Origin: a virus
Length of the DNA stretch: 60,040 nucleotides
Reading direction: 5' to 3' (one strand)
Virus record (IMG/VR): IMGVR_UViG_3300044765_000177
Coordinates: 1 to 60,040 of that record
Program-made: the position numbers and the translations under genes
The notes under the pieces: model-generated
Database searches by the model: none
Told to the model about the DNA's origin: nothing
The model's input: the letters and a program-made list of their open reading frames with translations, nothing else
In this document: positions 1-60,040 of the stretch, piece after piece
Numbering within the stretch: the first letter of the stretch is position 1
Layout: the number at the start of each line of letters is the position of its first letter

Positions 1-23
1 GGCCCCGGCGCTGGGCCGGGGCC
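1..23 (-). terminator. GC-rich hairpin downstream of the 43..867 gene (9-bp stem GGCCCCGGC/GCCGGGGCC, 5-nt loop)
   Basis: Perfect inverted repeat read directly; lies just 3-prime of the minus-strand stop at 43. Confidence 0.6.
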
Positions 24-26
24 GCG
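1..26. repeat. Terminal direct repeat: identical to window positions 60015-60040
   Basis: ggccccggcgctgggccggggccgcg occurs at both window ends; consistent with an overlap from a circular or terminally redundant genome. Confidence 0.9.
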
Positions 27-42
27 GGGTGGTGCGGGTGGG

Positions 43-867
43 TCAGACGTCGGCGGTGTAGGCCTGCTTGGAGGCCATGCGGCCGCCGGTGGCGGCGACG
101 GCTTCCTGGATGCCGCCGTGGCGGGTGTGGATGTTCTGGGAGGACTGGGCGGCGATGGCCGCGTTGTCGACGGCGGCCTTCTGCAGGGCCTGGGCGGCGG
201 CGAGGGCGGCGGCGTACTGGTCGCGGAGGGCGGCGAGTTCCTGGAGGGTGCCGTCGTCGTCGCCGAACTCCAGGGCGGTGGCCTGCTCGATGGCGGCCTC
301 GATGGCGGCGAGCTGGTCGGCGGCGCGCTGGGCGATGGCGCCGGCTTCTTCGGCGGTGACGCCGGCTTCGGAGGCGAAGCGGGCGACGGCGGCCTTGAGG
401 GTGTTGACGCCGGTGATCTCGGGGATGGTGGCGAGGGCCATGGGTGCTCCTGTGGTGTCGGGTCGGATGTCGTTCTTGATCAGGACGAGGTTGCGGGTGC
501 CGGCCTCGGAGGGCGCCGGGTCGGGGTGGTGCGGTTCGGTGGTCTTCTCGGGGGCCGGGGCGGGCGCCGTCTGCGCCTCGGTGGCCTCGACGGGTTCGGG
601 CTGGGGGCGGCGGAAGCGTTCGGCGGCCCGCTTCTTCGCCTTGGGCCACTCGCGCTTGAAGCCGTCGAGGAACGCCTTGGTGAAGGTGCCGGCCGCGGTG
701 GCCGCGGTCGCGGACCAGGCGGCGAGCTTCGCGCCGGTGCGGCGGCCGTTCTTCTTGGCGGCCTTCCGCATCCGCTTCTTGTGCTTGGCGGACACCTCAC
801 CGAAGGCGCTTTCGAGGCCGCGGGCGCACGCCCAGGCGATCGCGAAGAGGAGGATCAGTCCGAGCAC
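43..867 (-). CDS. Membrane-anchored hypothetical protein (Spd-like position): N-terminal TM helix, basic region, Pro-rich linker, Ala-rich helical C-terminus; 274 aa
   Basis: ORF track; GTG start at 867, directly after the stop of the upstream gene at 869; non-junk composition. Confidence 0.75.
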   Translation of the reverse strand: MLGLILLFAIAWACARGLESAFGEVSAKHKKRMRKAAKKNGRRTGAKLAAWSATAATAAGTFTKAFLDGFKREWPKAKKRAAERFRRPQPEPVEATEAQTAPAPAPEKTTEPHHPDPAPSEAGTRNLVLIKNDIRPDTTGAPMALATIPEITGVNTLKAAVARFASEAGVTAEEAGAIAQRAADQLAAIEAAIEQATALEFGDDDGTLQELAALRDQYAAALAAAQALQKAAVDNAAIAAQSSQNIHTRHGGIQEAVAATGGRMASKQAYTADV

Positions 868-868
868 G

Positions 869-1336
869 TCAGCCCCCCATCAGCCACATGACGAGGGCGC
901 CGACCTGGGTGGCGATGACGCCGAGCCCGGTGGCCGCTGCGTCGCCGAGCGCGCCGGGGATCATCACGGTCAGCGGCGGGGCGAACGCGGCGAGGAGCAG
1001 GGTGCGGGTCTGCACACCGGTCATGAAGTCGCTGACCAGCCACAGCAGCACGGCCAGCGCCAGCGCGAACATGATCCCGAAGCCGGTCCACTGGCCGGCC
1101 AGGTCGTCGACGAGGCCGTCGACGGTGGTGGTGGCGTTGTTGATCCACCGACCGACCGGGGTGGACACGAGACCGATGGACGCGGTCAGGACGAGCAGGA
1201 CTTGGATCTGCGGGCCGCGGATCTTCGCGGCGAAGCGATTGATCCAGGGGAGCCGGTCGGCGACATACAGCACGCCGGCCGCTCCCAGGCAGGTTCCGCC
1301 GGTGGCGGCGGAGATCCCTGCGTCGATGACGGGCAT
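869..1336 (-). CDS. Polytopic membrane protein, Spd-like (155 aa)
   Basis: ORF track; ATG at 1336 preceded by AAGGGGG; several hydrophobic helices. Confidence 0.8.
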   Translation of the reverse strand: MPVIDAGISAATGGTCLGAAGVLYVADRLPWINRFAAKIRGPQIQVLLVLTASIGLVSTPVGRWINNATTTVDGLVDDLAGQWTGFGIMFALALAVLLWLVSDFMTGVQTRTLLLAAFAPPLTVMIPGALGDAAATGLGVIATQVGALVMWLMGG

Positions 1337-1467
1337 TTCGGGGTACCCCCTTGCGGTTACGGTGAGTTAGTGGTTTCCTCGCGCGCGCGTGCACGCGAGC
1401 GGGCGCGTTGGGATCCGTTGGCCCGGCGCGGGACGGCTTGAGCCATCCGTTGAGCCATCACGGACGG

Positions 1468-1701
1468 TTAGCTTTCGGCGATGGACTGGCGGAGCTGGTC
1501 GAGCATCTGGGTGGCCTTCGCGGCGGCGTCGGCCTGGGCGGTGTCGGGCAGTTGGGAGATCGCCGAGCGGAGCTGGTCCATGGCGACCGCCAGGACCGCG
1601 GCCGGTCCTTTCGTCTCCGCCTGCCGGCGACGCTCGCCGAGGAACTCGGCGGATCGGGCCTGTCGCAGAGCCTTGCGGGACGGGCGGCTGGCGGTCGCCA
1701 C
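1468..1701 (-). CDS. Small helical hypothetical protein (77 aa)
   Basis: ORF track; GTG at 1701 preceded by GAAGGAGGA. Confidence 0.7.
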   Translation of the reverse strand: MATASRPSRKALRQARSAEFLGERRRQAETKGPAAVLAVAMDQLRSAISQLPDTAQADAAAKATQMLDQLRQSIAES

Positions 1702-1738
1702 GGCTGGCTCCTCCTTCTGTCGTCGGGATCTCGGGTAG

Positions 1739-1783
1739 TCCGGGTCTGCTTGCCGGGTCTGCGAACGTTCCGCTCACCGGGTC
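1739..1783 (-). promoter_or_regulatory. Three same-orientation GACCCGG(A/C/T) repeats in an intergenic gap; candidate clt / TraB recognition repeats
   Basis: Plus strand TCCGGGTC 1739-1746, GCCGGGTC 1752-1759, ACCGGGTC 1776-1783; the first two lie in a 10-nt direct repeat CCGGGTCTGC. Confidence 0.45.
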
Positions 1784-1892
1784 ACTCACCGGCCGACCTG
1801 GGGTTTTGCTCGGTCGACTGCTTCCGGCAGTCTCAGCGAGGACCAGAACCCGGCGGGGTGCTGGGCCTCACTGGCGGTGCCGGACGCGGGGG

Positions 1893-2984
1893 CTAGCGGG
1901 TGGGGGCTGCTTCCTCGCGGGCCTCGATCTGGGACCAGGCGAGACGGACACGCTCCTCGCGGGCCCGGAAGCCGTGGCTGCGGAACTCGGCCTGCGCCTG
2001 CCGGTAGGAGCGGGGCGGCTCCATGTCGTAGCGGAGCCAGCGCAGGACCACATCGAGCTGTTCGTCGGACAGGCGGGCGCCCGGGATGGGCAGTTCGACG
2101 CCGGCGACGTCGGCGAGCATCTGGAGCGTGACCCCGTCCTCGACGGGCACCTGCTCCGCCCCCGTGTCCGTGCCCGTTTCGTCCTGGGTCACGGGCTCGA
2201 TGGTCACGGCCTCGATTTCCGGGGTGACCTGTGTGACCACCGTGTGACCATCCTGGTCGGCCGCACTGTGACCGGCAGCCGTGACCGCGGGCCGGGACAC
2301 GGCCAGCGCGAGGTCCCGCTGGGTGAACGCGAGGGCCTTCACGCCGTGCTCCTGCTCCGACTTCTCCAGCCGCTCCTCGGCCTTGGCCCGCGCCTTGTTG
2401 ATCTCGGCCTGGGCTCGCGTCAGCACGTCCGCCCGGGCGATCTGACGCTCCATCTCCGCGAGGTGGCCGGCCGTCTCAGTGAGCACGTCGGTGACCGCCT
2501 CGGACCGCAGATGCCGGGCCTCGGCCGCGGCCAGGGCACGGGCGTTGCGATCGGCCGCCGACTGCTCGGCGATCCGCGCCGCCGTTCCCGCGTCGGCGAG
2601 GACGTTCCCCGCGAACAGGCGCAGCCCCATGAACAAGGCCGCGGCGACCGGCACGAACGCGAACACCTTCGCATGGCCGAGGATCAGCAGGATCGTCGCC
2701 GAGACGCCGACAGCGACCGCGGACAGGCCCAGCATCACGGCCATCCCGACCCGCGACCGCTGCCGGATCGCGATCTCCGACATGCGCAGCGCGCCGATCC
2801 ACAAGGCGTCGTACACGACGGCGATCGACCAGGCGACGACCGTTCCCGCCTTCCCGTGCACACCGATCATCTCACCGAGCTGCCCGCCGACGGTGATCGC
2901 GACCAGCGCCAGCGACGCCGCCGTCAACAGCTTCTCGATCAGGGCGAACACGTCCAGGTGGGCGTATCGGCTGAAGTGCTTCAT
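1893..2984 (-). CDS. Membrane protein: ~4 TM helices at the N-terminus, coiled-coil middle, acidic C-terminal domain; resembles DUF2637-type proteins of actinomycete conjugative elements (363 aa)
   Basis: ORF track; ATG 2984 preceded by GGAAGGAGG; architecture read from the translation; family assignment from memory. Confidence 0.8.
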   Translation of the reverse strand: MKHFSRYAHLDVFALIEKLLTAASLALVAITVGGQLGEMIGVHGKAGTVVAWSIAVVYDALWIGALRMSEIAIRQRSRVGMAVMLGLSAVAVGVSATILLILGHAKVFAFVPVAAALFMGLRLFAGNVLADAGTAARIAEQSAADRNARALAAAEARHLRSEAVTDVLTETAGHLAEMERQIARADVLTRAQAEINKARAKAEERLEKSEQEHGVKALAFTQRDLALAVSRPAVTAAGHSAADQDGHTVVTQVTPEIEAVTIEPVTQDETGTDTGAEQVPVEDGVTLQMLADVAGVELPIPGARLSDEQLDVVLRWLRYDMEPPRSYRQAQAEFRSHGFRAREERVRLAWSQIEAREEAAPTR

Positions 2985-3062
2985 GGCCCCTCCTTCCAGG
3001 GGTGGGGGGCCGCCGCGCGAGACGAGGGGGTAGACGATCGCGCGGCGGCGGACTATGGCGGG

Positions 3063-3329
3063 TCAGGTGGTGGGCTTGGGGAGGGCGGTGCAGCCAATGG
3101 CGTGGTCCTGCGCCCAGTCGAGGATCTGGTCGCGGTAGGGAAGGTCGTGGCTCTTGGTCCGGCCGCAGGGCTGGCAGGTGGCGGTGACGCGGCCGGCCGC
3201 TTCGGTGAGGTCGACGGTGGCCCGGTAGTCGTCGTAGCGAAGTCCGATGCGGGTGAGGAAGCGGGCGACGACGCCCTCGGGCCATGCCTCGGCGGGGGCC
3301 TGCGGGGCGGTCTCGATGGTGGTGGTCAT
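3063..3329 (-). CDS. Small Cys-containing hypothetical protein, paralog of 3620..3943 (88 aa)
   Basis: ORF track; shared AWPEGVVAR(F/Y)L N-terminal motif and WAQxHAxxCxAxPxPT C-terminal motif. Confidence 0.8.
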   Translation of the reverse strand: MTTTIETAPQAPAEAWPEGVVARFLTRIGLRYDDYRATVDLTEAAGRVTATCQPCGRTKSHDLPYRDQILDWAQDHAIGCTALPKPTT

Positions 3330-3350
3330 GACGGTGGGTGTCCTTCCGGG

Positions 3351-3581
3351 TCAGGCGGCGGCGGGGGTGGCGACGAGGGCGTGGATCTCGTCCATCAGCG
3401 GCGACTCGTCGGGGTTCGCGGCGTCGTACATCTCGATCTCGTAGAGCGTCCAGTCGCGGGCGATCACGTCGCCCCGCCGGACGTCGGCCAGGTAGTCCGC
3501 GACGTACTTGGCGCGGACGTCCGCCGCGGCGGAGTCGAACGGGTCGCCGGCCGGGACCAGGGTCAGGGTGGGAGCAGACAT
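3351..3581 (-). CDS. Small acidic hypothetical protein (76 aa)
   Basis: ORF track; ATG 3581 with upstream purine-rich RBS. Confidence 0.7.
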   Translation of the reverse strand: MSAPTLTLVPAGDPFDSAAADVRAKYVADYLADVRRGDVIARDWTLYEIEMYDAANPDESPLMDEIHALVATPAAA

Positions 3582-3619
3582 GGGGGTGCCCTTTCAGGGG
3601 TGCGTGGAAGGTGGTGGGG

Positions 3620-3943
3620 TCAGGCGGTGGGGCGGGGCATGGCGCGGCACTTCTCGGCGTGGGCCTGCGCCCACTCGCGGGCCTGCGGCGTCGAGGTCTT
3701 GCCGCCCTCGTCGAAGCTGTCCTGCGACTGGCCGAACTCGGCGGCGTAACCGTCCCAGCCCCAGTCGACGGTGTGGGTGGCCGGGCAACCGCCGCACATC
3801 ACGTGGGTCTCGGTCGGCTCCGTCCGGCCGTGGAAGCCGGAACGCTCGGTGACGTCGACGAACGCGCCGCCGACGCTCAGGTAGCGAGCGACAACACCCT
3901 CGGGCCAGGCGGCGTGCTGGGCGGTGCTGGCGGAAGAAGGCAT
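3620..3943 (-). CDS. Small Cys-containing hypothetical protein, paralog of 3063..3329 (107 aa)
   Basis: ORF track; ATG 3943 preceded by GAGGAG; shared motifs with 3063..3329. Confidence 0.8.
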   Translation of the reverse strand: MPSSASTAQHAAWPEGVVARYLSVGGAFVDVTERSGFHGRTEPTETHVMCGGCPATHTVDWGWDGYAAEFGQSQDSFDEGGKTSTPQAREWAQAHAEKCRAMPRPTA

Positions 3944-3986
3944 GACGGATCTCCTCAGCTGGTCAAGCAGGAATGGGAAGTGGGAG

Positions 3987-4031
3987 CCGCGGGCGGGGGC
4001 CGTGGGGGATTTCGGTCATCCCCGCCCGCGG
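3987..4031 (-). terminator. 12-bp perfect-stem hairpin (CCGCGGGCGGGG / CCCCGCCCGCGG) after the 4044 gene
   Basis: Inverted repeat read directly. Confidence 0.55.
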
Positions 4032-4043
4032 CGGTCTGGGGTG

Positions 4044-4268
4044 CTACTTCGGCAGCGGGTGCTCGCTGCGCTGGTTGACGAGGTGCAGCTTCCGGCGCAG
4101 CTCGCCGTAGTTGACGAAGCCGGTCGCCAGCCGCTGCCCGGTCGCCGGGTCGGACACCGACACCGTCAGCAGCCGCTCACCGTCCACCGGCTCGGCCACC
4201 CGGGCGATCACCTCGTCCGCCTTCTGCTGCGCGGCAGCCATCCGGGCCAGGTCGTCGGCCACGGTCAC
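4044..4268 (-). CDS. Hypothetical protein (74 aa), start refined to GTG 4268
   Basis: The N-terminal 40 codons of track ORF 4044..4388 have poor third-position G+C; GTG at 4268 overlaps (GTGA) the stop of a high-GC3 micro-ORF. Confidence 0.65.
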   Translation of the reverse strand: MTVADDLARMAAAQQKADEVIARVAEPVDGERLLTVSVSDPATGQRLATGFVNYGELRRKLHLVNQRSEHPLPK

Positions 4269-4381
4269 CACCCCCGCACCTGCAGGGCGCGCCGGCGGGC
4301 GGCGGATTCGCGGGGCAGCGGCGGCAGGTCCGGCGTCGGCTCGACGCGGCGGAGGTCGACCGGCTTCTTCTCGGCGCTCAT
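4265..4381 (-). CDS. 38-codon micro-ORF (MSAEKKPVDLRRVEPTPDLPPLPRESAARRRALQVRGW), coupled on both sides
   Basis: ATG 4381 overlaps the upstream stop (ATGA); its TGA overlaps the downstream GTG; very high third-position G+C. Confidence 0.5.
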   Translation of the reverse strand: MSAEKKPVDLRRVEPTPDLPPLPRESAARRRALQVRGW

Positions 4382-4815
4382 GCGACACCGCCCAGCTTCG
4401 CGATGACCTTGCGGACGGCGCCGAGGCGGTCGATGGGGTCCTGGCCGGCGGGGACGACGATGGTGCGGCGGCCGACGGTCGGGTCGTGCACGGCCTGCAG
4501 GTGGGGGCGCAGCCTCTCGTCGAGGCTGCTGGTGTCCCACTCCTCCAGCTCGACGTCGTGCTCGGCGAGGAGGGCGGCCAGCGTGTCGCGGGCCTCCTGC
4601 TCGTCGGCCAGGCGCTCCACCTCGGCCAGCCGGCCGCGGAAGGCAGCGACCATGTCGCGCAGACGGGCCGGGCTGACCTCGGCGAAGTCGGACAGTTGGG
4701 GGCTCGTGGAGACGACGAGCGACAGGGCGCCGGTCTCGTCGTCCGCCATCACCTCGGCGTCGAGGGTGAGGCTGATCGAGCGCACCGCGGAGTGCGCTAG
4801 GTTGGCGTTAGCCAT
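4378..4815 (-). CDS. Hypothetical protein, first gene of the leftward Spd-like operon (145 aa)
   Basis: ORF track; clean acidic/helical composition. Confidence 0.75.
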   Translation of the reverse strand: MANANLAHSAVRSISLTLDAEVMADDETGALSLVVSTSPQLSDFAEVSPARLRDMVAAFRGRLAEVERLADEQEARDTLAALLAEHDVELEEWDTSSLDERLRPHLQAVHDPTVGRRTIVVPAGQDPIDRLGAVRKVIAKLGGVA

Positions 4816-4965
4816 CAGGGTCTCCCTATCAGGTACCTGATTGGTTAGGGCCGGCCTGCGAGGTAGGAGTCGCGGTGTCCGGCCCGATCTTCATTTGTGC
4901 AGCGCCCGCGGACCGAGTCCGGTAGGAGTGGGCACAGCTAGTAGGCCGCCTCGCGGTCGGCTTGG

Positions 4966-5065
4966 CGTCTACTTTGTTGCAGGACCACCATGGCACGGGC
5001 GCCAGTGCCGCCGCAACAAAGTGGACGAAGAATCTTGCTGCCCGTCTAGTCGGTGGACATCCACC
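4966..5065. promoter_or_regulatory. Divergent control region: 10-bp inverted repeat ACTTTGTTGC (4971-4980) / GCAACAAAGT (5013-5022) and palindrome GGTGGACATCCACC (5052-5065)
   Basis: Repeats read directly; located between divergent genes 4815(-) and 5084(+). Confidence 0.5.
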
Positions 5066-5083
5066 CGTGAGAACATCCTGGCT

Positions 5084-5332
5084 ATGGCAGCCAAGACCTC
5101 GACACTCAAGGGAACCCAGGAAGCGCAGTGGCTGCGCCGACTGGACAGAGCCACCGCCGCACACGAGAAGACCCGCCAGCGGCTCGACGACCTCGTGGCC
5201 GACGCCCGTGAAGCCGGCGTGTCCCTCACCGCCATCTCCGAGCACACCCCGTACAGCCGCGAGTGGGTGCGGACCATCGCCGCCCGCGTGCAGGCGGCCC
5301 GATCGGCAGAGGGCGACGCTCCCCAGGAGTGA
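5084..5332 (+). CDS. Small HTH-like DNA-binding protein (82 aa)
   Basis: In-frame ATG 5084 within track ORF 4841..5332; upstream part of the ORF is Arg/Pro junk. Confidence 0.65.
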   Translation: MAAKTSTLKGTQEAQWLRRLDRATAAHEKTRQRLDDLVADAREAGVSLTAISEHTPYSREWVRTIAARVQAARSAEGDAPQE

Positions 5333-5432
5333 CCCTTGGTGTCGACTTTGCATGCTCTGGAGTCAACCGGCGCCACAACGAAGCTGCCATGACCGACCGA
5401 TGCAGCGCCGGTGCACCCGGAGTGCAGTCGTG

Positions 5433-6107
5433 ATGCAGAACGCCCGAGACGAGCGGATAAGGGGCGCCAAAGTGGACGTCGTGACGTGGACGGGCCGGGA
5501 AGCGTGCGCCCTGCAGCAGGCCCTCCGCATGACGAACGACGACTTCGCCGACCACCTCGGCGTCGCGGTCCGCACGGTGGCGAACTGGCACTCCTCCCCC
5601 GGCACCGTGCCGCGCACCGAGATCCAGTCCGCCCTCGACACCGCCTACGAGAGGTCATCACCCTCGGTGCAACGACGCTTCAGCATCCTCACCCGCCCCG
5701 CCTCGGCCGCCGTCGAGGCCCAAGCCCTCCGCGTGGCCATCGCCATCGTCCTCAAGGGCGACGACGTACTCCTCGTCTGCCGCCGCGGCGAGGGCGAGAT
5801 CCGCTGGCAATTCCCGGCCGGCATGGTGAAGCCCGGCGCCGACCCGGCCACGGTCGCCGTGCAGGAGACCCACGGCGAGACCGGCGTGCACTGCACCGTC
5901 CGCGAGCAGCTGGGCGAGCGCGTCCACCCCAAGACGGGCGTCGTCGCCTCGTACTACCTCGCCGACCACCTCGCGGGCGAAGCGTCCAACCGGGACCCAC
6001 TGGAGAACGTCGACGTCACCTGGGCGCCGCGCTCGGCGCTGACCCGGTTCATCCCCGCAGACCAGATCTTCCCGCCCGTCCTGAGCGCCCTGGAGGTAGC
6101 CGCATGA
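5433..6107 (+). CDS. XRE-like HTH fused to a Nudix-fold domain with a degenerate Nudix box (224 aa); Pif-like
   Basis: ATG 5433 within track ORF 4962..6107; HTH LRMTNDDFADHLGVAVRTVANW; Nudix box reads GMVKPGADPATVAVQETHGETGV, with E->A, R->Q and E->G at conserved positions. Confidence 0.8.
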   Translation: MQNARDERIRGAKVDVVTWTGREACALQQALRMTNDDFADHLGVAVRTVANWHSSPGTVPRTEIQSALDTAYERSSPSVQRRFSILTRPASAAVEAQALRVAIAIVLKGDDVLLVCRRGEGEIRWQFPAGMVKPGADPATVAVQETHGETGVHCTVREQLGERVHPKTGVVASYYLADHLAGEASNRDPLENVDVTWAPRSALTRFIPADQIFPPVLSALEVAA

Positions 6108-6553
6108 CCGACACGACCACCGAGAAGCCCGGCATCTCCGCCGCGATCATCGTGGTCGGCGAGCGCGTGTTGATGGTGCGGCGCCGCATCTCCGAGGGCG
6201 AGCTGATGTGGCAATTCCCCGCCGGCGCCATCGAGCCGGGCGAGACGCCAGAGGAGGCGGCCGTGCGGGAGACCCTCGAAGAGACCGGCCTCGAGGTCAA
6301 GGCCATCCGGCTGCTGGGCGACCGGGTTCATCCGAAGACCCAGCGGGTCATGTCGTATACGGCCTGCGAGGCGGTGGCCGGTGAGGCGCGCGTTGCCGAC
6401 GCCGAGGAGCTGACGCAGATCGCCTGGGTGACGCACCGCGACCTGCCGGACTACGTGCCTTACGGGATCTTCGACAAGGTGCAGGAGTACCTGGACGCCA
6501 CCCTGACCCGGTCGCCGGACTACATCACGATCTTGTCGGAGCCGGTCGAGTAG
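6104..6553 (+). CDS. Nudix hydrolase with a canonical Nudix box (149 aa)
   Basis: ATG 6104 overlaps the upstream stop (ATGA); box GAIEPGETPEEAAVRETLEETGL matches Gx5Ex7REUxEExGU. Confidence 0.9.
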   Translation: MTDTTTEKPGISAAIIVVGERVLMVRRRISEGELMWQFPAGAIEPGETPEEAAVRETLEETGLEVKAIRLLGDRVHPKTQRVMSYTACEAVAGEARVADAEELTQIAWVTHRDLPDYVPYGIFDKVQEYLDATLTRSPDYITILSEPVE

Positions 6554-6571
6554 ACGCCCAGACGCACGGAT

Positions 6572-6600
6572 GCCCCCCGCACCGGTTGGGTGCGGGGGGC
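6572..6600. terminator. Bidirectional hairpin between convergent genes (CCCCCCGCACC GGTT GGGTGCGGGGGG)
   Basis: Perfect inverted repeat read directly between 6553(+) and 6611(-). Confidence 0.7.
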
Positions 6601-6610
6601 TTCGTCATGT

Positions 6611-6823
6611 TCAGCGGCGTCTGGTCGCCCAGCGTGCCCGCATGAGGGCGAGTTGGAGGCCGAGGCGGGTGCGCGCGTGGCCGGTGGCTGCTTCGAGGCC
6701 GCCCCGGTAGGCGATCCACGTCCAGGGGCCGGTGCCGTAGATTTCGGCGTCGAAGTCGTTGGTGGGGGCCAGCGGCTGGGCAAGGCTCCAGGTGCCGTCG
6801 GGGTTCTGGCGGGCGGTGTTCAT
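6611..6823 (-). CDS. Hypothetical protein (70 aa)
   Basis: ATG 6823 preceded by GGGAGAA; remainder of track ORF 6611..7141 is Arg/Pro junk. Confidence 0.7.
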   Translation of the reverse strand: MNTARQNPDGTWSLAQPLAPTNDFDAEIYGTGPWTWIAYRGGLEAATGHARTRLGLQLALMRARWATRRR

Positions 6824-7062
6824 GGGGTTCTCCCTGGGTGTGTGTGTTCGATTCCCCGGCAGTCGAGGTTGTCGGCTTCCATGTCGATGGCGGCTGCGGC
6901 GGCTTCGAGGCTGGCGTCGGGGTCGTCGGCGAGGGTGCGGCAGGATTCGGCGATGGCGCGGAGGAGTGCGACGACGGCGTCGACGCCGAGGTAGGCGTGC
7001 CCGTCGGTGGCGGTGACGATGGGAAGTTGGCTGGAGGCGTGGTCGAGGGGCTCGTCGGTCAT
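6820..7062 (-). CDS. Acidic hypothetical protein (80 aa)
   Basis: ATG 7062; stop overlaps the next start (ATGA). Confidence 0.7.
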   Translation of the reverse strand: MTDEPLDHASSQLPIVTATDGHAYLGVDAVVALLRAIAESCRTLADDPDASLEAAAAAIDMEADNLDCRGIEHTHPGRTP

Positions 7063-7232
7063 CGGCGCTGCCGCCGCTTGAGGTTGAGAAGCTGCGCTTC
7101 GGCGAGGAGGCCCCACGCTTCCCGGTTGGCGGCTCGTGCACGGTCGGCTGACTGCCTAGTGCTTCGGGCGCTCCAGGCGGCGAAGGCGAGGGCGGCCAGG
7201 GAGACGGCGAGGGCGATCAGCTTGAGGGTCAT
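7059..7232 (-). CDS. Small single-TM membrane protein (57 aa)
   Basis: ATG 7232 in track ORF 7059..7832; hydrophobic N-terminal helix; coupled to neighbours. Confidence 0.6.
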   Translation of the reverse strand: MTLKLIALAVSLAALAFAAWSARSTRQSADRARAANREAWGLLAEAQLLNLKRRQRR

Positions 7233-7837
7233 GCGGCCCGCCTTTCCGCGAGCGGCAGCTGGAGTGCCTCGGAGTGCCCGTACTGGGCGTCGCAGCTGGG
7301 GCAGCGGACGCCCGCGGTGTCGAGGGTGACGCGGAGTATGTGCCCGCAGGTGCAGGTGACCGGCACGCGGCGGGGCGGCCGCTCGTCGCCGGTGGCGGTC
7401 TGGCACTGCCGGACGAGGCTGGCCAGCTCGCGCGCGAATTCGTCGAACGCGCCGTGCGACTCGGCCGCCCACGGCAGGAGGACGCGGAGCCGGTCGACGA
7501 CCTGGTCGCACTGCTGCTGGAGGTCGCCGTCCCAGCGGGGGTGCCGGTAGCCGAGGAGGTCGTGCCAGTCGATCAACCACGTCTGCAGGATGGTGACCAC
7601 ACCCCCGCGGGCCGCGAGGGACAGCGGGTCGAGGCGGACGGGGAGGGGCGCGGTGCGGCTGCCGGAGACGACGGGCCCGCCGCTGCTGCTGCCGGGGCGC
7701 AGGCTGGCGGCGAGCCGCGCGTAGAGCCCGTCGGGGCCGGCGAGGGCGCGCAGGTTGTGGTCGGTGCGGTCGGTGCACGGGCGGCAGGCGCCGGTTTCGT
7801 CGTCGTACAGGTCGCGGGTGCAGACGAGGCACTGCAT
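7229..7837 (-). CDS. Hypothetical protein with N- and C-terminal CxxC pairs (zinc-ribbon-like), 202 aa
   Basis: ORF track; CxxC...CxxC at both ends. Confidence 0.8.
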   Translation of the reverse strand: MQCLVCTRDLYDDETGACRPCTDRTDHNLRALAGPDGLYARLAASLRPGSSSGGPVVSGSRTAPLPVRLDPLSLAARGGVVTILQTWLIDWHDLLGYRHPRWDGDLQQQCDQVVDRLRVLLPWAAESHGAFDEFARELASLVRQCQTATGDERPPRRVPVTCTCGHILRVTLDTAGVRCPSCDAQYGHSEALQLPLAERRAA

Positions 7838-7859
7838 GGCGGGGCTCCTTGCGGGTGCT

Positions 7860-8324
7860 TTACTTCGCTCGATTGGACGCTTGAACTGCCGCCGAACGTG
7901 AGCGCTTGCGATTTCTGTGGCAGGTCCGGCATGCCCTGCTCCCGTCAGGGCGCCAGTAGGTGTTGTTGTCGTCGAATGGATGGCCCGCTATGCAGTGGGT
8001 CTTTGCTGCGTGAATGGCGGATGGGCCCGTCCCTCGTAGCGTGTTTTCGCGGGATGTCACCACCTCCAGATGCTGCGGATTTACGCATGAGCGCACTCGG
8101 CACAGGTGGTCAAGCTGCATTCCGTCCGGGATCGGGCCGACTCGGAGAACGAAGGACACACGGTGGGCTCGGAGCATGCGGCTGCGCAGTCGGAAGGCGC
8201 CGTATCCGCTGTAGCAAGTTCCCGTCCAGCGCATGCACCCGCGCTCATCGGCCGGAGCGACTTTCGCCCAGAACCTCGATACGTCGTTCTGCGTGAGGAC
8301 GACGCCGTTGATTTCTACGGTCAT
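7860..8324 (-). CDS. HNH homing-type endonuclease (154 aa), in a visibly lower-G+C patch
   Basis: ATG 8324; motif QLDHLCRVRSCVNPQHLEVVTSRENTLRG plus a C-terminal Cys/His cluster; the rest of track ORF 7860..9377 is junk. Confidence 0.85.
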   Translation of the reverse strand: MTVEINGVVLTQNDVSRFWAKVAPADERGCMRWTGTCYSGYGAFRLRSRMLRAHRVSFVLRVGPIPDGMQLDHLCRVRSCVNPQHLEVVTSRENTLRGTGPSAIHAAKTHCIAGHPFDDNNTYWRPDGSRACRTCHRNRKRSRSAAVQASNRAK

Positions 8325-9544
8325 CACTCCCCCGCCTTCTCGAGCGGCCAGCGCCGGTCGTTGGCGGCGCACTCGGCGACGGTCGGCCCGGCGTTGTGGA
8401 CGGGCTTGGTCGCTTCGGTCGCTGCGGCCCGGTTGAGGATCGTGTCGAGGCTGTCGGCGATCCAGCGGGCGCCGGTGATGCCGTAGAGGTCGTTGCGGAG
8501 CGCGATGATCTCGGCGGCGAGCTGGTCGGCGCGCTGTTTCTGCTGCTCCCAGTCGGTGGCAGTGAGGGCGGCGTCGGCGTCGTTGCCGTAGCAGACGATG
8601 TCGTCGGGGTGGGCTTCGGCCCAGCAGTGGCCGGGGTTGTTGCGCTCGTAGATGGCGGCGGCGACGAGGTCGCGCAGTGCGGACGTGGGGGGTACCGCGC
8701 AGGTTCCGTCGGTGCGGTGTTCGCAGGGGCTGCCGTGTCCGGCGTGGCCCTGGACGCCCCCTGCTTGGGAAGGGGTCCGGCCTGCCTCGCGTAGCGCCTG
8801 CCCGTTCTGCCGGATGACGTCGGCGAGGTCGGCGTGGGAGTACGGGTCGTCGTCGTCCATGAACCCGATGTCGCAGAGGGCGCGGCGGACGTCGTCGAGC
8901 TGGTGCTCCTTGCCGCGGCGGGCTTCGTGGGCGAGGCGGAGGCGCGTCTCGACGGTCTCGGCGCGCTGTATGGCGGCGGCTCGTTCGATTTCGGACTGGT
9001 TGGACGTCTCGTGGGCGATGCGCAGCGACTCGTTGATCTGTCGGGCGCGAGCCTCGGCGTCCCATGCCCGCTGCTGGTACTCGACGGCGGCCCGCCCCAG
9101 CGCCTTCAGCTCCGCCTCGGCCTTCACGGCGCGCTCGGTCTCGCGGATGGACGAGTCGAGGATGCGGGCGCAGGATGCGCACGTGGTGTGCCAGGTGATC
9201 CGGTTCTCGTAGTCGGCGACCTTGGTCTCGGCCTTCTCGACGCGCCGCTGCAGCTCTTGAATGCGGGCCGGGTGGTTCTCCAGGAAGCACGCGGTGGCGC
9301 GCTGGCTGACGTCGAGGATGCGCTGGGCCCGGGCGAGGCGCTCTTCCGGGGTGGTGTGGTTCCACATCCAGAGCCACTGGGCGGCGCTGGCGGTGGCGGG
9401 GTGCTGGCTGTCGGGCATGGGTTCCTCGCCGGCGTGGAGGGCGGCGAGTTCGGCAGTGAGGCGTTCGATCTGCTCGTTGGCGTGGCGGAGTTCCGCGTCG
9501 ACGTCTCGGGTGTTCGTGTCGGGTGCGGGGGTCTCGTCGGTCAT
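8324..9544 (-). CDS. Large coiled-coil hypothetical protein (406 aa)
   Basis: ATG 9544 within track ORF 8324..9658; stop overlaps the HNH start. Confidence 0.8.
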   Translation of the reverse strand: MTDETPAPDTNTRDVDAELRHANEQIERLTAELAALHAGEEPMPDSQHPATASAAQWLWMWNHTTPEERLARAQRILDVSQRATACFLENHPARIQELQRRVEKAETKVADYENRITWHTTCASCARILDSSIRETERAVKAEAELKALGRAAVEYQQRAWDAEARARQINESLRIAHETSNQSEIERAAAIQRAETVETRLRLAHEARRGKEHQLDDVRRALCDIGFMDDDDPYSHADLADVIRQNGQALREAGRTPSQAGGVQGHAGHGSPCEHRTDGTCAVPPTSALRDLVAAAIYERNNPGHCWAEAHPDDIVCYGNDADAALTATDWEQQKQRADQLAAEIIALRNDLYGITGARWIADSLDTILNRAAATEATKPVHNAGPTVAECAANDRRWPLEKAGE

Positions 9545-9647
9545 GGATGCCTCTTCCGGGCTCGTAGTCGGGTCTGTGGCGGCCTGTGGGCCGGGGGTTG
9601 GGGTTCGGGTCGTCGGGGCGGCTGTTCGGCCGTCTACGGCCCGCCTG

Positions 9648-10073
9648 TCACGCCGCATCGGCTGTGCGCCCGTCTGCGGGCCGTTCCGGGGGCCGCGCGT
9701 CCCGAGTGCCGTTCGCGGGCTGCGAGGCCGTCAGGCGGGCACCTGCGGGCTCTGACGGGGGCGCGTTGCCCACCTCGCTCGCACCGGTGAGTTCCGCGAC
9801 GCGTTCCTCGAGCCGGCGGATCTCCGCGTCCGCCGCCTCCCGATGGCGCTGGAGCGCCCGGGTGGTGTGGGCCAGGCTGCGGCGGGTCTTGTCACTCAAC
9901 TGCCGCTCAGCCCGCACGTAGTCGGCGAGCACCGCCGCCTCCGGGATCGTCAGCACCCCGCGCAGGGCACGGCCGATCAGGTTGTCGATGACCAGCTGCC
10001 GCTGCGTGCGCTCGTGCTGGTTCGGCTTCGGCGCGCGGACCCGCGGCGGCTGGTGGGTGTTCGGCTGGGACAC
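9648..10073 (-). CDS. Hypothetical protein (141 aa)
   Basis: GTG 10073 preceded by AGGAG. Confidence 0.65.
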   Translation of the reverse strand: MSQPNTHQPPRVRAPKPNQHERTQRQLVIDNLIGRALRGVLTIPEAAVLADYVRAERQLSDKTRRSLAHTTRALQRHREAADAEIRRLEERVAELTGASEVGNAPPSEPAGARLTASQPANGTRDARPPERPADGRTADAA

Positions 10074-10141
10074 GATCGGCTCCTGTGTCGGTACGGTGGT
10101 CGGCAGGCCCGCCCGGCTACGACCCGGGCGGGCTGCCGCGT

Positions 10142-10357
10142 TCACGGCTGGTGTGTGCATTTCGGTGGTGTGGGGCCGGTGGCGGCCGTACCGCACGGCC
10201 ACGCACCCGGACGGGCGATGTGGTAGCCGGGCTTGGCCGGCTCGGCGGCGGCCGGCTTCGGTTGGGCGGGGGCGCGGCCGGTGAGGACCTGGAAGTAGTC
10301 GCGGAGGCTGCCCTCGGCCCGCATGGCGGCCACGTCTTCGATCGACGGCTCGTTCAT
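10142..10357 (-). CDS. Hypothetical protein (71 aa)
   Basis: ATG 10357 overlaps the dnaB stop by 1 nt. Confidence 0.65.
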   Translation of the reverse strand: MNEPSIEDVAAMRAEGSLRDYFQVLTGRAPAQPKPAAAEPAKPGYHIARPGAWPCGTAATGPTPPKCTHQP

Positions 10358-11739
10358 CAGGTCTGCGCCATGTCCACGAAGCGGCTGTAGTGGCCCTGGA
10401 AGGCGACCGTGATCGTGGCCGTGGGGCCGTTGCGGTGCTTGCCGACGATCAGGTCGGCCTCGCCGGCCCGCGGGGACTCCGGGTCGTAGGCGTCCTCCCG
10501 GTGGAGCAGGATCACGATGTCGGCGTCCTGCTCGATCGCGCCGGACTCGCGGAGGTCGGAGACGACGGGCTTCTTCTCCTGCCGCTGCTCGGGCCCGCGG
10601 TTGAGCTGGCAGAGGACGATGACGGTGACGCCGAAGTCGCGGGCGATCAGCTTGAGGTTGCGGCTGATCTCGGCGACGGCCTGCTGCCGGTTCTCCGCCT
10701 TGGGCGCCTGCATCAGCTGCAGGTAGTCCACGATGACGAGCCGAAGGCCGTGGGAGCGGACGAGGTTGCGGATGCGGCCGCGGAGCAGGGGCAGCGACAG
10801 CAGCGATCCGTCGTTGATCCACAGCGGGGCGGCGGCGATGTCGGGTGCCCGGCGGGCGGCGCGCACCATGTCGTCGTCGGTGGCGATGCCGTTCTTCAGG
10901 TGGTGCAGGGCAATGCGGGCCTCGGCGCTGAGGATGCGGTCGGACAGCTCTTCCTTGCTCATCTCCAGCGACTCGAACAGGGTCGGGATCTTGTGCTGGA
11001 TGGCGGCGCCGCGGGCGAAGTCCTGGGCGACGGTGGACTTGCCCATGGCCGGCCGGGCGCCGATGACGACGAGCTGGCCGGGCGTCCAGCCGCCGGACAG
11101 CAGGCTGTCGAGGTCGATGAAGCCGGTCGGGACGCGGTTGTCGTTGGTGGGCGGGGTGGTGGCCCGGTCGATGCTGTCGAGGAGGAGGTCGCCGATGGAG
11201 GCCATGTCGGCGTTGTCGGCGGGGCGGACGGCTCCGTCGAGCTTGGCCTGGAGGTCCGGGACGTCGGTGTCCTCATCGAAGGCCGGGGAGCTGCCCTTGA
11301 GGACGGCGTCGTAGCCGAGGGCGACGACGCGGGCGGCGACGGCCTTCTTGGTGACGCGGCGGGCGTACCACTCGGCGGCGCCGTAGTGCGCGTTGTTGCA
11401 CAGGTCCATGAGCCGCTCGGTGGGCGGCACGCGGACGGGCATGCGGCCGTCGGCGTGCCAGGCCTCGAGCTGGCGATGGACGGCGAGGTACTTGAGTTCG
11501 CCGTCGCGGATGGTGGTGCGGAGCTCTTCGGCAGCGAACCAGGCCCAGCGGAGCCAGTCGGTGGTGATGTCGGCCGGGTCGAAGCCGTCGGCGCCGAGCT
11601 CGTCGATGCAGTCGGGCTGCATGATCGCGGTGGCGACGAGGATGTGCTCGGCCTCGACGTCGCGAGGGCGCTCGGGGGCGGCGGACTGCGGGGCGGAGAG
11701 CGTCTCGTCGGGCGCCCACATCTCGGTGTCCGTGGTCAC
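10357..11739 (-). CDS. dnaB: DnaB-family replicative DNA helicase (460 aa)
   Basis: Walker A GARPAMGKST, IVDYLQLM, CQLNRGPEQR, ESGAIEQDADIV; GTG 11739 after GGAGGAG, overlapping the upstream stop (GTGA). Confidence 0.92.
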   Translation of the reverse strand: MTTDTEMWAPDETLSAPQSAAPERPRDVEAEHILVATAIMQPDCIDELGADGFDPADITTDWLRWAWFAAEELRTTIRDGELKYLAVHRQLEAWHADGRMPVRVPPTERLMDLCNNAHYGAAEWYARRVTKKAVAARVVALGYDAVLKGSSPAFDEDTDVPDLQAKLDGAVRPADNADMASIGDLLLDSIDRATTPPTNDNRVPTGFIDLDSLLSGGWTPGQLVVIGARPAMGKSTVAQDFARGAAIQHKIPTLFESLEMSKEELSDRILSAEARIALHHLKNGIATDDDMVRAARRAPDIAAAPLWINDGSLLSLPLLRGRIRNLVRSHGLRLVIVDYLQLMQAPKAENRQQAVAEISRNLKLIARDFGVTVIVLCQLNRGPEQRQEKKPVVSDLRESGAIEQDADIVILLHREDAYDPESPRAGEADLIVGKHRNGPTATITVAFQGHYSRFVDMAQT

Positions 11740-12446
11740 GCGGCGCTCCTCCGGCGGTCGTTGCCCTTCATGGCCACGCGCTCGCACATCTCAGCGAGGC
11801 GGGAAATGACGCGGTCACCGAGGCGGCCGGCGAGTTCCTTCGGCTCGACGTTGGATGTCATGAGGGTGGGCAGGTGGCGCTCGTAGCGGTAATTGATCAG
11901 CCGGAAGTTGACCTCCTCGGTGAACTCGGTGGGCTTGCGCTCGGCGCCGAGGTCGTCGACGAGGAGGAGGCGGGCGTCGCGGTACTTGCGGAACTCGGCT
12001 TCGGAGTCGATGCCGTGGCGGGGCCGGAGGGCGGCGTACAGGTCGGCGGCGGTGGTCACCTGCCACTGGCCGTACACGCCGGCGATGGACAGCTCCCGCA
12101 TGGCGCCGTAAGCCTCGTGAGTCTTGCCGACGCCGGTGGCTCCGAGGAGCAGCAGCGAGGGGCCGTGGGTGATGCTGGCGATGGGGCTGCCGCGGTCGGC
12201 CTGGGCTTCGCGCGCGGCCTCGATGAGGGTGTCGATCCAGGCGCGCAGCTGGGGCAGGGTGGCAACGGCGCTGCGGTAGTGGAACGGGACCTTGGCCATG
12301 GTCTCGAGGTAGGTGTTGCGGGCGACGTTCGCGGTGCTGTGCGGGTCGAAGTCGTGGTCCTGGATCCAGTCGGGGTCGAGGCCGCGGCTGGCGAGGAGCG
12401 GGGCGAGGTCGTGGCCTCGGAGGCTGCTGGGCGGGATGTACTGCAT
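11736..12446 (-). CDS. DnaC/IstB-like AAA+ helicase loader (236 aa)
   Basis: Walker A GATGVGKTH, Walker B LLLVDDLG; sits directly upstream of the helicase gene. Confidence 0.85.
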   Translation of the reverse strand: MQYIPPSSLRGHDLAPLLASRGLDPDWIQDHDFDPHSTANVARNTYLETMAKVPFHYRSAVATLPQLRAWIDTLIEAAREAQADRGSPIASITHGPSLLLLGATGVGKTHEAYGAMRELSIAGVYGQWQVTTAADLYAALRPRHGIDSEAEFRKYRDARLLLVDDLGAERKPTEFTEEVNFRLINYRYERHLPTLMTSNVEPKELAGRLGDRVISRLAEMCERVAMKGNDRRRSAA

Positions 12447-13273
12447 CAGAAGTCCTCGTCGTAGACGGATTGGTCGGTGGGGTTGCGGTAGGGCTCGTAG
12501 CCGCCGGAGACGGCGCGCAGCGGGGGGCGTCCATTGGGGTCCGGCGCGGGCGCGAACTTGTCCTCGTAGCGGCGTTCGCGGATCCAGTTGGCGGACTGCT
12601 TGATGAAGCGGAACTCCTGGCCGGCCATCTCTCGGGCGTAGGCCAGGGCGGCAGCGGAGATGGCGACGGGGTCGGCTCCGGCAAGGATGGCTTCGGTCCA
12701 GGCCTCGAGGGTCCGGTCGTAGTCCTTGCTCTTGGGGTGGTTGTGCCAGAAGCGGCCGAACTCCAGCTTCTCCTCGCTGCTGATCTGGCGGCCGGGAGCT
12801 CCAGCAGAAGCTTCTTCATCTACGTGGTTGCTGTGGTTCTGGTTATGGGGTCCGGTAGCCGGACCCCTAGAGGTCCGGTTTTCGGACCCCTGGGGTCCGG
12901 TAGCCGGACCCCTAGCGTTTTGCTTAGAGGTCCGGTTTTCGGACCCCTGGCCCTCGCCTAGAGGTCCGGTAGCCGGACCCCTAGAGGTGAAGTCGGGGCG
13001 CACGAAACCGACCGCCCCAGGGATCTTGTAGAGCGCCGCACGTGTGCCTCGCCCCTGCTCCAGCAGGTTCAGCTCACCGCTCTTGACGAGAGCATCGATG
13101 GCGGTGATGACGGACGATCGGGCGGCGTTGCTGAAGCGCACCAGCTCCGCGGTGCTGACCCGTGCCAAGCCGTCGTCGCCGGTGATCCGGTTGGCGATCG
13201 CCAGCATGACGTGCCGTCCGGCCCCCTTTGACTGGGAGTGGAGCCAGACCCAGTACATGGCGTCGATGCTCAC
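12446..13273 (-). CDS. Replication initiator-like protein: N-terminal winged-helix, repeat-containing linker, C-terminal domain (275 aa)
   Basis: ORF track; position upstream of loader and helicase; N-terminal wHTH-like segment; linker encoded by the iteron array. Confidence 0.7.
   Translation of the reverse strand: MSIDAMYWVWLHSQSKGAGRHVMLAIANRITGDDGLARVSTAELVRFSNAARSSVITAIDALVKSGELNLLEQGRGTRAALYKIPGAVGFVRPDFTSRGPATGPLGEGQGSENRTSKQNARGPATGPQGSENRTSRGPATGPHNQNHSNHVDEEASAGAPGRQISSEEKLEFGRFWHNHPKSKDYDRTLEAWTEAILAGADPVAISAAALAYAREMAGQEFRFIKQSANWIRERRYEDKFAPAPDPNGRPPLRAVSGGYEPYRNPTDQSVYDEDF
12849..12984. repeat. Five palindromic 22-nt repeats inside the initiator gene; candidate origin iterons
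   Basis: GGTCCGGTAGCCGGACCCCTAG at 12849, 12894, 12963; GGTCCGGTTTTCGGACCCCTGG at 12872, 12929; adjacent lower-G+C stretch at ~12800-12848. Confidence 0.6.
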
Positions 13274-13353
13274 GTGGTCTCTTCTCTCGGTAGCGCTGGC
13301 GGGATCGGGGTGTGCTGGGTGTCAGGGCCGGTCGCGCGGCCGGCGGGGCGCGG

Positions 13354-14478
13354 TCACGCGGCCATCGCGTCGAGGTCGGCGGTGAGCAGCCGGCGGTACG
13401 CCTCGACGGCCTGGCGGGTGACGACGCCGTTGCCGCCGATCTTGATTTGCTGGGCGCGGGGCAGGTCGAGATCGGTGATCCAGCCGGAGGGGGCGCCCAT
13501 CATCCACTCGACGAATTGGGCGGTGATGCGCCTGTTGCCGCGTTGGCCGGGCTCGGTCGGCTCGGGTGCGGGGCGGCCGAGGATGGCCTCCCAGCGCCGG
13601 ATCGCCGGGCCGTAGTCGACGCCGTCGACGGTCACCCAGTCGTGGTCGATGCGGGCCAGCCGGGTCGGCAGGTCGTCGTCGCCGACAGGCCGTCGGTCGA
13701 GGGGTCCTGCCCCCTTCACGATGCGCGCCGTCGGGGTGGGCAGGAGCCAGGCGACGTCGGTGAGCGTCTTGCCGCTGTTGAACTTGGCGCCTTCGCGGCG
13801 GACCGCCGTCCAGTTGCGGGTGCCGCGGGAGTCGGCGACGGTCGGCGACGGCAGCAGCGTCAGGACGCCTTCTCGTCGCGCGCCGGGAACCTGGTGACCA
13901 GCGTCCGCAGGTTCAGGCCGCCCGTCCGCTTCGGCGAGGTCCCCGGGCCACCGGTACCGTCCGCTGCGCTCGGGGTCGGCATCAGCGGGATGGGCAACTG
14001 CGAACCAGCGGTCTCGCTTGTGCGGCGCTCCGACTGCCGGGTCGCCAGCTCGTAGGCATGTCCACCGCGCGTCATACCCGATCGCGGCCAGGTCTGCGAC
14101 GACGACGTCGAGGCCGCGCGACCGGATCGCCGCCACGTTTTCCAGGAAGACGAGGCGCGGTCGAGTGTGGCGAACAGCTTCAAGAACGTTCTTCCAGATC
14201 CCTGAGCGGGCACCGGTGATTCCCTTCTTCTTGCCGGCGTGGCTGATGTCCTGGCAGGGGAAGCCGGCGGTGATGGTGTCGAAGTCGTAGTCCTGGGCGA
14301 GTCCGGCCCAGTCGACGGTGGTGATGTCGCCGAGGTTGGGGGCCCAGTCGAAGTGGGCCTGCATGACGCGGGAGGCGAACGGGTCGGCTTCCGCGTAGAC
14401 GAGGGTCTTGTTGCCGGTGATCTGTTCGACGGCCAGGTCGAGGCCGCCGTACCCGGAGCAGAGGCTGAGGTTGCTCAT
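13354..14478 (-). CDS. DNA (cytosine-5)-methyltransferase (374 aa)
   Basis: Motifs LCSGYGG (I), GFPCQDIS (IV), ENV (VI), RDRWF (VIII), GNGV (X); ATG 14478 overlaps the upstream stop. Confidence 0.9.
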   Translation of the reverse strand: MSNLSLCSGYGGLDLAVEQITGNKTLVYAEADPFASRVMQAHFDWAPNLGDITTVDWAGLAQDYDFDTITAGFPCQDISHAGKKKGITGARSGIWKNVLEAVRHTRPRLVFLENVAAIRSRGLDVVVADLAAIGYDARWTCLRAGDPAVGAPHKRDRWFAVAHPADADPERSGRYRWPGDLAEADGRPEPADAGHQVPGARREGVLTLLPSPTVADSRGTRNWTAVRREGAKFNSGKTLTDVAWLLPTPTARIVKGAGPLDRRPVGDDDLPTRLARIDHDWVTVDGVDYGPAIRRWEAILGRPAPEPTEPGQRGNRRITAQFVEWMMGAPSGWITDLDLPRAQQIKIGGNGVVTRQAVEAYRRLLTADLDAMAA

Positions 14479-15287
14479 GCGGCTCGCCCCAGTCCGGCCC
14501 GGGCGGCCCGCTCGCACCGGATGACCTGCAGCTGGTCGTTGACGTACTTCTCGGTGTTGCCGAGCCGCTTGGCGATGGCGGGCACGGACTCGTTGAGCAG
14601 GTAGAGGTGTTCGATCTCGCGCTTGCGGTCCGGGTCGCGCTCGCACTTCGGGGCGGCCTCGAAGGGGGCGGCCTCTTCCGGCTCGCAGTTGGGGTTGTCG
14701 ATGTCGTCCCAGGCGAGGGGACCGTGCCAGCCCTGCGTGCGGGCCCGCCGGATGGTGTGCGGGTTGTCGCTGCGGAACGTGGACATGCGCCGGTACGCGC
14801 CGGCGATGGCGCGCGCGGTCTCGACGTCGATCTCGATGTACTTGCCGGTGATGATTCGGCCGAGCCGGTGGCGGCTCATGGCGACCTCGGCGCCGATGCT
14901 GTCGAGGGTGTGGCCGAGGCAGGCGAGGGCGCGGAGGCGGCGGATGGTGCCGGTGGCGTCGACGACGTCGGTGTTCGCGGGCGCCGGACCGATGGGGACC
15001 GCGAGGATGGCTCGGGCGCGGTCGCGGTTGATGGTGGGCTGCCCGTAGAGGACGTACCGGATGGCGGTCACGGAGACGCCGCTGACCTCTGAGATCTGTC
15101 GGACGAGCCAGCCGTTGGCGAGGAGGCGCTGGATGTGTTCCAGGACGGGGCCTGCGTCGCGGAGGCGTCGGATGCCACGGCTGTGGTCGAGCCGGAGGGC
15201 GCTCATGTACCGGTAGTTGGCGAGGGCGCAGGCCGGGCTGTCGCAGCCTTGGATGTGGCAGAAGCGGCTGGGCGTGTGGTCGGTCAC
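14475..15287 (-). CDS. Putative DNA-binding protein with at least two HTH-like segments (270 aa)
   Basis: GTG 15287 after GGAAGGAG; segments VRQISEVSGVSVTAIRYVL and VPAIAKRLGNTEKYVNDQL. Confidence 0.7.
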   Translation of the reverse strand: MTDHTPSRFCHIQGCDSPACALANYRYMSALRLDHSRGIRRLRDAGPVLEHIQRLLANGWLVRQISEVSGVSVTAIRYVLYGQPTINRDRARAILAVPIGPAPANTDVVDATGTIRRLRALACLGHTLDSIGAEVAMSRHRLGRIITGKYIEIDVETARAIAGAYRRMSTFRSDNPHTIRRARTQGWHGPLAWDDIDNPNCEPEEAAPFEAAPKCERDPDRKREIEHLYLLNESVPAIAKRLGNTEKYVNDQLQVIRCERAARAGLGRAA

Positions 15288-15481
15288 GGGCGGTTCTCCT
15301 TCCGGGTGTAGCGCTGGTGGTTGCGGGTGGCGGCGCGGCGGAGTTCGCGGTTGTGAAGGGCGGTTCCGGCGGCGGCCCAGGCGGCGAGGATCACGAAGGA
15401 CTGGATGGTGAGGACGCCCCACCAGGTGAAGGTGTCGATCTGGTCGGCGTACCAGCCGCTGATGGCGTCGAGGACGGTCAT
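15284..15481 (-). CDS. Small membrane protein (65 aa)
   Basis: ORF track; one or two hydrophobic helices; coupled on both sides. Confidence 0.65.
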   Translation of the reverse strand: MTVLDAISGWYADQIDTFTWWGVLTIQSFVILAAWAAAGTALHNRELRRAATRNHQRYTRKENRP

Positions 15482-15567
15482 CGCCGCCTCCGGTCGATGA
15501 GCCGGGTGGCGGGGATGGCAGCGAGGACGCTGGCGACGATGAGGGCGAGGAGGGCCAGGTCGCGCAT
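15478..15567 (-). CDS. 29-codon hydrophobic micro-ORF (MRDLALLALIVASVLAAIPATRLIDRRRR)
   Basis: ATG 15567 overlaps the upstream stop; its TGA overlaps the downstream ATG (ATGA); below the ORF-track cutoff. Confidence 0.45.
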   Translation of the reverse strand: MRDLALLALIVASVLAAIPATRLIDRRRR

Positions 15568-15899
15568 CAGGCGGCCCTCCGGTCGGCGTCGGTGCGGCGC
15601 CGGTAGACCGCTATGCGGTGGCCCTTGGTGGCCGGGGCGGTCGACGGCACGTAGTGGCCGGTGCCGATCAGGAAGTTGTGGGACATGCCCCGCAGCACGC
15701 CGGGGAGGACTCCGGCGGCGACGTCGGGCAGCTCGTCCCGCAGGTCGTTGGCGGATACGGTGTCGTGGTCGCGCATCCAGATGAGGACGGCCTGGGCGAC
15801 GACCTTGCGGTCCCAGTTGGAGGCCTGGCGGAGGAGCTGGGCGAGGGTCTTGTCGCGGACGTCTTCGGCGACCTGCTCGGCGAGTGTGAGGCGGGGCAT
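15567..15899 (-). CDS. Hypothetical protein (110 aa)
   Basis: ATG 15899 preceded by GGGAG. Confidence 0.7.
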   Translation of the reverse strand: MPRLTLAEQVAEDVRDKTLAQLLRQASNWDRKVVAQAVLIWMRDHDTVSANDLRDELPDVAAGVLPGVLRGMSHNFLIGTGHYVPSTAPATKGHRIAVYRRRTDADRRAA

Positions 15900-15978
15900 T
15901 GCTGCGCTCCCTTCGGGGATGGTGTGCTGGTTGCGTGGCCGGCCCGATTCCCGCGGGCCGGCCACCGGCGTGTGCGGG

Positions 15979-16950
15979 CTAGTCGACGAGCTCGCCCTCG
16001 ACGGGCTCGTCGTCGTTGGTGTCGCTGACCTCGGCGTCCATGCGCTCGGCGATCGCCATGAGCTGCTTGGACAGTTCGTCGCGGCCCTTCGGGTCGACGT
16101 GACCGGCGGCGCGGGCCTTCCTCCAGACGTCGCGAACGTCGTCCGAGGTGAGCGCGCCTTCCGCCTCGGCCAGGTAGTCGGGCCGGAGCGCCTCGATGGC
16201 GGCCACGGCTTGACTGCCGGACGGGTCCAGGGCGAGCGCGGTCGGCAGCGGCCCGGTGAGCGCCTGGCGCGGGGTGATGCCGCGGACCTCGACGACCACC
16301 ACGGGGAAGTGCTTCGTCTGGCCGCCTGCCACCCTGGTGCGCGGTTCGATCCGCAGGCTGACCGGGACGAGACCCTTGCCCTCGGTGCCGGACAGCACCA
16401 TGTCGACGGTGCCGCCCCACTCGTTGGCCGCGTAGAAGCTGTGCGTCTCGGCCCGCCACACGCCGACGTCCGGCATGTCGGGGAGGATCACGTTCAGGCG
16501 GGAGGTGGCGGCGCAGACCTTGTCCTTGCGGTACTGGTCCTGCCGCAGCAGGTGCCAGTCCTCACCGAACTCGGCCAGGCACAGGCAGGGCATGCGCGAG
16601 ATCTGCTCGGTCTGCCCGTCGCAGCGGCGCTGGCAGCCGCCCTTGGTCCACATCTCGTTGTACTGGTTCAGCGGGTCACCGGGCGGGAGGAGGGCGTCGA
16701 TCTGCTCCGCCTTGGTGATCACGCGGAACTGGGGAGCGCCGTTGCCCTGGGGCTGCCAGCGTTCGACGTCGCCGCCCCAGGCTTCGGCGGCGGCCTGCGC
16801 GTAGTGCTCGGCGTGGGAGGTGACCACCCACGTCTTGGACTTGACCGGGCGGGCCCGCTTGTCGGGGTCGGGGTTCGGCACGGACCAGCCGGTGCGGAGC
16901 CGGCCGAGTTCGCGGGCCTGGCGCTGGAGGGTGATGATGCGGGAGCCCAT
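15979..16950 (-). CDS. Conserved-looking early protein with a Cys cluster (CQRRCDG...PCLC...C), adjacent to the exonuclease; possible recombination partner (323 aa)
   Basis: ATG 16950 overlaps the exonuclease stop; function not assignable by eye. Confidence 0.8.
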   Translation of the reverse strand: MGSRIITLQRQARELGRLRTGWSVPNPDPDKRARPVKSKTWVVTSHAEHYAQAAAEAWGGDVERWQPQGNGAPQFRVITKAEQIDALLPPGDPLNQYNEMWTKGGCQRRCDGQTEQISRMPCLCLAEFGEDWHLLRQDQYRKDKVCAATSRLNVILPDMPDVGVWRAETHSFYAANEWGGTVDMVLSGTEGKGLVPVSLRIEPRTRVAGGQTKHFPVVVVEVRGITPRQALTGPLPTALALDPSGSQAVAAIEALRPDYLAEAEGALTSDDVRDVWRKARAAGHVDPKGRDELSKQLMAIAERMDAEVSDTNDDEPVEGELVD

Positions 16951-17795
16951 CAGGCTGCCTTTCGGGTGGTCTGGTTCTCGGCCGGGGGCGGCAGGAGCGC
17001 GGGGTAGGTGGTGGGGGCGGCGTGGAGCCACTTGGTGGTTTCCAGGGCGCCGCGGAAGGCGCGGTGGGCGCGCCGGTTGCCGGGCATCGGCACGAGGGCG
17101 TGGGAGCGGGAGCGGAGGTTGAGGATTCCGGTGCGCTGCACGGGCGGCACCGGCTGCTCGGTGTCGTCCGGGAGGAGCACGGTCTCCGCGTAGCGCAGGG
17201 CGGCGAGCTGCAGCGTGTACTCGGGGTACACCGACGAGGCGGGCCGGGTCGCCGACGTCTTGTAGTCGACGAGCCAGGACTGCTTGGCCCGGCGCCCCTT
17301 GATGCGCCGCCAGCTGGTGCGCAGCAGCATCACGACGTCGCCGGTGCCGGCGTAGCCGAGCCTGCGGTGCAGGAACGTCATCTCGGCGGCGAGGATGTCC
17401 TCGGCGATGTCGACGTCCCAGCGCTGCCAGAACAGGACGAGCTGGCGCGCGTAGGGGTCGACCTCGGGGTCCTCCGGGTAGGGGGCGCCGAGCGCCATCA
17501 TGTGGGCCCGGTGGTGGATGCGGCTGCCGAGGTTCTTGGCTTTGTCGCTGGCGTTGCGATGGACGGCCTTGATGTCCTTCAGCAGTTGCTCACGGTCGGT
17601 TGTGGCGCGGCGGGCGACTTCGATGCGGTGTTCGAGGACCCATTCGGCGGTGAGCTTGACGGCCCACGGCGGGATGGCGTGCTTGGCGACGCCGACGGAG
17701 AGGACGTTGGTGACGGAGACGAGGTCGGGTCCGCCGGCCGGGTCGGTGTAGTACCGCCCGTTGTCGGTGCCCTTGGCGTACTTCGGGTCCGTCAT
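16950..17795 (-). CDS. PD-(D/E)XK (RecB/Cas4-like) exonuclease (281 aa)
   Basis: Motifs GTGDVVML, WLVDYKTS, YTLQLAALRYA; ATG 17795 overlaps the upstream stop. Confidence 0.8.
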   Translation of the reverse strand: MTDPKYAKGTDNGRYYTDPAGGPDLVSVTNVLSVGVAKHAIPPWAVKLTAEWVLEHRIEVARRATTDREQLLKDIKAVHRNASDKAKNLGSRIHHRAHMMALGAPYPEDPEVDPYARQLVLFWQRWDVDIAEDILAAEMTFLHRRLGYAGTGDVVMLLRTSWRRIKGRRAKQSWLVDYKTSATRPASSVYPEYTLQLAALRYAETVLLPDDTEQPVPPVQRTGILNLRSRSHALVPMPGNRRAHRAFRGALETTKWLHAAPTTYPALLPPPAENQTTRKAA

Positions 17796-18142
17796 GCGAC
17801 GCCGTCCAGGGGCATCGGGCGGGCGCACGGCTCGCACAGGCCGGCGGGGGTGAACGGGCCGTCCTCACCCTGGCAGCGGGTGCAGCGCAGCGGCGCCACC
17901 GCGATCCCGGCCGCCTCCTTCAGGCGGGTGATGCCGTCCTTGCGGTTGCCCGCCAGGAACATGGCGTCGACCAGCTCCGGGTAGGCGGCGCGCAGGCGGG
18001 CGGTGTTGACGACGTCGGCGTTGTCGATGGCCCGCATGAGGAGCTGGGTGAAGGTGCCGGGCTGGCAGCCGCCCCGGACGCCGTAGTGCCAGAGAACGTG
18101 GCGGGCGGTCCCAGGCGAGATGGTGGGGCTACTGGTGCTCAT
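17792..18142 (-). CDS. Hypothetical protein with a C-terminal CxxC...CxxC (116 aa)
   Basis: ORF track; ATG 18142. Confidence 0.75.
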   Translation of the reverse strand: MSTSSPTISPGTARHVLWHYGVRGGCQPGTFTQLLMRAIDNADVVNTARLRAAYPELVDAMFLAGNRKDGITRLKEAAGIAVAPLRCTRCQGEDGPFTPAGLCEPCARPMPLDGVA

Positions 18143-18260
18143 GTGAGGCTCCCTGAGGGTGTGCTGGGTGGTGGCCCGCCCCCGCGGTGGGGGTGCCGCG
18201 AGCGGAGGGCCCTGGGAGGGCCGCGGAGTCGGGGGGCTCCACGCGGCCGCGGCATGGGGG

Positions 18261-19376
18261 TTACTGGGGGCGGACGGGCATGCACACGGCCCGGTAGGTG
18301 TCGTCGTCGACCGGCTCGATCAGGGCCGGCTTCTTCGGGTCGGTGAACCAGATCCGGACCTGGCCGTCGATCGGGGCGAGGAGGGATGCGAGGAAGCCCG
18401 GCCGGTAGTTGATGGCGAACCCGTCGAGGCCGTCGGATTCGACGTCGATGCGGGTGCTGCCGGACGAGCCGCCCTTGCCGCCGGCCACGACGGCGATGTC
18501 GTCGGCGAACGACAGGCCGATCGGGTCTGCTTCGGTGTCGTTGACGAGCCCGGCCCGCACCGCTGCCGCCTTCAGTTCGGCCGCTTCCATCAGCGCCCAG
18601 CCCGTGCACTTGTCCGGGTCGGGGAAGAAGCGTTCGAGGCTGGGGTAGGGGGCGGCGATCGTGCGGCTGGTCACGGTGAGGGTGTCGCTGGACAGGGCGG
18701 CCACTCCGCCGCCGGCGCCGGGGAAGCCGAGCCGCACCGTGTGGCCGGTCAGCTGCTTGGCGGTGGCGGCGAGCGCCGATCCGAGGATGGTGAGCTGGCC
18801 GTCGCCGTCCTGGGCGGGCTGCCAGTCGAGGGTGTAGCGGACGATGCGGTACCGGTCGGTGGCGGACACGGTCAGCTGGGCGCTGTTGGCGGCGACGTGG
18901 ACGCCGGGGCAGGCTTCCATGCTGCCGATCGCCTCGTCGGGCGGCAGCACGGCGGTTGCGGCGTGCGTGACGGCGGCGGCGAACAGGTCGCCGTCGATGG
19001 TGCCGCTGATGCCGGGCGGTGCGGGCAGGGCCGGGTAGTCGTGCCGGTCCATGGTGGGCAGGGTGAAGGTGGTGCCGGGCGCCGACACGGTGATTTCGCG
19101 GTCGTCGGCGACCATGTCGACGGGGCCGGCGGGCATGGCGGCTGCGACGCCGGCGAGGAGGTGGCCGGAGACGAGGGTTTCGCCGGGCTGGAGGGTGTCG
19201 GCGGCGAGGCTGGCGCGGGTGCTGGTGTCCAGGTCGAACCCGGACACCGTGATCTGGCCGTCGCCTGCCTGCAGGAGGAGCCCGGCGAGGACGGGCATGA
19301 GGGGCTTGCTGGGGAGGAGCCGGTGGGCGCGGCGTGCCGCGTCCGCCAGCTGCTTCTGGTCGATGCGGACCTTCAT
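18261..19376 (-). CDS. dnaN: DNA polymerase III beta sliding clamp homolog (371 aa)
   Basis: Length and three-domain pattern; N-terminal MKVRIDQKQL...LLPSKPLMPVLAGLLL and ATDRYR motifs typical of DnaN. Confidence 0.85.
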   Translation of the reverse strand: MKVRIDQKQLADAARRAHRLLPSKPLMPVLAGLLLQAGDGQITVSGFDLDTSTRASLAADTLQPGETLVSGHLLAGVAAAMPAGPVDMVADDREITVSAPGTTFTLPTMDRHDYPALPAPPGISGTIDGDLFAAAVTHAATAVLPPDEAIGSMEACPGVHVAANSAQLTVSATDRYRIVRYTLDWQPAQDGDGQLTILGSALAATAKQLTGHTVRLGFPGAGGGVAALSSDTLTVTSRTIAAPYPSLERFFPDPDKCTGWALMEAAELKAAAVRAGLVNDTEADPIGLSFADDIAVVAGGKGGSSGSTRIDVESDGLDGFAINYRPGFLASLLAPIDGQVRIWFTDPKKPALIEPVDDDTYRAVCMPVRPQ

Positions 19377-19492
19377 CAGGCGGCCTCCGCCTGCTCGTCG
19401 TCGGCCTGCTCGGTGTTGTCGGTGTCGGGCTGGGCCCAGCCGGTGGTCTGCACGGCCGACTCGGGGAAGAGGGTGTCCTGGGTGAACTGCAT
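19376..19492 (-). CDS. 38-codon acidic micro-ORF (MQFTQDTLFPESAVQTTGWAQPDTDNTEQADDEQAEAA)
   Basis: ATG 19492 preceded by GGAGAAC; stop overlaps the dnaN ATG; below the ORF-track cutoff. Confidence 0.5.
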   Translation of the reverse strand: MQFTQDTLFPESAVQTTGWAQPDTDNTEQADDEQAEAA

Positions 19493-19559
19493 GGGTTCTC
19501 CTGTGGGATGCTGGGGGTCATCCCCGGGCGGTTGCTGCGTCCGGGGCTTTTCGTTGCGG

Positions 19560-19904
19560 CTATACGGCGGCGGCGCGCTTGCGGGCTTCGTAGGCGCGCT
19601 GCGGGGCGCGGGCCTTGCGCGGGTCCTTCGCGTACCGCTCGCGGTCGTAGGCGCGCTTGGCCGCCTTGCAGCCGTCGCAGGCGGTCTCGCCGCGCTTGCG
19701 GTGGGCGAGGTAGCCGCCGTAGCTGGGCTCGGTGCACGGCGCCGCTTCGGTGGCGGTGTCCAGGAGGCTGTAGAGCTGAACGCTCGTCATGCTGAGCTTG
19801 CTCGCGGTGATCTGGCCGAGGTCTTCCTGGATGGCGACGGCTTCCTCGACGGTGAGGGCGACCAGAACGGTGTCCGCGTCTGAGGCCGTGCGACGGATTT
19901 GCAT
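19560..19904 (-). CDS. Hypothetical protein with a basic C-terminal HRKRGETACDGC motif (114 aa)
   Basis: ATG 19904 within track ORF 19560..19961. Confidence 0.7.
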   Translation of the reverse strand: MQIRRTASDADTVLVALTVEEAVAIQEDLGQITASKLSMTSVQLYSLLDTATEAAPCTEPSYGGYLAHRKRGETACDGCKAAKRAYDRERYAKDPRKARAPQRAYEARKRAAAV

Positions 19905-19977
19905 GGTGCGTCTCCCTTCGGAGGTCGGGTGTTGTGGCGCCGCCGTGCCGGCCGGTGTCATCCGGCCCGGCGGCGGG

Positions 19978-20364
19978 TCAGTGGAGGCGGCCCGGGTCGG
20001 TGGTCGCGAACGGCGCCTGGTGCAGCGGCACCGGTGCGGCGGTGATGCGGCGGACGACTTCGGCGGGGATCTCCTGCGTCTGGTCGGCGGCCGCGGTGGC
20101 CTGGCAGGCGATGGCGAGCCGGCGGCGCAGGTCGGCGATCTCGCGCCGGAGTTCGGCGACGGTCTCGGCGTGGCGTTCGTCGATGCGGGCGATCGTCTCC
20201 GCGTGCTCCTGCTCCAGGTCGTCGAGCTGGACGTAGAGGGTCTTGATGAGGAGGTCGGCTCCGGTGCGCAGGGCCTTCTGCCGCTCGACCTCGTCGATGG
20301 CGCGGTGCTGGGGGTGGCGGGCGGGGCGCAGTACGCCGAGCCGCACGGGAAAGGCGAAGCTCAT
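19978..20364 (-). CDS. Coiled-coil hypothetical protein (128 aa)
   Basis: ATG 20364 overlaps the upstream stop. Confidence 0.7.
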   Translation of the reverse strand: MSFAFPVRLGVLRPARHPQHRAIDEVERQKALRTGADLLIKTLYVQLDDLEQEHAETIARIDERHAETVAELRREIADLRRRLAIACQATAAADQTQEIPAEVVRRITAAPVPLHQAPFATTDPGRLH

Positions 20365-20573
20365 GCGGTGTCCAGGAAGTTGAGGTCGATGTAGCCGGCG
20401 GCGAGGGTGTCCTCGTAGCTGGCGCGGGTGCGGGTGGCGTGCCGGTGTTCGGTGGCGGCGACGATGGCTTGTTCGAGTTCGGCGATCCGGACGCGGGCCC
20501 GGCGGTTGTGGAGGCGGGCCATCGCGTTGACCAGTCCGGCCATCGGCGACACGGCCGGGGCCGGGGCGGTCAC
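20361..20573 (-). CDS. Hypothetical protein (70 aa)
   Basis: GTG 20573 overlaps the upstream stop (GTGA). Confidence 0.6.
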   Translation of the reverse strand: MTAPAPAVSPMAGLVNAMARLHNRRARVRIAELEQAIVAATEHRHATRTRASYEDTLAAGYIDLNFLDTA

Positions 20574-20977
20574 GAGACGGCTCCCTGGTTGGCAAGTTCG
20601 AGGAGGACGTCGGCGTGACACGGCTCGTCGGGCGGGCACCAGCACATGAGGTCCCGGCCCGCCAGCTCCTGCCGTGCCCGCTCGGCGACGCTCGGGCACT
20701 GAGCCAGCCAGTCGCGGTACATGGCGACGGCCTGCTCGCGGGTGGCGTCCTGCACCAGGTGCCAGGTCACGGTCTTGCCCGGGTGGACGAAGGCGTGCCG
20801 CTGGCCGGACGCCTTGCCGAGGCGGCTTTCGCGCTCCCACTCGGAGCCGTCCAAGGCGGGCATCCGGATCTGGGTGCAGGGGTTGCCCCAGCGGGTGCCG
20901 CGGCCGACGTAGACGGCGCCTTCGGGCTTGCGCCAGCCCTTGGTGCGGCGGCGTTGGATACGGCGGGGCTCGGTCAT
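20570..20977 (-). CDS. DUF4326-like protein (135 aa)
   Basis: RRTKGWRKP...YVGRGTRWGNP...LMCWC...CHADVLLE pattern, recalled for DUF4326. Confidence 0.75.
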   Translation of the reverse strand: MTEPRRIQRRRTKGWRKPEGAVYVGRGTRWGNPCTQIRMPALDGSEWERESRLGKASGQRHAFVHPGKTVTWHLVQDATREQAVAMYRDWLAQCPSVAERARQELAGRDLMCWCPPDEPCHADVLLELANQGAVS

Positions 20978-21279
20978 CGGGCCCTCACCTCGCTGGCGGC
21001 GGTGCGCAGGGCGTGGAGGATCTGCCGCTGGGTGCGGCCGGGCTCCTTCTCCCAGCGGATGACGGGCTGGCCGCCGATGGCCGTGACGAGGGCGTCCCAG
21101 GCGTCGAGGGTGGTCTGCTCGGCGTCCCGGCTGCCGACGCCGGGGATGTAACCGGCGGCGCGGTCGATGGCGGGCATGACCGGGTTCTGGTGCGGGTTCC
21201 AGCCCTCCGCCTCCAGCAGGTCGGCGGTGGCGTCGAGGACGGCGGCGATGCGCGAGCGGGTCACGGAGAGGGTCACCAT
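20974..21279 (-). CDS. Hypothetical protein (101 aa)
   Basis: ATG 21279; coupled on both sides. Confidence 0.7.
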   Translation of the reverse strand: MVTLSVTRSRIAAVLDATADLLEAEGWNPHQNPVMPAIDRAAGYIPGVGSRDAEQTTLDAWDALVTAIGGQPVIRWEKEPGRTQRQILHALRTAASEVRAR

Positions 21280-21515
21280 CAGGCGGTCCTCCGGTGCTGG
21301 CACGCGCCGAGCAGGCAGGGCTTGGCGCGGCGCTCCCACTCGGTGCGGCCGACGAGCTCGTGCCGCCAGCCCTGCGCGGCCTCGCGGCGCCGGTCGGCGA
21401 CTCGGGGCGTGAACTCCTTGTGCGCGTCCTCGGCGAGGGGGCCGACGTACTCCTCCGCCACGGAGCCGTAGACGCAGCCCTGCGGGTTGATGCGGATCCA
21501 GAAGCCGGCCATCAC
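21279..21515 (-). CDS. Hypothetical protein (78 aa)
   Basis: ORF track; GTG 21515 or ATG 21512. Confidence 0.65.
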   Translation of the reverse strand: MMAGFWIRINPQGCVYGSVAEEYVGPLAEDAHKEFTPRVADRRREAAQGWRHELVGRTEWERRAKPCLLGACQHRRTA

Positions 21516-21646
21516 GCGTCCTTCCGGGGGTTTTGGCTGCTGCGGCGGTCCTGCTTGCGGCGGCTGGCGGCGGAGGAGCGGCGGGGGCGGCCGGTCGGGT
21601 TGTGGCCGACGCGCGGGTCCGGCTGGGCGGGCTGCTGCTCGGCCAT
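21512..21646 (-). CDS. 44-codon basic micro-ORF, low complexity
   Basis: ATG 21646 overlaps the upstream stop and its TGA overlaps the downstream start; composition is biased, so weakly supported. Confidence 0.3.
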   Translation of the reverse strand: MAEQQPAQPDPRVGHNPTGRPRRSSAASRRKQDRRSSQNPRKDA

Positions 21647-21891
21647 CACGCCACCGCCTCGGGCAGCACGTAGGTGATGGCGCGCGCCTGCCAGCGGTAC
21701 AGCGGCTCCTGGTAGTCGTCGCCGCGCGGGACGATCGCGCCCGGGTCGTAGATGGCGAACGCGATGCGCTGCTCCAGCGGCAGCTCCATCAACGGGACGC
21801 CGCGCACCACGACCTTGCGCGCGGCCTCACGGGCGCGGAGGTCGGCCAGTCGGGCGGACCGCCCTTCGCGGGTCAGGATGGCGGTGCTCAT
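21646..21891 (-). CDS. Hypothetical protein (81 aa)
   Basis: ATG 21891 preceded by GGAGGTGA. Confidence 0.7.
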   Translation of the reverse strand: MSTAILTREGRSARLADLRAREAARKVVVRGVPLMELPLEQRIAFAIYDPGAIVPRGDDYQEPLYRWQARAITYVLPEAVA

Positions 21892-22085
21892 CGCGTCACC
21901 TCCGGCGAGCAGCCGCACGTCTCGGGGTGGGCGCAGGCGAGGAGGTCGAAGACGCGCTCGTACCAGTCGGCGGGCTGGGGGGTGGGGGTGTGGCCGAGCG
22001 GCGGGTCGGCGAGGAGCTGCTGGAGCCGCGTGTCGGCCTCCACGGCGGGCAGGGAGCGGTCCAGGGCGGAGACGGGGCGGGTCAT
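21888..22085 (-). CDS. Hypothetical protein (65 aa)
   Basis: ATG 22085 preceded by GAGGAGG. Confidence 0.65.
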   Translation of the reverse strand: MTRPVSALDRSLPAVEADTRLQQLLADPPLGHTPTPQPADWYERVFDLLACAHPETCGCSPEVTR

Positions 22086-22294
22086 CGGGCCGCCTCCTCG
22101 ATGGGCTCGTAGGAGATGCGGCCGTCGCCGTACACGGTCACCGAGGCGACCGCGCCCTGCATCGGCTCCGGCATGCCCTGCGCGCCGTGGAACACGACCT
22201 GCAGCCGGTTGCCGAAGCCCGGCATGATGTGGATCTCGGTGATGTCGGAGCCCAGCGGCTCGATCAACGGGGAGGTGGGGTGAGACGATGGCAT
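22082..22294 (-). CDS. Hypothetical protein (70 aa)
   Basis: ORF track; ATG 22294. Confidence 0.7.
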   Translation of the reverse strand: MPSSHPTSPLIEPLGSDITEIHIMPGFGNRLQVVFHGAQGMPEPMQGAVASVTVYGDGRISYEPIEEAAR

Positions 22295-22404
22295 GGATCT
22301 GCCCTTCTTCCTTCGGATGGTGTGGGTGGATCACTGAGGTCGGCGCGGGCTTCGCGGGTCGCGTCGGCCTCTCTTGTGCCGTCAGGCGGCAGCAGGGGGC
22401 AGGC

Positions 22405-22695
22405 TCAGGCGGCGGCCTTGGTGAACGGCTGGACCGTGAACTGCTCGGAGATGGCCCGGATGTTCATGCCGGAGAAGCAGATCCGGTTGCCGTTGTCGAC
22501 GTAGGGGATCTCCCGGGCGAACGCCATCCTGCGGAGCTTGTGGACGCTGAACGGCAGCCAGAGGGCGGCCTCGGCCGGCGTGTAGTGGAAGTAGGAGCCC
22601 TCGGGCGTACCGGGGGCGGGGATGTTCTCGCGGACCTGGTCCCAGGTCGGCGGCTTGCTCGTGGCCTTGGGGGCGGACACGGCGGTCGCGGTCAC
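22405..22695 (-). CDS. Excisionase-family (MerR-like HTH_17) DNA-binding protein (96 aa)
   Basis: YTPAEAALWLPFSVHKLRRMAFAREIPYVDNGNRICFS; GTG 22695 overlaps the cro-like stop. Confidence 0.75.
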   Translation of the reverse strand: MTATAVSAPKATSKPPTWDQVRENIPAPGTPEGSYFHYTPAEAALWLPFSVHKLRRMAFAREIPYVDNGNRICFSGMNIRAISEQFTVQPFTKAAA

Positions 22696-22898
22696 GACTT
22701 CTCCTCGTGAGTTATGTCGGCGGGGGTGACACCCAGCGCCTCCGCGAGCTTCCGGATGTTCTCGTCGCTCAGGCCGGCCTTGCCGTTCTGGACCTTCGAC
22801 AGGTGTGTCTTGTCGATGCCGGTTCGTTCCGAGAGCATTGCAAGGCTCATCTGCAGAGCCTCCCGTCTGAAGCGGATTGCGCTGGAGTGCGGTCTCAC
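22692..22898 (-). CDS. Cro/C1-type XRE HTH regulator, Cro-like (68 aa)
   Basis: LQMSLAMLSERTGIDKTHLSKVQNGK; divergent from the CI-like gene. Confidence 0.85.
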   Translation of the reverse strand: MRPHSSAIRFRREALQMSLAMLSERTGIDKTHLSKVQNGKAGLSDENIRKLAEALGVTPADITHEEKS

Positions 22899-22940
22899 GC
22901 CTCAGAACGTAGCCGGACGAGAGCGTGGATGCAATCCCTC

Positions 22941-23069
22941 AGAGAGCCTTTTTGGCTACTCGCCAGAGCCTCGCTAGCTACTCAGGAGAGCCTTGGTGGC
23001 ACAGGCGAGGACTCACGGACCGGAACGCGTAGTGCGCCCCATGCAACCCAAACGCTCCCTTTGAGAGCC
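22941..23069. promoter_or_regulatory. Genetic-switch operators: AGAGCC-N5-(G/A)GC repeats at exact 22-bp phasing (AGAGCC at 22943, 22965, 22987) plus a looser copy at 23064
   Basis: Repeats read directly in the 238-nt lower-G+C gap between the divergent Cro-like and CI-like genes. Confidence 0.6.
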
Positions 23070-23136
23070 CAAGTGCAGGTCAAACGGCTCAATCCCCGCT
23101 AGGTGGTTGCATGGATCTAGTGCATGATGGGGTTTC

Positions 23137-23676
23137 ATGGACCACGCCCGAGAGTGGGAACTCTCAGACTGGAAGCGACTGGGACGCGCGTTCGCCGCCC
23201 AGCGGGAAGAGGCCGGCTACACGCAGGTCAGTGCAGCCCAGGCACTCGGTGTCAGCCGAGGCCCGATCCAGGCCATCGAGCGCGGCCGCCAGGCGAACGG
23301 GCAGCCTTTCACCCGGGTCACGCAGACCATGCGCACCTACGCGCGCCTCCTCGGATGGACCGACACATCGCCGGCCAGAATCCTCGGCGGGGAGGAACCA
23401 GAACAGGCCACTCCCCCCGTTTCCCAGGAGGCGGCAGATGCCGCACCCGGAGTCCCGTCCGCCATCGACCGTGAGCTGCGGTCGGGCAGGACGCTGGACC
23501 ACACCGTCGTGCACCTCGGGGAGGAGGACGACGACGACACCCGGATCATCGTCGTGCTCAAGGGCTCGGACGACATCAGCGACGAGGAACTCGACGAGCT
23601 GTGGCTGAAGTGGCGCCGGGCTCGACGTCAGCTTCAGGCAATCCCAGGCGAAACGGACACCCCGTCAGACTCATGA
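23137..23676 (+). CDS. CI-like repressor: N-terminal XRE HTH, acidic C-terminal domain (179 aa)
   Basis: REEAGYTQVSAAQALGVSRGPIQAIERG; position and orientation. Confidence 0.8.
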   Translation: MDHAREWELSDWKRLGRAFAAQREEAGYTQVSAAQALGVSRGPIQAIERGRQANGQPFTRVTQTMRTYARLLGWTDTSPARILGGEEPEQATPPVSQEAADAAPGVPSAIDRELRSGRTLDHTVVHLGEEDDDDTRIIVVLKGSDDISDEELDELWLKWRRARRQLQAIPGETDTPSDS

Positions 23677-23771
23677 CATAGTTTCGGCCTCAACAGGTCG
23701 ACTGTGACTGAAAAGTGTGCTTCGATCAACGGACCGTCACCGAGGGGGGGCACTGCTCGGATGGGGTGCGC

Positions 23772-24176
23772 ATGTGGGTCATGCACGTTGAGCGTGTTGA
23801 GGGCGAGTACATAGAACCCGAGATCATCGATCTCGAAGACGGCAGCGGCTGCCTGTTCAGGCTGCACGCGACAGACATCGACGAGGACGGCCCGAAGTAC
23901 CTGGCCGACCTCCTCACCGACCAGGCGCAGCGCTGGGCCCCCCGCCCGCCTGGCTCGCCCCTGGGCCCCGTCATCCCCGTCACCTGGCTGCGGTCCCCCC
24001 TGGCGCACGACCGCTTCGCCATCGGCGTCGAGGACGGCCCGCACGCGATCGTGTACACGTGCCACCCGGATCTGATCAGCCAGCGGGCCGCGGACTATCT
24101 CAGCCGCCTCGACACGGAGCGCTCTCCGTACTGGCAGCGTGTACCCAAGGGCTACCACCACCGGGACGGCCGGTAG
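23772..24176 (+). CDS. Hypothetical protein between repressor and integrase (134 aa; start uncertain, track start 23715)
   Basis: ORF track 23715..24176; in-frame ATG at 23772. Confidence 0.65.
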   Translation: MWVMHVERVEGEYIEPEIIDLEDGSGCLFRLHATDIDEDGPKYLADLLTDQAQRWAPRPPGSPLGPVIPVTWLRSPLAHDRFAIGVEDGPHAIVYTCHPDLISQRAADYLSRLDTERSPYWQRVPKGYHHRDGR

Positions 24177-24195
24177 CCGAGCGCAAGGGGGCACG

Positions 24196-25539
24196 ATGGC
24201 CTACGCCGAGAAGGTCTACAAGGTCAAGAACGGCAAGCAGACCAAGCAGTACACCTGGCGGGCCCGCTACAAGCGGCCGGACGGCACCTGGGGCAGCGAG
24301 CCCGGATTCCCGACGAAGACGCTGGCCAAGGAGTGGGGCGAGCAGCAGGAAGCCGCCATCCGGTCCGGCACGTGGATCGACCCGGAGAAGGCGCGCACCA
24401 AGTTCGGCGAGTGGGTGCAGATGTGGAAGACGGCCAACGTCAAGCGGCCCCGCACCCAGAGCAGTCGCGCCTACCTCCTGGACAAGCTGCTGCTGCCGGA
24501 GTGGGAGCACACCCCGCTGCAGGAGGTCAACAACGTCTTCGCCGTGAAGGCGTGGGCGACCCGGGCGGCCAAGCCGAACGGCAAGCACGACCCGGACACC
24601 GTCGCGCAGGCCCGGAGCCTGCTGTCGACGATCCTGTCCGGCGCCGAGGACGCCGGGTACATCCCGGCCAACAAGCTGTACGGGCGGCGCATCCTCGTCG
24701 GCGACGGGCACCACGAGGAGGAAGAGGAGGTGTGGGCGCAGCCCGACGAGATCTACCGCATCTACCAGCGCCTGAGCGGGGTGCACGCGCTCATGCCGCT
24801 GGCGGACTGCTATCTGGGGCTGCGCTGGGGCGAGCTCGCCGGCCTGCACCGCGACAACTGCCTCCTCAAGCGCGAGGAGAGGATCGACGGCAAGCCGTTC
24901 GTGCGGCACGTCGTCCGGGTGGACGCGAAGACCGGGTCGCTGCACGAGGACACCTTCGAGCTCGACGCCGACGGCCTGGAGGAGTGGCACCGGGCGGAGG
25001 ACGCCCGCCTCGAGGAGTACCGGGCCAAGGGGTGGAAGGCCAACCGGCGCAAGCCGCCCAAGAACATCGTGAAGCTGTACCTGGGGCCGCCCAAGAACAA
25101 GTACTCGGCGCGCGAGGTGGACGTCCCGGAGTTCCTGGTGCGCCTGCTCGCCGAGCACATCGAGGCGTGGCCGCACGAGCATCCGTTCTCCACGCCGGGC
25201 GGGCAGTTCTGGCGGCGCGGCAACTTCACGCGCGCCCAGCTGCGGCCCGCGGCCGACGGGCGGGAGGCGGTCCCCCGCAAGCGCGGGTTCGCCGGCCGGG
25301 AGGCGTGGGAGCCGATCCTGCCGGGCTTCACGATGCGCGGGGCCCGGCACACCCACGACACGTGGATGAAGGACGACGGGGTGGACAGGGCGCTGCGGTT
25401 CTTGACGATGGGGTGGGTGCCGAAGGACATTGAAGGGACCTACGAGCACGTGACGCCGGAGATGCGCAGGCACCGACTGCGGAGTCTGGAGGCGCGGTGG
25501 GAGCGCGGGATGCGGGTGGCGTCCCGGGCCGCACGGTGA
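24196..25539 (+). CDS. int: Tyrosine integrase (447 aa)
   Basis: ATG 24196; LGLRWGE (Arg), RGARHTHDTW (box II), EGTYEHV (Tyr); adjacent to the attP-like tRNA fragment. Confidence 0.9.
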   Translation: MAYAEKVYKVKNGKQTKQYTWRARYKRPDGTWGSEPGFPTKTLAKEWGEQQEAAIRSGTWIDPEKARTKFGEWVQMWKTANVKRPRTQSSRAYLLDKLLLPEWEHTPLQEVNNVFAVKAWATRAAKPNGKHDPDTVAQARSLLSTILSGAEDAGYIPANKLYGRRILVGDGHHEEEEEVWAQPDEIYRIYQRLSGVHALMPLADCYLGLRWGELAGLHRDNCLLKREERIDGKPFVRHVVRVDAKTGSLHEDTFELDADGLEEWHRAEDARLEEYRAKGWKANRRKPPKNIVKLYLGPPKNKYSAREVDVPEFLVRLLAEHIEAWPHEHPFSTPGGQFWRRGNFTRAQLRPAADGREAVPRKRGFAGREAWEPILPGFTMRGARHTHDTWMKDDGVDRALRFLTMGWVPKDIEGTYEHVTPEMRRHRLRSLEARWERGMRVASRAAR

Positions 25540-25585
25540 GCTAGCGGCGGAGCCCGTCCCCCAAAAATCTCCTAAATGATCTACC

Positions 25586-25618
25586 AGAGGCCCCTTGCGG
25601 ATCATGCAAGGGGCCTCT
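25586..25618. terminator. 13-bp perfect-stem hairpin (AGAGGCCCCTTGC ggatcat GCAAGGGGCCTCT) after int
   Basis: Read directly. Confidence 0.7.
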
Positions 25619-25626
25619 GACCTGGG

Positions 25627-25668
25627 TGGGCGCGGACGGTTTCGAACCGCCGACATCCTGCTTGTAAG
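25627..25668 (-). other. tRNA 3-prime half (anticodon loop to discriminator; loop CTTACAA suggests Val-TAC): attP core candidate
   Basis: Minus strand CTTACAAGCAGGATGTCGGCGGTTCGAAACCGTCCGCGCCCA gives a good T-arm and acceptor 3-prime strand; no matching 5-prime acceptor or anticodon-stem strand upstream. Confidence 0.7.
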
Positions 25669-26185
25669 AGCGGATGTCCGCCGGTACCCGACTTGAGCGG
25701 CTACGCGATTCAGCAGGGATGTTCGAGCGGAAAGCGCAGTTCAGGGGGCTGGTGAGCGGCGCATCTTTCAGCACGAGCCACTCCGCACTACCTTGGCAGA
25801 ACCTCGGCAGGTACTCGGTAGCGCTCGCGGTCGTCCCCTAAATATCCCCTAAGGGATCACCGCGTTGTTGCACGTCAGACGGTCAGACGGCCCCCCGCCT
25901 CCCACGGCGGAGAGGTGCGGGGGGCCGCCCCAAGTGCCGGCCCCGGCCACCTCGGGGGGGCAACCTCTGGTGCGAGGCCGGCACGTCTGTGGTGCTTCGA
26001 CCTGTCCTGTTGCCTGTCGGTGCAGGTCGATGCCGCAGTTCACCCGAAGGAGTGAACAGACGTTCGATTCTTGGACACTACATGGAGCCCTGCGGCATAT
26101 GCCAGACGGGCCGCAGGGATCAAGATCGAAGAATGAGTCAGATCTGCTGCTGACTTATGATCATGAGCGGTAAAGCGTTGAGCGG

Positions 26186-26416
26186 GTGCCAGCCGATCAA
26201 CCCGAGTGGGTCCCCGCGGCCCGCCGTGCGGTCGGCGACCGCATCCGCGTGCGACGCCTCCACCAGAACATGACCCAGGAGTCCCTCGCCCACGCGGCCG
26301 GAATCGACCGGTCCACGGTCCAGCGCATGGAAGCCGGCAGCGAGATGAAGCTGACGCACCTCTTGCTGGTGGCTCACGCTCTGCGGGTGCACGTCACCGA
26401 CCTCCTGCATGACTGA
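26186..26416 (+). CDS. XRE-family HTH regulator (76 aa)
   Basis: NMTQESLAHAAGIDRSTVQRMEAG; GTG start. Confidence 0.75.
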   Translation: MPADQPEWVPAARRAVGDRIRVRRLHQNMTQESLAHAAGIDRSTVQRMEAGSEMKLTHLLLVAHALRVHVTDLLHD

Positions 26417-26457
26417 GGACGGCAGCATGGCCGCTTCCTGACCGGCCGCCGGGGCTG

Positions 26458-26487
26458 AACAGGAGTCAACAGCATGTTGATCCTGTT
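26458..26487. terminator. Near-perfect palindrome AACAGGAGTCAAC agcat GTTGATCCTGTT between convergent genes
   Basis: Read directly; lower G+C. Confidence 0.5.
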
Positions 26488-26593
26488 GGGAAGGCTGTGC
26501 CGTGCATCGATTCGCTCGAATTTTGCCCGCACCTTGCCCGTCGGTCACCGACCGTTCATCCCCTGGCCAGCGCCTTTCCACCTGGGCAAGCCG

Positions 26594-26935
26594 TCACGCC
26601 TCCGAGACAACCGCGGCGAGCCTGCGCGCGGCGCCGCCAAGGGTGGCGACGTGGAGCGCGGCGGACCGCAGCCCCAGCCCGAGGTCTCCACACAGCGCCC
26701 CCTGGGCGGCGAGGAGGGCTTCCTCGCACGCCTGCCACTCAGGGGCCCCGTGCGGGAGCTGGTCCTGGCGCGCGCGGACCCGCTCGGCGAGGTCGCGTAT
26801 CGCGGCGCGCAGTTCGCGGGCGAGGCGCCGGCAGTCGTCGATGACGGGGAGGATCCCGGCGGCGGCCTCGGCTTCGGCGATGAGGTCGTCGTAGCGCTGG
26901 TGTACGGCGGGGGCTGGCTCCGTATGGTGTGGCAT
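26594..26935 (-). CDS. Helical hypothetical protein (113 aa)
   Basis: ATG 26935 within track ORF 26594..26977. Confidence 0.65.
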   Translation of the reverse strand: MPHHTEPAPAVHQRYDDLIAEAEAAAGILPVIDDCRRLARELRAAIRDLAERVRARQDQLPHGAPEWQACEEALLAAQGALCGDLGLGLRSAALHVATLGGAARRLAAVVSEA

Positions 26936-27098
26936 GTCGACGCTCCGTTCGTCGGCTGCTCCCGGGGCTGCGCGCACCGCGGCCTCGGGAGCCCTTCGTG
27001 CAATTGCAGGCTAGCCCGACTTGTATCGGCCTGTCTCGCGACGTGTCGATACGTAGCCCGAGATGCTGGTATGTAGGCGCCTGCCTAGCGTCGAGATT

Positions 27099-27359
27099 AT
27101 GGCTGCAGACCCGGATGCCGAGATCGACCACGAGGGACCCGTCACCCCGTACCGGCAGCTCGCCGAGATTCTGAAGGCTCGGATCGCACGCGGCGACTGG
27201 CAGGAGGGTCGGCCGATCGCGTCGGAGACTCGACTGGTGCAGGAGTACGGGATCGCCCGGACGACGGTGCGGCGGGCGCTGGACGTGCTCGTCGAGGAGC
27301 AGGTCGTGTGGAAGGTCCAGGGCCGCGGCACCTACGTAGGCCAGCCGCCCGAGAGTTGA
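27099..27359 (+). CDS. Stand-alone GntR-type winged-HTH regulator (86 aa), KorSA-like
   Basis: PYRQLAEILKARIARGDW...ASETRLVQEYGIARTTVRRALDVL; no effector domain. Confidence 0.8.
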   Translation: MAADPDAEIDHEGPVTPYRQLAEILKARIARGDWQEGRPIASETRLVQEYGIARTTVRRALDVLVEEQVVWKVQGRGTYVGQPPES

Positions 27360-27474
27360 GCCAGCAAAGCCAGCCGCAGCCCGACGGCCGGGAGGTAGGG
27401 TTCGGGAAACAGTACGGCCCTCGCAGGTGCTACCAACACCAAGCGAGGGCCTGACCAGAGGAGTAGTGGTCCTC

Positions 27475-28074
27475 ATGGCTGCGCATCAGCCTACCCTTCG
27501 CGACCTGCCCAGCAAGTCTCCGGCCGGCTCATACGTCTACGTCCTCACCTTCAGCACGGGGATCATCAAGGTCGGATACACGGGCAATCCACGGCTTCGC
27601 CTCACCGCGTATCGCACCTCGCTCAGCCCTTTCGGGATCTCCATCGTCGACTACTGGTTCTCCGACCCGCACAGCGAAGCCGCGACCGGCGAGGCGGAGC
27701 TGTTGGACTTCTGCCGCCGGCAGGGGCGCCCCGTCAACGGCGGCGAGTACTTCACGCACATCGACTTCAGAGCCGTCGTCTCGTTCGCACGCACGTTGCC
27801 CTGTACGCCCGCCGACGTTCCGCCGGTTGCAGCGGCCGAGGCCCCGGCGAGCAGCACCCCCTGGAAGCAGGTGGCCGAGGTGATCCGGCAGCGGATCGCG
27901 GACGGCACGTACCCGCCTCGGACGCGCGTCCCCTCGGTCATCCAGCTGGCGACGGAGTTCGGGATCGCGCAGGCCACCGCGCAGAAGGTGCACCGCGGGC
28001 TCCGCGAGGAGGGCCTCATCTACACGGAGCCGGGCCTCGGGTCGTTCGTGAAGGCGCAGCCGCCCGGCTCGTAG
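27475..28074 (+). CDS. Fusion protein: N-terminal GIY-YIG-like T5orf172 domain + C-terminal GntR wHTH (199 aa)
   Basis: YVYVLTFSTGIIKVGYTGNPRLRLTAYR...GEYF, then WKQVAEVIRQRIADGTY...PSVIQLATEFGIAQATAQKVHRGL. Confidence 0.75.
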   Translation: MAAHQPTLRDLPSKSPAGSYVYVLTFSTGIIKVGYTGNPRLRLTAYRTSLSPFGISIVDYWFSDPHSEAATGEAELLDFCRRQGRPVNGGEYFTHIDFRAVVSFARTLPCTPADVPPVAAAEAPASSTPWKQVAEVIRQRIADGTYPPRTRVPSVIQLATEFGIAQATAQKVHRGLREEGLIYTEPGLGSFVKAQPPGS

Positions 28075-28107
28075 CCCGTTGTCGGACCTGCCCGATACGA
28101 TCGGATC

Positions 28108-28287
28108 ATGTCCCCCTCTCCCCCGGTGCCGGGTCGCGCGCGGTCTGCTGCGGTGGTCAACGCGGACATTCGTGCGCTGCTGGAGCGGACGCGGCGGCGG
28201 CTGTCGGATGCGGAGCGGGCGGAGTACGACCAGTTGGTCGCGGAGTACGAGGCGGCCATGCGCGAGGGCGTTACGACCGCAGCGTGA
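28108..28287 (+). CDS. 59-aa hypothetical protein (below the ORF-track cutoff)
   Basis: ATG 28108 to TGA 28287; good third-position G+C; followed by a hairpin. Confidence 0.5.
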   Translation: MSPSPPVPGRARSAAVVNADIRALLERTRRRLSDAERAEYDQLVAEYEAAMREGVTTAA

Positions 28288-28332
28288 GCAGGCAGGAGGC
28301 CGCCCCAGCCGCTGATCCCGGCCGGGGCGGTC

Positions 28333-28557
28333 TCACTTCTCGGTGTCGTTGAGGTCGGTGCGGGCGCCCTTGCCCGGGCGGTCGGCGTGGGCTGCCTTCA
28401 CCTTTTCCGGGTCGTAGAGGGCCTGCGCGCGGTGGCTGACCGGGTGGGGGCGGTAGCTGTGGGCGCGGACCCCCATGCGGGAGAGGGCGCCGCGCGCGCT
28501 GCTCGGCTTGACGCCGAAGTGCGCGGCGACGTCCTCGATGGTCCAGAGGTCAGACAT
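28333..28557 (-). CDS. Excisionase-family (HTH_17) DNA-binding protein (74 aa)
   Basis: LWTIEDVAAHFGVKPSSARGALSRMGV. Confidence 0.75.
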   Translation of the reverse strand: MSDLWTIEDVAAHFGVKPSSARGALSRMGVRAHSYRPHPVSHRAQALYDPEKVKAAHADRPGKGARTDLNDTEK

Positions 28558-28736
28558 CAGGCGGTCGCGTGCTTGCCGACGATGGCCCAGAACTCGCCGC
28601 TGTCGAGGCTGTCGATGTCGACGGCCCCGTACTGCTCCAGGATGTCCGCGAGGATGGCGTCGACGTCGTACTCGCCGTCGCTGGCGTCGGTGGCGGTGAC
28701 GATCTGGTCGCGGAGGTCGCGGCTGGTGAAGGTCAT
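28557..28736 (-). CDS. 59-aa acidic hypothetical protein (below the ORF-track cutoff)
   Basis: ATG 28736 preceded by GAGGGGGA; stop overlaps the next ATG. Confidence 0.55.
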   Translation of the reverse strand: MTFTSRDLRDQIVTATDASDGEYDVDAILADILEQYGAVDIDSLDSGEFWAIVGKHATA

Positions 28737-28838
28737 GAGGTTCCCCCTCGCTCGGGCTTCAGGCTGTTCCTTCGGCCATGACCCAACTATGCATCACGTG
28801 CTGCAAGGTTGGCAAGGGGTTCGACGTAGACTCCCCGC

Positions 28839-29039
28839 GTGGCCGACTTCGAATTTCCCCCTGACCTGATCGAGCTGGAACGTTCCTCCTGGGCCGCGCT
28901 GCAGGCGGGCGAGCTGACCCCGGACCTGGCGGCCGCCGTGCAGGCGGGGGTCACGGCGTTCGCGGCCGAGGGCGGGCACGACCGGTACGCGGTGGAGATG
29001 GGGCTCAAGCGGGCCGTCCGGCACGCCGGCGCGACCTGA
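28839..29039 (+). CDS. Hypothetical protein (66 aa), possibly leaderless
   Basis: ORF track; GTG start 6 nt after TAGACT; followed by a 9-bp-stem hairpin at 29040-29068. Confidence 0.55.
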   Translation: MADFEFPPDLIELERSSWAALQAGELTPDLAAAVQAGVTAFAAEGGHDRYAVEMGLKRAVRHAGAT

Positions 29040-29629
29040 GGCCGCGGCGGAGGGGGTCTGCCGCGGCCTCCGCCCCCGAAAGCAGCAGCCCGGCCCTGGG
29101 TTCCACGCCGGGCCGGGCGCCAGCAACAGCACACCCGCGCTTGACTCGTAGCCAATCTCGGATACGAGCAGGCTACCGCTGGCCACCGACAACGCCGGGG
29201 CAAGCAGCCGCAGGGCCTCCCGTGGGGAGCCGGGAGGTGCGGCGGGCCCCGCCATCGCAGCACGGCGGGGCCCGGGAGGGTTCCGCCTGGGGGGCTGGGA
29301 ACCCGTGCACACACGATGCACCACAATCCGGCCAGAGGGAAAGAGACCGGCCACGGGTTTCTGCCGGACACGCTGGCGCCCCGCCAGGACGGGGGAGCCT
29401 AGCGGGGCGTGCAGCCAGTCTGGCACGCACCCCTGACAGGACGAGGGTGTTCCGCGTACCGTGTGCGGGCGGCCTGCCTCGTTCGCAGCGACCCCCTCGG
29501 GGGCGTGGGGATTACCCCGCTGGCAGGCCGCACCCACACCTTGGGGAGGCGCGATGAGCGACACGTGGTGGGGCTAGGCCCCGGACAGCACACCGCCCCC
29601 GCCCAGTACAGGCGGGGGCGGTCGCGTGT
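29040..29629. other. 590-nt ORF-free, very G+C-rich region packed with perfect stems; candidate structured RNA and/or recombination site
   Basis: Only Arg/Pro/Gly-junk ORFs. Stems include GGGCCCCGCC/GGCGGGGCCC, AACCCGTG/CACGGGTT, GGCCTGCC/GGCAGGCC, and CCGCCCCCGCC/GGCGGGGGCGG at 29596-29625. Confidence 0.5.
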
Positions 29630-30649
29630 TCAGAGGCCGATGTCTTCGCTGGCGGCGTCGGTCCACTTGTCGGCTTCGCGGATGTAGCCCCAGAAGGCGG
29701 GGCTGTTTTCGGCGTGGCCGGACTGTTCGCGGATCTTCTCTTCGCGCTTCCCGGCCCGGCGCGACGTGGTGATGAACCCGGCCCGCATGGAGTGGCCGGT
29801 GAGGCGGACGGCGAGTCCGGCGCGTTCGGCGTTGCGGGCGATGATCTCGCGGACGGCTTCGGCGGAGAGTGCGCGGTCGCCGAGGCGGCCGTGGACGGTG
29901 ATGGGCAGGAAGGCGGGGCCGGTGGTGATGCCTGCGGCGGCGCGCCAGGTGAGCCAGGCGCGGACGGGGCAGGTGTCGGGGTTTTTGCCGTAGCCGACGA
30001 CGACGTCGCGGGGCGGGCGGCCCTTGACGGCGGGCACGTGGACTTCGAGGCCTTGGCTGACGTGGATGATGCCGTCGGCGCGGAGGGCGGCGACTTCGGC
30101 GGAGCGTCCGGCGATGGCGAAGGCCATGAGCCAGAGGGCGCGGTCGCGGAGGCCGGTGAGTCCGTCGGCGACGGCGGCGTTCATCTGGCGCAGCTGTTCG
30201 GGCGTGACGGCGGCAGCTTTGCCCCGGCCGCGCGCCTGCCGTTCGGGGTCGTTCTTGAGCGGCTTGAGGGCTTGCCGGGCGGCGACGGTGGCGGCCTTGG
30301 GGACTTCGACGCCGTGCTCGTTCCGGGCGGTGACGGTGACACCGGTGATCCTGCGGTCGATGCTGTTGGGCGCGGCGAGCTTGATGGTGTCGAGCCAGAC
30401 GACGAACCCGACGAGCGTCCCCTTGGTGACGGCGGTGGACGGCAGGCGGCTGCCGGTGCGTTCGGCGAGCCAGTCGTGGAACTGCTCCCAGAGTGCCCAG
30501 TCGTTGGCGTAGCCGCGCTTGGTGTTGTGGGGGCGGATGGCGTCGAGGTGCTTCTCGGCTGCCCCTTCCATGGCGTGCAGGACGGCGAGCGTCGCAGCGT
30601 CGTAGGCGGCGGGGGCGGCGTCAGGCTGGCGCGGGATGAGCGCGGTCAT
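29630..30649 (-). CDS. Cre/Xer-like tyrosine recombinase without an obvious arm-binding domain (339 aa)
   Basis: AGRSAEVAALR (Arg), GHSMRAGF (HxxR), FWGYIRE (Tyr); Cre-like N-terminal helical core. Confidence 0.85.
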   Translation of the reverse strand: MTALIPRQPDAAPAAYDAATLAVLHAMEGAAEKHLDAIRPHNTKRGYANDWALWEQFHDWLAERTGSRLPSTAVTKGTLVGFVVWLDTIKLAAPNSIDRRITGVTVTARNEHGVEVPKAATVAARQALKPLKNDPERQARGRGKAAAVTPEQLRQMNAAVADGLTGLRDRALWLMAFAIAGRSAEVAALRADGIIHVSQGLEVHVPAVKGRPPRDVVVGYGKNPDTCPVRAWLTWRAAAGITTGPAFLPITVHGRLGDRALSAEAVREIIARNAERAGLAVRLTGHSMRAGFITTSRRAGKREEKIREQSGHAENSPAFWGYIREADKWTDAASEDIGL

Positions 30650-31056
30650 ACAGTGGCCCGCTCTCCCTCAAGCGCGTCAATCGTGGGACACGGGTACGGG
30701 ATGTACGCCACCCACTCTTCGGCCCTCGGCCCGGTGGATCGGCGCACGGAGCATTCGGCGCACCACCTCTGTCCCAAGTGAGTGACCGGGCGGTGCAGCT
30801 TGCGCACGCGAGCAACGGCCGCCGTGGCGGGGGGCTCGGGCGCTTCCGCATCCAGGATCGCGCCGAGAGCGATGGCCAGCCCGATGTCGCCAGCAGTGCG
30901 GTCGCGCCAGAGGATCGTGGCTTCGGTGATCGCCTTGAGCTTCTTGCGGAGTTCGTCGCGTTCGATGCGTCGCTCGCTGGCGGCATCGAACCAGTACTTG
31001 GTGGCTGCGATGTGCTCTTGAATGCCTGCGGCGGGCGCTATCTGAGGCTCGGTCAT
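30646..31056 (-). CDS. Hypothetical protein coupled to the recombinase (136 aa)
   Basis: ATG 31056; stop overlaps the recombinase ATG (ATGA). Confidence 0.65.
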   Translation of the reverse strand: MTEPQIAPAAGIQEHIAATKYWFDAASERRIERDELRKKLKAITEATILWRDRTAGDIGLAIALGAILDAEAPEPPATAAVARVRKLHRPVTHLGQRWCAECSVRRSTGPRAEEWVAYIPYPCPTIDALEGERATV

Positions 31057-31208
31057 GCTCCGCATTCTACCAATTTGTCGCCCGCGATATGGCATGTTAT
31101 CGAGAGCTCACCCACCCCCCGTCGTGTCACAACCCGGTGACGGCCGGTCACCCGCGCGCCGCCCGTGCTCTACGGTGGTCCGACGTTCAACCAGCCTGTG
31201 GGGGGCAC

Positions 31209-31838
31209 ATGCGCATCCGTACCACCGCGGCCTCGGCCGCCCTTCTCCTCGCCACGCTCACCGCCTGCGGAGGCGGCGACAGCAGCGACGACGCGGCGGC
31301 CGACACGAAGCCGGCGCCAGCCGCGAGCAAGAGCGTCGACTGCACGAGCCAGACGGTCAGCCAGGCCGACTGGGTGAAGTACTGCGCCGACAAGGCCAGC
31401 GGCCAGAGCCCGGAGGCGGGTTCGACGGACCTAAAGTTCGGCGAGTCGTACACCTGGCCGGACGGGCTGAAGGTGTCGGTGACCGGCGCGAAGGTGTTCA
31501 CGGACTACGCGGCCGACTACGCCGAGACAGCGGAGCCGGGCCAGACGGACTTCCGGGTGGAGCTGAAGGTGACCAACACGGGCAAGGCGCCGGCGGACTT
31601 GGGTGACCTGTCGGTGATCGTGGAGGGGGCGACGAACGGCGGCGAGGCCGCGGCGACGATGTTCCAGAACGGCTCGCAGCCGCTTGAGGGCAGGTTGGCG
31701 CCGGGGGTGACGGCGACGAAGAACAGCGACAACCAGCTGGAGACGAAGTACGGGCGGAAGGTCGTGGTCACGGTGCAGCGGGCCAGCGACGACTTCAGCC
31801 TGGAGTTCCCGGAGTTCACCGGCGAGATCACCGGCTGA
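31209..31838 (+). CDS. Secreted lipoprotein, DUF4352-like beta-rich domain (209 aa)
   Basis: Signal peptide with lipobox LLATLTAC; ATG 31209. Confidence 0.8.
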   Translation: MRIRTTAASAALLLATLTACGGGDSSDDAAADTKPAPAASKSVDCTSQTVSQADWVKYCADKASGQSPEAGSTDLKFGESYTWPDGLKVSVTGAKVFTDYAADYAETAEPGQTDFRVELKVTNTGKAPADLGDLSVIVEGATNGGEAAATMFQNGSQPLEGRLAPGVTATKNSDNQLETKYGRKVVVTVQRASDDFSLEFPEFTGEITG

Positions 31839-31850
31839 CTACGCGACGAA

Positions 31851-31890
31851 GCGCCCCGCTCCCCTGCTCGCGGCAGGAGGGCGGGGCGCT
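31851..31890. terminator. Long hairpin (GCGCCCCGC...GCGGGGCGC) between the convergent lipoprotein gene and the end of the late operon
   Basis: Read directly. Confidence 0.65.
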
Positions 31891-32019
31891 GTGTCATCCG
31901 GGCTTGGGGGCGGCCTTGGGGGTTGGCGGGGCTGTGGCTTTGCCGAGGGCGATGAGGCTGGCGAGGTCGGCAGCGCCGTCCTTCGGCCGCTCGGGCAGCG
32001 GCACCGGTGTGGGCATCGG

Positions 32020-32349
32020 TCACACTCCAGTTCGATCACGTGAGACCCGCTGGGCCTTCAGCAGCAGCCGGGTCCGCTGGACCATCAGCACAGCGACGGC
32101 GAGCAGCACCAGCGTGCGGGCCGACCGGAGCGCCATCAGCACGCACTCGTCGCCCTGCCAGATCGTGGCCAGCACGGTGTACACGCACAGGGCGCACACC
32201 GCGGCCGCGAAGGACATGAGGTTGCGGCCGACTTCGCTGCGCCACCAGGCGGCCCGCAGGTGGTAGATGACGGCGAAGGCGGCGCAGGCCGCGGCGGCCA
32301 GCGTCGACGCGGTGACGTTCACCCATTCGTCGACACCGAGGTCTCTCAT
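32020..32349 (-). CDS. Membrane protein with ~3 TM helices, lysis-cassette associated (109 aa)
   Basis: ORF track; hydrophobic helices; ATGA coupling to the upstream gene. Confidence 0.7.
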   Translation of the reverse strand: MRDLGVDEWVNVTASTLAAAACAAFAVIYHLRAAWWRSEVGRNLMSFAAAVCALCVYTVLATIWQGDECVLMALRSARTLVLLAVAVLMVQRTRLLLKAQRVSRDRTGV

Positions 32350-32567
32350 TGTGGTGCTCCTCTACGTGCTGCGTAGGCCGCCTCGATCCGCTCCGCGAAG
32401 TGGTTCTCTTCGAGGGCGCGATGGATGGGCGCCATGACGCCCCTGATGACCGGACGCCGCTCTTCCGCTGCCTTGCGCTCGCGGCGGGTTCGTTCCAGGG
32501 CTTCTTCGGAGTCGGTCGGCTCCGGCTGGTCAGGGGCGTTCGCGAGGCGTCGGATCCATCCGAGCAC
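32346..32567 (-). CDS. Hypothetical charged protein (73 aa)
   Basis: ORF track; GTG start; 38-nt overlap with the upstream gene, so the start is uncertain. Confidence 0.5.
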   Translation of the reverse strand: MLGWIRRLANAPDQPEPTDSEEALERTRRERKAAEERRPVIRGVMAPIHRALEENHFAERIEAAYAARRGAPQ

Positions 32568-32850
32568 CGGCGGTCACCTCCTCGTCGGCCGCGTGCCCTG
32601 GGTGGGGCAGGGCGGTGAGGATGCGTCCGCCGAGCTCGGCCATCTTCAGCAGTTCCTCGGTGTGCTCTTGTTCGACCTTGCGGGCCGCTTCGGACTCGAG
32701 GAACGCCCGCCGCCAGTTGTCGCGGTCGGCGAGCGCGTCCTCGTGGGTGCGGCGGGGAACGAGCCGACCGGTGAGAATGAGCAGGACGACGAGGGCGAGG
32801 AGTGCGACGGCCCCCGCATCCCCTGGGTTGATGCCGAAGACCTCGCTCAC
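32530..32850 (-). CDS. Single-TM protein with a coiled-coil tail, lysis-cassette associated (106 aa)
   Basis: GTG 32850 preceded by GGGGAGGG; TM AVALLALVVLLILTG. Confidence 0.65.
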   Translation of the reverse strand: MSEVFGINPGDAGAVALLALVVLLILTGRLVPRRTHEDALADRDNWRRAFLESEAARKVEQEHTEELLKMAELGGRILTALPHPGHAADEEVTAGARMDPTPRERP

Positions 32851-32884
32851 GCCGCCCTCCCCTGCTTGTAACGGGCCCACCTGG

Positions 32885-33241
32885 TCAGATGCTCGTCGGT
32901 CCCGTCGGCGTGGTGGGGCTGGCCGGTGTGACCTGCGCGCGGGTGAGCAGGGTCAGCCCGGCGAGGACGACGGTGTTGATGGCGCCGACGGTGGCCTGGC
33001 TGACGTCGTATCCGAACGCGGCGACGAGGACGGCGCCGGCGGCGACGACCGCGGTGAACGCCTGGGGGGCGATCGGGCGGGTCATAGCGGCTGCGGCGGC
33101 GCCGAGGATCGCTGAGACGCCCGCGACGATCGCGGCGGCCTGGTCTGCGGTGAGGGGGGTGATGCCGAGCGACACGATGAGGCCGAGTACGGCGGACAGC
33201 GTGTTCAGGACGACGACCGGCTCTCTGCCGAAGATGCGCAT
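32885..33241 (-). CDS. Holin-like polytopic membrane protein (118 aa)
   Basis: ORF track; 3-4 Ala/Gly/Val-rich TM helices directly downstream of the endolysin gene. Confidence 0.75.
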   Translation of the reverse strand: MRIFGREPVVVLNTLSAVLGLIVSLGITPLTADQAAAIVAGVSAILGAAAAAMTRPIAPQAFTAVVAAGAVLVAAFGYDVSQATVGAINTVVLAGLTLLTRAQVTPASPTTPTGPTSI

Positions 33242-33265
33242 GGAGATCTCGTTTCTGTGGGCGAG

Positions 33266-34327
33266 TCAGGCGGTCCAGTAGGGGCCGGCTGCGACGCGGT
33301 GGAGGAGGGTGACGGGCTTGCCGTCGGGGGTGATGGCTTGGGCCTGGAACCAGAGCTTCTTGCCTGCGGGGATCGGCTGGGCGTGGGTGAACTGGTGGCC
33401 TCCGCCGCCCCGCTTGTCGGTGACGAGGTAGTTGGAGGCGCCGGTGCCGTCGGGGTTGGTCAGGTAGAACACGCCCTGGATCTTCGTGTCGGGGCTGGTG
33501 GCCACGTCGAAGTAGAGGTGCACGGTGAGCGCTGCGGCGGTGACGGGGCCGGCGAGGAGGGCGCCCTCGTCCTTGAAGGCGAGCGGGAGCCACTTGCCGG
33601 ACTCCATCTGGACGTCGAGGGCGTTGGCCTCGTTGAGGACGGTGGGCACGTCGGCCTCCGGGCTGGTGGACGGCACGGTGGGTGCGGGGGTGACGGGGGG
33701 CTGGGTGATGCCCTTGGCGGCGGCGAGGATGCTGTAGATGGGGAAGAGGCCCGGGTCGCCGTGGTCGTTCTCGGGGACGTGCTGGTGGCCGCAGTGTCCG
33801 GTGAACCGGTTCCAGTCGGTGCCGCTCATCCGGACGCCGTTGGCGCCGTAGCTGTCCGGGTAGGTCTTGAACTGGACGCCGGAGGTGAGCGGCACGCCGT
33901 GCTGCTCGTGTGCCCAGCGCGCGAAGGCGGCCAGGTCGCGGATCGCCCAGTCGGGCAGCTCGGGCGTGTACAGGTGGGGGATGCCGGAGCGCAGCCACTT
34001 GGCGTGCGTGGACGGGTCGCAGGTGCCGACGATCTCGACCTGGCAGACGTTCAGGGTGTTGGTCTCGACGCCGCCGGAGAGGTTGCGCAGGGCGCGGCTG
34101 GAGACGTCGAAGTCGAAGTGCTGGTACCAGACGAGGCGCTTGGCCTTGTAGTCGGGCACTGCGGTGAGGGTGGGCGCCATGGCCCCGCCGTCGTAGCTGG
34201 GCAGGGACGTTCCTTCGGTGGTGTGCCAGACGATGACGTTGACCTCCATCGCCGAGCCCGGGTACTTCGACCCGTACCAGTAGGCGGTGGAGGCGCCGGG
34301 GTAGCGCTGGGGGCCCGTCTTGGCCAT
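33266..34327 (-). CDS. Endolysin: N-acetylmuramoyl-L-alanine amidase (amidase_2/PGRP type) plus a C-terminal domain (353 aa)
   Basis: VIVWHTTEG and GHQHVPENDHGDPG motifs; ATG 34327 preceded by GAGGAGGG. Confidence 0.85.
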   Translation of the reverse strand: MAKTGPQRYPGASTAYWYGSKYPGSAMEVNVIVWHTTEGTSLPSYDGGAMAPTLTAVPDYKAKRLVWYQHFDFDVSSRALRNLSGGVETNTLNVCQVEIVGTCDPSTHAKWLRSGIPHLYTPELPDWAIRDLAAFARWAHEQHGVPLTSGVQFKTYPDSYGANGVRMSGTDWNRFTGHCGHQHVPENDHGDPGLFPIYSILAAAKGITQPPVTPAPTVPSTSPEADVPTVLNEANALDVQMESGKWLPLAFKDEGALLAGPVTAAALTVHLYFDVATSPDTKIQGVFYLTNPDGTGASNYLVTDKRGGGGHQFTHAQPIPAGKKLWFQAQAITPDGKPVTLLHRVAAGPYWTA

Positions 34328-34383
34328 GAGCCCTCCTCGGGGCATGAAGAAAGCCCCGGTCTGGGGCGCGGGTTCGGGGTAGG

Positions 34384-34866
34384 TCAGAGCCTGAGGAAGC
34401 CGAGGACCCACAGGTTGCCGGTGCTGGCGGTGACGGCAGCCGGGTCCGCCGGGGCCGTTCCGGCGCCGGTGTAGAGGTAGATGTTCGAGTGGTCGTAGCC
34501 GACCGAGGCGCCGGCGCGCAGGCCGGTCTTGGCGTAGGTCTCGTCGACGGTGACGGTCAGGGACGACACCCGCAGCGCGCCGACCGGGTGCTGGAGTTCG
34601 AGGTGGTCGGCGTATTGGACGACGCCGGTGCAGCCGGACGGCACGTGTCCGCTGTCGCTGATGATGCTCCAGCCGGAGCCGGTGTTGCGGAGCGCGCAGG
34701 AGATGAGCGCGAGCCGGGCGCCGGATTCGGTGACCAGCACGTCGGATGCCGCGGCCGTCTTCGCCGCCGGTGCGACGGCGGTGCCGGAGGCCGGCACGAG
34801 GAGTGCGAGTGCGGCGAGGGCGATCAGGGGCCAACGGCTTCCCACTGCACGGGGATGTTCGACCAT
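34384..34866 (-). CDS. Secreted hypothetical protein with a signal peptide (160 aa; alternative GTG start near 34845)
   Basis: WPLIALAALALLVPASGTAVA signal-like N-terminus. Confidence 0.65.
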   Translation of the reverse strand: MVEHPRAVGSRWPLIALAALALLVPASGTAVAPAAKTAAASDVLVTESGARLALISCALRNTGSGWSIISDSGHVPSGCTGVVQYADHLELQHPVGALRVSSLTVTVDETYAKTGLRAGASVGYDHSNIYLYTGAGTAPADPAAVTASTGNLWVLGFLRL

Positions 34867-35333
34867 GTGTCCTCTGGGTTTGTGGTGTCCCCTGCGAACA
34901 GGAACAGCGTGAAGCCGGCGGTGGTGATGTCGACGGCGCGGGCGCCCCAGCGGGCGGTGGGCCCCAACTGGCTGGCGATGTTCACGGTGACGCGCGGCGC
35001 CGCCGAGAACGGGACCGGGAAGGTGACCGTGGTCGTGTAGAGCGCGAGGTTGGTGAAGCTCACGTTGAGCTGCCCGGACTGGATGGGCGGGGCGACGGCG
35101 CGCCACGTGGTGCCGTCGTAGCGGTAGATGAGGTTGGTGTCGTCGAGGGTGGTGAGCATGCCCTCGACGGGTGCGGAGGGCCCGGTGAGTGCGGCGGTGC
35201 GGGCGGTGGCGTTGGCGAACCGCATCACCGAGTGCTGCACGAGCGCGTTGATGATCGCTTTGAAGGTTTCGATGTTCGGCGGGTCGCTGAGCGCGGGGAG
35301 GGTGACGCCCTGCCCGTAGTCGTCCGTGGCCAC
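34824..35333 (-). CDS. Minor tail protein (169 aa)
   Basis: GTG 35333 preceded by AGGAGG; position in the tail-tip cluster. Confidence 0.7.
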   Translation of the reverse strand: MATDDYGQGVTLPALSDPPNIETFKAIINALVQHSVMRFANATARTAALTGPSAPVEGMLTTLDDTNLIYRYDGTTWRAVAPPIQSGQLNVSFTNLALYTTTVTFPVPFSAAPRVTVNIASQLGPTARWGARAVDITTAGFTLFLFAGDTTNPEDTWSNIPVQWEAVGP

Positions 35334-35344
35334 AGGCGGTCCTC

Positions 35345-35959
35345 CTAGGTGGTGGCGGCAAGGAACGAGCAGCTGATCGAGATGTAGCCGACGGCGCCGG
35401 CGGGGAGAGCGGCGAAGCGGACGACGCCGGTCTCGACGATCTCCAGCTGGCGGACGGCGTTGCCGGTGTTGATCGTCGCGAAGACGAGGGTGGCGGTCGG
35501 CCGGTAGCCGGCCGGGAGCGTGAAGATGTTGGACACGCCGGACACGGAGACGCCGTTGGAGGCGATGAGGCCCTCGATGACGACCATGCCGTCGGCGAGC
35601 TTCTTGTAGCGGGCGCCCTGGTAGTTGCCGCCGCCCGGGTAGCTGATCCACGGCGAGGTGAGCGTGGGCGTGACCCAGGCGTCACCAGCCGAGGGCACCA
35701 TGCGTCCGGCGGCCCGCCAGTTCCCGGAGCCGTTCTGGGAGATGATGATGAGGTCGCCGACGGCGGGCGCCTGGTAGGTGGCCATGCGGCGGATGCTGGG
35801 GATGCCGCCCGCATCGACGGTGCCGTCCGTGTTGACGGCGGTGACAGTGGCCTGCTGCCAGTCGGAGCCGCGGACGGCCGGGGCGGAGGATCCCACCCGC
35901 TGGGCCTGCTGCCGTAGCGCCCACACGAGGTCTCGTCTGCTGCCGTGGCCGGAGGTCAC
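35345..35959 (-). CDS. Minor tail protein (204 aa)
   Basis: GTG 35959 overlaps the upstream stop (GTGA). Confidence 0.7.
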   Translation of the reverse strand: MTSGHGSRRDLVWALRQQAQRVGSSAPAVRGSDWQQATVTAVNTDGTVDAGGIPSIRRMATYQAPAVGDLIIISQNGSGNWRAAGRMVPSAGDAWVTPTLTSPWISYPGGGNYQGARYKKLADGMVVIEGLIASNGVSVSGVSNIFTLPAGYRPTATLVFATINTGNAVRQLEIVETGVVRFAALPAGAVGYISISCSFLAATT

Positions 35960-37056
35960 GAGTCCTCCTTCGCAGCGATCGTCGTGATCGGGAAGTCGCC
36001 GTCCTGGCTGAGCGGCACGGAGAAGCTCGCGACCTGCTGGAGTTCGCGGGAGCCGTCGGGGTGGATGATGCGCAGCACGTCGCCGGGCGCCAGGGCGGGG
36101 TTGGGCAGGCTGGAGATGTCGCCGGTGGCGTTCGGGGTGCGCGCCTGGGCGAGCTTCAGCGTGGCCGCGTTGGTGCAGGCCGCGGTCGTGATGAGCGTCG
36201 ACGAGCTGTAGAACAGCGGCCGCCGCCCGAACGGGCCCGACCAGTAGGTGGGCGAGGAGGGGTCGTTGTCGACGACGAGCGCCGAGACGGGGGCCACGTT
36301 GTCGCTGGTGTTCTCGCCGCGCGCCAGCACTCCGTTGTAGACGCGGTCGGCGGTCATGCCGCGGGACGCGCGGATGTAGGCGCCGCCCTCCCCCGCCTCG
36401 ATGTCCCACGCGGGTGTCGCGGTGGAGAGGTCCGGCAGTACCGAGATGACGACCAGCCCGTCGGCGTTGAAGAACACGTCGGCGCCGGCCGCGGCGGCGA
36501 TCTCCTGGCAGGCGGCCCACGGGTCGGCCTCGATGTCGAAGGTGCGGCGGCCGATCGCGGTGTCGGTGACGCCGGAGAGGCTGACCTGCGTGTCGGGCAG
36601 GGACCGCTGCACGATCGCGGTGATGGCGCTGAGCACGCTGCCGGTCGCGCTGTAGGGGGCGGTGAACTTGTCGTCCGCGATGACCGCGGACAGGTCTTTG
36701 CCGGCGAGGGTGACGGGGCCGTCGTTGACGTCGCCGCTGACCTCGTCGAGCCGGAACAGGCCGAGCGGCACCAGCTCATCGGTGCCGTCGCCGTAGTCGA
36801 CGCCGCGGCTGATGCGCAGGCGGGCGCCGTAGGTGGCGAGCTGGTCGGTGGGGGTGCGCGGGATGAGCTTCGGGTCGGCGACGGTGACGGTGCAGGTGCG
36901 GCGGATGGCCTGCGACCGGTCGACCGTCACCGACCCGCCGGTGTGCTCGAGGGTGATGACGCGGCCGTCGGTGGTGAACAGCTGCACCAGCGTGGCCACC
37001 TGGTGGGACTCGGTGATGCGCTTGAGGAACCGGTCCGAGACGGCGTACACAGCCAC
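35956..37056 (-). CDS. Minor tail / tail-tip protein (366 aa)
   Basis: ORF track; position after the Dit-like gene. Confidence 0.75.
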   Translation of the reverse strand: MAVYAVSDRFLKRITESHQVATLVQLFTTDGRVITLEHTGGSVTVDRSQAIRRTCTVTVADPKLIPRTPTDQLATYGARLRISRGVDYGDGTDELVPLGLFRLDEVSGDVNDGPVTLAGKDLSAVIADDKFTAPYSATGSVLSAITAIVQRSLPDTQVSLSGVTDTAIGRRTFDIEADPWAACQEIAAAAGADVFFNADGLVVISVLPDLSTATPAWDIEAGEGGAYIRASRGMTADRVYNGVLARGENTSDNVAPVSALVVDNDPSSPTYWSGPFGRRPLFYSSSTLITTAACTNAATLKLAQARTPNATGDISSLPNPALAPGDVLRIIHPDGSRELQQVASFSVPLSQDGDFPITTIAAKEDS

Positions 37057-37059
37057 CCC

Positions 37060-39297
37060 CTACTTGGGCCGGTTGAGGTAGACGCCTTCCCAGGTGGCGT
37101 ACTTGGCCTGGACGTCCGCCCAGGTGGCGTTCTCCGCTGCGATGTCCTGCCACGTGCGGCCCGCCGCACCGTTCACGCCGGTCGTGACCGGCATGTCCGC
37201 CTCGATGACCGGCAGCGTCCACACCCGCCACGGGTCGTCCGCCGCGGCCTCCGTGCGGGCCTCGGTGACCTGGCCGACGGTGACGTACATGTCGGCGACG
37301 CCCATGCCGGGGGCGGCCTGCCACAGCAGCACGTTCCCCGAGTCGAGCAGGGTGTGCAGCGCCTGGCGTTCCTCGTCCGAGCGGGTGAAGAGCGCGAGGT
37401 CCCCTTCGAGGCCCTGGCGGGCGCCGGAGAGGACGACCTTGTTGCGGCGGCCCCGGACCACGTAGGCGGACTGCTCGATGGGCCGCTGCCAGTCCGGCGC
37501 CCGCTGCATCATCAGCAGCACGTTCCGGCTCGGGTAGCCGGGGTCCTTCAGCCAGGCCAGGTTCGTGTCGGCGAGGTCGAGGGTGACCGTCGACGACGTG
37601 CGGGTGGACGCCAGCGTGGTCGCCGACGACCACAGCATGATCTGGTAGTAGACCGGCACCCCGAACGGCGCCTCGTGGTCCTCGACGACGAGGATGTCCG
37701 TGTCGATGGCCGTCTTGTCGAGGAGTCCGCCCGGGCCGCGCACCAGGGTCTGGGTGCCGTCCGCGGTGACCCGGTACACGGTCACCAGCTGGCCGACCGT
37801 CAGTTCCCGCAGGGTGAGGGTGACGTAGCCGTCGGCGTCGTGGTCGGTGACGGCCGTCTGCGGCAGCACCTGCCACAGGCCGACCGCGTCCATCCAGAAG
37901 CTCGACGAGGCGGCCGACGCTGCGGCGACCACCTCGAGCGCGGCCTTCGCCGCGTTGGCCGGGGCCACCGCGTCGGTCTGCATGGCACCCCACGACGCGC
38001 CGGACACCGAGTAGGCCGTGCCCGTGGACACGCCCAAGTCGACGTTAGAGGCGTCGTACCAGCGCACCCGCACGGTGAGCGAGGTGTAGGAGCCAGCGTT
38101 GAGCTTGGCGATGATCATGCCACGCCAGTTCTGGCCGCCGGCCCCCGCGGGCAGCGCGGTGATCGCCGAGCGCAGCGTCGACGAGGTCGCCGTCGACGAC
38201 GAGACGGCGAGGCTGTAGTTGCCGACGTAGGCGGCCGTGCCCCACGGCGTGGACCGCGCGGCGGTCGCCACACCGGAGGTGACCGTCCAGCCGCCCGTGC
38301 CCTGCTCGAAGCTGCTGTTGGCGTAGGGGAAGACGGTCCCGGTGATCAGCTTGGGTGCGGCCGTCACCACCGCGGTCTCGACGCGCAGCACCTGCCCGGC
38401 GGTCGCCGAGTCCACGCCCACGGCGAGACTGCACGAGGCCGCGGCCGCGGGCGCGAAGTCGGAGACGTACTGGCGGTAGAAGCCGGTGCCGGGCGCCGCG
38501 AGGGTGGAGCGGGTGGCCTGGATCTGGCTGCCGCCCGAGTCGTAGAACCGCAGCTCCACCCAGGCCACGGACCCGGAGGTGGGCGGGCTGAGGTAGATGT
38601 AGCCCAGGTACTCGGCGCCCGCGGTCACCGTGGGCCGGTCCACCATCCGCATGGCCATGTTGCCGGCCCCGGTGGCGGTGGCCGTCATCACCTGCCCGCC
38701 CGCCCAGTACCAGGTCGCCGACCAGGACACGGCGGGCGCGATGCGGCCCACCGTGCAGTTGGTCTCCGCAGTCCACGCCGAGGCGTCCACCTCGCCGCTC
38801 TCGGCGTTGAAGCCGAACGCGTTGCCGGTCGTGCGGATCGGCAGGCCGAGGTAGACGTTCTCGAAGTAGTGGACGACGCCGGCGGCGGCGGGCGTCATCG
38901 CCGACAGGACGACCTGCGCCTGCGTGGCGCCCGCCGGGGCTGTGCCCGCCACCGCGATCCGGTGCCACGTCGACAACACCGAGCTCGTCGTCAGCGACCA
39001 CGTGATGCTGACCTCGCTGCCGGTCGACGACAACCAGCGGATCCCGATGCGCTCCGCCACGGTCACCGCGGAGGCGTCCGCGAACGCCTCGTACAGCGTG
39101 CCCGCGGTGACCGGGTAGGAGGAGACGGTGCGGGCCTGCATCTCGCCCGATGCTTTCGACGTGAGCATCAGGCAGCCGTCGCCGTTCCGGCCGCCCGTGC
39201 CCAGCGACAGTGTCGCGTTGAGCTTCGCCGTCCAGCCGCTGGTGTTCGGGTCGACCGACTCCGTCGTCGCGCTGAGGAAGTTCCCCGGGATCGCCAA
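37060..39297 (-). CDS. Distal-tail (Dit)-like protein with three N-terminal carbohydrate-binding-like repeats (745 aa)
   Basis: TTG 39297 after GAGGAGGAG; three ~150-aa repeats each opening with a GN(F/A)..(S/E)..(D/G)...GWT pattern; position directly after the tape measure gene. Confidence 0.75.
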   Translation of the reverse strand: MAIPGNFLSATTESVDPNTSGWTAKLNATLSLGTGGRNGDGCLMLTSKASGEMQARTVSSYPVTAGTLYEAFADASAVTVAERIGIRWLSSTGSEVSITWSLTTSSVLSTWHRIAVAGTAPAGATQAQVVLSAMTPAAAGVVHYFENVYLGLPIRTTGNAFGFNAESGEVDASAWTAETNCTVGRIAPAVSWSATWYWAGGQVMTATATGAGNMAMRMVDRPTVTAGAEYLGYIYLSPPTSGSVAWVELRFYDSGGSQIQATRSTLAAPGTGFYRQYVSDFAPAAAASCSLAVGVDSATAGQVLRVETAVVTAAPKLITGTVFPYANSSFEQGTGGWTVTSGVATAARSTPWGTAAYVGNYSLAVSSSTATSSTLRSAITALPAGAGGQNWRGMIIAKLNAGSYTSLTVRVRWYDASNVDLGVSTGTAYSVSGASWGAMQTDAVAPANAAKAALEVVAAASAASSSFWMDAVGLWQVLPQTAVTDHDADGYVTLTLRELTVGQLVTVYRVTADGTQTLVRGPGGLLDKTAIDTDILVVEDHEAPFGVPVYYQIMLWSSATTLASTRTSSTVTLDLADTNLAWLKDPGYPSRNVLLMMQRAPDWQRPIEQSAYVVRGRRNKVVLSGARQGLEGDLALFTRSDEERQALHTLLDSGNVLLWQAAPGMGVADMYVTVGQVTEARTEAAADDPWRVWTLPVIEADMPVTTGVNGAAGRTWQDIAAENATWADVQAKYATWEGVYLNRPK

Positions 39298-39308
39298 GGC
39301 TCCTCCTC

Positions 39309-42300
39309 TCAGCTCGACTGGATGACGTGCACCAGCGCCTGGTCGTGGTCCTGGATCCGCACGTCGATGAAGTCGCCCAGTGCACCCTCCTTGGCGTGCA
39401 ACTCGACGACGACGGGGGTCTTCTGGCTGCCGGGCGCCAACGCGTTCCACTGGGACCCGGTGAGAACCGGTTCTGGGTGGCCTGTGCCGTTGAAGGCCAA
39501 GGTGAACCCGGGCTGCAGGTAGCCGCCGCTGTCGTAGCTGCCCGGCTTGAAGCCGTACCAGCTGGTGAACAGGGGGTCCTTGTAGCTGCGGGCCCGGCTG
39601 CCGACGACAACGCCGTCCCCGCCCCTCGACTCCACATTGGTGCCGCCCAGGGTGCCGGCCGTGTGGCCGACGCCCGCGTTGGTGATGCCGATGCGGAAGG
39701 GGCTGTTGCCGTGGTAGACCCAGCCGGGCGGCGCGGTCTTCCCGGAGAACGCCATCGTCGCCCAGCGCCGGTGGGGCTTCTCGCCCCGCAGCACAGACTC
39801 GATGGCGCTCATGAAGCCACTGCAGTCCCAGCTGGGGTTGCCGTTGCCGCCCCACTGGTAGGGCAGGCCGTTCTGGGTCTTCGCCCAGCGCAGCGCGGCC
39901 TGGATCTTCGGGCCGCCGAGCCCGCCGCCGCCCTTGTCGTCGGCCTTCTTGCTGTAGCCGACCAGGGTGTTGACGATGCGGTCCGGGATGCGGCGCAGCA
40001 TCTTCCCGAAGCCGGTGTCCATGCCGGGGAAGTTCTTCAGCAGCGGCTCGACGGCGTGCCTGATGCCGGCCCGGGCGGACGACTCCAGGGTGTCCCCCAG
40101 CCACGACGCGCCCTTCTTGATGTCGTTCCACGCCTCGGACCCGGCGCCCTCGAGTGCCGAGCCCGCCTTGCCGATCCAGCCGAAAATTCCTCCGTCGGCG
40201 TAGCGCTGCACGACGCCGCCACTCGCGTACCGCAGTGAGCGGTCGGTGGGCGTGTGCGGGTTGCCGCCCAGCAGCGGCGCCAGCGCGGCCTTTACGCCCT
40301 GGGCACCGCGCGACTTGGCCAGCTGGTTCATGGTGCCGACGAAGCCGGAGCCGACCGCGCGGGTCCACTCCGGCCGCATGATCGCCTCGCCGCCGGACAG
40401 CTCGAGCGCCCCGCCGGTGGGCGACACGAACTGATGCACGTCCCGGCCCGGGGTGTAGCCGGGCAGGACGCCGCCGGACGCGAAGCCCTTGGGGTGGAAC
40501 TCAGCGAGCTTCGGGGCGCCGAACGCCGACGCGATCTTGTTCCAGACGCCGACGATCCCGGCGTTGTAGACGGTGTCGATCACGAAGGAGACCGGCTTCT
40601 TGGCGATGCCCTCCAGCTTCGACCACTGCTTGCCGATGTTGTCCCTGGCTGTGGAGAACGCGTCCGCGACCTTGCCGACAGCCGAGCGCAGCGTGTCGAG
40701 AACCGGCTTGATGCCCTTCTCCCACGTCGTGGTGATGACCGCCTTGATCGCGTTCCACACCGGCCGGATCACGTTGTCGCGGAGCCAGGTGAACGCGGGG
40801 CCGAAGATGTTCCGGAGGTAGTTGACGATGTCCGGCAGGATGCTGTGCCCGATCAGCACGTCGTAGAACCAGCGGAACACCTTGACGATCCCGCCGATGA
40901 TCGTGGTGAAGACGCCACCGAGCCACTTCACGATCGGGCCGAGCTTGCCCGCGATCCATCCGAACAGGCTGGACACCCATCCGATCACTGTCGCCAGGGC
41001 CCCTGCCAGGCCGCCGACAAGGAACCCGGTCAGCCGGATCAGCGGAGGCAGCAGTACCGACAGCACCCCCAGGGCCAGGTCGAGAACCAAACCGATGAGC
41101 TGGGCCAGCGGCGGGAGCAGAGGCAGCACAGCCAGCGTCAGTCGCACGCTGGCCTGTACGAGCTTCAGCACCGACGGCAGCAGCTGCATGAGCACGCCTG
41201 CCGCCATCTTCAGCAGGACGCCCTGAACCTGACCGAACACAGGCAGCATGGGCGCAACGGCGTCGACCAGCGCCAGCAGGGCATCCGCCAGCGGAGGCAG
41301 CACCTGCGCGAGCGTCGAAGCGAACAGCCCCGCCAGGTCGCCGACAAGGGGCGCCAGGTTCATCAGGATCGGGGCGAGCTGTCGGGCCAGGGACGACCAC
41401 ACGGTGCTCAGCGGGCCGAGCAGCCTGAGCAGTGCGTCCCCGATGGTCTGGAACGCGTCGCTGAGGATGGGCAGGATCGGGGTCAGTGCACCCAGGACGG
41501 TGTTGATGAGCTGCATGCCGACCGGGATCAGTGGCCGCAGGGCGCGCATCAACGACTGCAGTGCCGTGGTGAAGAGGTCAGCGACGAGCGAGGCGACCTG
41601 TCCGATCAGCGCGACGAGCGGCTGCAGGAACGGCTCCAGCGCCTGGAAGACGCTGGCGATGATCTGCCCGACGGTCACCAGTGCCGGGGTGATGGCCTGG
41701 ATGATGCGGGTGAGCGGGCCGACAAGTACGCCCACCAGCCCAGTGATCACGTTGACGACTGGAGTGAGAGCGGGCGCCAGAGCGGTGACGATCCCGGCAA
41801 TCAGGTCGGCGATGGGCTGTAGCAGCGGGATGACCGCCTGGACGATCTGCACGATCGCCGTGCCGACGGTGACCAGCACCGGGGCGAGCGCCTGCACGAT
41901 CGGCATGAGCGAAGCACCGAGCGCGGTGACGAGCTGCTGGAGCACCGGCCCGAGCGCCACAGCCAGACCGGCCAGCGGCTTGGCGATCGCCGCCACCAGG
42001 GGCACCACTGCCTGCACGATGCCGCCGATGACCGGAACGATCGCACTGACGATCTGCGCCACTGACGTGAACAGGTTGCGCAGCTGCGCCTGCATCTGCG
42101 GCGCAGCGAGGATGCGCTCAATCTCCCCGAAGACGGTTCCGAGCACGCCGACGATCTGGCCGCCCGCGTCGGAGGCGGCCTTGAAGATCTGTGAGACGAC
42201 ACCCAGGACGTTGCCGATCAGGGTGCCGAAGCTGGACAGGATTCCGAACGCGGTATCGATGGCCTGCTGCAGGCCGCCCGAGGTGAAGCTGCTCGCGATG

Positions 42301-43724
42301 CCGTCGGTGAACCTCGTGATGGCGCCGGCGAACTGGGTGAGCAGTTGGTTGAACGCGGGCTGGGCGGCGACGGTGAGCTGGCCGAACGCGGTGAGGATCT
42401 GCTTGGGGGTGTCCTTGAAGACGGCCAGATTGGCGTTCGCCCCGGAGAGAACCTTGTCGAGGATCCCGGACCGGGTCATCTCCTGGACGCCGGCCGCGGC
42501 GCTCTTCGCGATGGCGTTCCAGATGCCTGCGGTTTCGGTGAGGCGCTGCTTCAGTATGGGGAACGTGCTGGCTGCGAGGCGGACGACGGTGGAGTCCAGG
42601 CCCTGGAAGAGCCGGTTCTGCACGGGCAGGCGCAGTCCGTCCCAGGCGGGCTGAAGGCCACGCACGGCGTTGACGAACGAGCGGGCGTTCGGCGCCAGCT
42701 TCGCCATCGCTTCATCCAGCTTCGACGTCTGTGCCGCAGCAGCAGCCTGGGCGTCCGCCACTGCGGCGGCCGCCTCGGCAACGGCCCGCTGGGCGTCTTC
42801 GATCTGCTGCTGGCCGTCGACGCGCGCCTTGTCCACGTTGGCCTGCGCCTCGGCGACCGCCCGCTCCTTGTCGGCCACGTTCCGGTTCGCCTCGGCGATC
42901 TTCCGCTTGGCCTCGGCGACCTGGTCCGAGCCTTCGATGCCGGCCTTGTTGGCCTTCGCGGTGTCAGCGGCGAGCCGCTTCGTCTCGGTGCGCTGCTCCT
43001 GCAGGTTGAGCGTGGCCCGGTCGTAGGCGAGCTGCAGCTTGGCCAGCTCATCCGGAGTCGTGCCCGGCTTCGCGCGCGCCGCCGCCAGTTCCTTCTGCGC
43101 TTCCGTCAGCCTCAGGGCCGCTTCGCGCTCGTCGAGCTGCGACTCCTTCAGCCGGGTGTTCATGTCCTGCAGTGCGCGGGCTGCTTCCTGGCGTGCGTCG
43201 TTGAGGTCGGCCTGCACGCGGCGCGCATCGCGCTGGGCGTCGGCCAGGTCGCGCTCGGCGTCCGCGACACCGCGCTGCGCCTCGCGCACGCGCTCGGCCG
43301 CGTCCACGCGTGCCTGCGCGAGCGCGCGCTGCGCGTTCGCCAGGCCGCGCTGGGCGTTCTCCACCGCGCGGGTCGCCGAGGCGGCGGCCTTCACGTCCGC
43401 GCTCTGGTCCGCGAACGCCGCCTTGAACGCGTCCCCCACGCCGGACAGGCCGATCTTCAGCGCGCCGGCCGCGACTCCAGCAGTGGCCAGGGCGGGAGCG
43501 AGAGCGGCCGCACCGGCCGCGGCCGACGCCAAGTTCGCGCCGATCGCCACACCGGCCAGCGCCCCCACGCCCTTGAGGCCGACGCTGAACGCCTTGGCGA
43601 AGGCGCCCGCCCCGGACCGCCCGGCGCTGGAGGCGCGGGCGTTGACGGAGCGGTCCCAGTCCCCTTCGAACTCGGGACGGATCGAGACATAGCCCCGACC
43701 GACGAGGACACCGCCAGCAGCCAC
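39309..43724 (-). CDS. Tape measure protein with a C-terminal NlpC/P60-like peptidase domain (1471 aa)
   Basis: Size, Ala-rich coiled coil, hydrophobic central repeats; LPYQWGGNGNPSWDCSGF...GHTAG near the C-terminus. Confidence 0.9.
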   Translation of the reverse strand: MAAGGVLVGRGYVSIRPEFEGDWDRSVNARASSAGRSGAGAFAKAFSVGLKGVGALAGVAIGANLASAAAGAAALAPALATAGVAAGALKIGLSGVGDAFKAAFADQSADVKAAASATRAVENAQRGLANAQRALAQARVDAAERVREAQRGVADAERDLADAQRDARRVQADLNDARQEAARALQDMNTRLKESQLDEREAALRLTEAQKELAAARAKPGTTPDELAKLQLAYDRATLNLQEQRTETKRLAADTAKANKAGIEGSDQVAEAKRKIAEANRNVADKERAVAEAQANVDKARVDGQQQIEDAQRAVAEAAAAVADAQAAAAAQTSKLDEAMAKLAPNARSFVNAVRGLQPAWDGLRLPVQNRLFQGLDSTVVRLAASTFPILKQRLTETAGIWNAIAKSAAAGVQEMTRSGILDKVLSGANANLAVFKDTPKQILTAFGQLTVAAQPAFNQLLTQFAGAITRFTDGIASSFTSGGLQQAIDTAFGILSSFGTLIGNVLGVVSQIFKAASDAGGQIVGVLGTVFGEIERILAAPQMQAQLRNLFTSVAQIVSAIVPVIGGIVQAVVPLVAAIAKPLAGLAVALGPVLQQLVTALGASLMPIVQALAPVLVTVGTAIVQIVQAVIPLLQPIADLIAGIVTALAPALTPVVNVITGLVGVLVGPLTRIIQAITPALVTVGQIIASVFQALEPFLQPLVALIGQVASLVADLFTTALQSLMRALRPLIPVGMQLINTVLGALTPILPILSDAFQTIGDALLRLLGPLSTVWSSLARQLAPILMNLAPLVGDLAGLFASTLAQVLPPLADALLALVDAVAPMLPVFGQVQGVLLKMAAGVLMQLLPSVLKLVQASVRLTLAVLPLLPPLAQLIGLVLDLALGVLSVLLPPLIRLTGFLVGGLAGALATVIGWVSSLFGWIAGKLGPIVKWLGGVFTTIIGGIVKVFRWFYDVLIGHSILPDIVNYLRNIFGPAFTWLRDNVIRPVWNAIKAVITTTWEKGIKPVLDTLRSAVGKVADAFSTARDNIGKQWSKLEGIAKKPVSFVIDTVYNAGIVGVWNKIASAFGAPKLAEFHPKGFASGGVLPGYTPGRDVHQFVSPTGGALELSGGEAIMRPEWTRAVGSGFVGTMNQLAKSRGAQGVKAALAPLLGGNPHTPTDRSLRYASGGVVQRYADGGIFGWIGKAGSALEGAGSEAWNDIKKGASWLGDTLESSARAGIRHAVEPLLKNFPGMDTGFGKMLRRIPDRIVNTLVGYSKKADDKGGGGLGGPKIQAALRWAKTQNGLPYQWGGNGNPSWDCSGFMSAIESVLRGEKPHRRWATMAFSGKTAPPGWVYHGNSPFRIGITNAGVGHTAGTLGGTNVESRGGDGVVVGSRARSYKDPLFTSWYGFKPGSYDSGGYLQPGFTLAFNGTGHPEPVLTGSQWNALAPGSQKTPVVVELHAKEGALGDFIDVRIQDHDQALVHVIQSS

Positions 43725-43736
43725 CGCGCACCCCCG

Positions 43737-44479
43737 TCACTGGTTCGCGGCAGCCCTGCCGAACACGGCCGCCAACTGCTTTGCTCCGGAGCCGTGCCGG
43801 CCGCCGAAACGGATCACGTTGGACTTCTTCGCCTCGACACCCGGGCGCGGAATGGGGTCAGGAGGACGCAGGCGGCCCGTCTTCTTCGGGTCGCCGTGCA
43901 GCTTGATAGAGGCGAACGTGTTCTCGCGGATCGCGTCGACCGCGCTCGCCAGCAGCTGCCGCTCCAGCGTCCAGGCGGCCTCTTCCGGTGTCGTCCTGTT
44001 CACCGCTCTGGCTGTGGCCGAGTCGGGCGGCAGGTGCCGCAGGAAGACGCGCAGCTCGCGCCACGACATCTCCCCGCGGTACAGCTCCTTGATCGACCGG
44101 CCGGGCCAGTAGTGCGCGATGTCCCACTCGACGGCCTCGCCGTACTCCCTCAGGAAGCGAGCGAGGCCGGGGATTCCCCCGGCTCGAGGCCGTTGCGCTT
44201 CTGCCAGTCCTGCGCGATGACCTCCAGATCGCCGAGGGTGTAGCCGGCGGCCACCATCTCGTTGACCTTCTCGCGGCCCAGGGCCTCAACCATGACGCCG
44301 TAGCCGTTCTCCAGGGAGCCGATGCGCTCCTGCAGGTCCATCGGCAGACCTTTGATGGGCGGCATGGTGAACTGGACGCCGAACAGCTCGTAGGGCGTCG
44401 GCTTCGGCAGGGCGTCGCGGGCCTGCTTGGCGAGCGCGTCCAGGGAGACGACTTCCGTGCCGGTGGTCTTGCTGGTCAT
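43737..44479 (-). CDS. Tail assembly chaperone GT fusion made by a -1 programmed frameshift near 44174-44182
   Basis: The -1 frame is open across the G stop and reads FLREYGEAVEWDIAHYWPGRSIKELYRGEMSWRELRVFLRHLP; G-run CCGGGGGAA upstream. Confidence 0.65.
44150..44479 (-). CDS. Tail assembly chaperone G (109 aa)
   Basis: ORF track; position between the major tail and tape measure genes. Confidence 0.8.
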   Translation of the reverse strand: MTSKTTGTEVVSLDALAKQARDALPKPTPYELFGVQFTMPPIKGLPMDLQERIGSLENGYGVMVEALGREKVNEMVAAGYTLGDLEVIAQDWQKRNGLEPGESPASLAS

Positions 44480-44509
44480 GCGATTCTCCTGCGGGTGTAG
44501 CGGGTTGAT

Positions 44510-44545
44510 CCCGGCAGGCGCGACCCGCTAGGCACGCCTGCCGGG
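44510..44545 (-). terminator. 11-bp perfect-stem hairpin after the major tail protein gene
   Basis: CCCGGCAGGCG / CGCCTGCCGGG read directly. Confidence 0.5.
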
Positions 44546-44555
44546 AGTTGAGGGG

Positions 44556-45116
44556 TTACGCCGCGGCCCACGCCGGGTCGTTGGACAGCCACACCGCGAT
44601 CTCCGGAGCCGTGTCCGCGTAGGCCGACACCGTCATCGGCAGCTGCACAGCGCCCGAACGGGCCAGGGTGATGGAGTCGCGGTTGGTGACCTCGCCTCGC
44701 GCGATGACCAGGCGGTTCTTGATGTCGCCGTCGACCCACTCCAGGCCGATCGCCCGCTCGTCGGGAGACGGCGCGGCCGGGATGGACAGCTTGTGCACGC
44801 CGACGGAGACGTCGGTCATGGTCGCGCTGGGGAAGTAGAGCGTCACCGTGCTGGTCTTGAGCTCGATGCAGGTGAAGCCGAGCGTCATGTCGACACCGGT
44901 GAGGATCTTCCGCACCGGCGACAGGGACTGCCAGGCGTTCACGTCCTCGGTGTCGGTGGAGTAGGTCATCTCCACGCCGTCGTCGGACAGGTAGCCGAGG
45001 TCCACCCAGCCAGAGCCCCACGCCGTGTCCAGGTCGGTGGGGGCGGTCGTGCCCTTCGGGGCGATGTACACGGAGCCGTTGAGGCCCACTCGCACGTTGT
45101 CGGCGTCGTTCGCCAC
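44556..45116 (-). CDS. Major tail protein (186 aa)
   Basis: ORF track; GTG after GGAGG; position upstream of the chaperones. Confidence 0.8.
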   Translation of the reverse strand: MANDADNVRVGLNGSVYIAPKGTTAPTDLDTAWGSGWVDLGYLSDDGVEMTYSTDTEDVNAWQSLSPVRKILTGVDMTLGFTCIELKTSTVTLYFPSATMTDVSVGVHKLSIPAAPSPDERAIGLEWVDGDIKNRLVIARGEVTNRDSITLARSGAVQLPMTVSAYADTAPEIAVWLSNDPAWAAA

Positions 45117-45199
45117 GGGATGCCTCCAGGCATAGCGAGGACCCGCACGGCCAGACGCCGACGGGTGAAATGGTCAGGTAGGGCGCGGGTTGGGTGGAG

Positions 45200-45622
45200 C
45201 TATGCGGGGCGGACCACCATGCTCATCACGAGCACGTACCGCGGAATCGGATCGGTCTCGGCGGACGCCTGGTAGGGCAGCCAGATCAGGCTTGTCTCGT
45301 CCACCCCGTAGATGCGGGCGGTCCCCTGGACGGTGCCCTGAGCGGCGATCAGTTCGGCCGAGCAGCGGGCCGCCAAGTCGCGGGCCTGCTTCTTCGTCGA
45401 GCCGAGGATGTCGATGTCGATGGTGCGGTCAGCGGTCACGGCCTTCAGCCGCGATCCGCCGCCGCCCAGGGTCACCGACACCACCCCGGCGGACAGCTTC
45501 GCCGCGAGATTCGCAGGCCACTCGGTGCCGACGCTCGTGCCGGACGGCAGGACCGTCTTGAGGTAGGCGACGACGACCTGCTCGACGTCCGGCATCACCG
45601 CCGCCGGCAGGCCCCCGCTCAC
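45200..45622 (-). CDS. Tail terminator / tail completion protein (140 aa)
   Basis: ORF track; synteny. Confidence 0.65.
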   Translation of the reverse strand: MSGGLPAAVMPDVEQVVVAYLKTVLPSGTSVGTEWPANLAAKLSAGVVSVTLGGGGSRLKAVTADRTIDIDILGSTKKQARDLAARCSAELIAAQGTVQGTARIYGVDETSLIWLPYQASAETDPIPRYVLVMSMVVRPA

Positions 45623-45822
45623 CGCTTCTTCCGGCCCGTCTCGGGCTCAGGCTGGGCGGGCTCCCCCGCGGTCTTGGCCGGGGCCTGCTCTTCCTGCGCC
45701 GTCTCTTCGGCCGGCTCAGCGACGAGGCCGTCCCGGCGTAGCGCCTTCGCGGTGACCTCGTCGACGTCGACCTCCTCGCCGGGGGCCTTGTCCCCGTACC
45801 AGGAGGCGAGCTTGATACGCAT
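45619..45822 (-). CDS. Hypothetical protein with an acidic low-complexity tail (67 aa)
   Basis: ORF track; coupled on both sides. Confidence 0.55.
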   Translation of the reverse strand: MRIKLASWYGDKAPGEEVDVDEVTAKALRRDGLVAEPAEETAQEEQAPAKTAGEPAQPEPETGRKKR

Positions 45823-46199
45823 CAGGCACTCCTCAGTGCGTCCAGGGCACGCCCCAGCGGACGGGCCTTCGGAGACCAGCCCGACTGTGGGCGGTCGCGT
45901 GTCGTGGCCGGACGGCCCGTACCGAACTCCACCTGCAGCGTCCAGTCCGCGGTCGCGCCGAACTCGGCGCGCCAGCCGTTCGGCTGCATGGACGCCGCCG
46001 AATAGACGCTGGCCGCGTACTCGCCGTGCCGCTGAACCACCGGATCGTAGGTGGGGCCGGTGTACTTCGGTGCGATCGCCCGCGTCACGTCGGCGCCACG
46101 GTCCGCAACGTCCTTCAGGGCGTCCCGCATCTGCGGCTGCCGGGCCAGCTCCCGATACATGTTCGGATTGGGGACGAAACGGAACGAGGCGCTGGCCAT
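45822..46199 (-). CDS. HK97 gp10-like head-tail connector protein (125 aa)
   Basis: ATG 46199; synteny; remainder of the track ORF is junk. Confidence 0.65.
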   Translation of the reverse strand: MASASFRFVPNPNMYRELARQPQMRDALKDVADRGADVTRAIAPKYTGPTYDPVVQRHGEYAASVYSAASMQPNGWRAEFGATADWTLQVEFGTGRPATTRDRPQSGWSPKARPLGRALDALRSA

Positions 46200-46537
46200 C
46201 AGGCCACCTCCCTCAGATCCGCCTCCACGTGGTGGACTCCGCCGCCAGGGGCGGGCCAGCGGGCCACCTTGCCGATGACCTGCATCGTCGTCCCCCACGC
46301 CTCCACACGGTCGGTCTCTCGCAGATCCAGGTCCATGCCGCGCGGCGTGTACAGCCGCCAGCCGGTGACGGTGACCTGCTTGTCGTCGGTGTCCTCCGTC
46401 GACCCGCCGGCCGGCTGCACGTTCACGCCGGACACCGGGATGCGGGTGGCCCCGGCGCCCCAGACCTCGCGCTCGTTGCCGTACTCGTCGGCGGCCGTGC
46501 CGGGCCGGACGATGACGATGCTCTGCAGGTACAGCAT
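46199..46537 (-). CDS. Head closure / head-tail joining protein (112 aa)
   Basis: ORF track; synteny. Confidence 0.7.
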   Translation of the reverse strand: MLYLQSIVIVRPGTAADEYGNEREVWGAGATRIPVSGVNVQPAGGSTEDTDDKQVTVTGWRLYTPRGMDLDLRETDRVEAWGTTMQVIGKVARWPAPGGGVHHVEADLREVA

Positions 46538-47148
46538 CAGCGGCTCCGCACCTGGATGCTGCCGGCCGTGCGCCGGTAGCGGTCCAGCACCTTCTGCTCG
46601 GTGCGCGACAGCAGCACACCGAGCGCCTCTCCGGTCGTGGGGATCAGGTAGGTGACGGACTCGCCGCCCACCGCCTCCGAGCGGATGCCGGACGGGTTGA
46701 CGATCACCCGGTTCGCGGCCTGCACCACGATCGCCTGAATGTCACCCGGGACCGGGTCGTATCCATGCGTGTACGTGACCGTCACCTGCGGCGGCCGGTG
46801 CGCGGCCGGTGGCTGGCCCCACGTCCACGCCCGTACCAGGAGCTCCGGCCCGTCCAGCCACCAGTCGGTCATCTCGGTGCCGTCCACCAGAACCGTGTCG
46901 ACGTCGACGACAGGCCGCTGAGGGAGCGTCACCACACCGCCGCAGCGGTGCAGCAGCGGATCCGCGCGACGCATGGGGAACACGTCCGTGGTCGTAGCCC
47001 GGGTGATGTCCTGGCGGACGTAGGCGCGGACCACGCTGGACGCCTGGTCCAGCAGGGCCTGAGCCTGCATCTCCTGCTGCGGCGTGAACGTGCGGCCGAG
47101 CAGAGTGGCGAGGTCGGCCACCGTCGCCAGCGAAGGAAGCACAGCCAC
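46537..47148 (-). CDS. Head-to-tail adaptor (203 aa)
   Basis: ORF track; GTG after AGGGAGG; synteny. Confidence 0.7.
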   Translation of the reverse strand: MAVLPSLATVADLATLLGRTFTPQQEMQAQALLDQASSVVRAYVRQDITRATTTDVFPMRRADPLLHRCGGVVTLPQRPVVDVDTVLVDGTEMTDWWLDGPELLVRAWTWGQPPAAHRPPQVTVTYTHGYDPVPGDIQAIVVQAANRVIVNPSGIRSEAVGGESVTYLIPTTGEALGVLLSRTEQKVLDRYRRTAGSIQVRSR

Positions 47149-47163
47149 GGCGGCCTCCCTTCG

Positions 47164-47388
47164 TCAGCGCTGCCGGTCGGCGTCGTCCAGCTGCTGGCGG
47201 ACCTCGCGGGCGTGATCCGGGTCGGTCTCCGGGGTCGGCTTCCCGGCGACCACGCCGGCGACGGTGTAGTGCTCCTTCGGCGTCGGGTCCACGGGCACAC
47301 CCAGGTAGCCCTTGTCCTCGGCCTCGTCGAAGACCTTCTGCACTTCCTGCTGCGCCCCGTCCTTCGGGGCGCTCTTGCGCTCGGTCAT
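47164..47388 (-). CDS. Hypothetical protein (74 aa)
   Basis: ORF track. Confidence 0.65.
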   Translation of the reverse strand: MTERKSAPKDGAQQEVQKVFDEAEDKGYLGVPVDPTPKEHYTVAGVVAGKPTPETDPDHAREVRQQLDDADRQR

Positions 47389-47402
47389 GGTTCAGTCCCT
47401 TC

Positions 47403-47804
47403 TCAGCGCCTGGAGACGGTGATGCGGACGAGGCCGCCCGGGTCGGCGAGACCCGTGCCGACGGCGATGGACCGCCACTGCAGGGTGTCGCCGGCGGTCA
47501 GGTCCAGGTTCGCGGCGGTACCCGACAGGGTGACGGTCTTCTCGTCGTTCGCGGCCGCGTTCACGCCGCTGGTCAGGGCCAGCGAGGCCACAGTGGTGGT
47601 GCCGGAGCCGGTCTGCCCCTTGCTGACCAGACTGACCGTGCGGCTGTTGGTGTCGGCGCCGGTGACAGCGGTCTCCGGCACGTACTCGACCTTGGTGACG
47701 GTGCAGTCGAACGGGGCCTGCCCGACGACCGTGTCATCCGAGGCGGCGGTGGCCACGGCCGGCACGTCGGCCTCGATGATGCGCACGTAGGGTGCGGTGG
47801 TCAT
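47403..47804 (-). CDS. Possible head decoration / capsid accessory protein (133 aa)
   Basis: ORF track; position directly after the major capsid gene; beta-rich composition. Confidence 0.6.
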   Translation of the reverse strand: MTTAPYVRIIEADVPAVATAASDDTVVGQAPFDCTVTKVEYVPETAVTGADTNSRTVSLVSKGQTGSGTTTVASLALTSGVNAAANDEKTVTLSGTAANLDLTAGDTLQWRSIAVGTGLADPGGLVRITVSRR

Positions 47805-47822
47805 GACGCTGTCCTCTCCGGA

Positions 47823-48773
47823 TCAGTACTTCAGGACGGCGGCCGGGTAGCGGTTGGCCTCGGTCGCCTGCTCGTTGTTGATCGGGTTGGACACCTGCCA
47901 GCCGACGCGGAACGTGAGACGGACCGCGGTCATGTCCTGCTGGGCCAGGTTGAACATGATCGCGCCGGTGTTGTCCTGGATGACGGCCTGGTCGAGGATC
48001 TTCATGGTGATGTCCTGGCGGACACCCACCACGAACTGCGAGAAGTCGCCGCCGAACAGGCGGGTGTTCGTGCCGGCGCCGCCGCCGGAGGGGAACAGGC
48101 CGCGCATGGCGTAGGCGACCGGGAAGCCGTCGATGGTGGCCAGGTCGCCGCTGGTGCGGGCCTCGTCGAGCTTGCGGCCCTGAGTGTCGCGCGCCTTGCG
48201 CAGCTTGGACTTGGCGCCGGTCGAGGCGACCCAGCCGTTGAGCTCATAGCCGTCGGCTTCGAGCTTCTCGTAGACGTTGTCCAGGTCGCCGAAGAAGCCG
48301 CCCTGGGCGGCGGTGGCGCCCTCGGTGACGCTGTTGCCGGCGGCCGTCGCCGCGGTGGTGATGTCGGACGGCCAGGACGACGGCGCGTTGGTGCCGAAGA
48401 ACACGGCGGCGTCCAGGGCTCGGCCGAACGCCTCGGTCAGCAGCGGCATCGCCTCGTCCCAGATGTTGGCGTCCACGTCCGCCAGCACGTTGTCCGGGAC
48501 CGGCATGATCGTGGCGATCTCCTCGATGTTGAGGAACTTGTTCGCCCAGGCGATCTCCGTGGTCTGCTTCAGACCGGTGTCACCGCCGACGAAGTACGCC
48601 ACCGGCAGCGCCGACAGGACCGGGAAGCGGACCTGGGCCCGGCCGACCGGCACGCGGCGGAACAGCGACAAGACGGCCGACTGCTCGGTCGCCTTGCCGA
48701 GCATCTCGTTGGAGACCTCTTCCGGGATGAGCGCCGAAGCGTCCGTCCTCGAGGTCACGTTGTTGTAGGCCAT
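47823..48773 (-). CDS. Major capsid protein, HK97 fold family (316 aa)
   Basis: ORF track; IPEEVSNEM...PVLSALPVAYFVGGD pattern; synteny. Confidence 0.88.
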   Translation of the reverse strand: MAYNNVTSRTDASALIPEEVSNEMLGKATEQSAVLSLFRRVPVGRAQVRFPVLSALPVAYFVGGDTGLKQTTEIAWANKFLNIEEIATIMPVPDNVLADVDANIWDEAMPLLTEAFGRALDAAVFFGTNAPSSWPSDITTAATAAGNSVTEGATAAQGGFFGDLDNVYEKLEADGYELNGWVASTGAKSKLRKARDTQGRKLDEARTSGDLATIDGFPVAYAMRGLFPSGGGAGTNTRLFGGDFSQFVVGVRQDITMKILDQAVIQDNTGAIMFNLAQQDMTAVRLTFRVGWQVSNPINNEQATEANRYPAAVLKY

Positions 48774-48827
48774 GGTCCGGCCCTCCTCCTCGGATTACCG
48801 GCCGGACCTCGCCGTGCCGGGGATCAA

Positions 48828-49334
48828 TCAGCCCAGGCCCGCCTTCGCGCGGATCAGGGCGTTCATGTCGGTCGGGGCGGGGGCGGGCTTGCGCACGCCC
48901 CCGTCATAGCTGGGGGTGTTGCGGATCTTGAGGACCTCCAGGAGGCTGTCGGCGTCGGCCTCCATCTCCGCCTCCGTGCCGCCCTGCAGGCGGGGCACGA
49001 GCTCCGGCGGCAGCTTCTTCTTCGCCGCCACCCGGTAGCGCATGAGCTCCTGCTTGGCGGTCGCCGCCTCGCTTTCCGCCGCCGCCTTCGCGTCGGCGAG
49101 CTTCTGCGCCTCGGTCTTGTCGCGGTCCTCGAACTCCTGCAGGCGCTTCTGCAGTTCGCTCACCGTCTGCTGGTGCGTCGCCAGCGCCTTCTCGGCCTTC
49201 TCGCGCAGCTTGCGCTCCGCCGTCAGGGCCTTCTTGCCGCCTTCGCCCAGCGGCTCGTCGACGTGCCCGTCCGCTCCCGTGTCCGTCGCGGACGCGGTCT
49301 CCTCGGTCACGTCTGTGGTGTTCTCGTCAGCCAT
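48828..49334 (-). CDS. Scaffolding protein (168 aa)
   Basis: ATG 49334 after GGAAGGAG; acidic coiled-coil composition. Confidence 0.75.
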   Translation of the reverse strand: MADENTTDVTEETASATDTGADGHVDEPLGEGGKKALTAERKLREKAEKALATHQQTVSELQKRLQEFEDRDKTEAQKLADAKAAAESEAATAKQELMRYRVAAKKKLPPELVPRLQGGTEAEMEADADSLLEVLKIRNTPSYDGGVRKPAPAPTDMNALIRAKAGLG

Positions 49335-49389
49335 CGCGGCCGACTCCTTCCGATAGCCCCGCCCTCGCGGCGGGGACACTCAAGGCCGG

Positions 49390-50376
49390 CTAGACGATGT
49401 AGCCGTAGCGGCGCAGCAGCCGCAGCTCCTCAGCGCGGTCGTCCGCGATCCGGAAAATCTCCTCGGGCATGAGGCGGGGTGTTGTCACCCGCGAGTACCG
49501 CTCGCCCGGGAAGCGGGCCGCCTCGCCGCCCGCGCGCCGCATCCGCCTGCCGTACAGGCCGCGCACGGTCGCACCCTCGGTCGTGGTCTGCAGCTCCCGG
49601 CCTGCCATATGGGCCGTGCTCATGCCGCGGCGGGCGTTGACGACCTGCCCCACATCTGCGCCGTCACTGATCGCGCGCGCGCCCGCGACCGTGAACACCC
49701 GCTGCTGCTCCGTCGCCGGCATCCGCTCGAAGAGCTGCTGCGGTGTTGCCACGCCCGGCCACTCGTGTTCTCGAAGAGGCAGGGTCTGGCAGTCGCAGTT
49801 CGGGTGCCGCAGGAATCCCTCGCTGCGGCTGTACATCTGCCCTGACAGGATGATGCAGCGCGCGCACGCGGGCAGTTGCACTACCCGCACGTAGGCCACG
49901 CAGCTGGGGCTTGTCGCCATCGCCACCTGATCCGCCGCCCGGGCCGTATCTGCCACCGCGGTCGAGGCGTAGCGGGCCATGTCCGCCAGCCCGCCCAGCA
50001 TGGCCTCCTCCGGAGGCATCCCGGCAGCCAGACGGCGCCGCACGCCGATCGCGGGCAGGAACAGCAGCGTCTCCAGCGGACCGCCGTCCGGAGCGATCCC
50101 GGCGAACGCGGCCGCCACCAGCGTCGCCTCCGCGACTGCAGACCCGCCCTGGGCCGCCATTTGTGCGGCGATGTAGGCCTGCGCTGCGTCCGCCACCGTC
50201 AGTTGCCCCTGGGCGACCGCGGCCACTATCGCTGCGCCGGTATCTCCTTGCAGGTCATCCTCGATGGAGGCGGCTGACATGCCCCTCCACAGTCCCTGGA
50301 TCCGCTCGACCACCGCGCGGACGACCGAAGTCACGTGCCGGTAGCGGGTGCGCCCCAGCTCAGTCGGCGTTGCCAT
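49390..50376 (-). CDS. MuF / SPP1 gp7-like minor head protein (328 aa; alternative ATG 50391)
   Basis: LPACARCIILSGQMYSRSEGFLRHPNCDCQ motif; position after portal. Confidence 0.8.
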   Translation of the reverse strand: MATPTELGRTRYRHVTSVVRAVVERIQGLWRGMSAASIEDDLQGDTGAAIVAAVAQGQLTVADAAQAYIAAQMAAQGGSAVAEATLVAAAFAGIAPDGGPLETLLFLPAIGVRRRLAAGMPPEEAMLGGLADMARYASTAVADTARAADQVAMATSPSCVAYVRVVQLPACARCIILSGQMYSRSEGFLRHPNCDCQTLPLREHEWPGVATPQQLFERMPATEQQRVFTVAGARAISDGADVGQVVNARRGMSTAHMAGRELQTTTEGATVRGLYGRRMRRAGGEAARFPGERYSRVTTPRLMPEEIFRIADDRAEELRLLRRYGYIV

Positions 50377-51787
50377 CGGCCGCCGCCGCATCGGTCAGTG
50401 CCGTGTCCGGCTTCGGCCCGAACAAGCTCGCCGGGTCGCCGCCGAGGATCCGTGAGGCCTGCCGGTCGGCCTGCTCGCGCCACTGTGCGATCTCCGTCTG
50501 GGAGGCACCCCAGCGCTCCCACAGCGCCTCCCGCGGCACCCCGAGCGTGCTCATCTTCACCAGGGCGTCGACCAACTCGCCCTCCGTCCTGAACTCGGGG
50601 TTGTGCCAGATCACCTCAAGCGATGCCAGGTCGCGGTCGTCGCCCGCAGCCCGCAGGTACAGGCGGACGATCTCCTCCAGGCCCTCGCCGAGCGGACGCT
50701 GCCGCTGCCTGACCTTGGACACCAGGCCGGACTCGGTCGCCTTCAGCGTCTCGCCGTTGACGTTGCTGAGCTTGCCCAGCAGGTACTGGGCCGGAGTGCG
50801 GGTGCGCGCGGCCATATGCTGCACGTCCGACTCGATCGAATCCAGGTACGGCCGCAGGTCGGTCGCCTGGAACTCGCCGACCTTGACGTTCTCGTCCTGG
50901 ATCACCCACAGCCGGTCGACCGCGGCCTTGAACGGCTCGATCGCCTGGCCGTTGTCGTCGACCGGCACCTCGTAGCCGGTCATCCACCGCTGCCGGAACG
51001 CGGAGAACTCCTGCGCCATCATCCGGTCGATGAGCGTCTTGTTGATGCGGTCCTGGATGTCGAGGACGTCCTCGATCTCCGAGTGCGCCTCACCTAGCAG
51101 GTCCGGCCGGTTCTGGATCTCGACCAGCGGGACCTCGCCCAGCGGGTTCGGCGCCGGCCACGGCTCGCCCTGCACTGCGCGCTGCACCCATCGCGGCTTC
51201 GACACACCCTGGGGCGGCTTCGGCGCCTGGAACTTGTACAGGCCGTCCGGCAGATACACCGTCGCCATCAGCTCGCCGGTCCAGTCGTCCAGCCACGTCT
51301 TCAGCCCAGCGGCCCGCTCCCGACGGCTACCTGGCTTGTAGGCGACGATCGCCTGCGTGGCGTCCTCCGCCGTGATGATCGGCGTTGCCGCATCGTCCGG
51401 GTTCGGGGCGACCAGCGCGAACGCGCGGCCGATCTTCACCGCCTCCGTAATGAGGAGGTCGGAGTCGGCGTCCATCGAGGACGCCTGCCAGATCCGCCAC
51501 GCTTCGTCGTCGCCGACCTTCTCGTCGCCCAGCCGGAACCCGTCCACCTGGATGCGCTCCGCCGTGGCGTCGACGACCAGGCCCACATAGTTCGAGCGGG
51601 CCTGCTTCAGCAGCCGCTGGAACGCCGGCCGCGCCTTGTCCTGGATCATGGGCAACGGATGGTCGCCCGAGTAGTACTGCCGCATGCACTCCGCGTACTC
51701 GCGACGCTTGGCCAGCTCATCCCACAACCGGTCCAGCCACCACTCCGCGGAACCGATCCCAAGCTTCTGCGACAGGGCCACGAGCAC
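50360..51787 (-). CDS. Portal protein (475 aa)
   Basis: ORF track; size and position after TerL. Confidence 0.85.
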   Translation of the reverse strand: MLVALSQKLGIGSAEWWLDRLWDELAKRREYAECMRQYYSGDHPLPMIQDKARPAFQRLLKQARSNYVGLVVDATAERIQVDGFRLGDEKVGDDEAWRIWQASSMDADSDLLITEAVKIGRAFALVAPNPDDAATPIITAEDATQAIVAYKPGSRRERAAGLKTWLDDWTGELMATVYLPDGLYKFQAPKPPQGVSKPRWVQRAVQGEPWPAPNPLGEVPLVEIQNRPDLLGEAHSEIEDVLDIQDRINKTLIDRMMAQEFSAFRQRWMTGYEVPVDDNGQAIEPFKAAVDRLWVIQDENVKVGEFQATDLRPYLDSIESDVQHMAARTRTPAQYLLGKLSNVNGETLKATESGLVSKVRQRQRPLGEGLEEIVRLYLRAAGDDRDLASLEVIWHNPEFRTEGELVDALVKMSTLGVPREALWERWGASQTEIAQWREQADRQASRILGGDPASLFGPKPDTALTDAAAADGNAD

Positions 51788-51796
51788 CCCCTCGCA

Positions 51797-53536
51797 TCAG
51801 AATCCGACCGCCACCCGGCTCTTCGCCTTCGGCCGCCGCAGGTATCCGTCCAGACCCATCACCGTCGCCGCGATCCCGTCGATGCGGGCCTGGCTCTTGC
51901 GCCGGTCCGGCTTCGTGGGCCGGTAGTTGTCGTTGCCGTCCGCGATCGTCTCCACGCAGCCGGCCATCCACCGCAGGATCGGATGCCCGCCGTGCCGGAA
52001 CCTCTGCTCCAGCAGTAGCCGGTCCAGCTCCTTGCATGCGGGCGACAGCCCGAGGAACGTCTGGCTGATCGGCGTCACCTTCACGCCGCGCCGTGTCTCC
52101 CGGTCCACGTTCTGCACGAGCTGCCCGGCGAACATCCGGTCGTAGCCGATCCACTGCACGTCGAAGTGCTTGCAGTCCGCCAGCACTTGCTTCTCGATCG
52201 CGTCGTAGTCGATCGCATCGCCCTCGGTCAGCTTCAGGAAGCCCTCACGGGCCCACTGCGCCAGCGGCACCTGCAGATGCCGCTGCAGATCCTCGAGCCG
52301 CTCCGACGGCAGCCAGAACCTGGAGACCAGCTCGACCTCGACGCCAGGCTGCTTCGACTCCACCGCCAGCACCCAGGCGCTGAGGTCCGACACTGCGGAC
52401 AGGTCCAGGCCGCCCCACGCCCGTCGGCCCCTCAGCGTCTCCGCGTCCACCATTCCCGCCACCCGGTCCCAGGACCGGACGTCGATCCAGCGGGTCGACG
52501 CCTTCTCGCGGATGTTCAGCGACAGCCGAAGGAACGTCGGAAAGTACGAGGGCGTAGCCTGCGCCTTGCCCGCCTCGCGCCGCAGATACGCCAGCGTCGG
52601 CGACGTGCCGAGGCCCGGGTTCGCGCGGCGCCAGGTCCGCTCGTCGAACGGGTCATCGGTCTCATCTGCGGCCCAGATCACGCCGTAGTGCGCCGGATCC
52701 TCCACGACGTGCTCGGCGACCTTGCGGGTGTAGCTGTGCTTCTCGTCGTAGATCGAGCCCTCTTGCGCGTCATCCGCGGTCGTGATGTACACGATCAGCG
52801 GCTGATCCCGCGCACCGGTGCCCGTCTCGATCGCGTCGATCAGGTCCCGGCTCTTGTGGACGTGGACCTCGTCGATCACCGCGCCCGAGACGTTCAGGCC
52901 GTGCGCCGTCTCCGCGATCCGCGACAAGGCCCGGAAGACCCCTCCCGTCCGCGGCACCCGGATCACCGAGGTGAGCACCTCGGCGCGGCCCTTCACCGCC
53001 TTCGACGTCTGCGCCATCCGCTTCGCGTCGTCGAACACCCGCTTGGCCTGCTCCAGCGAGCCGGCCGCCGCATACACCTCGGCACCCGTCTCGCGGTCCG
53101 CGAGCAGCAGCGTCAGGCCGATCCCCGAGGAGAGCGTGCTCTTGCCGTTCTTCCTGGGAATCTCGATCCAGCACGAGCGCACCACCCGCACCGGCCGGTC
53201 CAGCTCCGGGTCATGCCACAGCCAGCCGAACACCGGCAGAATCACCCACAGCTTCTGCCAGCCGGCCAGCCGCAGGAACGTGCCGCCCCACCGGCCCTTG
53301 GTGTGCTTGAACGACTCGATAGCCCGCAGCGCCCGCCGGGCGGCATCCACGTCGAACCAAGCACCCGCCTGCTCCGGCATCTGGAACGCCGACACCAGCG
53401 GCCGGGACAACAGAGCGTCGGCGATCTCCTCGTCCGGCATACCCAGCGCGTGCAAGGCCGCCCGGGGAACGGGCAGACCCTCCTCACGGTCCTGCGCGGA
53501 GAGCTGCTCAGTCGAAGGGGTCGTCTTCGTCGCCAT
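51797..53536 (-). CDS. Terminase large subunit (579 aa; alternative GTG 53545)
   Basis: Walker A-like EIPRKNGKST, VIDEVH; ATG 53536 after GGAGGG. Confidence 0.9.
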   Translation of the reverse strand: MATKTTPSTEQLSAQDREEGLPVPRAALHALGMPDEEIADALLSRPLVSAFQMPEQAGAWFDVDAARRALRAIESFKHTKGRWGGTFLRLAGWQKLWVILPVFGWLWHDPELDRPVRVVRSCWIEIPRKNGKSTLSSGIGLTLLLADRETGAEVYAAAGSLEQAKRVFDDAKRMAQTSKAVKGRAEVLTSVIRVPRTGGVFRALSRIAETAHGLNVSGAVIDEVHVHKSRDLIDAIETGTGARDQPLIVYITTADDAQEGSIYDEKHSYTRKVAEHVVEDPAHYGVIWAADETDDPFDERTWRRANPGLGTSPTLAYLRREAGKAQATPSYFPTFLRLSLNIREKASTRWIDVRSWDRVAGMVDAETLRGRRAWGGLDLSAVSDLSAWVLAVESKQPGVEVELVSRFWLPSERLEDLQRHLQVPLAQWAREGFLKLTEGDAIDYDAIEKQVLADCKHFDVQWIGYDRMFAGQLVQNVDRETRRGVKVTPISQTFLGLSPACKELDRLLLEQRFRHGGHPILRWMAGCVETIADGNDNYRPTKPDRRKSQARIDGIAATVMGLDGYLRRPKAKSRVAVGF

Positions 53537-54017
53537 CGTCGCCACCCTCCGGCGGCGTCAGCCGGCCACGCGCGGACGGTGACAGGCCCAGCTCGCCGAT
53601 GTACCGGGCCAGTTGCTGCCGGTACTGGCCCACCACCGTCGTCGCGCCGTTCTTCTGCCAGCCCCGTTCGCCCCTCATCAGCAGCCCGTGCAGGGAGATT
53701 TCCCGCTCGCACTGGTCGATCCGGGCGACACAGATGCAGTAGTCGGTGACGGTCTGGGTGTCGACCTCGGCCAGGCCTGCCGTGAACTTGAGCACCGGGA
53801 CCACGCGGCGCCACTCGCGGCGGGCGATCTCCCGGCAGCGCGCGTTGATCTCCCGCTGCCGGTCATCGCCGCGGACGGCCGGGAACGATTCGAGCCAGTT
53901 CGGCTCGGCCAGCTCCGATGGGGGGAGCTTGACGCCCTCGCGGACAGGCCGGCGGTTCGGGTTGCCCTCGCGGACGATCTGGAGAGGGGGCTTCGGCTTT
54001 CTCCCGGCGACTGCCAC
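53508..54017 (-). CDS. Terminase small subunit, P27-like (169 aa; track start 54068 has poor codon bias)
   Basis: GRKPKPPLQIVREGNP...; GTG 54017. Confidence 0.75.
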   Translation of the reverse strand: MAVAGRKPKPPLQIVREGNPNRRPVREGVKLPPSELAEPNWLESFPAVRGDDRQREINARCREIARREWRRVVPVLKFTAGLAEVDTQTVTDYCICVARIDQCEREISLHGLLMRGERGWQKNGATTVVGQYRQQLARYIGELGLSPSARGRLTPPEGGDDGDEDDPFD

Positions 54018-54206
54018 GAGACCACCCCCGACCCGTACCCGAATATCCGAATTGACCGTTCCGCGCAAATTCCTTGATCAGCGCCGCCACCCTTTTCCCT
54101 CCCCCGCGGTCCGGCCATGATTGTCTCGGGGGGTACACCCCACCTCGTACCGTTATGTCTGTTTTGCACGGCAGGTCCAATGTGTTCCCGCAGATCAGAG
54201 CCCTGA
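54018..54206. other. Non-coding, lower-G+C gap between the HNH-associated genes and terS; candidate cos/packaging-site region
   Basis: No ORF; small inverted repeats GATCAG agcc CTGATC and GGTAC...GTACC; location. Confidence 0.35.
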
Positions 54207-54398
54207 TCACTCGCCCTTGGCCTTGCGAGTCCGCGCCGCCTTCTTGGCCATCCGCGACCGCTGCTCGTGCGTCTTGCCAGCGTTGGCGATCCGCGCAGCG
54301 CTGCGCTTGCCGAGTCGGCCCTTGAGCGCCTCGTACACCCTGCCTCGGCCTGCCACGATGCCTCGGATACGTCCACCCTGACCCTTCGGCACGGTCAT
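54207..54398 (-). CDS. Small highly basic protein (63 aa)
   Basis: ATG 54398 overlaps the HNH stop. Confidence 0.6.
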   Translation of the reverse strand: MTVPKGQGGRIRGIVAGRGRVYEALKGRLGKRSAARIANAGKTHEQRSRMAKKAARTRKAKGE

Positions 54399-54751
54399 CA
54401 CCTCCGCTGTTCGGCTGCCCAGCCGCCGGGCTGGTGCTGTGCGGTCTGACTGCTGTGGCAGGGCTTGCACAGCCCGCGCCCGAACTGCGGATCGTCGGCG
54501 TCCAGGCCCTCACGCTCCAGCTGCTGCCTGGACTTGGGCCAGTGGTCCGCCTCGGTCGCTGGTGCACGTCGGCACAGGACACACACAGGCTGGGCATCCA
54601 GCACGCCACGGCGGAAGCGGCCCTCATGCCGCTTGCCGTAGCCCCGCTGCCGGGCACCACCTCTGGCCCTCACGTCGCGGCCATGCTTCGGGCACGGCTT
54701 CGTGTACTCACAGCCAGGGCGCGAGCAGGGAGGCGCGGGGCGGGACGGCAT
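54398..54751 (-). CDS. HNH endonuclease, terminase-associated (117 aa)
   Basis: CVLCRR...ADHWPKSR...CKPCHSSQT; ATG 54751 after GGAGG. Confidence 0.85.
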   Translation of the reverse strand: MPSRPAPPCSRPGCEYTKPCPKHGRDVRARGGARQRGYGKRHEGRFRRGVLDAQPVCVLCRRAPATEADHWPKSRQQLEREGLDADDPQFGRGLCKPCHSSQTAQHQPGGWAAEQRR

Positions 54752-54813
54752 CGCCACCTCCTGCCAGGGAAGCAGGCCCCCTCAGGCAGGAACCCGGTAC
54801 GCGAGGATGGGCA

Positions 54814-55146
54814 TCAGACCCGGATGGCTTGGAGGGTGACCTCGGCGCTGGACACGTCGAAGTTGAGGGTGGTGCCGTAGTCGGTGGGCGGGAACGGGCC
54901 GAGCACCTGCGTCTCGCCGGCGGGGATGGACTCCTGCCTGGTGGGGCTGGTGAGTCCGTCGACGGTGCGCGCCGTCTGGAAGGTGATGGTGCGCGCCGTG
55001 CTGGCGCCGTTGGTGTTCTTGGCGATGAGGATGATGCGGCCGTCGTTGGCGATGGCGTTGCCGTTGGTGGCGTCTCCGGCGACGGCGGCGGGCAGTACGG
55101 CGCCCGCGCGGATGGCCTGGACGGCGTTGATCGTGGTGCGGGCCAT
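54814..55146 (-). CDS. Hypothetical beta-rich protein (110 aa)
   Basis: ORF track; ATG after AGGAG. Confidence 0.7.
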   Translation of the reverse strand: MARTTINAVQAIRAGAVLPAAVAGDATNGNAIANDGRIILIAKNTNGASTARTITFQTARTVDGLTSPTRQESIPAGETQVLGPFPPTDYGTTLNFDVSSAEVTLQAIRV

Positions 55147-55155
55147 GGGCTGCTC

Positions 55156-55443
55156 CTAGGTGACGGTGAGGATCCCGGCTCGGCGGACGATGTCCTCGGC
55201 TCCGGGCGGGTCGACGCGCACCCACACCTTGTAGTCGCCTGCGGTGAGGACGAGGTCGGCGCCGGGTCCGATGAGGATGCGGGCGGCCCCGTCGGCCCAG
55301 GCCGCGGTCTGCCACTCGTCCGCGGCCGGGTTGGCGCGGTGGGCGACGACGGCGATGTGGACGGGCGCGCCGGCCAGGTCGACACCGGCGGGGGCGGTGA
55401 CGGGTACGTGCAGGTATTCGGTGCTGCTGGCGGGGATCACCAT
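55156..55443 (-). CDS. Hypothetical Ig-like beta-rich protein (95 aa)
   Basis: ATG 55443 or GTG 55440 overlapping the upstream stop. Confidence 0.65.
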   Translation of the reverse strand: MVIPASSTEYLHVPVTAPAGVDLAGAPVHIAVVAHRANPAADEWQTAAWADGAARILIGPGADLVLTAGDYKVWVRVDPPGAEDIVRRAGILTVT

Positions 55444-56417
55444 GGCGCACCCACCTCCCACGCGCTGGGCTGGAGCTCGCCGACGGTGTAGACCGCGCCG
55501 TGCGGGGCGCCGACGGTGATGTCGATGTCCGTGTCCGGGCCTGCTGCGGCGAGCGGGCGCGCGGTGGCCTGCTCGACGGCCGGGCCGAGGACAGCGGTCT
55601 TGGCGCCCACGAGGGGCCGTGCGGTCTCAACGGCAGCAGCCGAGCTGAGGCTTCGGCTCAGCGCCGCCGTGAGGGCCTGCGCGCTCTCCGCCTCGGCTGC
55701 CGGGGCGAGCAGCGCGGTCTTCGTCCCCGCGAGGCCCTGCGCGGTCGCGGTCTCCGTGGCGATGCCGAGGACGGCAATTTTGCTGCCGACCAGAGCCTGC
55801 GCGGCCTCAACGGCTCCCGCGGTTCCGAGCTGGAGCGCCTTCGCCCCGGTGAGGGGCTGAGCGGTCTCGGCGCTGGCCGCGAGGGTGAGCGTCGCACCGG
55901 CGGTGATGTCGGCGGCGGCGAAGTTGTCGTAGCGGACGGCGGCGGACGACTCGGAGCGGATGCCGACGCTCGTGCCGGTGGGGACGTCGGTGTTGGTGAC
56001 GTTGACCCGTTCGACGCCGTTGACGAAGCCGCGGACGGTCGAGCCGACGGCCTGGACGCGCGCCACGTCGCCGGGGGCCGCAGCCGCCGTGTAGGAGCCG
56101 ATGACGAGGAAGCTGCCGCCGACGACCGCGAAGAGGTCCCAGGTGGAGCCGTTGTTTCGCCACAGGTAGCCCTGGCTGATGTTGGCGTTGCCCCTGCACC
56201 ACACGCCCTGGCTGACTGCGGCGGTGGAGACGATGGTGACCTGCGCGTAGTGGTCGCTGCTCGCCATGGCCGTGGCCGCGCGAAGGATGATCGTGCCGCC
56301 TGCGGAGCCCGGCGAAAGCTGCTGGGAGACGATCGACCAGTCGCCGGACACCTCCACCCAGCCGGCGCCGAGGTCGGTGGAGTCGGGGCGGTTGAAGTCG
56401 TCGGTAAAGCTCGCCAC
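55437..56417 (-). CDS. Protein with an N-terminal ConA/LamG-like lectin-type domain and a C-terminal array of ~19-aa Ala-rich repeats (326 aa)
   Basis: ORF track; repeats of the form AxExAQxLxGxKxAxL, about six copies. Confidence 0.75.
   Translation of the reverse strand: MASFTDDFNRPDSTDLGAGWVEVSGDWSIVSQQLSPGSAGGTIILRAATAMASSDHYAQVTIVSTAAVSQGVWCRGNANISQGYLWRNNGSTWDLFAVVGGSFLVIGSYTAAAAPGDVARVQAVGSTVRGFVNGVERVNVTNTDVPTGTSVGIRSESSAAVRYDNFAAADITAGATLTLAASAETAQPLTGAKALQLGTAGAVEAAQALVGSKIAVLGIATETATAQGLAGTKTALLAPAAEAESAQALTAALSRSLSSAAAVETARPLVGAKTAVLGPAVEQATARPLAAAGPDTDIDITVGAPHGAVYTVGELQPSAWEVGAPW
55487..55850 (-). repeat. In-frame tandem coding repeats (~57 nt unit, about six copies)
   Basis: Seen in the translation of 55437..56417; boundaries approximate. 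Confidence 0.6.
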
Positions 56418-56432
56418 GACGCCCCCAGGCCG

Positions 56433-56879
56433 CTATGCCGCCGAGGTGCTGCGGTAGAAGTCGGAGATCGACAGGGTGAAGTTGCTGCCGTCGGGCGTCC
56501 AGGTCAGGTCGTGCTTGGTGAGGGGGATCAGGTCGGCGTCGGTGCCCGTGGTGGTGTCGGGGTCGTAGCAGATGACCACTGCGCCGACCGGGTTGCCGGT
56601 GGGCGCGGTCCAGGTGACGTCGGCTGCGTCGACGGCGACGCGGTCGTTGGTGTCGTCGACGGTGACCGTGACACCCGACAGGGTCTTGCGGCCGACGGTG
56701 GTCTGCTCGTTCGTCGTCCCGGCGACCACGTCGGCGAGGGTGTCCTTGTCGCGCAGCACCGCGTCCGACTCCAGCCCGCTGGCCTCCAGCGCGACGAGGA
56801 CGAGGCCGTCGTTGGCGGCGGGCAGGGAGGCGTAGTAGGCGACCATGCCCAACGCCCGGTTGAAGACGATGTTCGCCAT
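56433..56879 (-). CDS. Hypothetical beta-rich protein (148 aa)
   Basis: ATG 56879 within track ORF 56433..57182. Confidence 0.7.
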   Translation of the reverse strand: MANIVFNRALGMVAYYASLPAANDGLVLVALEASGLESDAVLRDKDTLADVVAGTTNEQTTVGRKTLSGVTVTVDDTNDRVAVDAADVTWTAPTGNPVGAVVICYDPDTTTGTDADLIPLTKHDLTWTPDGSNFTLSISDFYRSTSAA

Positions 56880-56947
56880 CGGGGCCTCCTCGGCGGCGGG
56901 TTGGTGGAGCCCCGCCGCCCGGACGGGGTCGACGGGCGGCGGGGAGC

Positions 56948-57175
56948 TCAGGCGGCGCGGGCGCCTTCGGGCAGCGGCGGTGCCTGTCCGGGCGCGAGCT
57001 GCTCTCGCGTGTACTCGTCGCGGGGGGCTTTGATCAGGTCGAACACGTAGTAGCGGGCCTGTCGGCCCGTGCCGGTCTTCCGGATGCGGCCCTCGGAGGC
57101 CCAGCGCCAGATAGTGCCCACGGGCACGCCCGCGTAATAGGCTGCATCGGCGGCGGTGACGTAGCCGGGAGGCAT
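56948..57175 (-). CDS. Excisionase-family (HTH_17) DNA-binding protein at the head of the late operon (75 aa)
   Basis: VTAADAAYYAGVPVGTIWRWASEGRI; ATG 57175 after GGGGAGGTG. Confidence 0.75.
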   Translation of the reverse strand: MPPGYVTAADAAYYAGVPVGTIWRWASEGRIRKTGTGRQARYYVFDLIKAPRDEYTREQLAPGQAPPLPEGARAA

Positions 57176-57276
57176 GCTGCACCTCCCCCAGGAACGCCGA
57201 AGGGCCACCGCGCGCGCGATGACCCTGGGGACACTTGTATCAGATTGAACGAAGTTTCCTTCGGTCCTGGTCGGGA

Positions 57277-57282
57277 TGTCAA
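57277..57282 (-). promoter_or_regulatory. Perfect TTGACA -35-like hexamer in the lowest-G+C stretch upstream of the late operon
   Basis: Minus strand cTTGACAtcc...; only a weak -10 candidate (GAAACT) 18 nt downstream. Confidence 0.25.
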
Positions 57283-57311
57283 GTGGCTGGAGGTGCGGGC
57301 GAGTCGTCCGC

Positions 57312-57500
57312 TCAGCGGTCGAGGCGCCGCGTGACGACGGCGCCGCCAACGACGGCGATCACGATGTACACCGCCAGCCCGATCAACATGCGGCCGGTGC
57401 TCGGATCTCCGGGCAGCGCGATCAGGGCGAGAGCGATCACACCGAGGATGAGCGGGGCGAGAATCGTGTACAGCCAGTACAGGGAGTGGTAGCGCTCCAT
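57312..57500 (-). CDS. Small two-TM membrane protein (62 aa)
   Basis: ATG 57500 after AAGGAG; hydrophobic helices. Confidence 0.7.
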   Translation of the reverse strand: MERYHSLYWLYTILAPLILGVIALALIALPGDPSTGRMLIGLAVYIVIAVVGGAVVTRRLDR

Positions 57501-57511
57501 CGGGTGCTCCT

Positions 57512-57952
57512 TCAGTGCCGGTGGTTGGTCTTGGCGAAGAGCCCGGTCGTCTTGCTCTGCACGGTCCGCTGGTCGACGGGCCCGTTGTAGTGGTGGTGGT
57601 GCACGTCCGGGACCGCGGTGGCCGTCCGGCGCACGAGCCGGGCCAGGGCGAGGATCGGCACGGCGACCGCAGCAGGGGCCGCGCAGATGAGGCCGATGAC
57701 GGTGGGGTCGGCGTGCTCGGAGGCGACCAGGATCGCCGTGGCGACGAGGCCGGGCGGCACGGATGCCAGGCTGCAGTACATGACGGCCCGGCTGATCTCG
57801 GTGGCCTTCTGCGACATGGCCGGCGCTCCGGGCTGCTGAACGGGGGGCGTCGGGCCGTAGGCCGGCAGGGGGGTGTCGTCGCGGTAGGAGGTGGGCGGGC
57901 ACATGGCCTCTTCCACGGCGGCGACGAGCTTCGGGTCAGGCTGGACGGTCAC
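57512..57952 (-). CDS. Membrane protein directly downstream of the translocase gene, Spd-like position (146 aa)
   Basis: GTG 57952 after AGGAG; two hydrophobic helices; the rest of track ORF 57512..58687 overlaps the translocase gene and is junk. Confidence 0.7.
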   Translation of the reverse strand: MTVQPDPKLVAAVEEAMCPPTSYRDDTPLPAYGPTPPVQQPGAPAMSQKATEISRAVMYCSLASVPPGLVATAILVASEHADPTVIGLICAAPAAVAVPILALARLVRRTATAVPDVHHHHYNGPVDQRTVQSKTTGLFAKTNHRH

Positions 57953-57960
57953 GGGGGCTC

Positions 57961-59973
57961 CTAGGCTGCTTCGGCGAGGTCGGCGGGGGTGTCTGCGTGG
58001 TCGGGGTGGGCCCAGATGCCGCGGTCGACGGCGACAGCCAGGTCTTTGGCCTTGAGGCGGGTGAGGGCGTTCTTCACGGCGCTGACGGTGAGTCCGGTCT
58101 CCTGGGCGATGGTGTTGCGGCCGACGGGGCGGCCCCGTTCGGCGAGGAACGCGGCGACACGCTCGTCGGTGCCGGGGGGCGCTTCGGCTGCGATGGCAGC
58201 GGCGGCCCGGGCGATGGGGTCGCTGGACGGAACCATGCGGGCTGGGGCGGTGGGGCCATCGGCGAAGGCGTCGTCGGGCAGCACGGGGGTTTCGCCGCGG
58301 AGGCGGGCGGCGAGCCGGTCGAGGCGCTCGTGGTATGCCTTGCCGCAGACGGCGGCGGCGGACGGCTCGATGGTGGGGGTGTCGCCGGTGGTGGCCCAGT
58401 GGGCGGGGTCGCGGTCGAAGTAGGCGCGGAACTGGGCCTGCCGGTTGTCGGGGCCCTTGATGTAGCCGAGGCCGGCGGTGGACGTCTTGTCGGGCCAGTA
58501 CATGGGCAGCTGGCTGGGGTTGACGTCCCAGCCGGGCAGGCCGATGGAGTCGGTGAGCGTGGACGCGGTGCGGAACATGACGGTGTTGCCGGACTGGGCC
58601 TGCTCGCGGATGTCGGTGGACTCGGGGGCGTTGCCGAACATGTTGGCCTTGGGACCCTGGAACACGAGGCGGATCTTGATGCCGCACTTGCGGGCCATCT
58701 GGATGATCTCCAGGACGAGCGCGGGGGCGCCCGGCAAGTTGAGGACGCGGTGCGCCTCGTCGATGGTGACGGAGATCAGCGGGTCGGGGTCGCCGACGAC
58801 GAAGTGGTCGCGGCCGCGCAGCCGGCGGCCCTTATGGTCGGTCCACTCCATCATCGAGTAGCGGGCGGACCGCTCGTACATGACGTTGCGGACGGCGTGG
58901 AGCATGGCGAGGCCGCCCTGGGCGGTGTCCTCGTACCAGTCGACGGCCTCACGCCAGCGGGGCAGGGACTGTCCGCCCTGCGGGTCGCACACCCAGGAGA
59001 CGATGCCGTTGTGGCGTTCGGTGCCGAGCAGCATGTCGAGGAACCGGGACTTGCCGCCGTCGGTGGCGCCGTAGACGACGGTGTGGACGGGCCCGGACGG
59101 CTTCCAGAACGCGTAGTGGGCGGGGGCGCCGTCGTAGAACAGGCCGACGGTGGCCTGCCCGGTGGCGGTGTTGAGGATCTGGGGGCCGGGGTGGTCGACG
59201 GGCTTCTGCAGCGGGTTGCGGTCGAACACGGCGATGATGGCGCGCTTCGCGGACTGGCCGGTCGCCTTCTCGATCTGCAGCATCTCCTCGGGCAGGTCGA
59301 GGGCGCCGGCGATGTCGGCGGCGGCGGAGTGGGCCTGACGCCAGTTCCTGCGGCAGATGATGACGCCGGTCCAGCCGTAGCCGGTGGTGACGACGTCGAC
59401 GAGCTGGGAGCCGGGCAGGGGCCCGTCGGCGCAGGCGACGTCGTCCTGCCAGAGCTGCAGTTGCTTGCTGAGGGAAGGGGCCGGGGCGGCGGTCTTCTTG
59501 CCGCGGCGCCACCAGTAGATGCCGTGGCCGACGCCCCAGGCGACGCTGAGGGCCGGGTAGGGGCTGTCGCCGATCTGGAGTCCGCCGGTGGCGGCCATGG
59601 CGGTGACGAGGCTGCCGCCGGTGGTGACGGCGGAGGCGGCGGCGAGGAAGTCGCGGCGGGCGGGGAGCCGGCGGCGTAGGCGCTTCTTGCCGATGCGGGG
59701 GTTGCAGTAGCCCCAGACGGCGGTGGCTGCGGCGCCGGTGGCGGTGGCGGCGAGGGCGGTCTTCCAGCCGTCGTCGGGTACGGCGAGGGCGCTGCCGGCG
59801 ATGGCCTGGGCGGCGGTGGCGTAGAGGGGGGCCATGCCGCGGCGGGTGCGGTAGGCGAGGCGCAGCGCGCGCCGGGCGGCCTTGGTCTTGGGGTTGCGGG
59901 AGGAGCCGCGCTTGCGGGTCGTCGCACGGTCGTCGGTGCCGTTGGTCTTCTCGACGGTGATGGTCTTCGGCAT
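57961..59973 (-). CDS. traB: FtsK/SpoIIIE-family dsDNA translocase with TraB-like architecture: N-terminal TM helices, ATPase, C-terminal wHTH (670 aa)
   Basis: Walker A GATDGGKS, Walker B VTIDEAH; C-terminal NTIAQETGLTVSAVKNALTRLKAKDL. Confidence 0.88.
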   Translation of the reverse strand: MPKTITVEKTNGTDDRATTRKRGSSRNPKTKAARRALRLAYRTRRGMAPLYATAAQAIAGSALAVPDDGWKTALAATATGAAATAVWGYCNPRIGKKRLRRRLPARRDFLAAASAVTTGGSLVTAMAATGGLQIGDSPYPALSVAWGVGHGIYWWRRGKKTAAPAPSLSKQLQLWQDDVACADGPLPGSQLVDVVTTGYGWTGVIICRRNWRQAHSAAADIAGALDLPEEMLQIEKATGQSAKRAIIAVFDRNPLQKPVDHPGPQILNTATGQATVGLFYDGAPAHYAFWKPSGPVHTVVYGATDGGKSRFLDMLLGTERHNGIVSWVCDPQGGQSLPRWREAVDWYEDTAQGGLAMLHAVRNVMYERSARYSMMEWTDHKGRRLRGRDHFVVGDPDPLISVTIDEAHRVLNLPGAPALVLEIIQMARKCGIKIRLVFQGPKANMFGNAPESTDIREQAQSGNTVMFRTASTLTDSIGLPGWDVNPSQLPMYWPDKTSTAGLGYIKGPDNRQAQFRAYFDRDPAHWATTGDTPTIEPSAAAVCGKAYHERLDRLAARLRGETPVLPDDAFADGPTAPARMVPSSDPIARAAAAIAAEAPPGTDERVAAFLAERGRPVGRNTIAQETGLTVSAVKNALTRLKAKDLAVAVDRGIWAHPDHADTPADLAEAA

Positions 59974-60014
59974 GGCGGCTGCTACTCCTGCGGTGGGTGA
60001 AGTCTCGGGGTGGC

Positions 60015-60040
60015 GGCCCCGGCGCTGGGCCGGGGCCGCG
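60015..60040. repeat. Terminal direct repeat: identical to window positions 1-26
   Basis: Same 26-mer as at the window start. Confidence 0.9.

Follow-up and report, generated by a model that had tools for sequence, protein, structure and literature searches.

A plasmid-type Tra/Spd cassette in the circular genome of a temperate Streptomyces siphovirus

The window, the whole 60,040-nucleotide stretch of viral DNA analysed here, represents a temperate Streptomyces siphovirus of ~60.0 kb in its excised, circular state. It carries a Tra/Spd cassette that is shown to be plasmid/AICE-derived and to be kept stably, under selection, in the genome. With a probability of about 0.75, judged from the sequence and its analysis, the whole is best explained as an integrating phage with a plasmid-type transfer cassette, which would give the element two routes of movement. 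The first 26 nucleotides are identical to the last 26 (a strandless direct repeat, 1..26 and 60015-60040), which marks the junction of a 60,014-bp circle and includes both arms of the GC-rich hairpin that separates g1 from g93. Joining the ends restores the succession of g1 stop, hairpin, RBS and traB start that is conserved in relatives, so that the phage and transfer gene sets lie on one real circular replicon, as the preliminary description had proposed. In this sample the g1-g93 junction is supported by the 26-nt overlap, and a second, independent assembly of the same sequence is broken at the hairpin.

Almost all genes are located on the minus strand, including a head, tail and lysis set that is shown to be complete. 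The head and packaging block (47823..54017, minus) consists of TerS g84 (53508-54017; Terminase_4, E 1.4e-20), TerL g83 (51797-53545; TerL_ATPase and TerL_nuclease), the portal g82 (50360-51787; precomputed SPP1_portal match), protease g81, scaffold g80 and the capsid protein g79 (47823-48773; Phage_capsid/HK97 family, E 1.9e-30). The tail and connector block (34384..47121, minus) includes the major tail protein g71 and the tape measure protein g68 (39309-43724); the protease, connectors, major tail protein, chaperones and tape measure protein share 53-72% identity with those of Streptomyces phage Kromp. The lysis cassette (32020..34327, minus) combines the endolysin g62 (33266-34327; phrog_1493) with the membrane proteins g61-g59, of which g61 and g59 are holin-like with three membrane helices each. 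The phage-family proteins g86-g89 are positioned between tra and terS, where they share a region (54814..57175, minus) with g90, a MerR/excisionase-like HTH protein.

The CI/Cro-like switch (22692..23676) is divergent and pairs a small Cro-like HTH protein, g43 (minus), with the CI-like g44 (23137-23676, plus; HTH_31/HTH_3). It is accompanied by the tyrosine integrase g46 (24196..25539, plus; phrog_1, E 4.6e-30), homologues of which occur at 13 loci, eight of them adjoined by tRNA-Val. The attP core (25624..25668, minus) agrees letter for letter with the last 45 nt at the 3' side of tRNA-Val(TAC), and homology with 13 integrated relatives ends exactly at attP, inside the tRNA. By this comparison the 3' end of tRNA-Val(TAC) is shown to be the integration site of the element, with g46 as its integrase. 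Neither ARAGORN nor Rfam reports a tRNA in the window, which is expected because attP carries a tRNA fragment only. The temperate siphovirus set with lysis genes, switch, integrase and tRNA-type attP that had been recognised from the sequence alone is thus borne out by profile and identity matches. Replication is encoded by a lambda-like module (10357..13273, minus) of an O-like initiator g22, which contains five palindromic iterons (12846-12985), an IstB/DnaC-like loader g21 and the DnaB helicase g20.

The cassette comprises the SpdB-like g4, g3, g2, g1, the translocase g93 and g92. It lies on the minus strand with the early operon on one side and the late operon on the other, a placement which the gene map bears out, and is shown to be directly upstream of the late operon and co-oriented with it. 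The product of g93 (57961..59973, minus) is a 670-aa TraB-like dsDNA translocase composed of N-terminal helices, an FtsK-type motor with Walker A (GATDGGKS) and Walker B (TIDEAH) motifs, and a C-terminal winged helix; no N-terminal segment reaches a Kyte-Doolittle hydrophobicity of 1.5 or more. The preliminary description of g93 as an FtsK-like TraB translocase stands by fold and profile but not by Pfam FtsK_SpoIIIE, whose score of 14.1 bits stays below the cut-off of 24; no PHROG matches g93 either. Profile comparison with the PDB finds EccC (2.5e-8) and FtsK (6.3e-8), and an AF2 model (pLDDT 77.6) is matched by Foldseek to the FtsK motor 6t8o (E 1.6e-13) and to the conjugation coupling protein TcpA 6o1w (E 5.9e-13), with weaker matches to HerA-family ATPases in both searches. 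In hhalign comparisons g93 scores 98.4% against TraB of pFP4, an FtsK/SpoIIIE protein, and 90.4%, winged helix included, against pZL12-71, the FtsK-like gene of the pZL12 tra region, which likewise falls under the Pfam threshold. Despite the Pfam failure, g93 is therefore assigned, on modelled fold and profile comparison, as an FtsK/TraB-type motor.

The remaining cassette genes, all on the minus strand, agree with the proposed string of Spd-like membrane proteins. SpdB-like g4 (1893..2984) has three to four N-terminal membrane helices and a precomputed C-terminal PF27079 HTH_SpdB_C domain, also present in its counterparts in relatives; the DUF2637 that had been suspected in this set is not detectable in g4. 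Next to it are g3 (1468..1701; 77 aa, 59-75% identical in relatives and 38-41% in the plasmid/AICE modules L026, L028 and L004) and g2 (869..1336), which is Spd-like and, with four helices in its 155 aa, integral to the membrane; its position in the modules L004, L005, L026 and L028 is held by a 154-157-aa homologue of 39-55% identity. Directly upstream of g93 is the Spd-like g1 (43..867), whose one membrane helix is N-terminal and which also has a segment rich in Lys and a coiled region rich in Ala. Its identity is 63-73% with the counterparts in phage relatives and 28-34% with those at the same position in plasmid/AICE modules. The intervening hairpin has an 11-bp stem (-31.8 kcal/mol, z -2.4). 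Directly after the translocase gene is g92 (57512..57952; phrog_19266, E 4e-44), with two membrane helices and homologues seen in phage-type elements only, followed by the 62-aa g91 (57312..57500), also with two membrane helices and 85% identical in the relative L024.

On its other side the cassette operon has small leader genes, g10-g5 (3063..4815, minus), which vary among relatives and include the Cys/His-containing paralogues g5 and g7. A divergent unit, g11-g13 (5084..6553, plus), contains g11, g12 (5430-6107), which combines weak HTH matches with a Nudix domain, and the Nudix protein g13 (6104-6553); the predicted Nudix genes were matched, and the pair recurs in L002, L024 and L027. Since Pif function is conjugal immunity (PMC2440964), these genes are candidates for a Pif-like role. 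The stand-alone GntR regulators announced earlier are present as winged-helix proteins, namely g49 (27099-27359, plus; 86 aa, consisting of a GntR winged helix alone) and g50 (27466-28074, plus; a C-terminal GntR winged helix behind an N-terminal part without domain assignment), but they are found beside attP, about 22-27 kb away from the cassette, and no GntR gene of Kor/TraR type adjoins the cassette in the window.

Three direct copies of GACCCGG (T/C/A) in the g4-g3 intergenic region (1740..1783, minus) constitute a candidate clt and match the pSVH1 TraB recognition sequence GACCCGGA, taken from the TRS consensus (PMC5133688). A comparable cluster arises in 2 of 400 Markov simulations; it is conserved in L002 and L025, carries a substitution in one copy in L024, and the spacer itself is missing from L027. 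From this sequence match we infer that g93 may bind here. The three-copy 7-mer cluster lies within a generally conserved intergenic block and could just as well serve as promoter or operator, and pSVH1 TraB is too distant from the g93 winged helix to predict the same specificity.

The distribution of g93 places the cassette with plasmids and AICEs rather than with routine phage-only relatives, as had been proposed. By tblastn, relatives are found in none of 50,697 phage records and, with gene order kept, on 168 actinomycete plasmids. The homologue set at E<=1e-30 contains 656 representatives. The order g3-g2-(g1)-g93 is kept on linear plasmids and on an AICE-like contig, with phage genes absent in the sequence inspected, and matching plasmid modules include SpdB/DUF2637 proteins and a GntR regulator. 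In five relatives of 75-88% identity the same cassette is located ahead of packaging or head genes, and among them it precedes at least three different head modules. The best conserved block among relatives with differing head modules is the core from g4 to g92, so that the region of 57.3-60.0 plus 0-6.6 kb, for which a recent insertion had been considered, is not one; the flanking small genes g5-g10 and g86-g91 are variable. At 657-681 aa, all 69 close g93 homologues span nearly the whole protein. The Walker A lysine does not vary, nor do other residues of the motor, and dN/dS is 0.28-0.43 for g93 and also well below 1 for g2, g3 and g4. One of the five relatives, on contig JBITEN010000001.1, is integrated at tRNA-Val; its g93 homologue (460226-462250) is 26.4 kb from the tRNA (488637), and the g93-to-attP distance in the window across the junction is 25.7 kb. 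The depth of ~26 kb at which the cassette sits in this integrated relative, together with the same placement in five independent relatives, excludes a prophage-plus-AICE chimera as well as a recent insertion.

Streptomyces plasmid-phages have been described and studied by experiment since 2010, and they combine conjugation with particle formation (PMC4170104); characterised examples with tra genes are pZL12 and pFP4. Transfer of pZL12 requires tra and two adjacent genes (PMC3583192), and the spreading of phage DNA by Spd proteins has already been suggested (PMC4447253). Sequence comparison shows that gene content here is that of pZL12 and pFP4, with the tra-to-terminase order of pZL12, in which tra, a g92 homologue (pZL12-70, 40%, directly after tra) and terminase follow one another on a single strand. 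In pFP4, TerL is 59.5% identical and the g92 homologue (53%) also directly follows tra. The label 'rare hybrid' is therefore overstated, given these precedents, the layout shared with pZL12 and at least 70 distinct close g93 homologues in Streptomyces assemblies. New here are the integrative lineage, the divergent TraB clade and the candidate clt (3 x GACCCGG). ParA and ParB were not found among the proteins scanned, and long-term plasmid maintenance as in pZL12/pFP4 is thus not indicated.

It is proposed that after excision g93, as a hexamer, would bind the circular dsDNA through its C-terminal winged helix at clt, for which the array at 1740-1783 is the best candidate, and would then pump the DNA, still unprocessed, into an adjacent hypha. 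Together with g93, the SpdB-like g4 and the small membrane proteins may carry the DNA through the septal cross-walls of the mycelium that receives it, where it would integrate at tRNA-Val, while the divergent Pif-like Nudix pair may limit transfer between cells already carrying the element. With these steps the element would have two routes, as virions and by hypha-to-hypha dsDNA transfer.

A possible, though clearly less favoured, explanation is that TraB and Spd serve the phage programme rather than strain-to-strain conjugation, by letting replicating phage DNA cross septa so that one infection or induction reaches many compartments. The preliminary description had suggested such a role, and the two readings are not exclusive. 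The position of the cassette on one strand between the early genes and g86-g90/terS is consistent with such a use, as are the lack of an adjoining GntR repressor in the window, the restriction of g92 to phage-type elements and the repetition of the tra-to-terminase order in pZL12 and the pZL12-like contig L032. However, in the relative L025 a full GntR+UTRA regulator is divergent from the cassette, which is the classical kil-kor arrangement of conjugative plasmids, and here the regulation of the cassette has a divergent unit of its own, which includes Pif-like Nudix genes. A conserved strong hairpin splits g1 from g93, and in pZL12 the trait assayed for the tra locus was conjugal transfer (PMC3583192). 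That the cassette is inert cargo, a decaying plasmid/AICE remnant recombined into a prophage, is improbable: phage genomes are mosaic, g93 is under the Pfam threshold and the flanking small genes vary, but the intact reading frames, low dN/dS, invariant ATPase motifs and exchange of head modules while the cassette is kept all argue against decay.

An assembly artefact, in which a prophage is fused to a neighbouring AICE or plasmid or the circle is false, is scarcely credible. The circle is closed by the 26-nt overlap only and the second assembly breaks at this very point, yet in L002, L024, L025 and L027 g1 and g93 adjoin on contiguous sequence, with the same hairpin, RBS and start, the spacing in the integrated relative is as the circle predicts, an intact integrase plus attP occurs only in the excised form, and neither a second integrase nor a rep gene is found beside the cassette. 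It is also very doubtful that g93 and the genes around it serve defence or superinfection exclusion instead of transfer, by way of an FtsK/HerA-type ATPase and Nudix proteins, as the weaker HerA-family matches and the PADLOC hits of g12 (E 3.8e-8) and g13 (E 1.4e-17) to the candidate family PDC-S07 might suggest. PADLOC is only marginal on g93 (mad8, E 2e-4, with no stretch passing on its own) and gives no match for g1, g2, g4 or g92, whereas the best fold matches of g93 are FtsK and TcpA, not HerA, and the gene order is that of plasmid modules with SpdB/DUF2637 proteins and a GntR regulator.

The element has a G+C content of 71% and about 93 genes (g1 to g93, from a codon-usage-based gene call), nearly all of which lie on the minus strand. 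Its early and replication genes run from 22.8 to 6.6 kb on this strand and encode, among others, DnaN (g30) and a C5 methylase, as well as g22 (O-like initiator), g21 (IstB/DnaC-like loader) and g20 (DnaB). They are followed by a divergent plus-strand unit composed of g11, g12 (weak HTH matches and Nudix) and g13 (Nudix), by the minus-strand cassette region from g10 to g1 (4815 to 43) and, beyond the junction of the ends, by g93, g92, g91 and the MerR/Xis-like g90, again on the minus strand. After g90 come four phage-family genes (g89 to g86) and the late block, which in minus-strand order encodes TerS, TerL, portal, protease, scaffold, HK97-family capsid, connectors, major tail protein, chaperones, tape measure protein, minor tail proteins, endolysin and holin-like proteins. 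The lysogeny region is flanked by the ends of the two long minus-strand blocks and holds Cro-like g43, CI-like g44, the integrase g46 and attP, along with other proteins of the HTH and GntR winged-helix types and g55, a second tyrosine recombinase. Terminase, portal, capsid, tape measure and lysis genes are those of an HK97-fold siphovirus, and the integrase and attP, together with the integration of relatives in host chromosomes, those of a temperate one. The whole element has no close relative by megablast against phages and plasmids, where matches are limited to the tail and head region of Kromp (about 75% nucleotide identity) and to dnaB fragments. Scans for sigma-70 promoters and T-tract terminators are uninformative in DNA of this G+C content.

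The window's strongest repeat array (12846-12985) lies within g22 (12446-13273, minus) and consists of five palindromic units of about 21 nt, (A)GGGGTCCGGT-AGC/TTT-CGGACCCCT, at a spacing of 22-35 nt. The array was considered as a clt, the DNA site read by TraB, and rejected; because it is inside the O-like initiator gene and beside those for the loader and DnaB it is assigned to replication, and it is probably a lambda-style origin. No ParA or ParB is present among the proteins scanned, and instead of the ParA/ParB pair and plasmid replication locus of stable extrachromosomal maintenance the element and its relatives show integration. Several phage genes have features of their own. The 326-aa product of g88 (55437-56417), encoded between tra and terS, matches the virion structural protein family phrog_2804 at its N-terminus, and its C-terminal half by eye contains Ala-rich repeats of about 16 residues (..A.AL.G.K.A.LG.A..). 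The g27 gene (15979-16950) encodes a Gp3-like protein of the phiC31 recombination directionality factor family (PF18897, E 2e-41); the integrase of the element is a tyrosine recombinase. The second tyrosine recombinase, g55 (Phage_integrase, E 1.8e-7), with its overlapping upstream ORF g56 (29630-31065), is about 4 kb from attP and could serve in dimer resolution or as a second integration system. In the same region g49 is an 86-aa GntR winged helix without effector domain, and g50 (27099-28074 for both genes) has an unusual domain order in which an N-terminal segment without a family match, T5orf172/GIY-YIG-like by eye, precedes a C-terminal GntR winged helix.

The first 26 nt of the window are identical to the last 26 nt, and the unit is therefore 60,014 bp. 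ARAGORN and Rfam detect no tRNA or RNA family on the window, and attP was found by comparison with integrated relatives. A scan for the integrase in one genome per species returned 13 Streptomyces loci, and in eight of the nine that were scanned for tRNAs a tRNA-Val(TAC) gene lies about 100 nt past the integrase gene. Positions 25624-25668 are identical to tRNA-Val(TAC) from the anticodon loop through the 3' end (45 nt), and nucleotide homology between window and relatives ends at 25668-25673, within the same tRNA, which identifies the window as the excised form carrying attP. When the ends of the window are joined, the g1 stop codon is followed by an 11-bp GC hairpin, an AGGAG ribosome-binding site and the g93 start, an arrangement that is contiguous in four relatives. 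The distance from g93 to attP across this junction is 25.7 kb; in Streptomyces sp. NPDC051315, where two fetched loci lie on one contig, 26.4 kb separate the g93 homologue (88% identical) from the tRNA. The rebuilt junction and the matching spacing indicate that the circle is real and that the cassette lies deep within the prophage, not beside it. A chimeric assembly of a prophage and an adjacent AICE (actinomycete integrative conjugative element), which the preliminary description had named as a way in which it could fail, is contradicted by this position and by the cassette preceding head genes in relatives. In an independent assembly the same sequence is broken at the hairpin between g1 and g93, so that the direct evidence for the circle in the sample is confined to the 26-nt overlap. 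With the circle supported by relatives, the co-occurrence of virion genes and a tra/spd locus on one replicon is confirmed.

The putative translocase g93 (57961-59973, minus) is a 670-aa protein which gives nothing above threshold against Pfam, NCBIfam and PHROG; with PF01580 (FtsK_SpoIIIE) it scores 14.1 bits, the cut-off being 24. [quoted passage not shown] The fold was set by profile searches against the PDB, by AlphaFold2 modelling with Foldseek and by hhalign. A profile of 19 g93 homologues matches EccC (2.5e-8), FtsK (6.3e-8) and HerA, and its C-terminus (residues ~600-655) matches winged-helix domains. The AlphaFold model (pLDDT 77.6), in which the C-terminal region forms a confident helical domain, has as its best match the FtsK motor (E 1.6e-13, TM-score on target 0.63), followed by TcpA of pCW3, an FtsK-like conjugation coupling protein (E 5.9e-13). 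In profile comparisons g93 aligns with the FtsK/SpoIIIE protein of the second known plasmid-phage, pFP4, at 98.4% probability over 343 columns, and with pZL12-71 at 90.4% over 428 columns which include the winged helix. Walker A and B motifs of an FtsK/SpoIIIE-type motor are present, with G307-K308-S309 and E406 invariant, and a C-terminal winged helix-turn-helix of the kind used for clt recognition aligns with the C-terminus of pZL12 Tra. Profiles and predicted structure thus place g93 in the FtsK family; the FtsK-like TraB translocase of the preliminary description stands by profile and fold and fails with the Pfam model. At E<=1e-30 the family comprises 656 representatives (50% clusters), and the whole phage-borne clade falls in one of them.

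By tblastn g93 matches 168 actinomycete plasmids (26-39% identity) as against none of 50,697 phage records, which agrees with the proposed kinship to plasmids and AICEs as opposed to phage-only proteins. Three plasmids were inspected: a linear one of 96 kb over its full length, the 292-kb plasmid of S. rimosus over a 22-kb stretch, and a 58.6-kb Kitasatospora plasmid over its first 50 kb. All three carry a module consisting of a DUF2637/SpdB-type gene, a small gene, a g2-like membrane protein, one or two g1-like genes, the translocase and small genes, with the exceptions that the Kitasatospora plasmid has a hypothetical protein at the DUF2637/SpdB position and a g2-like protein of 184 aa versus 155 aa. 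A divergent GntR gene is located upstream in two of the three, and the inspected sequence has no annotated virion or lysis genes. The translocase family also occurs on an AICE-like contig (L026), where a 53%-identical homologue is found alongside a replication gene of the DnaB/DUF3987 type, GntR and WhiB, and is in this way associated with spd genes on conjugative plasmids or AICEs. The description of g4 as DUF2637-like had to be abandoned: it has no PF10935 hit at E<=1, against 4.4e-33 for the plasmid gene at that position, and the g4 family reaches 25.7% against DUF2637 proteins in hhalign. It carries HTH_SpdB_C (PF27079) instead, with three segments above the hydrophobicity threshold and one weaker helix, in keeping with SpdB2, which has four membrane helices and is encoded in an operon with small Spd membrane proteins under GntR-type control (PMC4447253, PMC5133688). 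Plasmid gene order and the SpdB C-terminal HTH of g4 thus identify the cassette, at the level of sequence, as a plasmid/AICE Tra/Spd module. A defence system was also considered and rejected, PADLOC giving no convincing assignment.

Near full-length homologues of g93 with 74-88% identity form 69 clusters (90% identity) in Streptomyces assemblies, some on contigs of 56-65 kb and others in chromosomes. The block g4, g3, g2, g1, g93 and g92 is present in all five contexts examined, although the gene at the g4 position of the relative L027 is not detectably homologous. It is followed by terminase, portal and capsid or scaffold genes in three phage-type relatives (L024, L025 and L027), and by an HNH gene and then the contig end in L002 and the near-identical L003. 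The head modules of the relatives differ (among them are a 648-aa portal paired with an S78 protease and a portal of the SPP1 type), as do the small flanking genes. In L025 the place of the Nudix pair is taken by a full GntR+UTRA regulator, giving the classical kil-kor layout. A recent insertion of the cassette region into a phage, which the preliminary description had proposed to look for, is ruled out because no block is better conserved among the relatives than the cassette core, which is found in five contexts with differing head modules. Nor is the cassette a decaying remnant, since its ORFs are intact and g93 has a dN/dS of 0.28-0.43, probably an overestimate given constrained GC3. Conservation of an intact cassette across relatives therefore argues against both.

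The membrane protein g92 (57512-57952; phrog_19266), which has two membrane helices, is always encoded directly after the translocase gene. Its homologues occur only in phage-type elements, namely the relatives, pFP4 and pZL12 (pZL12-70), and never in plasmid or AICE versions of the module; g92 may serve the Tra system as a phage-specific adaptor. In a pZL12-like element (L032; GCA_042733155.1, contig JBHWGP010000027.1, 92,418 bp; locus 5279-19262) a translocase of the g93 family (36% identity), together with small genes, a Nudix gene and one of SpdB size, lies 5.6 kb upstream of a phrog_38 large terminase of the pZL12 type; the element is a second, independent link of the g93-type TraB clade with phage packaging genes.

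[quoted passage not shown] K-mer clustering, repeat finding and a search for k-mers common to five relatives returned just GC-rich codon-bias words in the cassette, and the 3' end of g93 has no 8-mer array. The candidate site found here lies between spdB and g3, unlike the clt of pSVH1, which is situated at the 3' end of traB. It surfaced only when intergenic regions were aligned: on the tra strand the g4-g3 spacer contains TGACCCGGT, AGACCCGGC and AGACCCGGA within 44 nt (1740-1783), that is, three copies of GACCCGG. This is the same core as that of the pSVH1 TraB recognition sequence, 5'-GACCCGGA-3', which is likewise clustered (PMC5133688). The window holds 44 copies of GACCCGG against 32 +/- 5 expected; the triple at 1740-1783 is the sole such cluster, and one like it arose in 2 of 400 second-order Markov simulations. 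The triple is a reasonable candidate for a clt, to which the winged helix of g93 would bind. Two further non-coding stretches are strongly conserved. The g3-g2 spacer (1337-1467), of about 130 nt, contains the GC-rich palindrome CTCGCG..CGCGAG and is kept even in the 53%-identity AICE-like contig, and the leader upstream of g10 (4816-4900) includes a conserved block of about 70 nt with a GGGCCGG/CCGGCCC hairpin in all relatives.

Virion genes combined with an FtsK-like tra locus and adjacent spd-type genes are the hallmark of the plasmid-phages pZL12 (phage ZL12; NC_013420, 90,435 bp) and pFP4 (NC_017833, 40,949 bp), reportedly described by Zhong et al. in 2010 and Chen et al. in 2012, respectively. 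Like the window, pZL12 has a tailed-phage gene set and a tra locus on one replicon, and both share a same-strand order of regulator, small genes (one Nudix-like), membrane proteins, FtsK-like Tra, g92 homologue, terminase and portal. Upstream of pZL12-71 there are two larger genes, several small ones (one of them Nudix-like) and a divergent GntR gene; directly after it comes pZL12-70 (40% identical to g92), with the terminase downstream on one strand. Among deposited phages pZL12 alone has a g92 homologue, and its Tra is, like g93, below the Pfam threshold and related to it at the profile level. Unlike the window, pZL12 is 30 kb larger, has a GntR gene beside tra, different terminase and head families and no nucleotide similarity to the window, which integrates at tRNA-Val. 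Conjugal transfer of pZL12 requires tra and two adjacent genes (PMC3583192), and pZL12 is kept as a plasmid via ParA/ParB (PMC4487206). pFP4 shares TerL (59.5%), TerS, portal and protease with the window, and in both a DUF2637/SpdB-type gene, small genes and TraB are followed directly by the g92 homologue (53%; pFP4 40404-40901); a tyrosine recombinase and a GntR regulator are also common to both. Its TraB, in contrast, is a canonical FtsK_SpoIIIE protein (E 1.5e-10) that is kin to g93 only at the profile level, its tra unit converges on the tail-gene end whereas that of the window precedes terS, and it has ParA and a prim-pol/DUF927 replication module. TraB and DUF2637 proteins of the pFP4 type are also nearly absent from cultured-phage collections. 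Plasmid-phages including pFP4 are stated to conjugate as episomes and to form infective particles (PMC4170104).

The TraB of Streptomyces is an FtsK-like hexameric dsDNA pump whose C-terminal winged helix reads the 8-bp clt repeats (PMC4447253, PMC5133688). Matched by published description, the cassette has the motor, winged helix, SpdB-like protein and small membrane proteins of pSVH1, pIJ101 and SCP2, but lacks an adjoining GntR gene and is carried by a phage, and g93 belongs to a divergent TraB clade that is typical of linear plasmids and annotated as 'hypothetical' or 'wHTH protein'. With AICEs such as pSAM2, SLP1 and pMEA300 the window has several features in common: a tyrosine integrase whose gene is followed at once by an attP in a tRNA 3' end; an HTH protein resembling excisionases; TraB-type transfer, Spd and Nudix (putative Pif-like) genes; and GntR/XRE regulators (PMC2440964). 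Unlike these elements (10.9, 17.3 and 13.3 kb, respectively; PMC2440964), it is 60 kb in size, has no RepSA, RepAM or prim-pol, replicates by the phage type of O-like initiator, IstB-like loader and DnaB, and devotes about 60% of its genome to virion, lysis and phage early genes. PhiNon1 (59,257 bp), from Nonomuraea gerenzanensis, which is found both as a circle and in integrated form at a tRNA-Val 3' end and has been called reminiscent of pZL12 (PMC5431353), is similar by description in size, G+C content and tRNA-Val site but comes from another genus and uses tRNA-Val(CAC) instead of TAC.

The earlier interpretation is in sum partly supported: its 'rare hybrid' is neither rare in kind nor new in concept, because the layouts of pZL12 and pFP4 were known, as were published statements on plasmid-phages and the suggestion that SpdB2 homologues on actinophages might help phage DNA to spread (PMC4447253). 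New are an integrative element in which no partition genes were found among the proteins scanned, a Pfam-negative TraB clade and a lineage absent from cultured-phage collections. Tentatively, with a probability of about 0.4, the findings are read together as follows: a widespread integrative lineage of Streptomyces prophages absent from cultured-phage collections (at least 70 distinct g93 variants, with eight integrase-bearing relatives beside tRNA-Val) would retain the TraB/Spd cassette as a selected part of its life cycle while head modules are swapped. Such 'conjugative prophages' would need no plasmid maintenance, and the excised genome would move as naked dsDNA between hyphae and through mycelial compartments, pumped by a divergent TraB that reads the GACCCGG-repeat clt. 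Streptomyces grows as a compartmented mycelium, and a phage genome also moving by TraB-type dsDNA transfer would, if this is true, evade receptor-based resistance and could lysogenise or kill a colony from inside. While the principle was established by pZL12 and pFP4, the combination of virion and tra genes is not limited to two odd plasmids and occurs in a common, chromosomally integrating prophage lineage. Surveys of AICEs or 'conjugative' phages that use Pfam FtsK_SpoIIIE would probably miss the g93 clade, since the model does not detect it. With a concrete candidate clt at hand, the lineage offers a natural system for asking whether tra/spd genes serve conjugation, intramycelial phage spread or both.

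Some smaller features of the cassette leader and the divergent unit may be added. The paralogues g5 (3063-3329) and g7 (3620-3943) are small proteins without a family match; both contain the motif AWPEGVVAR(F/Y)L as well as conserved Cys and His residues. The Nudix genes g12 and g13 (5430-6553) match the PADLOC candidate family PDC-S07 (E 3.8e-8 and 1.4e-17), and the N-terminal HTH matches of g12 are below threshold (NCBIfam, E 0.01-0.09). The divergent promoter region between g10 and g11 (4966-5027) contains a 15-nt inverted repeat, CGTCTACTTTGTTGC / GCAACAAAGTGGACG, with its arms 32 nt apart, which looks operator-like and sits in an insertion absent from the relatives.

Follow-up and report, generated by a model that had tools for sequence, protein, structure and literature searches.

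The gap at positions 1702-1892 of the viral contig analyzed here (the window, all 60,040 nt of the record) is a real, conserved, non-coding cis element of ~150 nt that lies beside DNA-transfer genes and is undescribed in the sources we searched. By comparing sequences across replicons, we detected this element in 106 PLSDB plasmids, 58 GTDB species genomes, and 4 IMG/VR contigs and resolved it into two parts, a conserved hairpin domain (part A) and a set of GACCCGG repeats (part B). An initial annotation of the window, made from the sequence alone, had proposed the repeats as a candidate clt, the sequence recognized by TraB. We consider the reading of the gap as a clt, that is, as a recognition and loading site of TraB, to be partly supported and give it a probability of roughly 0.5. 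This reading is plausible because the motif is the consensus published for plasmid pSVH1 and because the 670-aa protein of the same module models as a TraB-type translocase. In its favor stand the motif, the TraB-type protein, and the conserved synteny; against it stand the base-pairing covariation of the repeats, their location relative to traB, and the unlike winged helices of the translocases concerned. More tentatively, we propose that a family of temperate Streptomyces phages took up a complete Spd/TraB module together with its cis site, that their DNA may be pumped between compartments or mycelia without virions, and that the cis site is an undescribed, widespread structured element of ~150 nt in which the TraB copies double as helix arms, serving both as DNA loading site and as regulatory RNA.

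A conserved element in the transfer module

The module lies on the minus strand in the order spdB2-like gene, element, 77-aa gene, 155-aa gene, 274-aa gene, and 670-aa gene. The SpdB2-like membrane protein (363 aa, 1893..2984, minus strand) was assigned by its homologues, of which the one in SLP2 is annotated "spdB2-like," and its gene ends with a stop codon 8 nt before part A. Directly downstream of the gap lies the 77-aa gene (1468..1701, minus strand), which is conserved in three related loci (L049, L061, and L191) and has a GGAGGAG ribosome-binding site 7 nt before its GTG start; the last GACCCGG copy (copy 4) is 38 nt from this start codon. The gap had been called non-coding, and it is truly intergenic, with conserved homologues for both the upstream 363-aa and the downstream 77-aa gene. 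The next two genes, both with GC3 support and conserved synteny, encode a 155-aa hydrophobic protein (869..1336, minus strand), probably a membrane protein as judged by eye from its translation, and a 274-aa protein (43..867, minus strand). Because the first and last 26 nt of the window are identical, this 60-kb JGI contig is circular and whole, and the operon therefore continues across the junction with the 670-aa gene (57961..59973, minus strand), 83 nt past the 274-aa gene. As the initial annotation had it, the product of this gene is modeled as a TraB-type double-stranded-DNA translocase with a C-terminal winged helix: the AlphaFold2 model (pLDDT 78) has N-terminal membrane helices, an FtsK-like motor, and a winged helix at residues 602-655, and Foldseek matched it to the FtsK motor 6t8o (E value of 1.5e-12). 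Pfam and NCBIfam gave no match for the 670-aa protein, and none of Pfam, NCBIfam, and PHROGs names the TraB-like protein, the SpdB2-like protein, or the three small module proteins. Two further observations concern the surroundings of the module. At the contig junction, the 83 nt that separate the 274-aa gene from traB contain a GC-rich hairpin, GGCCCCGGC-GCTG-GGCCGGGGCC (window positions 1-23 and 60015-60037). Furthermore, two adjacent NUDIX-type ORFs (~5400-6550, plus strand) are divergent from the spd genes, and the same pair accompanies the module in a prophage (L191); genes of this type are characteristic of integrating conjugative elements in actinomycetes.

When positions 1-5000 of the window were compared with PLSDB by megablast, the sole match was this gap, which aligned at 82% identity with an unannotated, syntenic gap in a plasmid of Streptomyces sp. 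CdTB01. The 106 PLSDB plasmid records were retrieved by sensitive blastn, every match lying in unannotated DNA, whereas the 58 GTDB loci come from a pattern scan built on invariant columns and the 4 IMG/VR loci from a related pattern; with part B alone as query, 41 Streptomyces-type plasmids and one weak Sphingobium match were obtained. Among close relatives, blocks A and B are kept while the spacers and neighboring genes diverge, and the number of repeats changes by whole 13-nt units, with two tandem units in the window and three in the CdTB01 plasmid. The position is likewise constant, directly 3' of the SpdB2-like gene and upstream of an FtsK/TraB-type translocase gene. In SLP2, for instance, the element lies between the spdB2-like gene and an FtsK/SpoIIIE gene, other plasmids being syntenic, and in nearly all repeat-carrying loci the SpdB2-like homologue ends 0-38 nt ahead of part A. 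Some copies reside on chromosome-sized contigs (L057 and L191). It is this comparison with other genomes that settles the cluster as real; the claim that the repeats sit inside a transfer module is also borne out, since the cluster is conserved in a fixed orientation and linked to spd/tra genes across more than 100 replicons. A comparison by eye revealed no evident resemblance between the C-terminal winged-helix sequences of translocases of the SLP2 type (~540 aa) and of the window type, yet the motif is common to both.

Several individual loci showed additional features. The CdTB01 plasmid (L001, 1..1572 and 3001..5559) encodes both a window-type TraB homologue (862 aa, annotated as hypothetical) and, as a separate gene, a "DNA translocase FtsK," downstream of the same element. 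SLP2-type loci (e.g., L002, 9160-9230) carry a further conserved stretch, AAATCGAA..TATGCTCGC..GATCAC..GAAGGAG, ~40-90 nt past copy 4; it precedes the translocase start codon, is missing from the window, and may represent a promoter and leader. Elsewhere in the window, positions 47590-47606 match the 5' end of part A with two mismatches, which is within chance expectation.

GACCCGG repeats and base-pairing covariation

The three GACCCGG copies described for the gap are exact matches on the minus strand, at 1740-1746, 1753-1759, and 1777-1783, and their eighth bases are A, C, and T, as reported. The 10-nt direct repeat CCGGGTCTGC was also found where it had been placed (1740-1749 and 1753-1762), and it forms part of a 13-nt tandem unit, GCAGACCCGGCAA. 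Alignment with relatives adds a fourth, degenerate member, so that 57 nt of the minus strand hold three exact 7-mers and one degenerate copy. In the direction of transcription of the module, these are copy 1 (CGGCCGG, 1789..1795, minus strand), in which just the CCGG core is left where relatives carry the full GACCCGG; copy 2 (GACCCGGT, 1776..1783, minus strand), which aligns with copy 2 of the relatives; a small hairpin supported by covariation (hairpin 2, GCGGAACGTTCGC, 1761..1773, minus strand); copy 3 (GACCCGGC, 1752..1759, minus strand), likewise placed by alignment with relatives; and copy 4 (GACCCGGA, 1739..1746, minus strand), an exact match to the published pSVH1 8-mer. A looser inverted copy, GAACCCGG, had been noted at 1846-1853 on the plus strand. 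The sequence is present, but we do not regard it as a recognition copy, because it forms the 3' arm of the part A hairpin, which covaries, and relatives do not retain it as a motif copy.

Within the window, GACCCGG occurs 44 times compared to 32 ± 5.3 expected, with 31 copies on the minus and 13 on the plus strand. Counting thus reveals a modest local cluster: three same-strand copies within 37 nt start to start have a P value of ~0.005 under random placement for this prespecified 7-mer, and no such cluster arose in 400 third-order Markov simulations. Each simulated sequence, however, contained 0-4 chance clusters of some 7-mer, and evidence from the window alone is for this reason suggestive at best. 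The statement that the cluster is hard to dismiss as chance therefore holds only once other genomes are compared. The strand skew of ~2:1 is not peculiar to the window, as the flanks of 67 related loci have a similar one (194 sense and 104 antisense copies); a probable cause is that the motif reads GAC CCG when it lies on the coding strand. A polarity like that of the KOPS sequences of FtsK was considered and rejected, the skew being equal in the flanks of related loci and nothing requiring such a polarity. Clusters of the motif are also common in viral contigs. Our IMG/VR scan for three spaced GACCCGG copies returned at least 120 matches (L067-L186), and the inspected ones (GC content of >62%) were Asp-Pro or similar coding repeats, as GAC CCG encodes Asp-Pro; a cluster of the 7-mer alone is therefore not diagnostic of a clt. 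One more loose group of GACCCGG copies is found on the plus strand of the window, at 24558-24615.

The picture is clearer across the 67 loci found by the part A pattern. There, part B (1739-1796 in the window) most commonly has four GACCCGG copies, and the sense-strand motif reaches 15.7 per kb over the 140 nt that follow part A compared to 0.365 per kb in the flanks (a 43-fold enrichment), with no antisense copy in these 140 nt in any of the 67 loci. Copies are spaced by 12-13 nt within pairs and by 24-30 nt across the small hairpin. The GAC of each copy, which stays unpaired, has a conservation of 95-99%, suggesting that it is recognized in a sequence-specific manner. In hairpin 2, by contrast, the stem sequence varies between loci while complementarity is kept: its variable pairs are paired in 91% of cases compared to 67% in shuffles, a value reached by 0 of 5,000 shuffles (end-anchored pair counts; a MAFFT alignment of hairpin 2 alone was set aside for its misplaced gaps). 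We therefore rejected a relation of hairpin 2 to the SpdA palindrome (sps), a conserved 12-bp palindrome inside spdA genes.

The repeats themselves are not simple direct repeats. RNAalifold, given a MAFFT alignment built without fitting to a structure, joins the outer copies (1 and 4) to each other and the inner copies (2 and 3) to each other by way of their palindromic CCGG cores and places hairpin 2 at the tip. Compensatory changes occur at 7 of the 15 pairs of part B, which none of 500 shuffles reached, and slid controls were only 14-55% paired. Where copies deviate from the consensus, they do so in complementary fashion (CTGG with CCAG four times, CTGG with a CAG partner three times, and CCAG with CTGG three times); parallel variants, that is, CTGG/CTGG or CCAG/CCAG, were absent among the copies. 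Altered specificity of a binding protein or gene conversion among the repeats would yield parallel changes instead, and a model of protein sites on double-stranded DNA does not predict complementary covariation. Moreover, several positions are predominantly G·U wobbles, and this is so for the sense strand only (in 41 of 41 sequences, U·G at one position; in 32 of 41, G·U at another; in 33 of 41, U·G at a third; and, at a fourth, 16 G·U compared to 1 A·C). Together, the complementary variants and the sense-strand wobbles indicate a folded single strand, probably RNA, the G·U bias being more in line with a sense-strand RNA than with a cruciform. A neutral source of covariation is template switching during mutation of imperfect palindromes, although it would not yield the G·U bias.

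Part A (1814..1887, minus strand), the conserved domain right after the SpdB2-like stop codon, is folded by a 7-bp outer stem (TCCGGCA at 1884-1878 with TGCCGGA at 1829-1823) that encloses a long inner hairpin (1873-1834) with the palindrome GACTGC-CGGAA-GCAGTC. The outer stem is invariant, in part because the search pattern required it. The 18 pairs of the inner stem are 94.7% paired and show compensatory changes at 10 pairs, and for the 25-pair structure including the outer stem, none of 500 shuffles attained the observed values. When the window RNA is folded by minimum free energy, this structure is recovered. In nine loci (L025, L026, L044, L045, L047, L053, L054, L059, and L064), part A occurs without repeats, directly 3' of a gene for a 530- to 690-aa coiled-coil/HTH protein with an SpdB-like C terminus and followed by a ribosome-binding site and a gene. 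Part A is thus tied to spdB2 rather than to the repeats and constitutes an independent module.

These data raise the possibility that the element is only a structured RNA, an intercistronic cis regulator of the spd-tra transcript (an attenuator, an antiterminator, a processing or stability site, or a protein-binding leader) in which the CCGG cores pair, the GAC trinucleotides lie in internal loops, and the likeness to the TraB motif arises from constraints on the RNA. We regard this as a possible but not a probable explanation. It would account for the covariation in four helices of an alignment not fitted to structure, for between-copy changes that are complementary and never parallel, and for G·U wobbles fixed on the sense strand; the fold z-score is also lower on the sense (-2.8) than on the antisense strand (-1.6), and the element invariably occupies the coding strand, flanked by two genes of the same orientation. 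In the window, a promoter has no room between copy 4 and the start codon, and the nine loci with part A alone after SpdB-like genes fit an RNA as well. On the other hand, the repeat would then match by coincidence a 7- to 8-mer that was experimentally assigned to TraB, template switching could give complementary changes without selection, and an Rfam family is absent: a search of Rfam 15 gave no match save spurious miRNA hairpins far below thresholds. Neither an intrinsic terminator nor a sigma-70-like promoter was found in 1300-2200. The folding strand is presumably transcribed, as suggested by its place between cistrons on the coding strand and by the asymmetry of the G·U pairs. A role as a structured RNA has support of its own but is, in any case, compatible with a clt, and both layers may coexist.

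Candidate clt function and other possible binders

The argument for a clt starts from the motif. The initial annotation had given the recognition sequence of the pSVH1 TraB correctly, since 5'-GACCCGGA-3' is the consensus given in a review (PMC5133688). In general, clt regions carry 8-bp direct repeats that are recognized by the cognate TraB (PMC4447253), the repeats being read by helix alpha-3 of the TraB winged helix, and known clt loci combine direct and inverted repeats (PMC3583192). The element shares this architecture, as it has direct and inverted repeats (the part A hairpin, hairpin 2, and four copies) beside tra/spd genes, as in Streptomyces clt loci. It differs in location, being placed neither at the 3' end of tra, as in pWTY27, nor beside korB, as in pIJ101; it is found 3' of spdB2 and ~2.1 kb upstream of traB. 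We also looked for a clt at the traB 3' end and rejected this placement, as 57100-58300 holds no repeat cluster.

Given these features, we propose that the element is a conserved cis-acting site of the Spd/TraB module for the transfer of double-stranded DNA and its most likely clt. It is laid out with the part A hairpin after spdB2 and then part B, in which two pairs of copies flank the small hairpin. The C-terminal winged helices of a hexameric, FtsK-like TraB would recognize the replicon at the part B copies. The site would act in cis, with TraB loading there and then pumping the replicon through hyphal membranes or cross-walls. At the same time, the sense transcript most likely folds by pairing the CCGG cores of copies 1 and 4 and those of copies 2 and 3. 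As the covariation indicates folding as a single strand, the element probably also acts at the RNA level, for example, on read-through, processing, or translation into the downstream tra genes.

The SpdB2-like protein is a rival binder, because a homologue 84% identical to the window protein carries the Pfam domain PF27079 (HTH_SpdB_C), and it is precisely the C-terminal ~75 aa that are conserved in this family. If the element were its binding site, the helix-turn-helix would tether DNA to an SpdB2 pore for mycelial spreading rather than load TraB. The SpdB2-like gene is indeed the one constant neighbor of part A, its stop codon being within 0-38 nt in nearly all repeat-carrying loci, and the nine loci with part A alone likewise follow an SpdB-like coiled-coil/HTH gene; translocases vary, while SpdB2 and the element stay together. 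The SpdB2 protein of pSVH1 has also been reported to bind double-stranded DNA and to interact with TraB. Yet the reported DNA binding is non-specific, the motif has been assigned to TraB, and the base-pairing covariation would be left unexplained here, too, so that we judge this binding site unlikely.

We see still less reason to view the repeats as the operator of a GntR-type TraR/KorA repressor or as a promoter element for downstream kil-type genes. Streptomyces transfer operons are known from published work to be controlled by repeat-binding GntR repressors, GntR genes occur in the window (27427..28074) and near related loci, and SLP2-type plasmids have the element ~100 nt upstream of the translocase start. 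However, the pSVH1 TraR operator (TTTGGTACACAACT) is unlike GACCCGG and sits between the divergent traR and spdB3, the GntR genes lie far from the element (25 kb in the window) and are not syntenic with it, and the search of 1300-2200 revealed no sigma-70-like promoter; we rejected a GntR/TraR operator on sequence and position. Finally, a functionless chance grouping of a common GC-rich 7-mer through a recent 13-nt tandem duplication, in line with the 44 copies in 60 kb, with two of the three copies falling within the tandem unit, and with the 0-4 clusters of some 7-mer in simulated sequences, is refuted by the comparative data, namely, by more than 160 replicons that keep the element at the same syntenic position while flanks diverge and by the 43-fold enrichment with zero antisense copies.

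Known clt systems and the phage-like replicon

The closest parallel to the candidate clt is that of pSVH1 from Streptomyces venezuelae, with which we compared the element via the published consensus, as there was no pSVH1-like record among the plasmid matches listed. Both have several same-orientation copies of the same 7- to 8-mer and an FtsK-like TraB with a C-terminal winged helix encoded nearby, and the published pSVH1 operon (spdB3-spd79-spdB2-orf108-traB) shares with the window the order spdB2, small gene(s), and traB. In contrast, pSVH1 is a 12-kb rolling-circle plasmid and the window a 60-kb phage-like genome; here, the copies belong to a covarying fold with a conserved hairpin domain ahead of it, and the eighth base, A in pSVH1, is most commonly C in the element family. 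The clt loci of pIJ101, pJV1, and pWTY27 are also short, non-coding, and composed of direct and inverted repeats beside transfer genes, and in the cases tested their cognate Tra proteins bind them (PMC3583192). Their repeats differ from ours (GC/AAAC; CCGCACA[C/G][C/G]; TGACACC and CCCGCCC), their sites lie beside korB or at the tra 3' end (the pWTY27 clt was mapped to the 3' end of its tra gene; PMC3583192), and base-pairing covariation is not reported for them in the literature examined. On the S. coelicolor chromosome, 25 clusters of four GACCCGGA-type motifs (clc) have been described (PMC5133688); these are dispersed chromosomal clusters, whereas the element described here is a fixed part of a mobile module and is joined to part A. 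FtsK with KOPS and SpoIIIE with SRS likewise provide FtsK-family winged helices that read an 8-bp motif, but those motifs are dispersed and skewed along chromosome arms and do not form a single local cluster.

The element matters, first, as a candidate for a general clt, since one conserved element beside spdB2 in more than 100 plasmids and prophages can be tested directly. In the literature examined, clt sites are defined for just a few small plasmids, and we found none described for SLP2-type large plasmids; for pSAM2, the model integrating element, no clt has been described (PMC9513070). Second, covariation between recognition copies is unexpected for a protein site on duplex DNA and suggests either a regulatory RNA that overlaps the clt or a need for folded DNA, and either would alter our understanding of TraB recognition.

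Third, the replicon that carries the module is a temperate-phage-like genome and not a plasmid. Its large terminase shares 70% identity with its counterpart in Streptomyces phages Rowa, Nesbitt, and SF1, and it further encodes an SPP1-type portal, a major capsid protein, DnaB, a DnaC-like loader, a DNA polymerase III beta clamp, a recombination directionality factor, and integrases; a 1471-aa gene probably encodes the tape measure protein, judging from its size and position. Since the replicon is of this kind, the module would spread phage DNA without virions. The same module is found beside packaging genes in the prophage L191, on an 8.5-Mb chromosome, and the portal of this prophage is just 30% identical to that of the window, from which we conclude that the module is a mosaic accessory of temperate phages. 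Its presence in both a phage-like genome and beside packaging genes suggests that phage DNA may spread through mycelial hosts independently of virions, which would be a new way for phages to spread. Neither the element nor the TraB-like and SpdB2-like proteins matched any of 50,697 deposited phage records, including pZL12 (phage ZL12). The latter resembles the window in being a circular Streptomyces element with both phage genes and functions for conjugal transfer but has no match to this element or to the TraB-like or SpdB2-like protein.

The window contains one more repeat array. At 12849-12988, five copies of a ~22-nt palindromic unit, GGGGTCCGG-(TAG/TTTT)-CCGGACCCC-TAGA, adjoin a small ORF of winged-helix type and the genes for DnaB and the DnaC-like protein, and these units look like the iterons of a replication origin or a centromere.

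Follow-up and report, generated by a model that had tools for sequence, protein, structure and literature searches.

The 590-nt stretch free of open reading frames (ORFs) at positions 29040-29629 of the 60,040-nt sequence studied here (the whole of which will be referred to as the window) represents a hypervariable slot for accessory genes in its cargo-free state, and consists of three conserved non-coding modules lying side by side: (i) block C; (ii) block A; and (iii) block B. According to our main reading, to which a probability of about 0.5 is given, these modules would act at the RNA level, at the boundary of two convergent transcription programmes.

With respect to Rfam and the searchable literature, the following are new: (i) a putative structured RNA motif of ~150 nt with a near-invariant Shine-Dalgarno (SD)/anti-SD hairpin; (ii) a family of short ORFs (7-15 codons; D-[T/S]-x-W-G-stop), each equipped with a predicted promoter and terminator; and (iii) a slot where unrelated tyrosine and serine recombinases replace one another. 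To our knowledge, very few phage-encoded regulatory RNAs or micropeptides have been described in Actinobacteria, and conserved non-coding modules located at insertion points and next to a swappable recombinase have not been described previously. If either element were functional, it would represent a new layer of lysogeny control in the main antibiotic-producing genus.

Genomic context

The window is the unintegrated genome of a temperate Streptomyces siphophage. Following the minus strand, its genes are arranged in the order structural, lysis, recombinase, gap, lysogeny-side genes, attP and integrase, immunity switch, and replication. No long-range direct repeats corresponding to attL/attR were found within the window, which is consistent with the unintegrated form. 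The search for nucleotide similarity to cultured phages returned no match, and nucleotide similarity to plasmids was limited to the recombinase gene.

Synteny was compared over 58 genome loci. In relatives, blocks C, A and B are split apart by cargo genes (0.3-2.8 kb or more), among which Ku, a LigD-like ligase, GmrSD-like genes, a tRNA-Asn, endonuclease VII and a Ro60-like gene can be mentioned, and each module is flanked by cargo insertion points. The synteny of the relatives runs on across the gap even where they are integrated. For the 66-aa ORF, a single-protein search returned one locus, and the search was repeated with an alignment.

Temperate actinobacteriophages have, between their lysis and immunity cassettes, variable central accessory regions known as moron or defence islands. 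The slot described here resembles such islands in its position, between the lysis and lysogeny modules, and in its variable cargo (GmrSD-like, Ku, ligase, endonuclease VII, tRNA), but the window differs from them in presenting the empty state of the slot.

Coding signal and structure of the gap

A GC3 above 0.9 is typical of the flanking genes, and it is reached by no reading frame in the gap. None of the six ORFs crossing the gap matched Pfam (E ≤ 1), and none of the four that were tested against PHROGs did so at E ≤ 0.01. Furthermore, frame-breaking indels separate the gap copies of relatives. A decayed protein-coding gene, which the initial annotation had mentioned as an alternative, was rejected on account of this lack of Pfam/PHROG similarity, the lack of a GC3 signal and the indels; its description of the region as ORF-free is, by the same token, borne out.

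The sequence of the gap agrees with that description in other respects. It adjoins the 3' end of the tyrosine recombinase gene (29630-30649, minus strand), its spot of lower GC content is at 29141-29177, and every stem that had been listed is present, the last of them some 3 nt away from the position first given. The stems are located at: (i) 29040-29068 (14-nt arms, 93% complementary; inverted repeat I5); (ii) 29088-29118 (I9); (iii) 29243-29274 (I13); (iv) 29305-29321 (GTGCA/TGCAC); (v) 29408-29428 (GCGTGC/GCACGC); (vi) 29471-29529 (GGCCTGCC/GGCAGGCC; I1); and (vii) 29592-29622 (I8).

No other 590-nt stretch of the window is as structured as the gap. Its folding z, calculated with 100 shuffles, was -4.47 for the plus strand and -6.40 for the minus strand, while 16 shuffles gave -6.85 and -4.53 for the two strands; since the two shuffle sets disagree on which strand scores lower, the difference in z between strands is within sampling noise. 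On both strands, the gap is an extreme outlier with respect to 92 strand-windows of equal length distributed over the 60 kb (mean -0.6, sd 1.0, minimum -2.8).

Known RNA families do not account for this structure, as had been anticipated. At gathering thresholds, Rfam returned no match over the entire window; at E ≤ 10 over 28700-29900, only chance-level matches were obtained (scr5239, with 23 bits vs. a gathering threshold of 64; the ybhL leader; and others); and at E ≤ 0.1, five relatives returned none. A scan of the window for tRNAs and tmRNA was likewise empty, and the gap contains neither a tRNA nor a tRNA fragment. A single large non-coding RNA of the GOLLD, ROOL or OLE kind was rejected, as blocks C, A and B occur independently and match nothing in Rfam.

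Regarding transcription termination, a GC-rich hairpin follows a gene at both 29040-29068 and 29592-29622, as in intrinsic terminators, and the U-tract is missing: the search for T-run terminators over 28700-29750 gave 0 sites, and no hairpin in that region is followed by a U-tract. Terminators of Streptomyces often lack U-tracts and, in consequence, termination may occur without them. The direct-repeat families detected in 28700-29700 are all located at 28858-28950, within a small ORF, and none falls in the gap.

Block A and hairpin P2

Block A (29202-29352, minus strand) is a conserved multi-hairpin, RNA-like element of ~150 nt. On the minus strand, the following parts can be distinguished: (i) a conserved 5' stretch (29352-29322); (ii) P5, a small hairpin (29321-29305); (iii) P4, which has a C-rich loop (29304-29278); (iv) P3 (29273-29244); and (v) P1 (29243-29239 paired with 29211-29207), which encloses P2 (29216-29237). 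It was found in more than 90 Streptomyces phage or prophage sequences. Covariance model R1 gave a single match in the window (29202-29346, minus strand; 119.5 bits), 80 matches in viral loci, and 26 out of 81 in a sample independent of P2; most block A copies were obtained by requiring P2 in the search, and only those 26 copies form the unbiased sample. The genome position and orientation of the element are fixed, at the end of the minus-strand operon.

The stems of block A covary above shuffled controls. Changes on both sides were observed in 14 pairs (6.1 ± 1.3 in shuffles), and the covariation score was 0.180, vs. 0.05-0.09 in the controls; P3 and P1 exceeded both the shuffled and the slid controls. 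The minus strand is the more stable of the two in 53 of 76 copies (for P3, in 59 of 76; p = 5e-9), and G.U pairs also favour it (298 vs. 158). The C-rich loop of P4, CCCCCRG, appears in 42 of 71 copies and in 10% of shuffles. RNAalifold, applied to the MAFFT and covariance-model alignments, recovers P3 and P2 only; support for P1 comes from pair counts, and that for P4 from per-sequence folding. Block A, then, behaves like a conserved structured RNA. The structured non-coding RNA of the initial annotation fits this block, with its covarying stems, conserved loops and minus-strand G.U bias, and likewise hairpin B1 of block B, while block C has a similar look (covarying stem, conserved loop). 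The idea that the region might be one large RNA finds no support, inasmuch as the 590 nt correspond to three modules that cargo separates in relatives.

P2 is a near-invariant hairpin of 22 nt (CCUCCCG-GCUCCCCA-CGGGAGG) in which an anti-SD-like arm and an SD-like one form the stem, around a C-rich loop. There is one copy in the window (0 expected by chance), and others were found in 12 genome loci and in at least 80 IMG/VR contigs. Stem and core loop are identical in 22 of the 25 distinct copies of the P2-independent sample. In the variant carried by locus L214, the altered pair is kept as U.G on the minus strand only, and loop insertions, of 1-3 nt, are confined to one side. Class-2 copies of block A share only P2 and the motif GGTGCAT. 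In many relatives, P1/P2 is located 10-25 nt past the stop codon of a plus-strand ORF.

The motif strings of block A gave no match in the literature, and no consistent minus-strand sigma-70 promoter was found upstream of it. Two further candidates were rejected: (i) a plus-strand ORF starting from the conserved ATGCACC (29317), which is interrupted by 1-nt indels among relatives; and (ii) P2 as the SD of a downstream gene, which does not agree with so short a spacing or with a start codon that is not conserved.

Block B

Block B (29377-29629, plus strand) has the composition of a tiny transcription unit: predicted promoter, SD, 7-codon ORF and terminator. Just upstream of the promoter lies hairpin B1 (29377-29409, minus strand), whose stem covaries (AGG/CCU, UCG/CGA, ACG/CGU; alignment A1), whose conserved loop is C-rich on the minus strand (CUCCCCCGU), and for which, in 9 of 10 distinct copies, the minus strand is the more stable. 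The interval from B1 to the -35 hexamer holds an element (29408-29429; minus strand, GTGCCA.ACTGGC) whose columns in alignment A1 are nearly invariant; it is partly palindromic and may be an operator or regulatory site. The comparison of the distinct copies was anchored on it.

The candidate promoter, of sigma-70 (HrdB) type, extends over 29433-29462 on the plus strand (-35 CTGACA, 29433-29438; -10 TACCGT, 29457-29462). The two hexamers are conserved throughout the 10 distinct copies, which share a spacer length of 18 nt but vary in spacer sequence; a generic promoter scan missed this candidate. Transcription is predicted to start near 29468-29470. The 5' end of the predicted transcript is occupied by an optional stem-loop module (29461-29539), with 18-nt arms (29461-29478/29522-29539) around two small hairpins. 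This module is present in the window and in L021, L037, L022, L059 and L020, as a variant in L060, and is precisely missing from L005, L026, L031 and L029.

Downstream, an SD (GGGGAGG, 29543-29549) precedes a mini-ORF of 7 codons (29554-29577) that encodes MSDTWWG and belongs to the family D-[T/S]-x-W-G-stop. The SD, followed after 4-6 nt by an ATG and an in-frame D-[T/S]-x-W-G-stop, is kept in all 16 distinct units. The mini-ORFs have 7, 8, 14 or 15 codons and change in length by whole codons only; they show synonymous changes (ACC/ACG, GCC/GCT, GAC/GAT, GGC/GGA) and, in some of them, SDTxWG units are duplicated in tandem. No literature match was found for the peptides. The stop codon is placed in the loop of a small hairpin (29570-29582) whose 5' arm is formed by the W-G codons themselves, and part of the conservation of the peptide could therefore be RNA-level.

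The unit ends in a terminator-like hairpin (29592-29622; a perfect stem of 12 bp with a 7-nt loop), 14 nt past the stop codon of the mini-ORF (plus strand) and 7 nt past that of the recombinase (minus strand). Among the 16 units, its stem is conserved as CGCCCCCGCAGCC..GGCTGCGGGGGCG, its loop ranges from 2 to 7 nt, and it begins 13-17 nt after the mini-ORF stop codon. This hairpin is read as a putative terminator common to the convergent mini-ORF and recombinase units; a loop of such variable length speaks against a recombinase core site. In most loci the mini-ORF unit is convergent with the recombinase, whereas in locus L070 it lies upstream of the recombinase operon, on the same strand.

Block C

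On the plus-strand side, a small ORF (28839-29039) is followed, 1 nt past its stop codon, by a terminator-like hairpin without U-tract (29040-29068, plus strand; GGCCGCGGC(GG)..(CT)GCCGCGGCC), after which comes block C (29075-29205, plus strand in the alignment), a conserved module without coding signal that is associated with the 3' side of this ORF. Block C includes: (i) a hairpin (29088-29118) whose stem covaries around the conserved loop GGGGTTCCACG (alignment A5); (ii) the conserved unpaired stretches CAGCAAC..CAGCA(A/C)ACCCG and CCAC(C/T)GACAACGCCGGGG; and (iii) the stretch of lower GC content mentioned above. By means of nhmmer, it was detected in 27 loci at E ≤ 1, of which 13 at E < 1e-3. 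Block C directly follows the small ORF in L076 and L077, where ~2 kb of cargo and then block A come next; in L075 and L102, it abuts block A.

A possible role at the RNA level

Under the main reading, block C and the hairpin at 29040-29068 would constitute the 3' end of the plus-strand, lysogeny-side transcript, and block A would be a minus-strand structured RNA that forms the 3'-terminal domain of the late/recombinase transcript or, otherwise, arises from that transcript as a small RNA. The likeliest activity would reside in the conserved C-rich, anti-SD-like loops of P2 and P4, to which that of B1 is similar: they may pair with the G-rich ribosome-binding regions of target mRNAs, in the mode of 6C-type sRNAs. 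Arranged in tandem, the hairpins would, in addition, end the transcript and make it more stable. As for block B, its predicted promoter, optional leader hairpin, SD, translated 7-codon ORF and terminator would place a ribosome that is on, or stalled at, the D-T-x-W-G-stop peptide against the terminator stem and, hence, translation could tune read-through. Due to the convergent arrangement, this read-through would be antisense to the recombinase gene; in L070, where both units share the strand, its effects would be the opposite. Against this mechanism, the 6C covariance model found no match, no consistent minus-strand promoter was found for block A, and U-tracts are absent. In addition, simple loop-mediated pairing leaves the near-invariance of the P2 stem unexplained.

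The resemblance to the 6C sRNA of Actinobacteria (Rfam 6C; Mai et al., 2019; PMC6486639) deserves a closer description. This RNA of high-GC Gram-positive bacteria has stem-loops with C-rich loops, by which it pairs with mRNAs at G-rich, SD-like regions. In the gap, conserved C-rich loops occur on three hairpins of the minus strand (B1, P4 and P2), whose stems covary or are conserved. Nevertheless, the element differs from 6C in several aspects: (i) the Rfam model is unmatched at E ≤ 10 over 28700-29900 and at E ≤ 0.1 over five relatives; (ii) its architecture comprises a conserved 5' stretch and, in addition, four or five hairpins; (iii) it is phage-borne and occupies a fixed position in the phage genome; and (iv) its P2 stem, formed by an anti-SD-like and an SD-like arm, is itself near-invariant.

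Block B can, in turn, be compared with leader-peptide attenuators and arrest peptides of the trp, pyrBI, erm and tnaC type. It has the same order of promoter, strong SD, very short ORF and terminator, as well as a distance from stop codon to terminator equivalent to a ribosome footprint; the location of the unit upstream of a same-strand operon, a further point of likeness, occurs only in L070. In the window and most relatives, by contrast, the next gene is convergent, and read-through would give antisense RNA instead of mRNA. Moreover, D-T-x-W-G is not known to resemble any described leader, and the literature search was empty.

It is even conceivable, albeit unlikely, that blocks A and B are the two parts of an undescribed regulatory system at the swappable-recombinase slot, consisting of a phage sRNA with anti-SD-like, C-rich loops and the D-T-x-W-G micropeptide, which would be translated. 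The latter would either sense through ribosome arrest, and so gate read-through at the shared terminator, or be a signal in the form of a free hexapeptide; the variable "x" residue and the tandem duplication recall phage communication peptides. Such a system would couple the expression of the recombinase, or the lysis-lysogeny state, to a cellular signal.

Among the alternatives, plain transcriptional insulation fares best, and it is regarded as a real possibility with odds well below even. Here, a stack of intrinsic terminators, some of them bidirectional, would keep apart the minus-strand late/recombinase operon and the plus-strand lysogeny and cargo genes, and the conserved sequences would be boundaries maintained by the recombination of mosaic phages, with no RNA regulatory function of their own. 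The situation of the gap between convergent genes agrees with it, as do the two hairpins directly after stop codons, the proximity of P1/P2 to plus-strand stop codons in many relatives, the cargo insertion points flanking every module and the lack of a promoter found for block A. Terminators, however, need neither conserved loops, nor a near-invariant 22-nt stem-loop, nor conserved unpaired stretches of 30 nt; U-tracts are missing after every hairpin; and the conserved promoter, SD and in-frame mini-ORF of block B exceed what a terminator would require.

The recombinase and the integration site

The recombinase adjoining the gap (339 aa; Pfam and PHROG matches) belongs to a family in which R168, K209, H286, R289, H312 and Y322, the full catalytic set, are invariant. 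It is 85-92% identical among prophages inserted at different host sites, and the integration site is not determined by this enzyme. By sequence, neither this recombinase nor the second one of the genome matched a solved structure; hence, the label Cre/Xer-like that it had received cannot be stated at sequence level.

The integration site is a tRNA-Val fragment at 25625-25671, not the gap, and it is there that integrated relatives are joined to the DNA of the host. This attP core (47 nt) corresponds to the 3' part of tRNA-Val(TAC), from the anticodon stem-loop to the acceptor end. It is located 3.4 kb from the gap and ~85 bp downstream of an integrase gene (24139-25539, plus strand; 466 aa; phrog_1 match, 3e-30; integrase motifs present), and is 95.7% identical to the tRNA-Val genes which flank integrated relatives in L006 (9848-9920) and L018 (11792-11864). 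The prophage-host junctions lie past the Xre-like gene, outside the gap, and host genes begin 200-700 bp beyond, at several host loci. The gap was rejected as attP because it contains no tRNA fragment, no host junction and no arm-type direct repeats; a tRNA adjoining the recombinase was rejected as attB because it is inconsistent among loci. This placement corrects an easily made mis-annotation in a widespread group of Streptomyces prophages, whose integrase is an enzyme other than the recombinase that adjoins the gap, and it matters for the design of integration vectors and for defining the ends of prophages.

In phage lambda, the region distal to int contains the tI terminator and the sib retroregulator, and attP lies between int and sib. 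As in lambda, a structured non-coding region lies here directly 3' of a phage tyrosine recombinase gene, and could control its transcript from the 3' end. The differences are that attP is 3.4 kb off, beside another integrase, and that the modules occur beside unrelated recombinases and are missing from most copies of the 339-aa one.

In other phages, the recombinase slot is filled by unrelated enzymes, tyrosine and serine families being interchanged. Four unrelated types occur beside blocks A/B: (i) divergent tyrosine recombinases; (ii) XerC/D-like tyrosine recombinases; (iii) small serine resolvases; and (iv) the family of the window. In consequence, neither block is likely to be a specific recombinase site. 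The recombinase target site with accessory arms suggested by the initial annotation was thus not upheld: attP is elsewhere, the blocks accompany unrelated recombinases, and the spacers of the palindromes vary. Sites of lox, FRT or dif type have a fixed 6-8 bp spacer and are co-inherited with their cognate recombinase; P2 has 7-bp arms separated by 8-11 nt, the terminator loop measures 2-7 nt, and no such co-inheritance was observed. An array similar to integron attC sites was rejected too, since P2 is single in 79 of the 80 contigs listed and is not tied to any one recombinase family.

We consider it improbable, in any case, that some part of the gap is a cis site (res, lox or dif-like) at which the 339-aa recombinase carries out multimer resolution, inversion or excision. 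The gap is the only sizeable non-coding DNA adjoining the recombinase operon, the upstream side of which overlaps a divergent gene; it contains several inverted repeats, and the catalytic set of the enzyme is complete. Multimer resolution would be a plausible task on Streptomyces plasmids and on the plasmid-phage ZL12, all of which carry relatives of the recombinase, and classic resolution enzymes (the XerC/D-like and small serine types) occupy the same slot elsewhere. Nevertheless, no sub-block tracks the 339-aa family: block A is found in only 14 of the 58 loci with that family, and block B and its optional stem-loop are often absent. Besides the unrelated recombinases, the variable spacers and the lack of arm-site-type direct repeats already mentioned, no block is inverted in any relative, and the plasmid homologues carry a coding gene, for a pentapeptide-repeat protein, in place of the gap.

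Other readings of P2 and of the gap

The chances are slim, too, that P2 is recognised by a protein or a host machine controlling in cis the fate of the late/recombinase transcript. The candidates would be: (i) a factor for antitermination or processing, comparable to N at boxB or to RNase III at its site in lambda sib; and (ii) the ribosome, via anti-SD/SD mimicry. The near-invariance of stem and loop amid divergence, to the point that class-2 copies conserve little else, the tolerance of insertions on one side of the loop only, and the fixed position at the end of the minus-strand operon are in line with such recognition. But no candidate binding protein co-varies with P2, and the presence of P2 in only about a quarter to a third of the phage group indicates that it is not essential.

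The replication of extrachromosomal actinophage prophages requires central non-coding regions that express RNA (Wetzel et al., 2020; PMC7157519). That the gap is an RNA-primed origin of this kind, as in parABS mycobacteriophages, is very improbable: despite that precedent, the central and ORF-free character common to both regions (transcribed and with an RNA function in those systems), and the relatives of the recombinase on plasmids and on a plasmid-phage, those phages have parABS and no integration cassette, whereas the phage of the window has an integrase, attP, integrated relatives and its own DnaB, helicase loader and iteron-like array (12849-12988), with no partition genes among the scanned neighbours.

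As regards phages with another type of integrase, two minor observations can be added. Phage Rowa has only the structural module in common with the window, and its integrase is of the serine type. The papers on the Samy prophage are unrelated to the phage described here, as Samy also has a serine integrase.

Organization of the Gap

The gap (29040-29629), an ORF-free and hairpin-dense region lying 3' of the gene for a 339-amino acid tyrosine recombinase (29630-30649, minus strand), consists of three non-coding modules: (i) block C (29075-29205); (ii) block A (29202-29352); and (iii) block B (about 29375-29629), which adjoins the recombinase. The initial annotation had described the gap as non-coding and full of perfect stems, and this description is borne out: all the listed stems are present, the last of them at 29592-29622, about 3 nt from where it had been placed. 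Third-position GC exceeds 0.9 in the genes flanking the gap, a value reached by no frame inside it; none of the six gap-crossing ORFs matched Pfam (E ≤ 1), none of the four tested matched PHROGs (E ≤ 0.01), and relatives differ here by frame-breaking indels. Against 100 dinucleotide shuffles, the folding z-scores are -4.47 (plus strand) and -6.40 (minus strand). For calibration, 92 strand-windows of equal length, taken across the 60 kb, had a background z of -0.6 ± 1.0, the lowest value being -2.8. The gap is the extreme outlier on both strands; base composition (74% G+C) does not, hence, account for its many hairpins.

Similarity to relatives (handles such as L005 denote their loci, in Streptomyces genomes or viral contigs) is patchy and modular. 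Blocks A and B are separated by about 2 kb in L005, where a tRNA-Asn gene lies between them, and in L060; block C, located 3' of a small ORF (28839-29039), is about 2 kb from block A in L076 and L077. The cargo of this slot varies among relatives: Ku (L012, 8977-9903; L017, 7968-8873), an ATP-dependent ligase (L011, 7121-8107), GmrSD-like proteins (GmrSD_C; L012, 8144-8803; L033, 8148-8801), tRNA-Asn (L005, 7695-7769; L014, 7364-7438), endonuclease VII (L098, 8546-9025) and, beside blocks A and B, a TROVE (Ro60-like) plus VWA protein (L132, 5572-7191). End-joining repair is represented in this cargo, as are a domain of the type IV restriction-like kind, a tRNA and a nuclease that resolves junctions. 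A Y-RNA-like partner is usually encoded close to the gene for a bacterial Ro protein. Since cargo separates the modules in relatives, the single large RNA of 590 nt that had been proposed for the gap is ruled out. The small ORF is 0.3-2.8 kb from block A in loci anchored on that ORF, versus 0.16 kb in the window, which therefore represents the slot without cargo.

Block A

The core of block A is P2, a 22-nt hairpin (29216-29237; plus strand CCTCCCG-TGGGGAGC-CGGGAGG) which an exact-pattern scan detected in at least 80 IMG/VR contigs, one copy per contig except in L125, and which also occurs in 12 genome loci. L125, the only contig with two copies among the matches listed, has them at 2133-2154 and 4837-4858, 2.7 kb apart and identically oriented; the block A model detects each of them.

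The architecture was derived from 87 distinct copies read on the minus strand. A conserved stretch at the 5' end (UCUAUCC..GUGGCUGGUU.GUGGUGCAUGGUG) is followed by (i) P5, a small hairpin; (ii) P4, with a C-rich loop on variable stems; (iii) P3, which is GC-rich; and (iv) P1, which encloses P2. RNAalifold recovers P2 as an invariant stem and finds covariation in P3, one pair of which is U-A 25 times, U.G 22 times and C-G 14 times. Over P3, P1 and P2, 14 pairs are changed on both sides (6.1 ± 1.3 in shuffles), and the covariation score is 0.180, whereas shuffles score 0.087 and slid controls 0.05-0.08. P4 was tested in each sequence separately: 42 of 71 copies have a hairpin whose apex is C-rich, versus 10% of shuffles. 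The strands are not equivalent: the minus strand folds better in 53/76 copies, or in 59/76 for P3 alone (p = 5e-9), and G.U pairs number 298 on the minus strand versus 158 on the plus strand.

As the viral set had been chosen by P2, a second sample was anchored on the small ORF. In it, the covariance model found block A in 26 of 81 loci, always on the strand opposite to the ORF. Of 25 distinct copies, 22 had the same P2, and in one variant, CUUCCCG, the pair survives as U.G on the minus strand only; P2 is, in consequence, near-invariant and not absolutely invariant. The same model found one copy in the window and block A in 14 of the 58 recombinase-anchored loci. No consistent minus-strand promoter was found upstream of block A.

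Block B and the Mini-ORF

Read on the plus strand, the first element within block B is the B1 hairpin (29377-29409): its stem covaries, its loop is conserved (CUCCCCCGU on the minus strand), and in 9 of 10 copies the minus strand gives the more stable fold. The proposal of conserved structured RNA is supported for block A and B1, and suggested for block C. After a near-invariant, partly palindromic element (29408-29429), a candidate plus-strand promoter (-35 CTGACA, 29433-29438; -10 TACCGT, 29457-29462) keeps a spacer of 18 nt in all 10 distinct copies, with varying spacer sequence. There follow, on the same strand, an optional stem-loop module (29461-29539) precisely missing from four relatives, a Shine-Dalgarno (SD) sequence GGGGAGG (29543-29549), a mini-ORF encoding MSDTWWG-stop (29554-29577) and a small hairpin that contains its stop codon (29570-29582). 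A 12-bp hairpin (29592-29622) then stands 14 nt past the mini-ORF stop and 7 nt past the stop of the convergent recombinase gene.

The SD sequence, the ATG and an in-frame D-[T/S]-x-W-G-stop ending are kept in 16 of 16 distinct units. Single units encode MSDTTWG, MSDTAWG, MSDTYWG, MSDTWWG, MDDTTWG, MSDDTAWG, MDDDTTWG, MSDDTDWG or MRRDS[I/V]WG, and tandem duplications MSDTTWG-N-SDTAWG, MSDTAWG-L-SDTAWG or MGDDTTWG-N-SDTTWG. Length changes by whole codons only, together with synonymous changes, argue at the sequence level that the mini-ORF is translated; the W-G codons double as one arm of the stop-codon hairpin, which counts against this argument.

Integration Site and the Recombinase Slot

Streptomyces genomes contain many homologues of the 339-amino acid recombinase, 75-95% identical. 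Nearly all of the 58 loci fetched around them keep the order lysis genes, recombinase, variable stretch, small ORF, GntR-like gene and Xre-like gene. Host genes begin 200-700 bp past the Xre-like gene, and the host context varies by genome: tRNA-Val(TAC) in L006 and L018, tRNA-Arg in L021, bacA in L050 and L040, and a response regulator plus M1 peptidase in L037. In the window, a 47-nt stretch (25625-25671) shares 95.7% identity with the tRNA-Val genes of L006 and L018, from their anticodon stem-loop through their 3' end. About 85 bp upstream of this stretch is the gene for a 466-amino acid tyrosine-type integrase (24139-25539, plus strand; phrog_1 at 3e-30, no Pfam match). An integrase beside the Xre-like gene is also found in several viral contigs. 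From this layout, the window is the unintegrated form, and attP lies at 25.63 kb and belongs to the 466-amino acid integrase. The 339-amino acid recombinase does not set the integration site, since it is 85-92% identical among prophages at different host sites.

The catalytic set of the latter family is complete (R168, K209, H286, R289, H312, Y322), with W replacing H312 in the plasmid clade; no solved structure matched it by sequence. Distant relatives (40-60% identity) occur on Streptomyces plasmids and plasmid-phage ZL12, where genes occupy the position equivalent to the gap. A 149-amino acid ORF (30646-31095, minus strand) precedes the recombinase gene, overlapping it by 4 nt, and its start overlaps that of a divergent 249-amino acid ORF (31089-31838, plus strand), which leaves the recombinase operon with no upstream non-coding DNA. 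A small ORF followed by the recombinase is likewise found in the plasmid homologue L001.

P2 contigs without a homologue of this enzyme have a recombinase of another family between the element and the lysis genes: (i) a 307-amino acid tyrosine recombinase (L101, 4711-5634; L105, 7426-8349); (ii) a XerC/D-like tyrosine recombinase with a SAM-like N-domain (L102, 3704-4798; L069, 11397-12434); or (iii) a small serine resolvase (L081, 4760-5347; L127, 9550-10146). Likewise, the mini-ORF unit faces a serine resolvase in L116 (2952-3581) and L099 (2842-3540) and, in L067 and L129, a tyrosine recombinase with only 29% identity to that of the window. In L070, the unit is located upstream of, and codirectional with, an operon of two genes, the last of which encodes a XerC/D-like recombinase (2155-3249). 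The slot shows non-orthologous replacement among unrelated site-specific recombinases in related phages, and phages with a swapped recombinase carry a separate integrase at attP. Judging by the families involved, one might guess that the internal recombinases serve in multimer resolution. In L050, L052, L058, L059, L060 and L061, the 339-amino acid recombinase gene exists only as fragments (e.g., residues 294-339 or 315-338), matched at about 6001 in each locus except L058 (1902-2148). These still adjoin blocks B then A; hence, the non-coding modules have outlasted repeated losses of the recombinase.

Proposed Function and Alternative Readings

The likeliest reading of the gap, at about even odds, is as follows. 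Block A would act as a minus-strand RNA located at the end of the transcription unit of the late and recombinase genes. The loops of block A, which are C-rich and anti-SD-like, may pair with ribosome-binding regions, a mode that can be likened to that of 6C-type sRNAs, and its tandem hairpins may also terminate and stabilise the transcript. Block B would produce a small transcript whose translated mini-ORF ends at the distance of one ribosome footprint from a terminator that also serves the recombinase gene; owing to that distance, translation or stalling could modulate read-through, which, in this convergent arrangement, would be antisense to the recombinase. Block C and the hairpin at 29040-29068 might form the 3' end of a plus-strand lysogeny-side transcript.

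The alternative that survives best, albeit a doubtful one, is that the gap hairpins are plain terminator or insulator stacks. A cis site for the 339-amino acid recombinase somewhere within the gap, close to the recombinase target of the initial annotation, is clearly less probable: different families adjoin the modules, which are, therefore, tied to a slot for "a recombinase" and not to one enzyme, and palindrome spacers vary in length, both of which disfavour block A or B as a specific core site. Slightly less probable again is that P2 is recognised by a protein or the ribosome and acts in cis. Regarding P2, a second class of 12 copies (L027, L028, L030, L032, L035, L063, L083, L086, L089, L109, L114 and L136) has only P2 and a nearby GGTGCAT in common with the main class, and these copies are the strongest sign, from sequence, that P2 itself may be the selected unit; their flanks (GGCCCGGGATGGTC...GGTAGGCATATG) are otherwise unrelated to those of the main class. 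Finally, that the gap is a plasmid origin primed by RNA, of the kind described by Wetzel et al. (2020; PMC7157519), is highly improbable.

The proposed functions of blocks A, B and C imply no new kind of biology, as promoters, terminators between genes, small RNAs and leader-like ORFs are well known. Block A has no match in Rfam or in the searchable literature, and the D-T-x-W-G mini-ORF family and the swappable-recombinase slot are absent from both too; all three are widespread among Streptomyces prophages.

Other Features of the Genome

As a whole, the window represents the genome of a temperate, siphophage-like phage of Streptomyces. A minus-strand module contains the portal and terminase genes (terminase, 51797-53545, 70% identical to that of phage Rowa); a 1471-amino acid ORF on the same strand is read, from its size and position, as the putative tape measure. 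The holin gene (32020-32349, minus strand) lies on the other side of the recombinase gene from the gap. Past the gap, the lysogeny-side region has mixed strands and includes the small ORF, a GntR/T5orf172-like protein and the Xre-like HTH protein (26186-26416).

The early and replication genes encode DnaB, a helicase loader, a beta clamp and a Gp3-like protein. The latter (15979-17031, minus strand) matches Pfam "recombination directionality factor-like" at 2.6e-41; despite its presence, the scanned ORFs of the window include no serine integrase. Directly upstream of the helicase-loader and DnaB genes, an iteron-like array (12849-12988) of 26-nt units (GGTCCGGTAGCCGGACCCCTAGAGGT), each with its own small hairpin, is probably the phage replication origin. 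A divergent HTH pair at 22.7-23.7 kb, Cro-like (minus strand, about 22697-22852) and CI-like (plus strand, 23138-23676), can be read from sequence as a putative immunity switch. In its intergenic region, of about 290 bp and lower GC, a (C/G)AGAGCC-type motif recurs several times, and these copies probably serve as operators of the switch.
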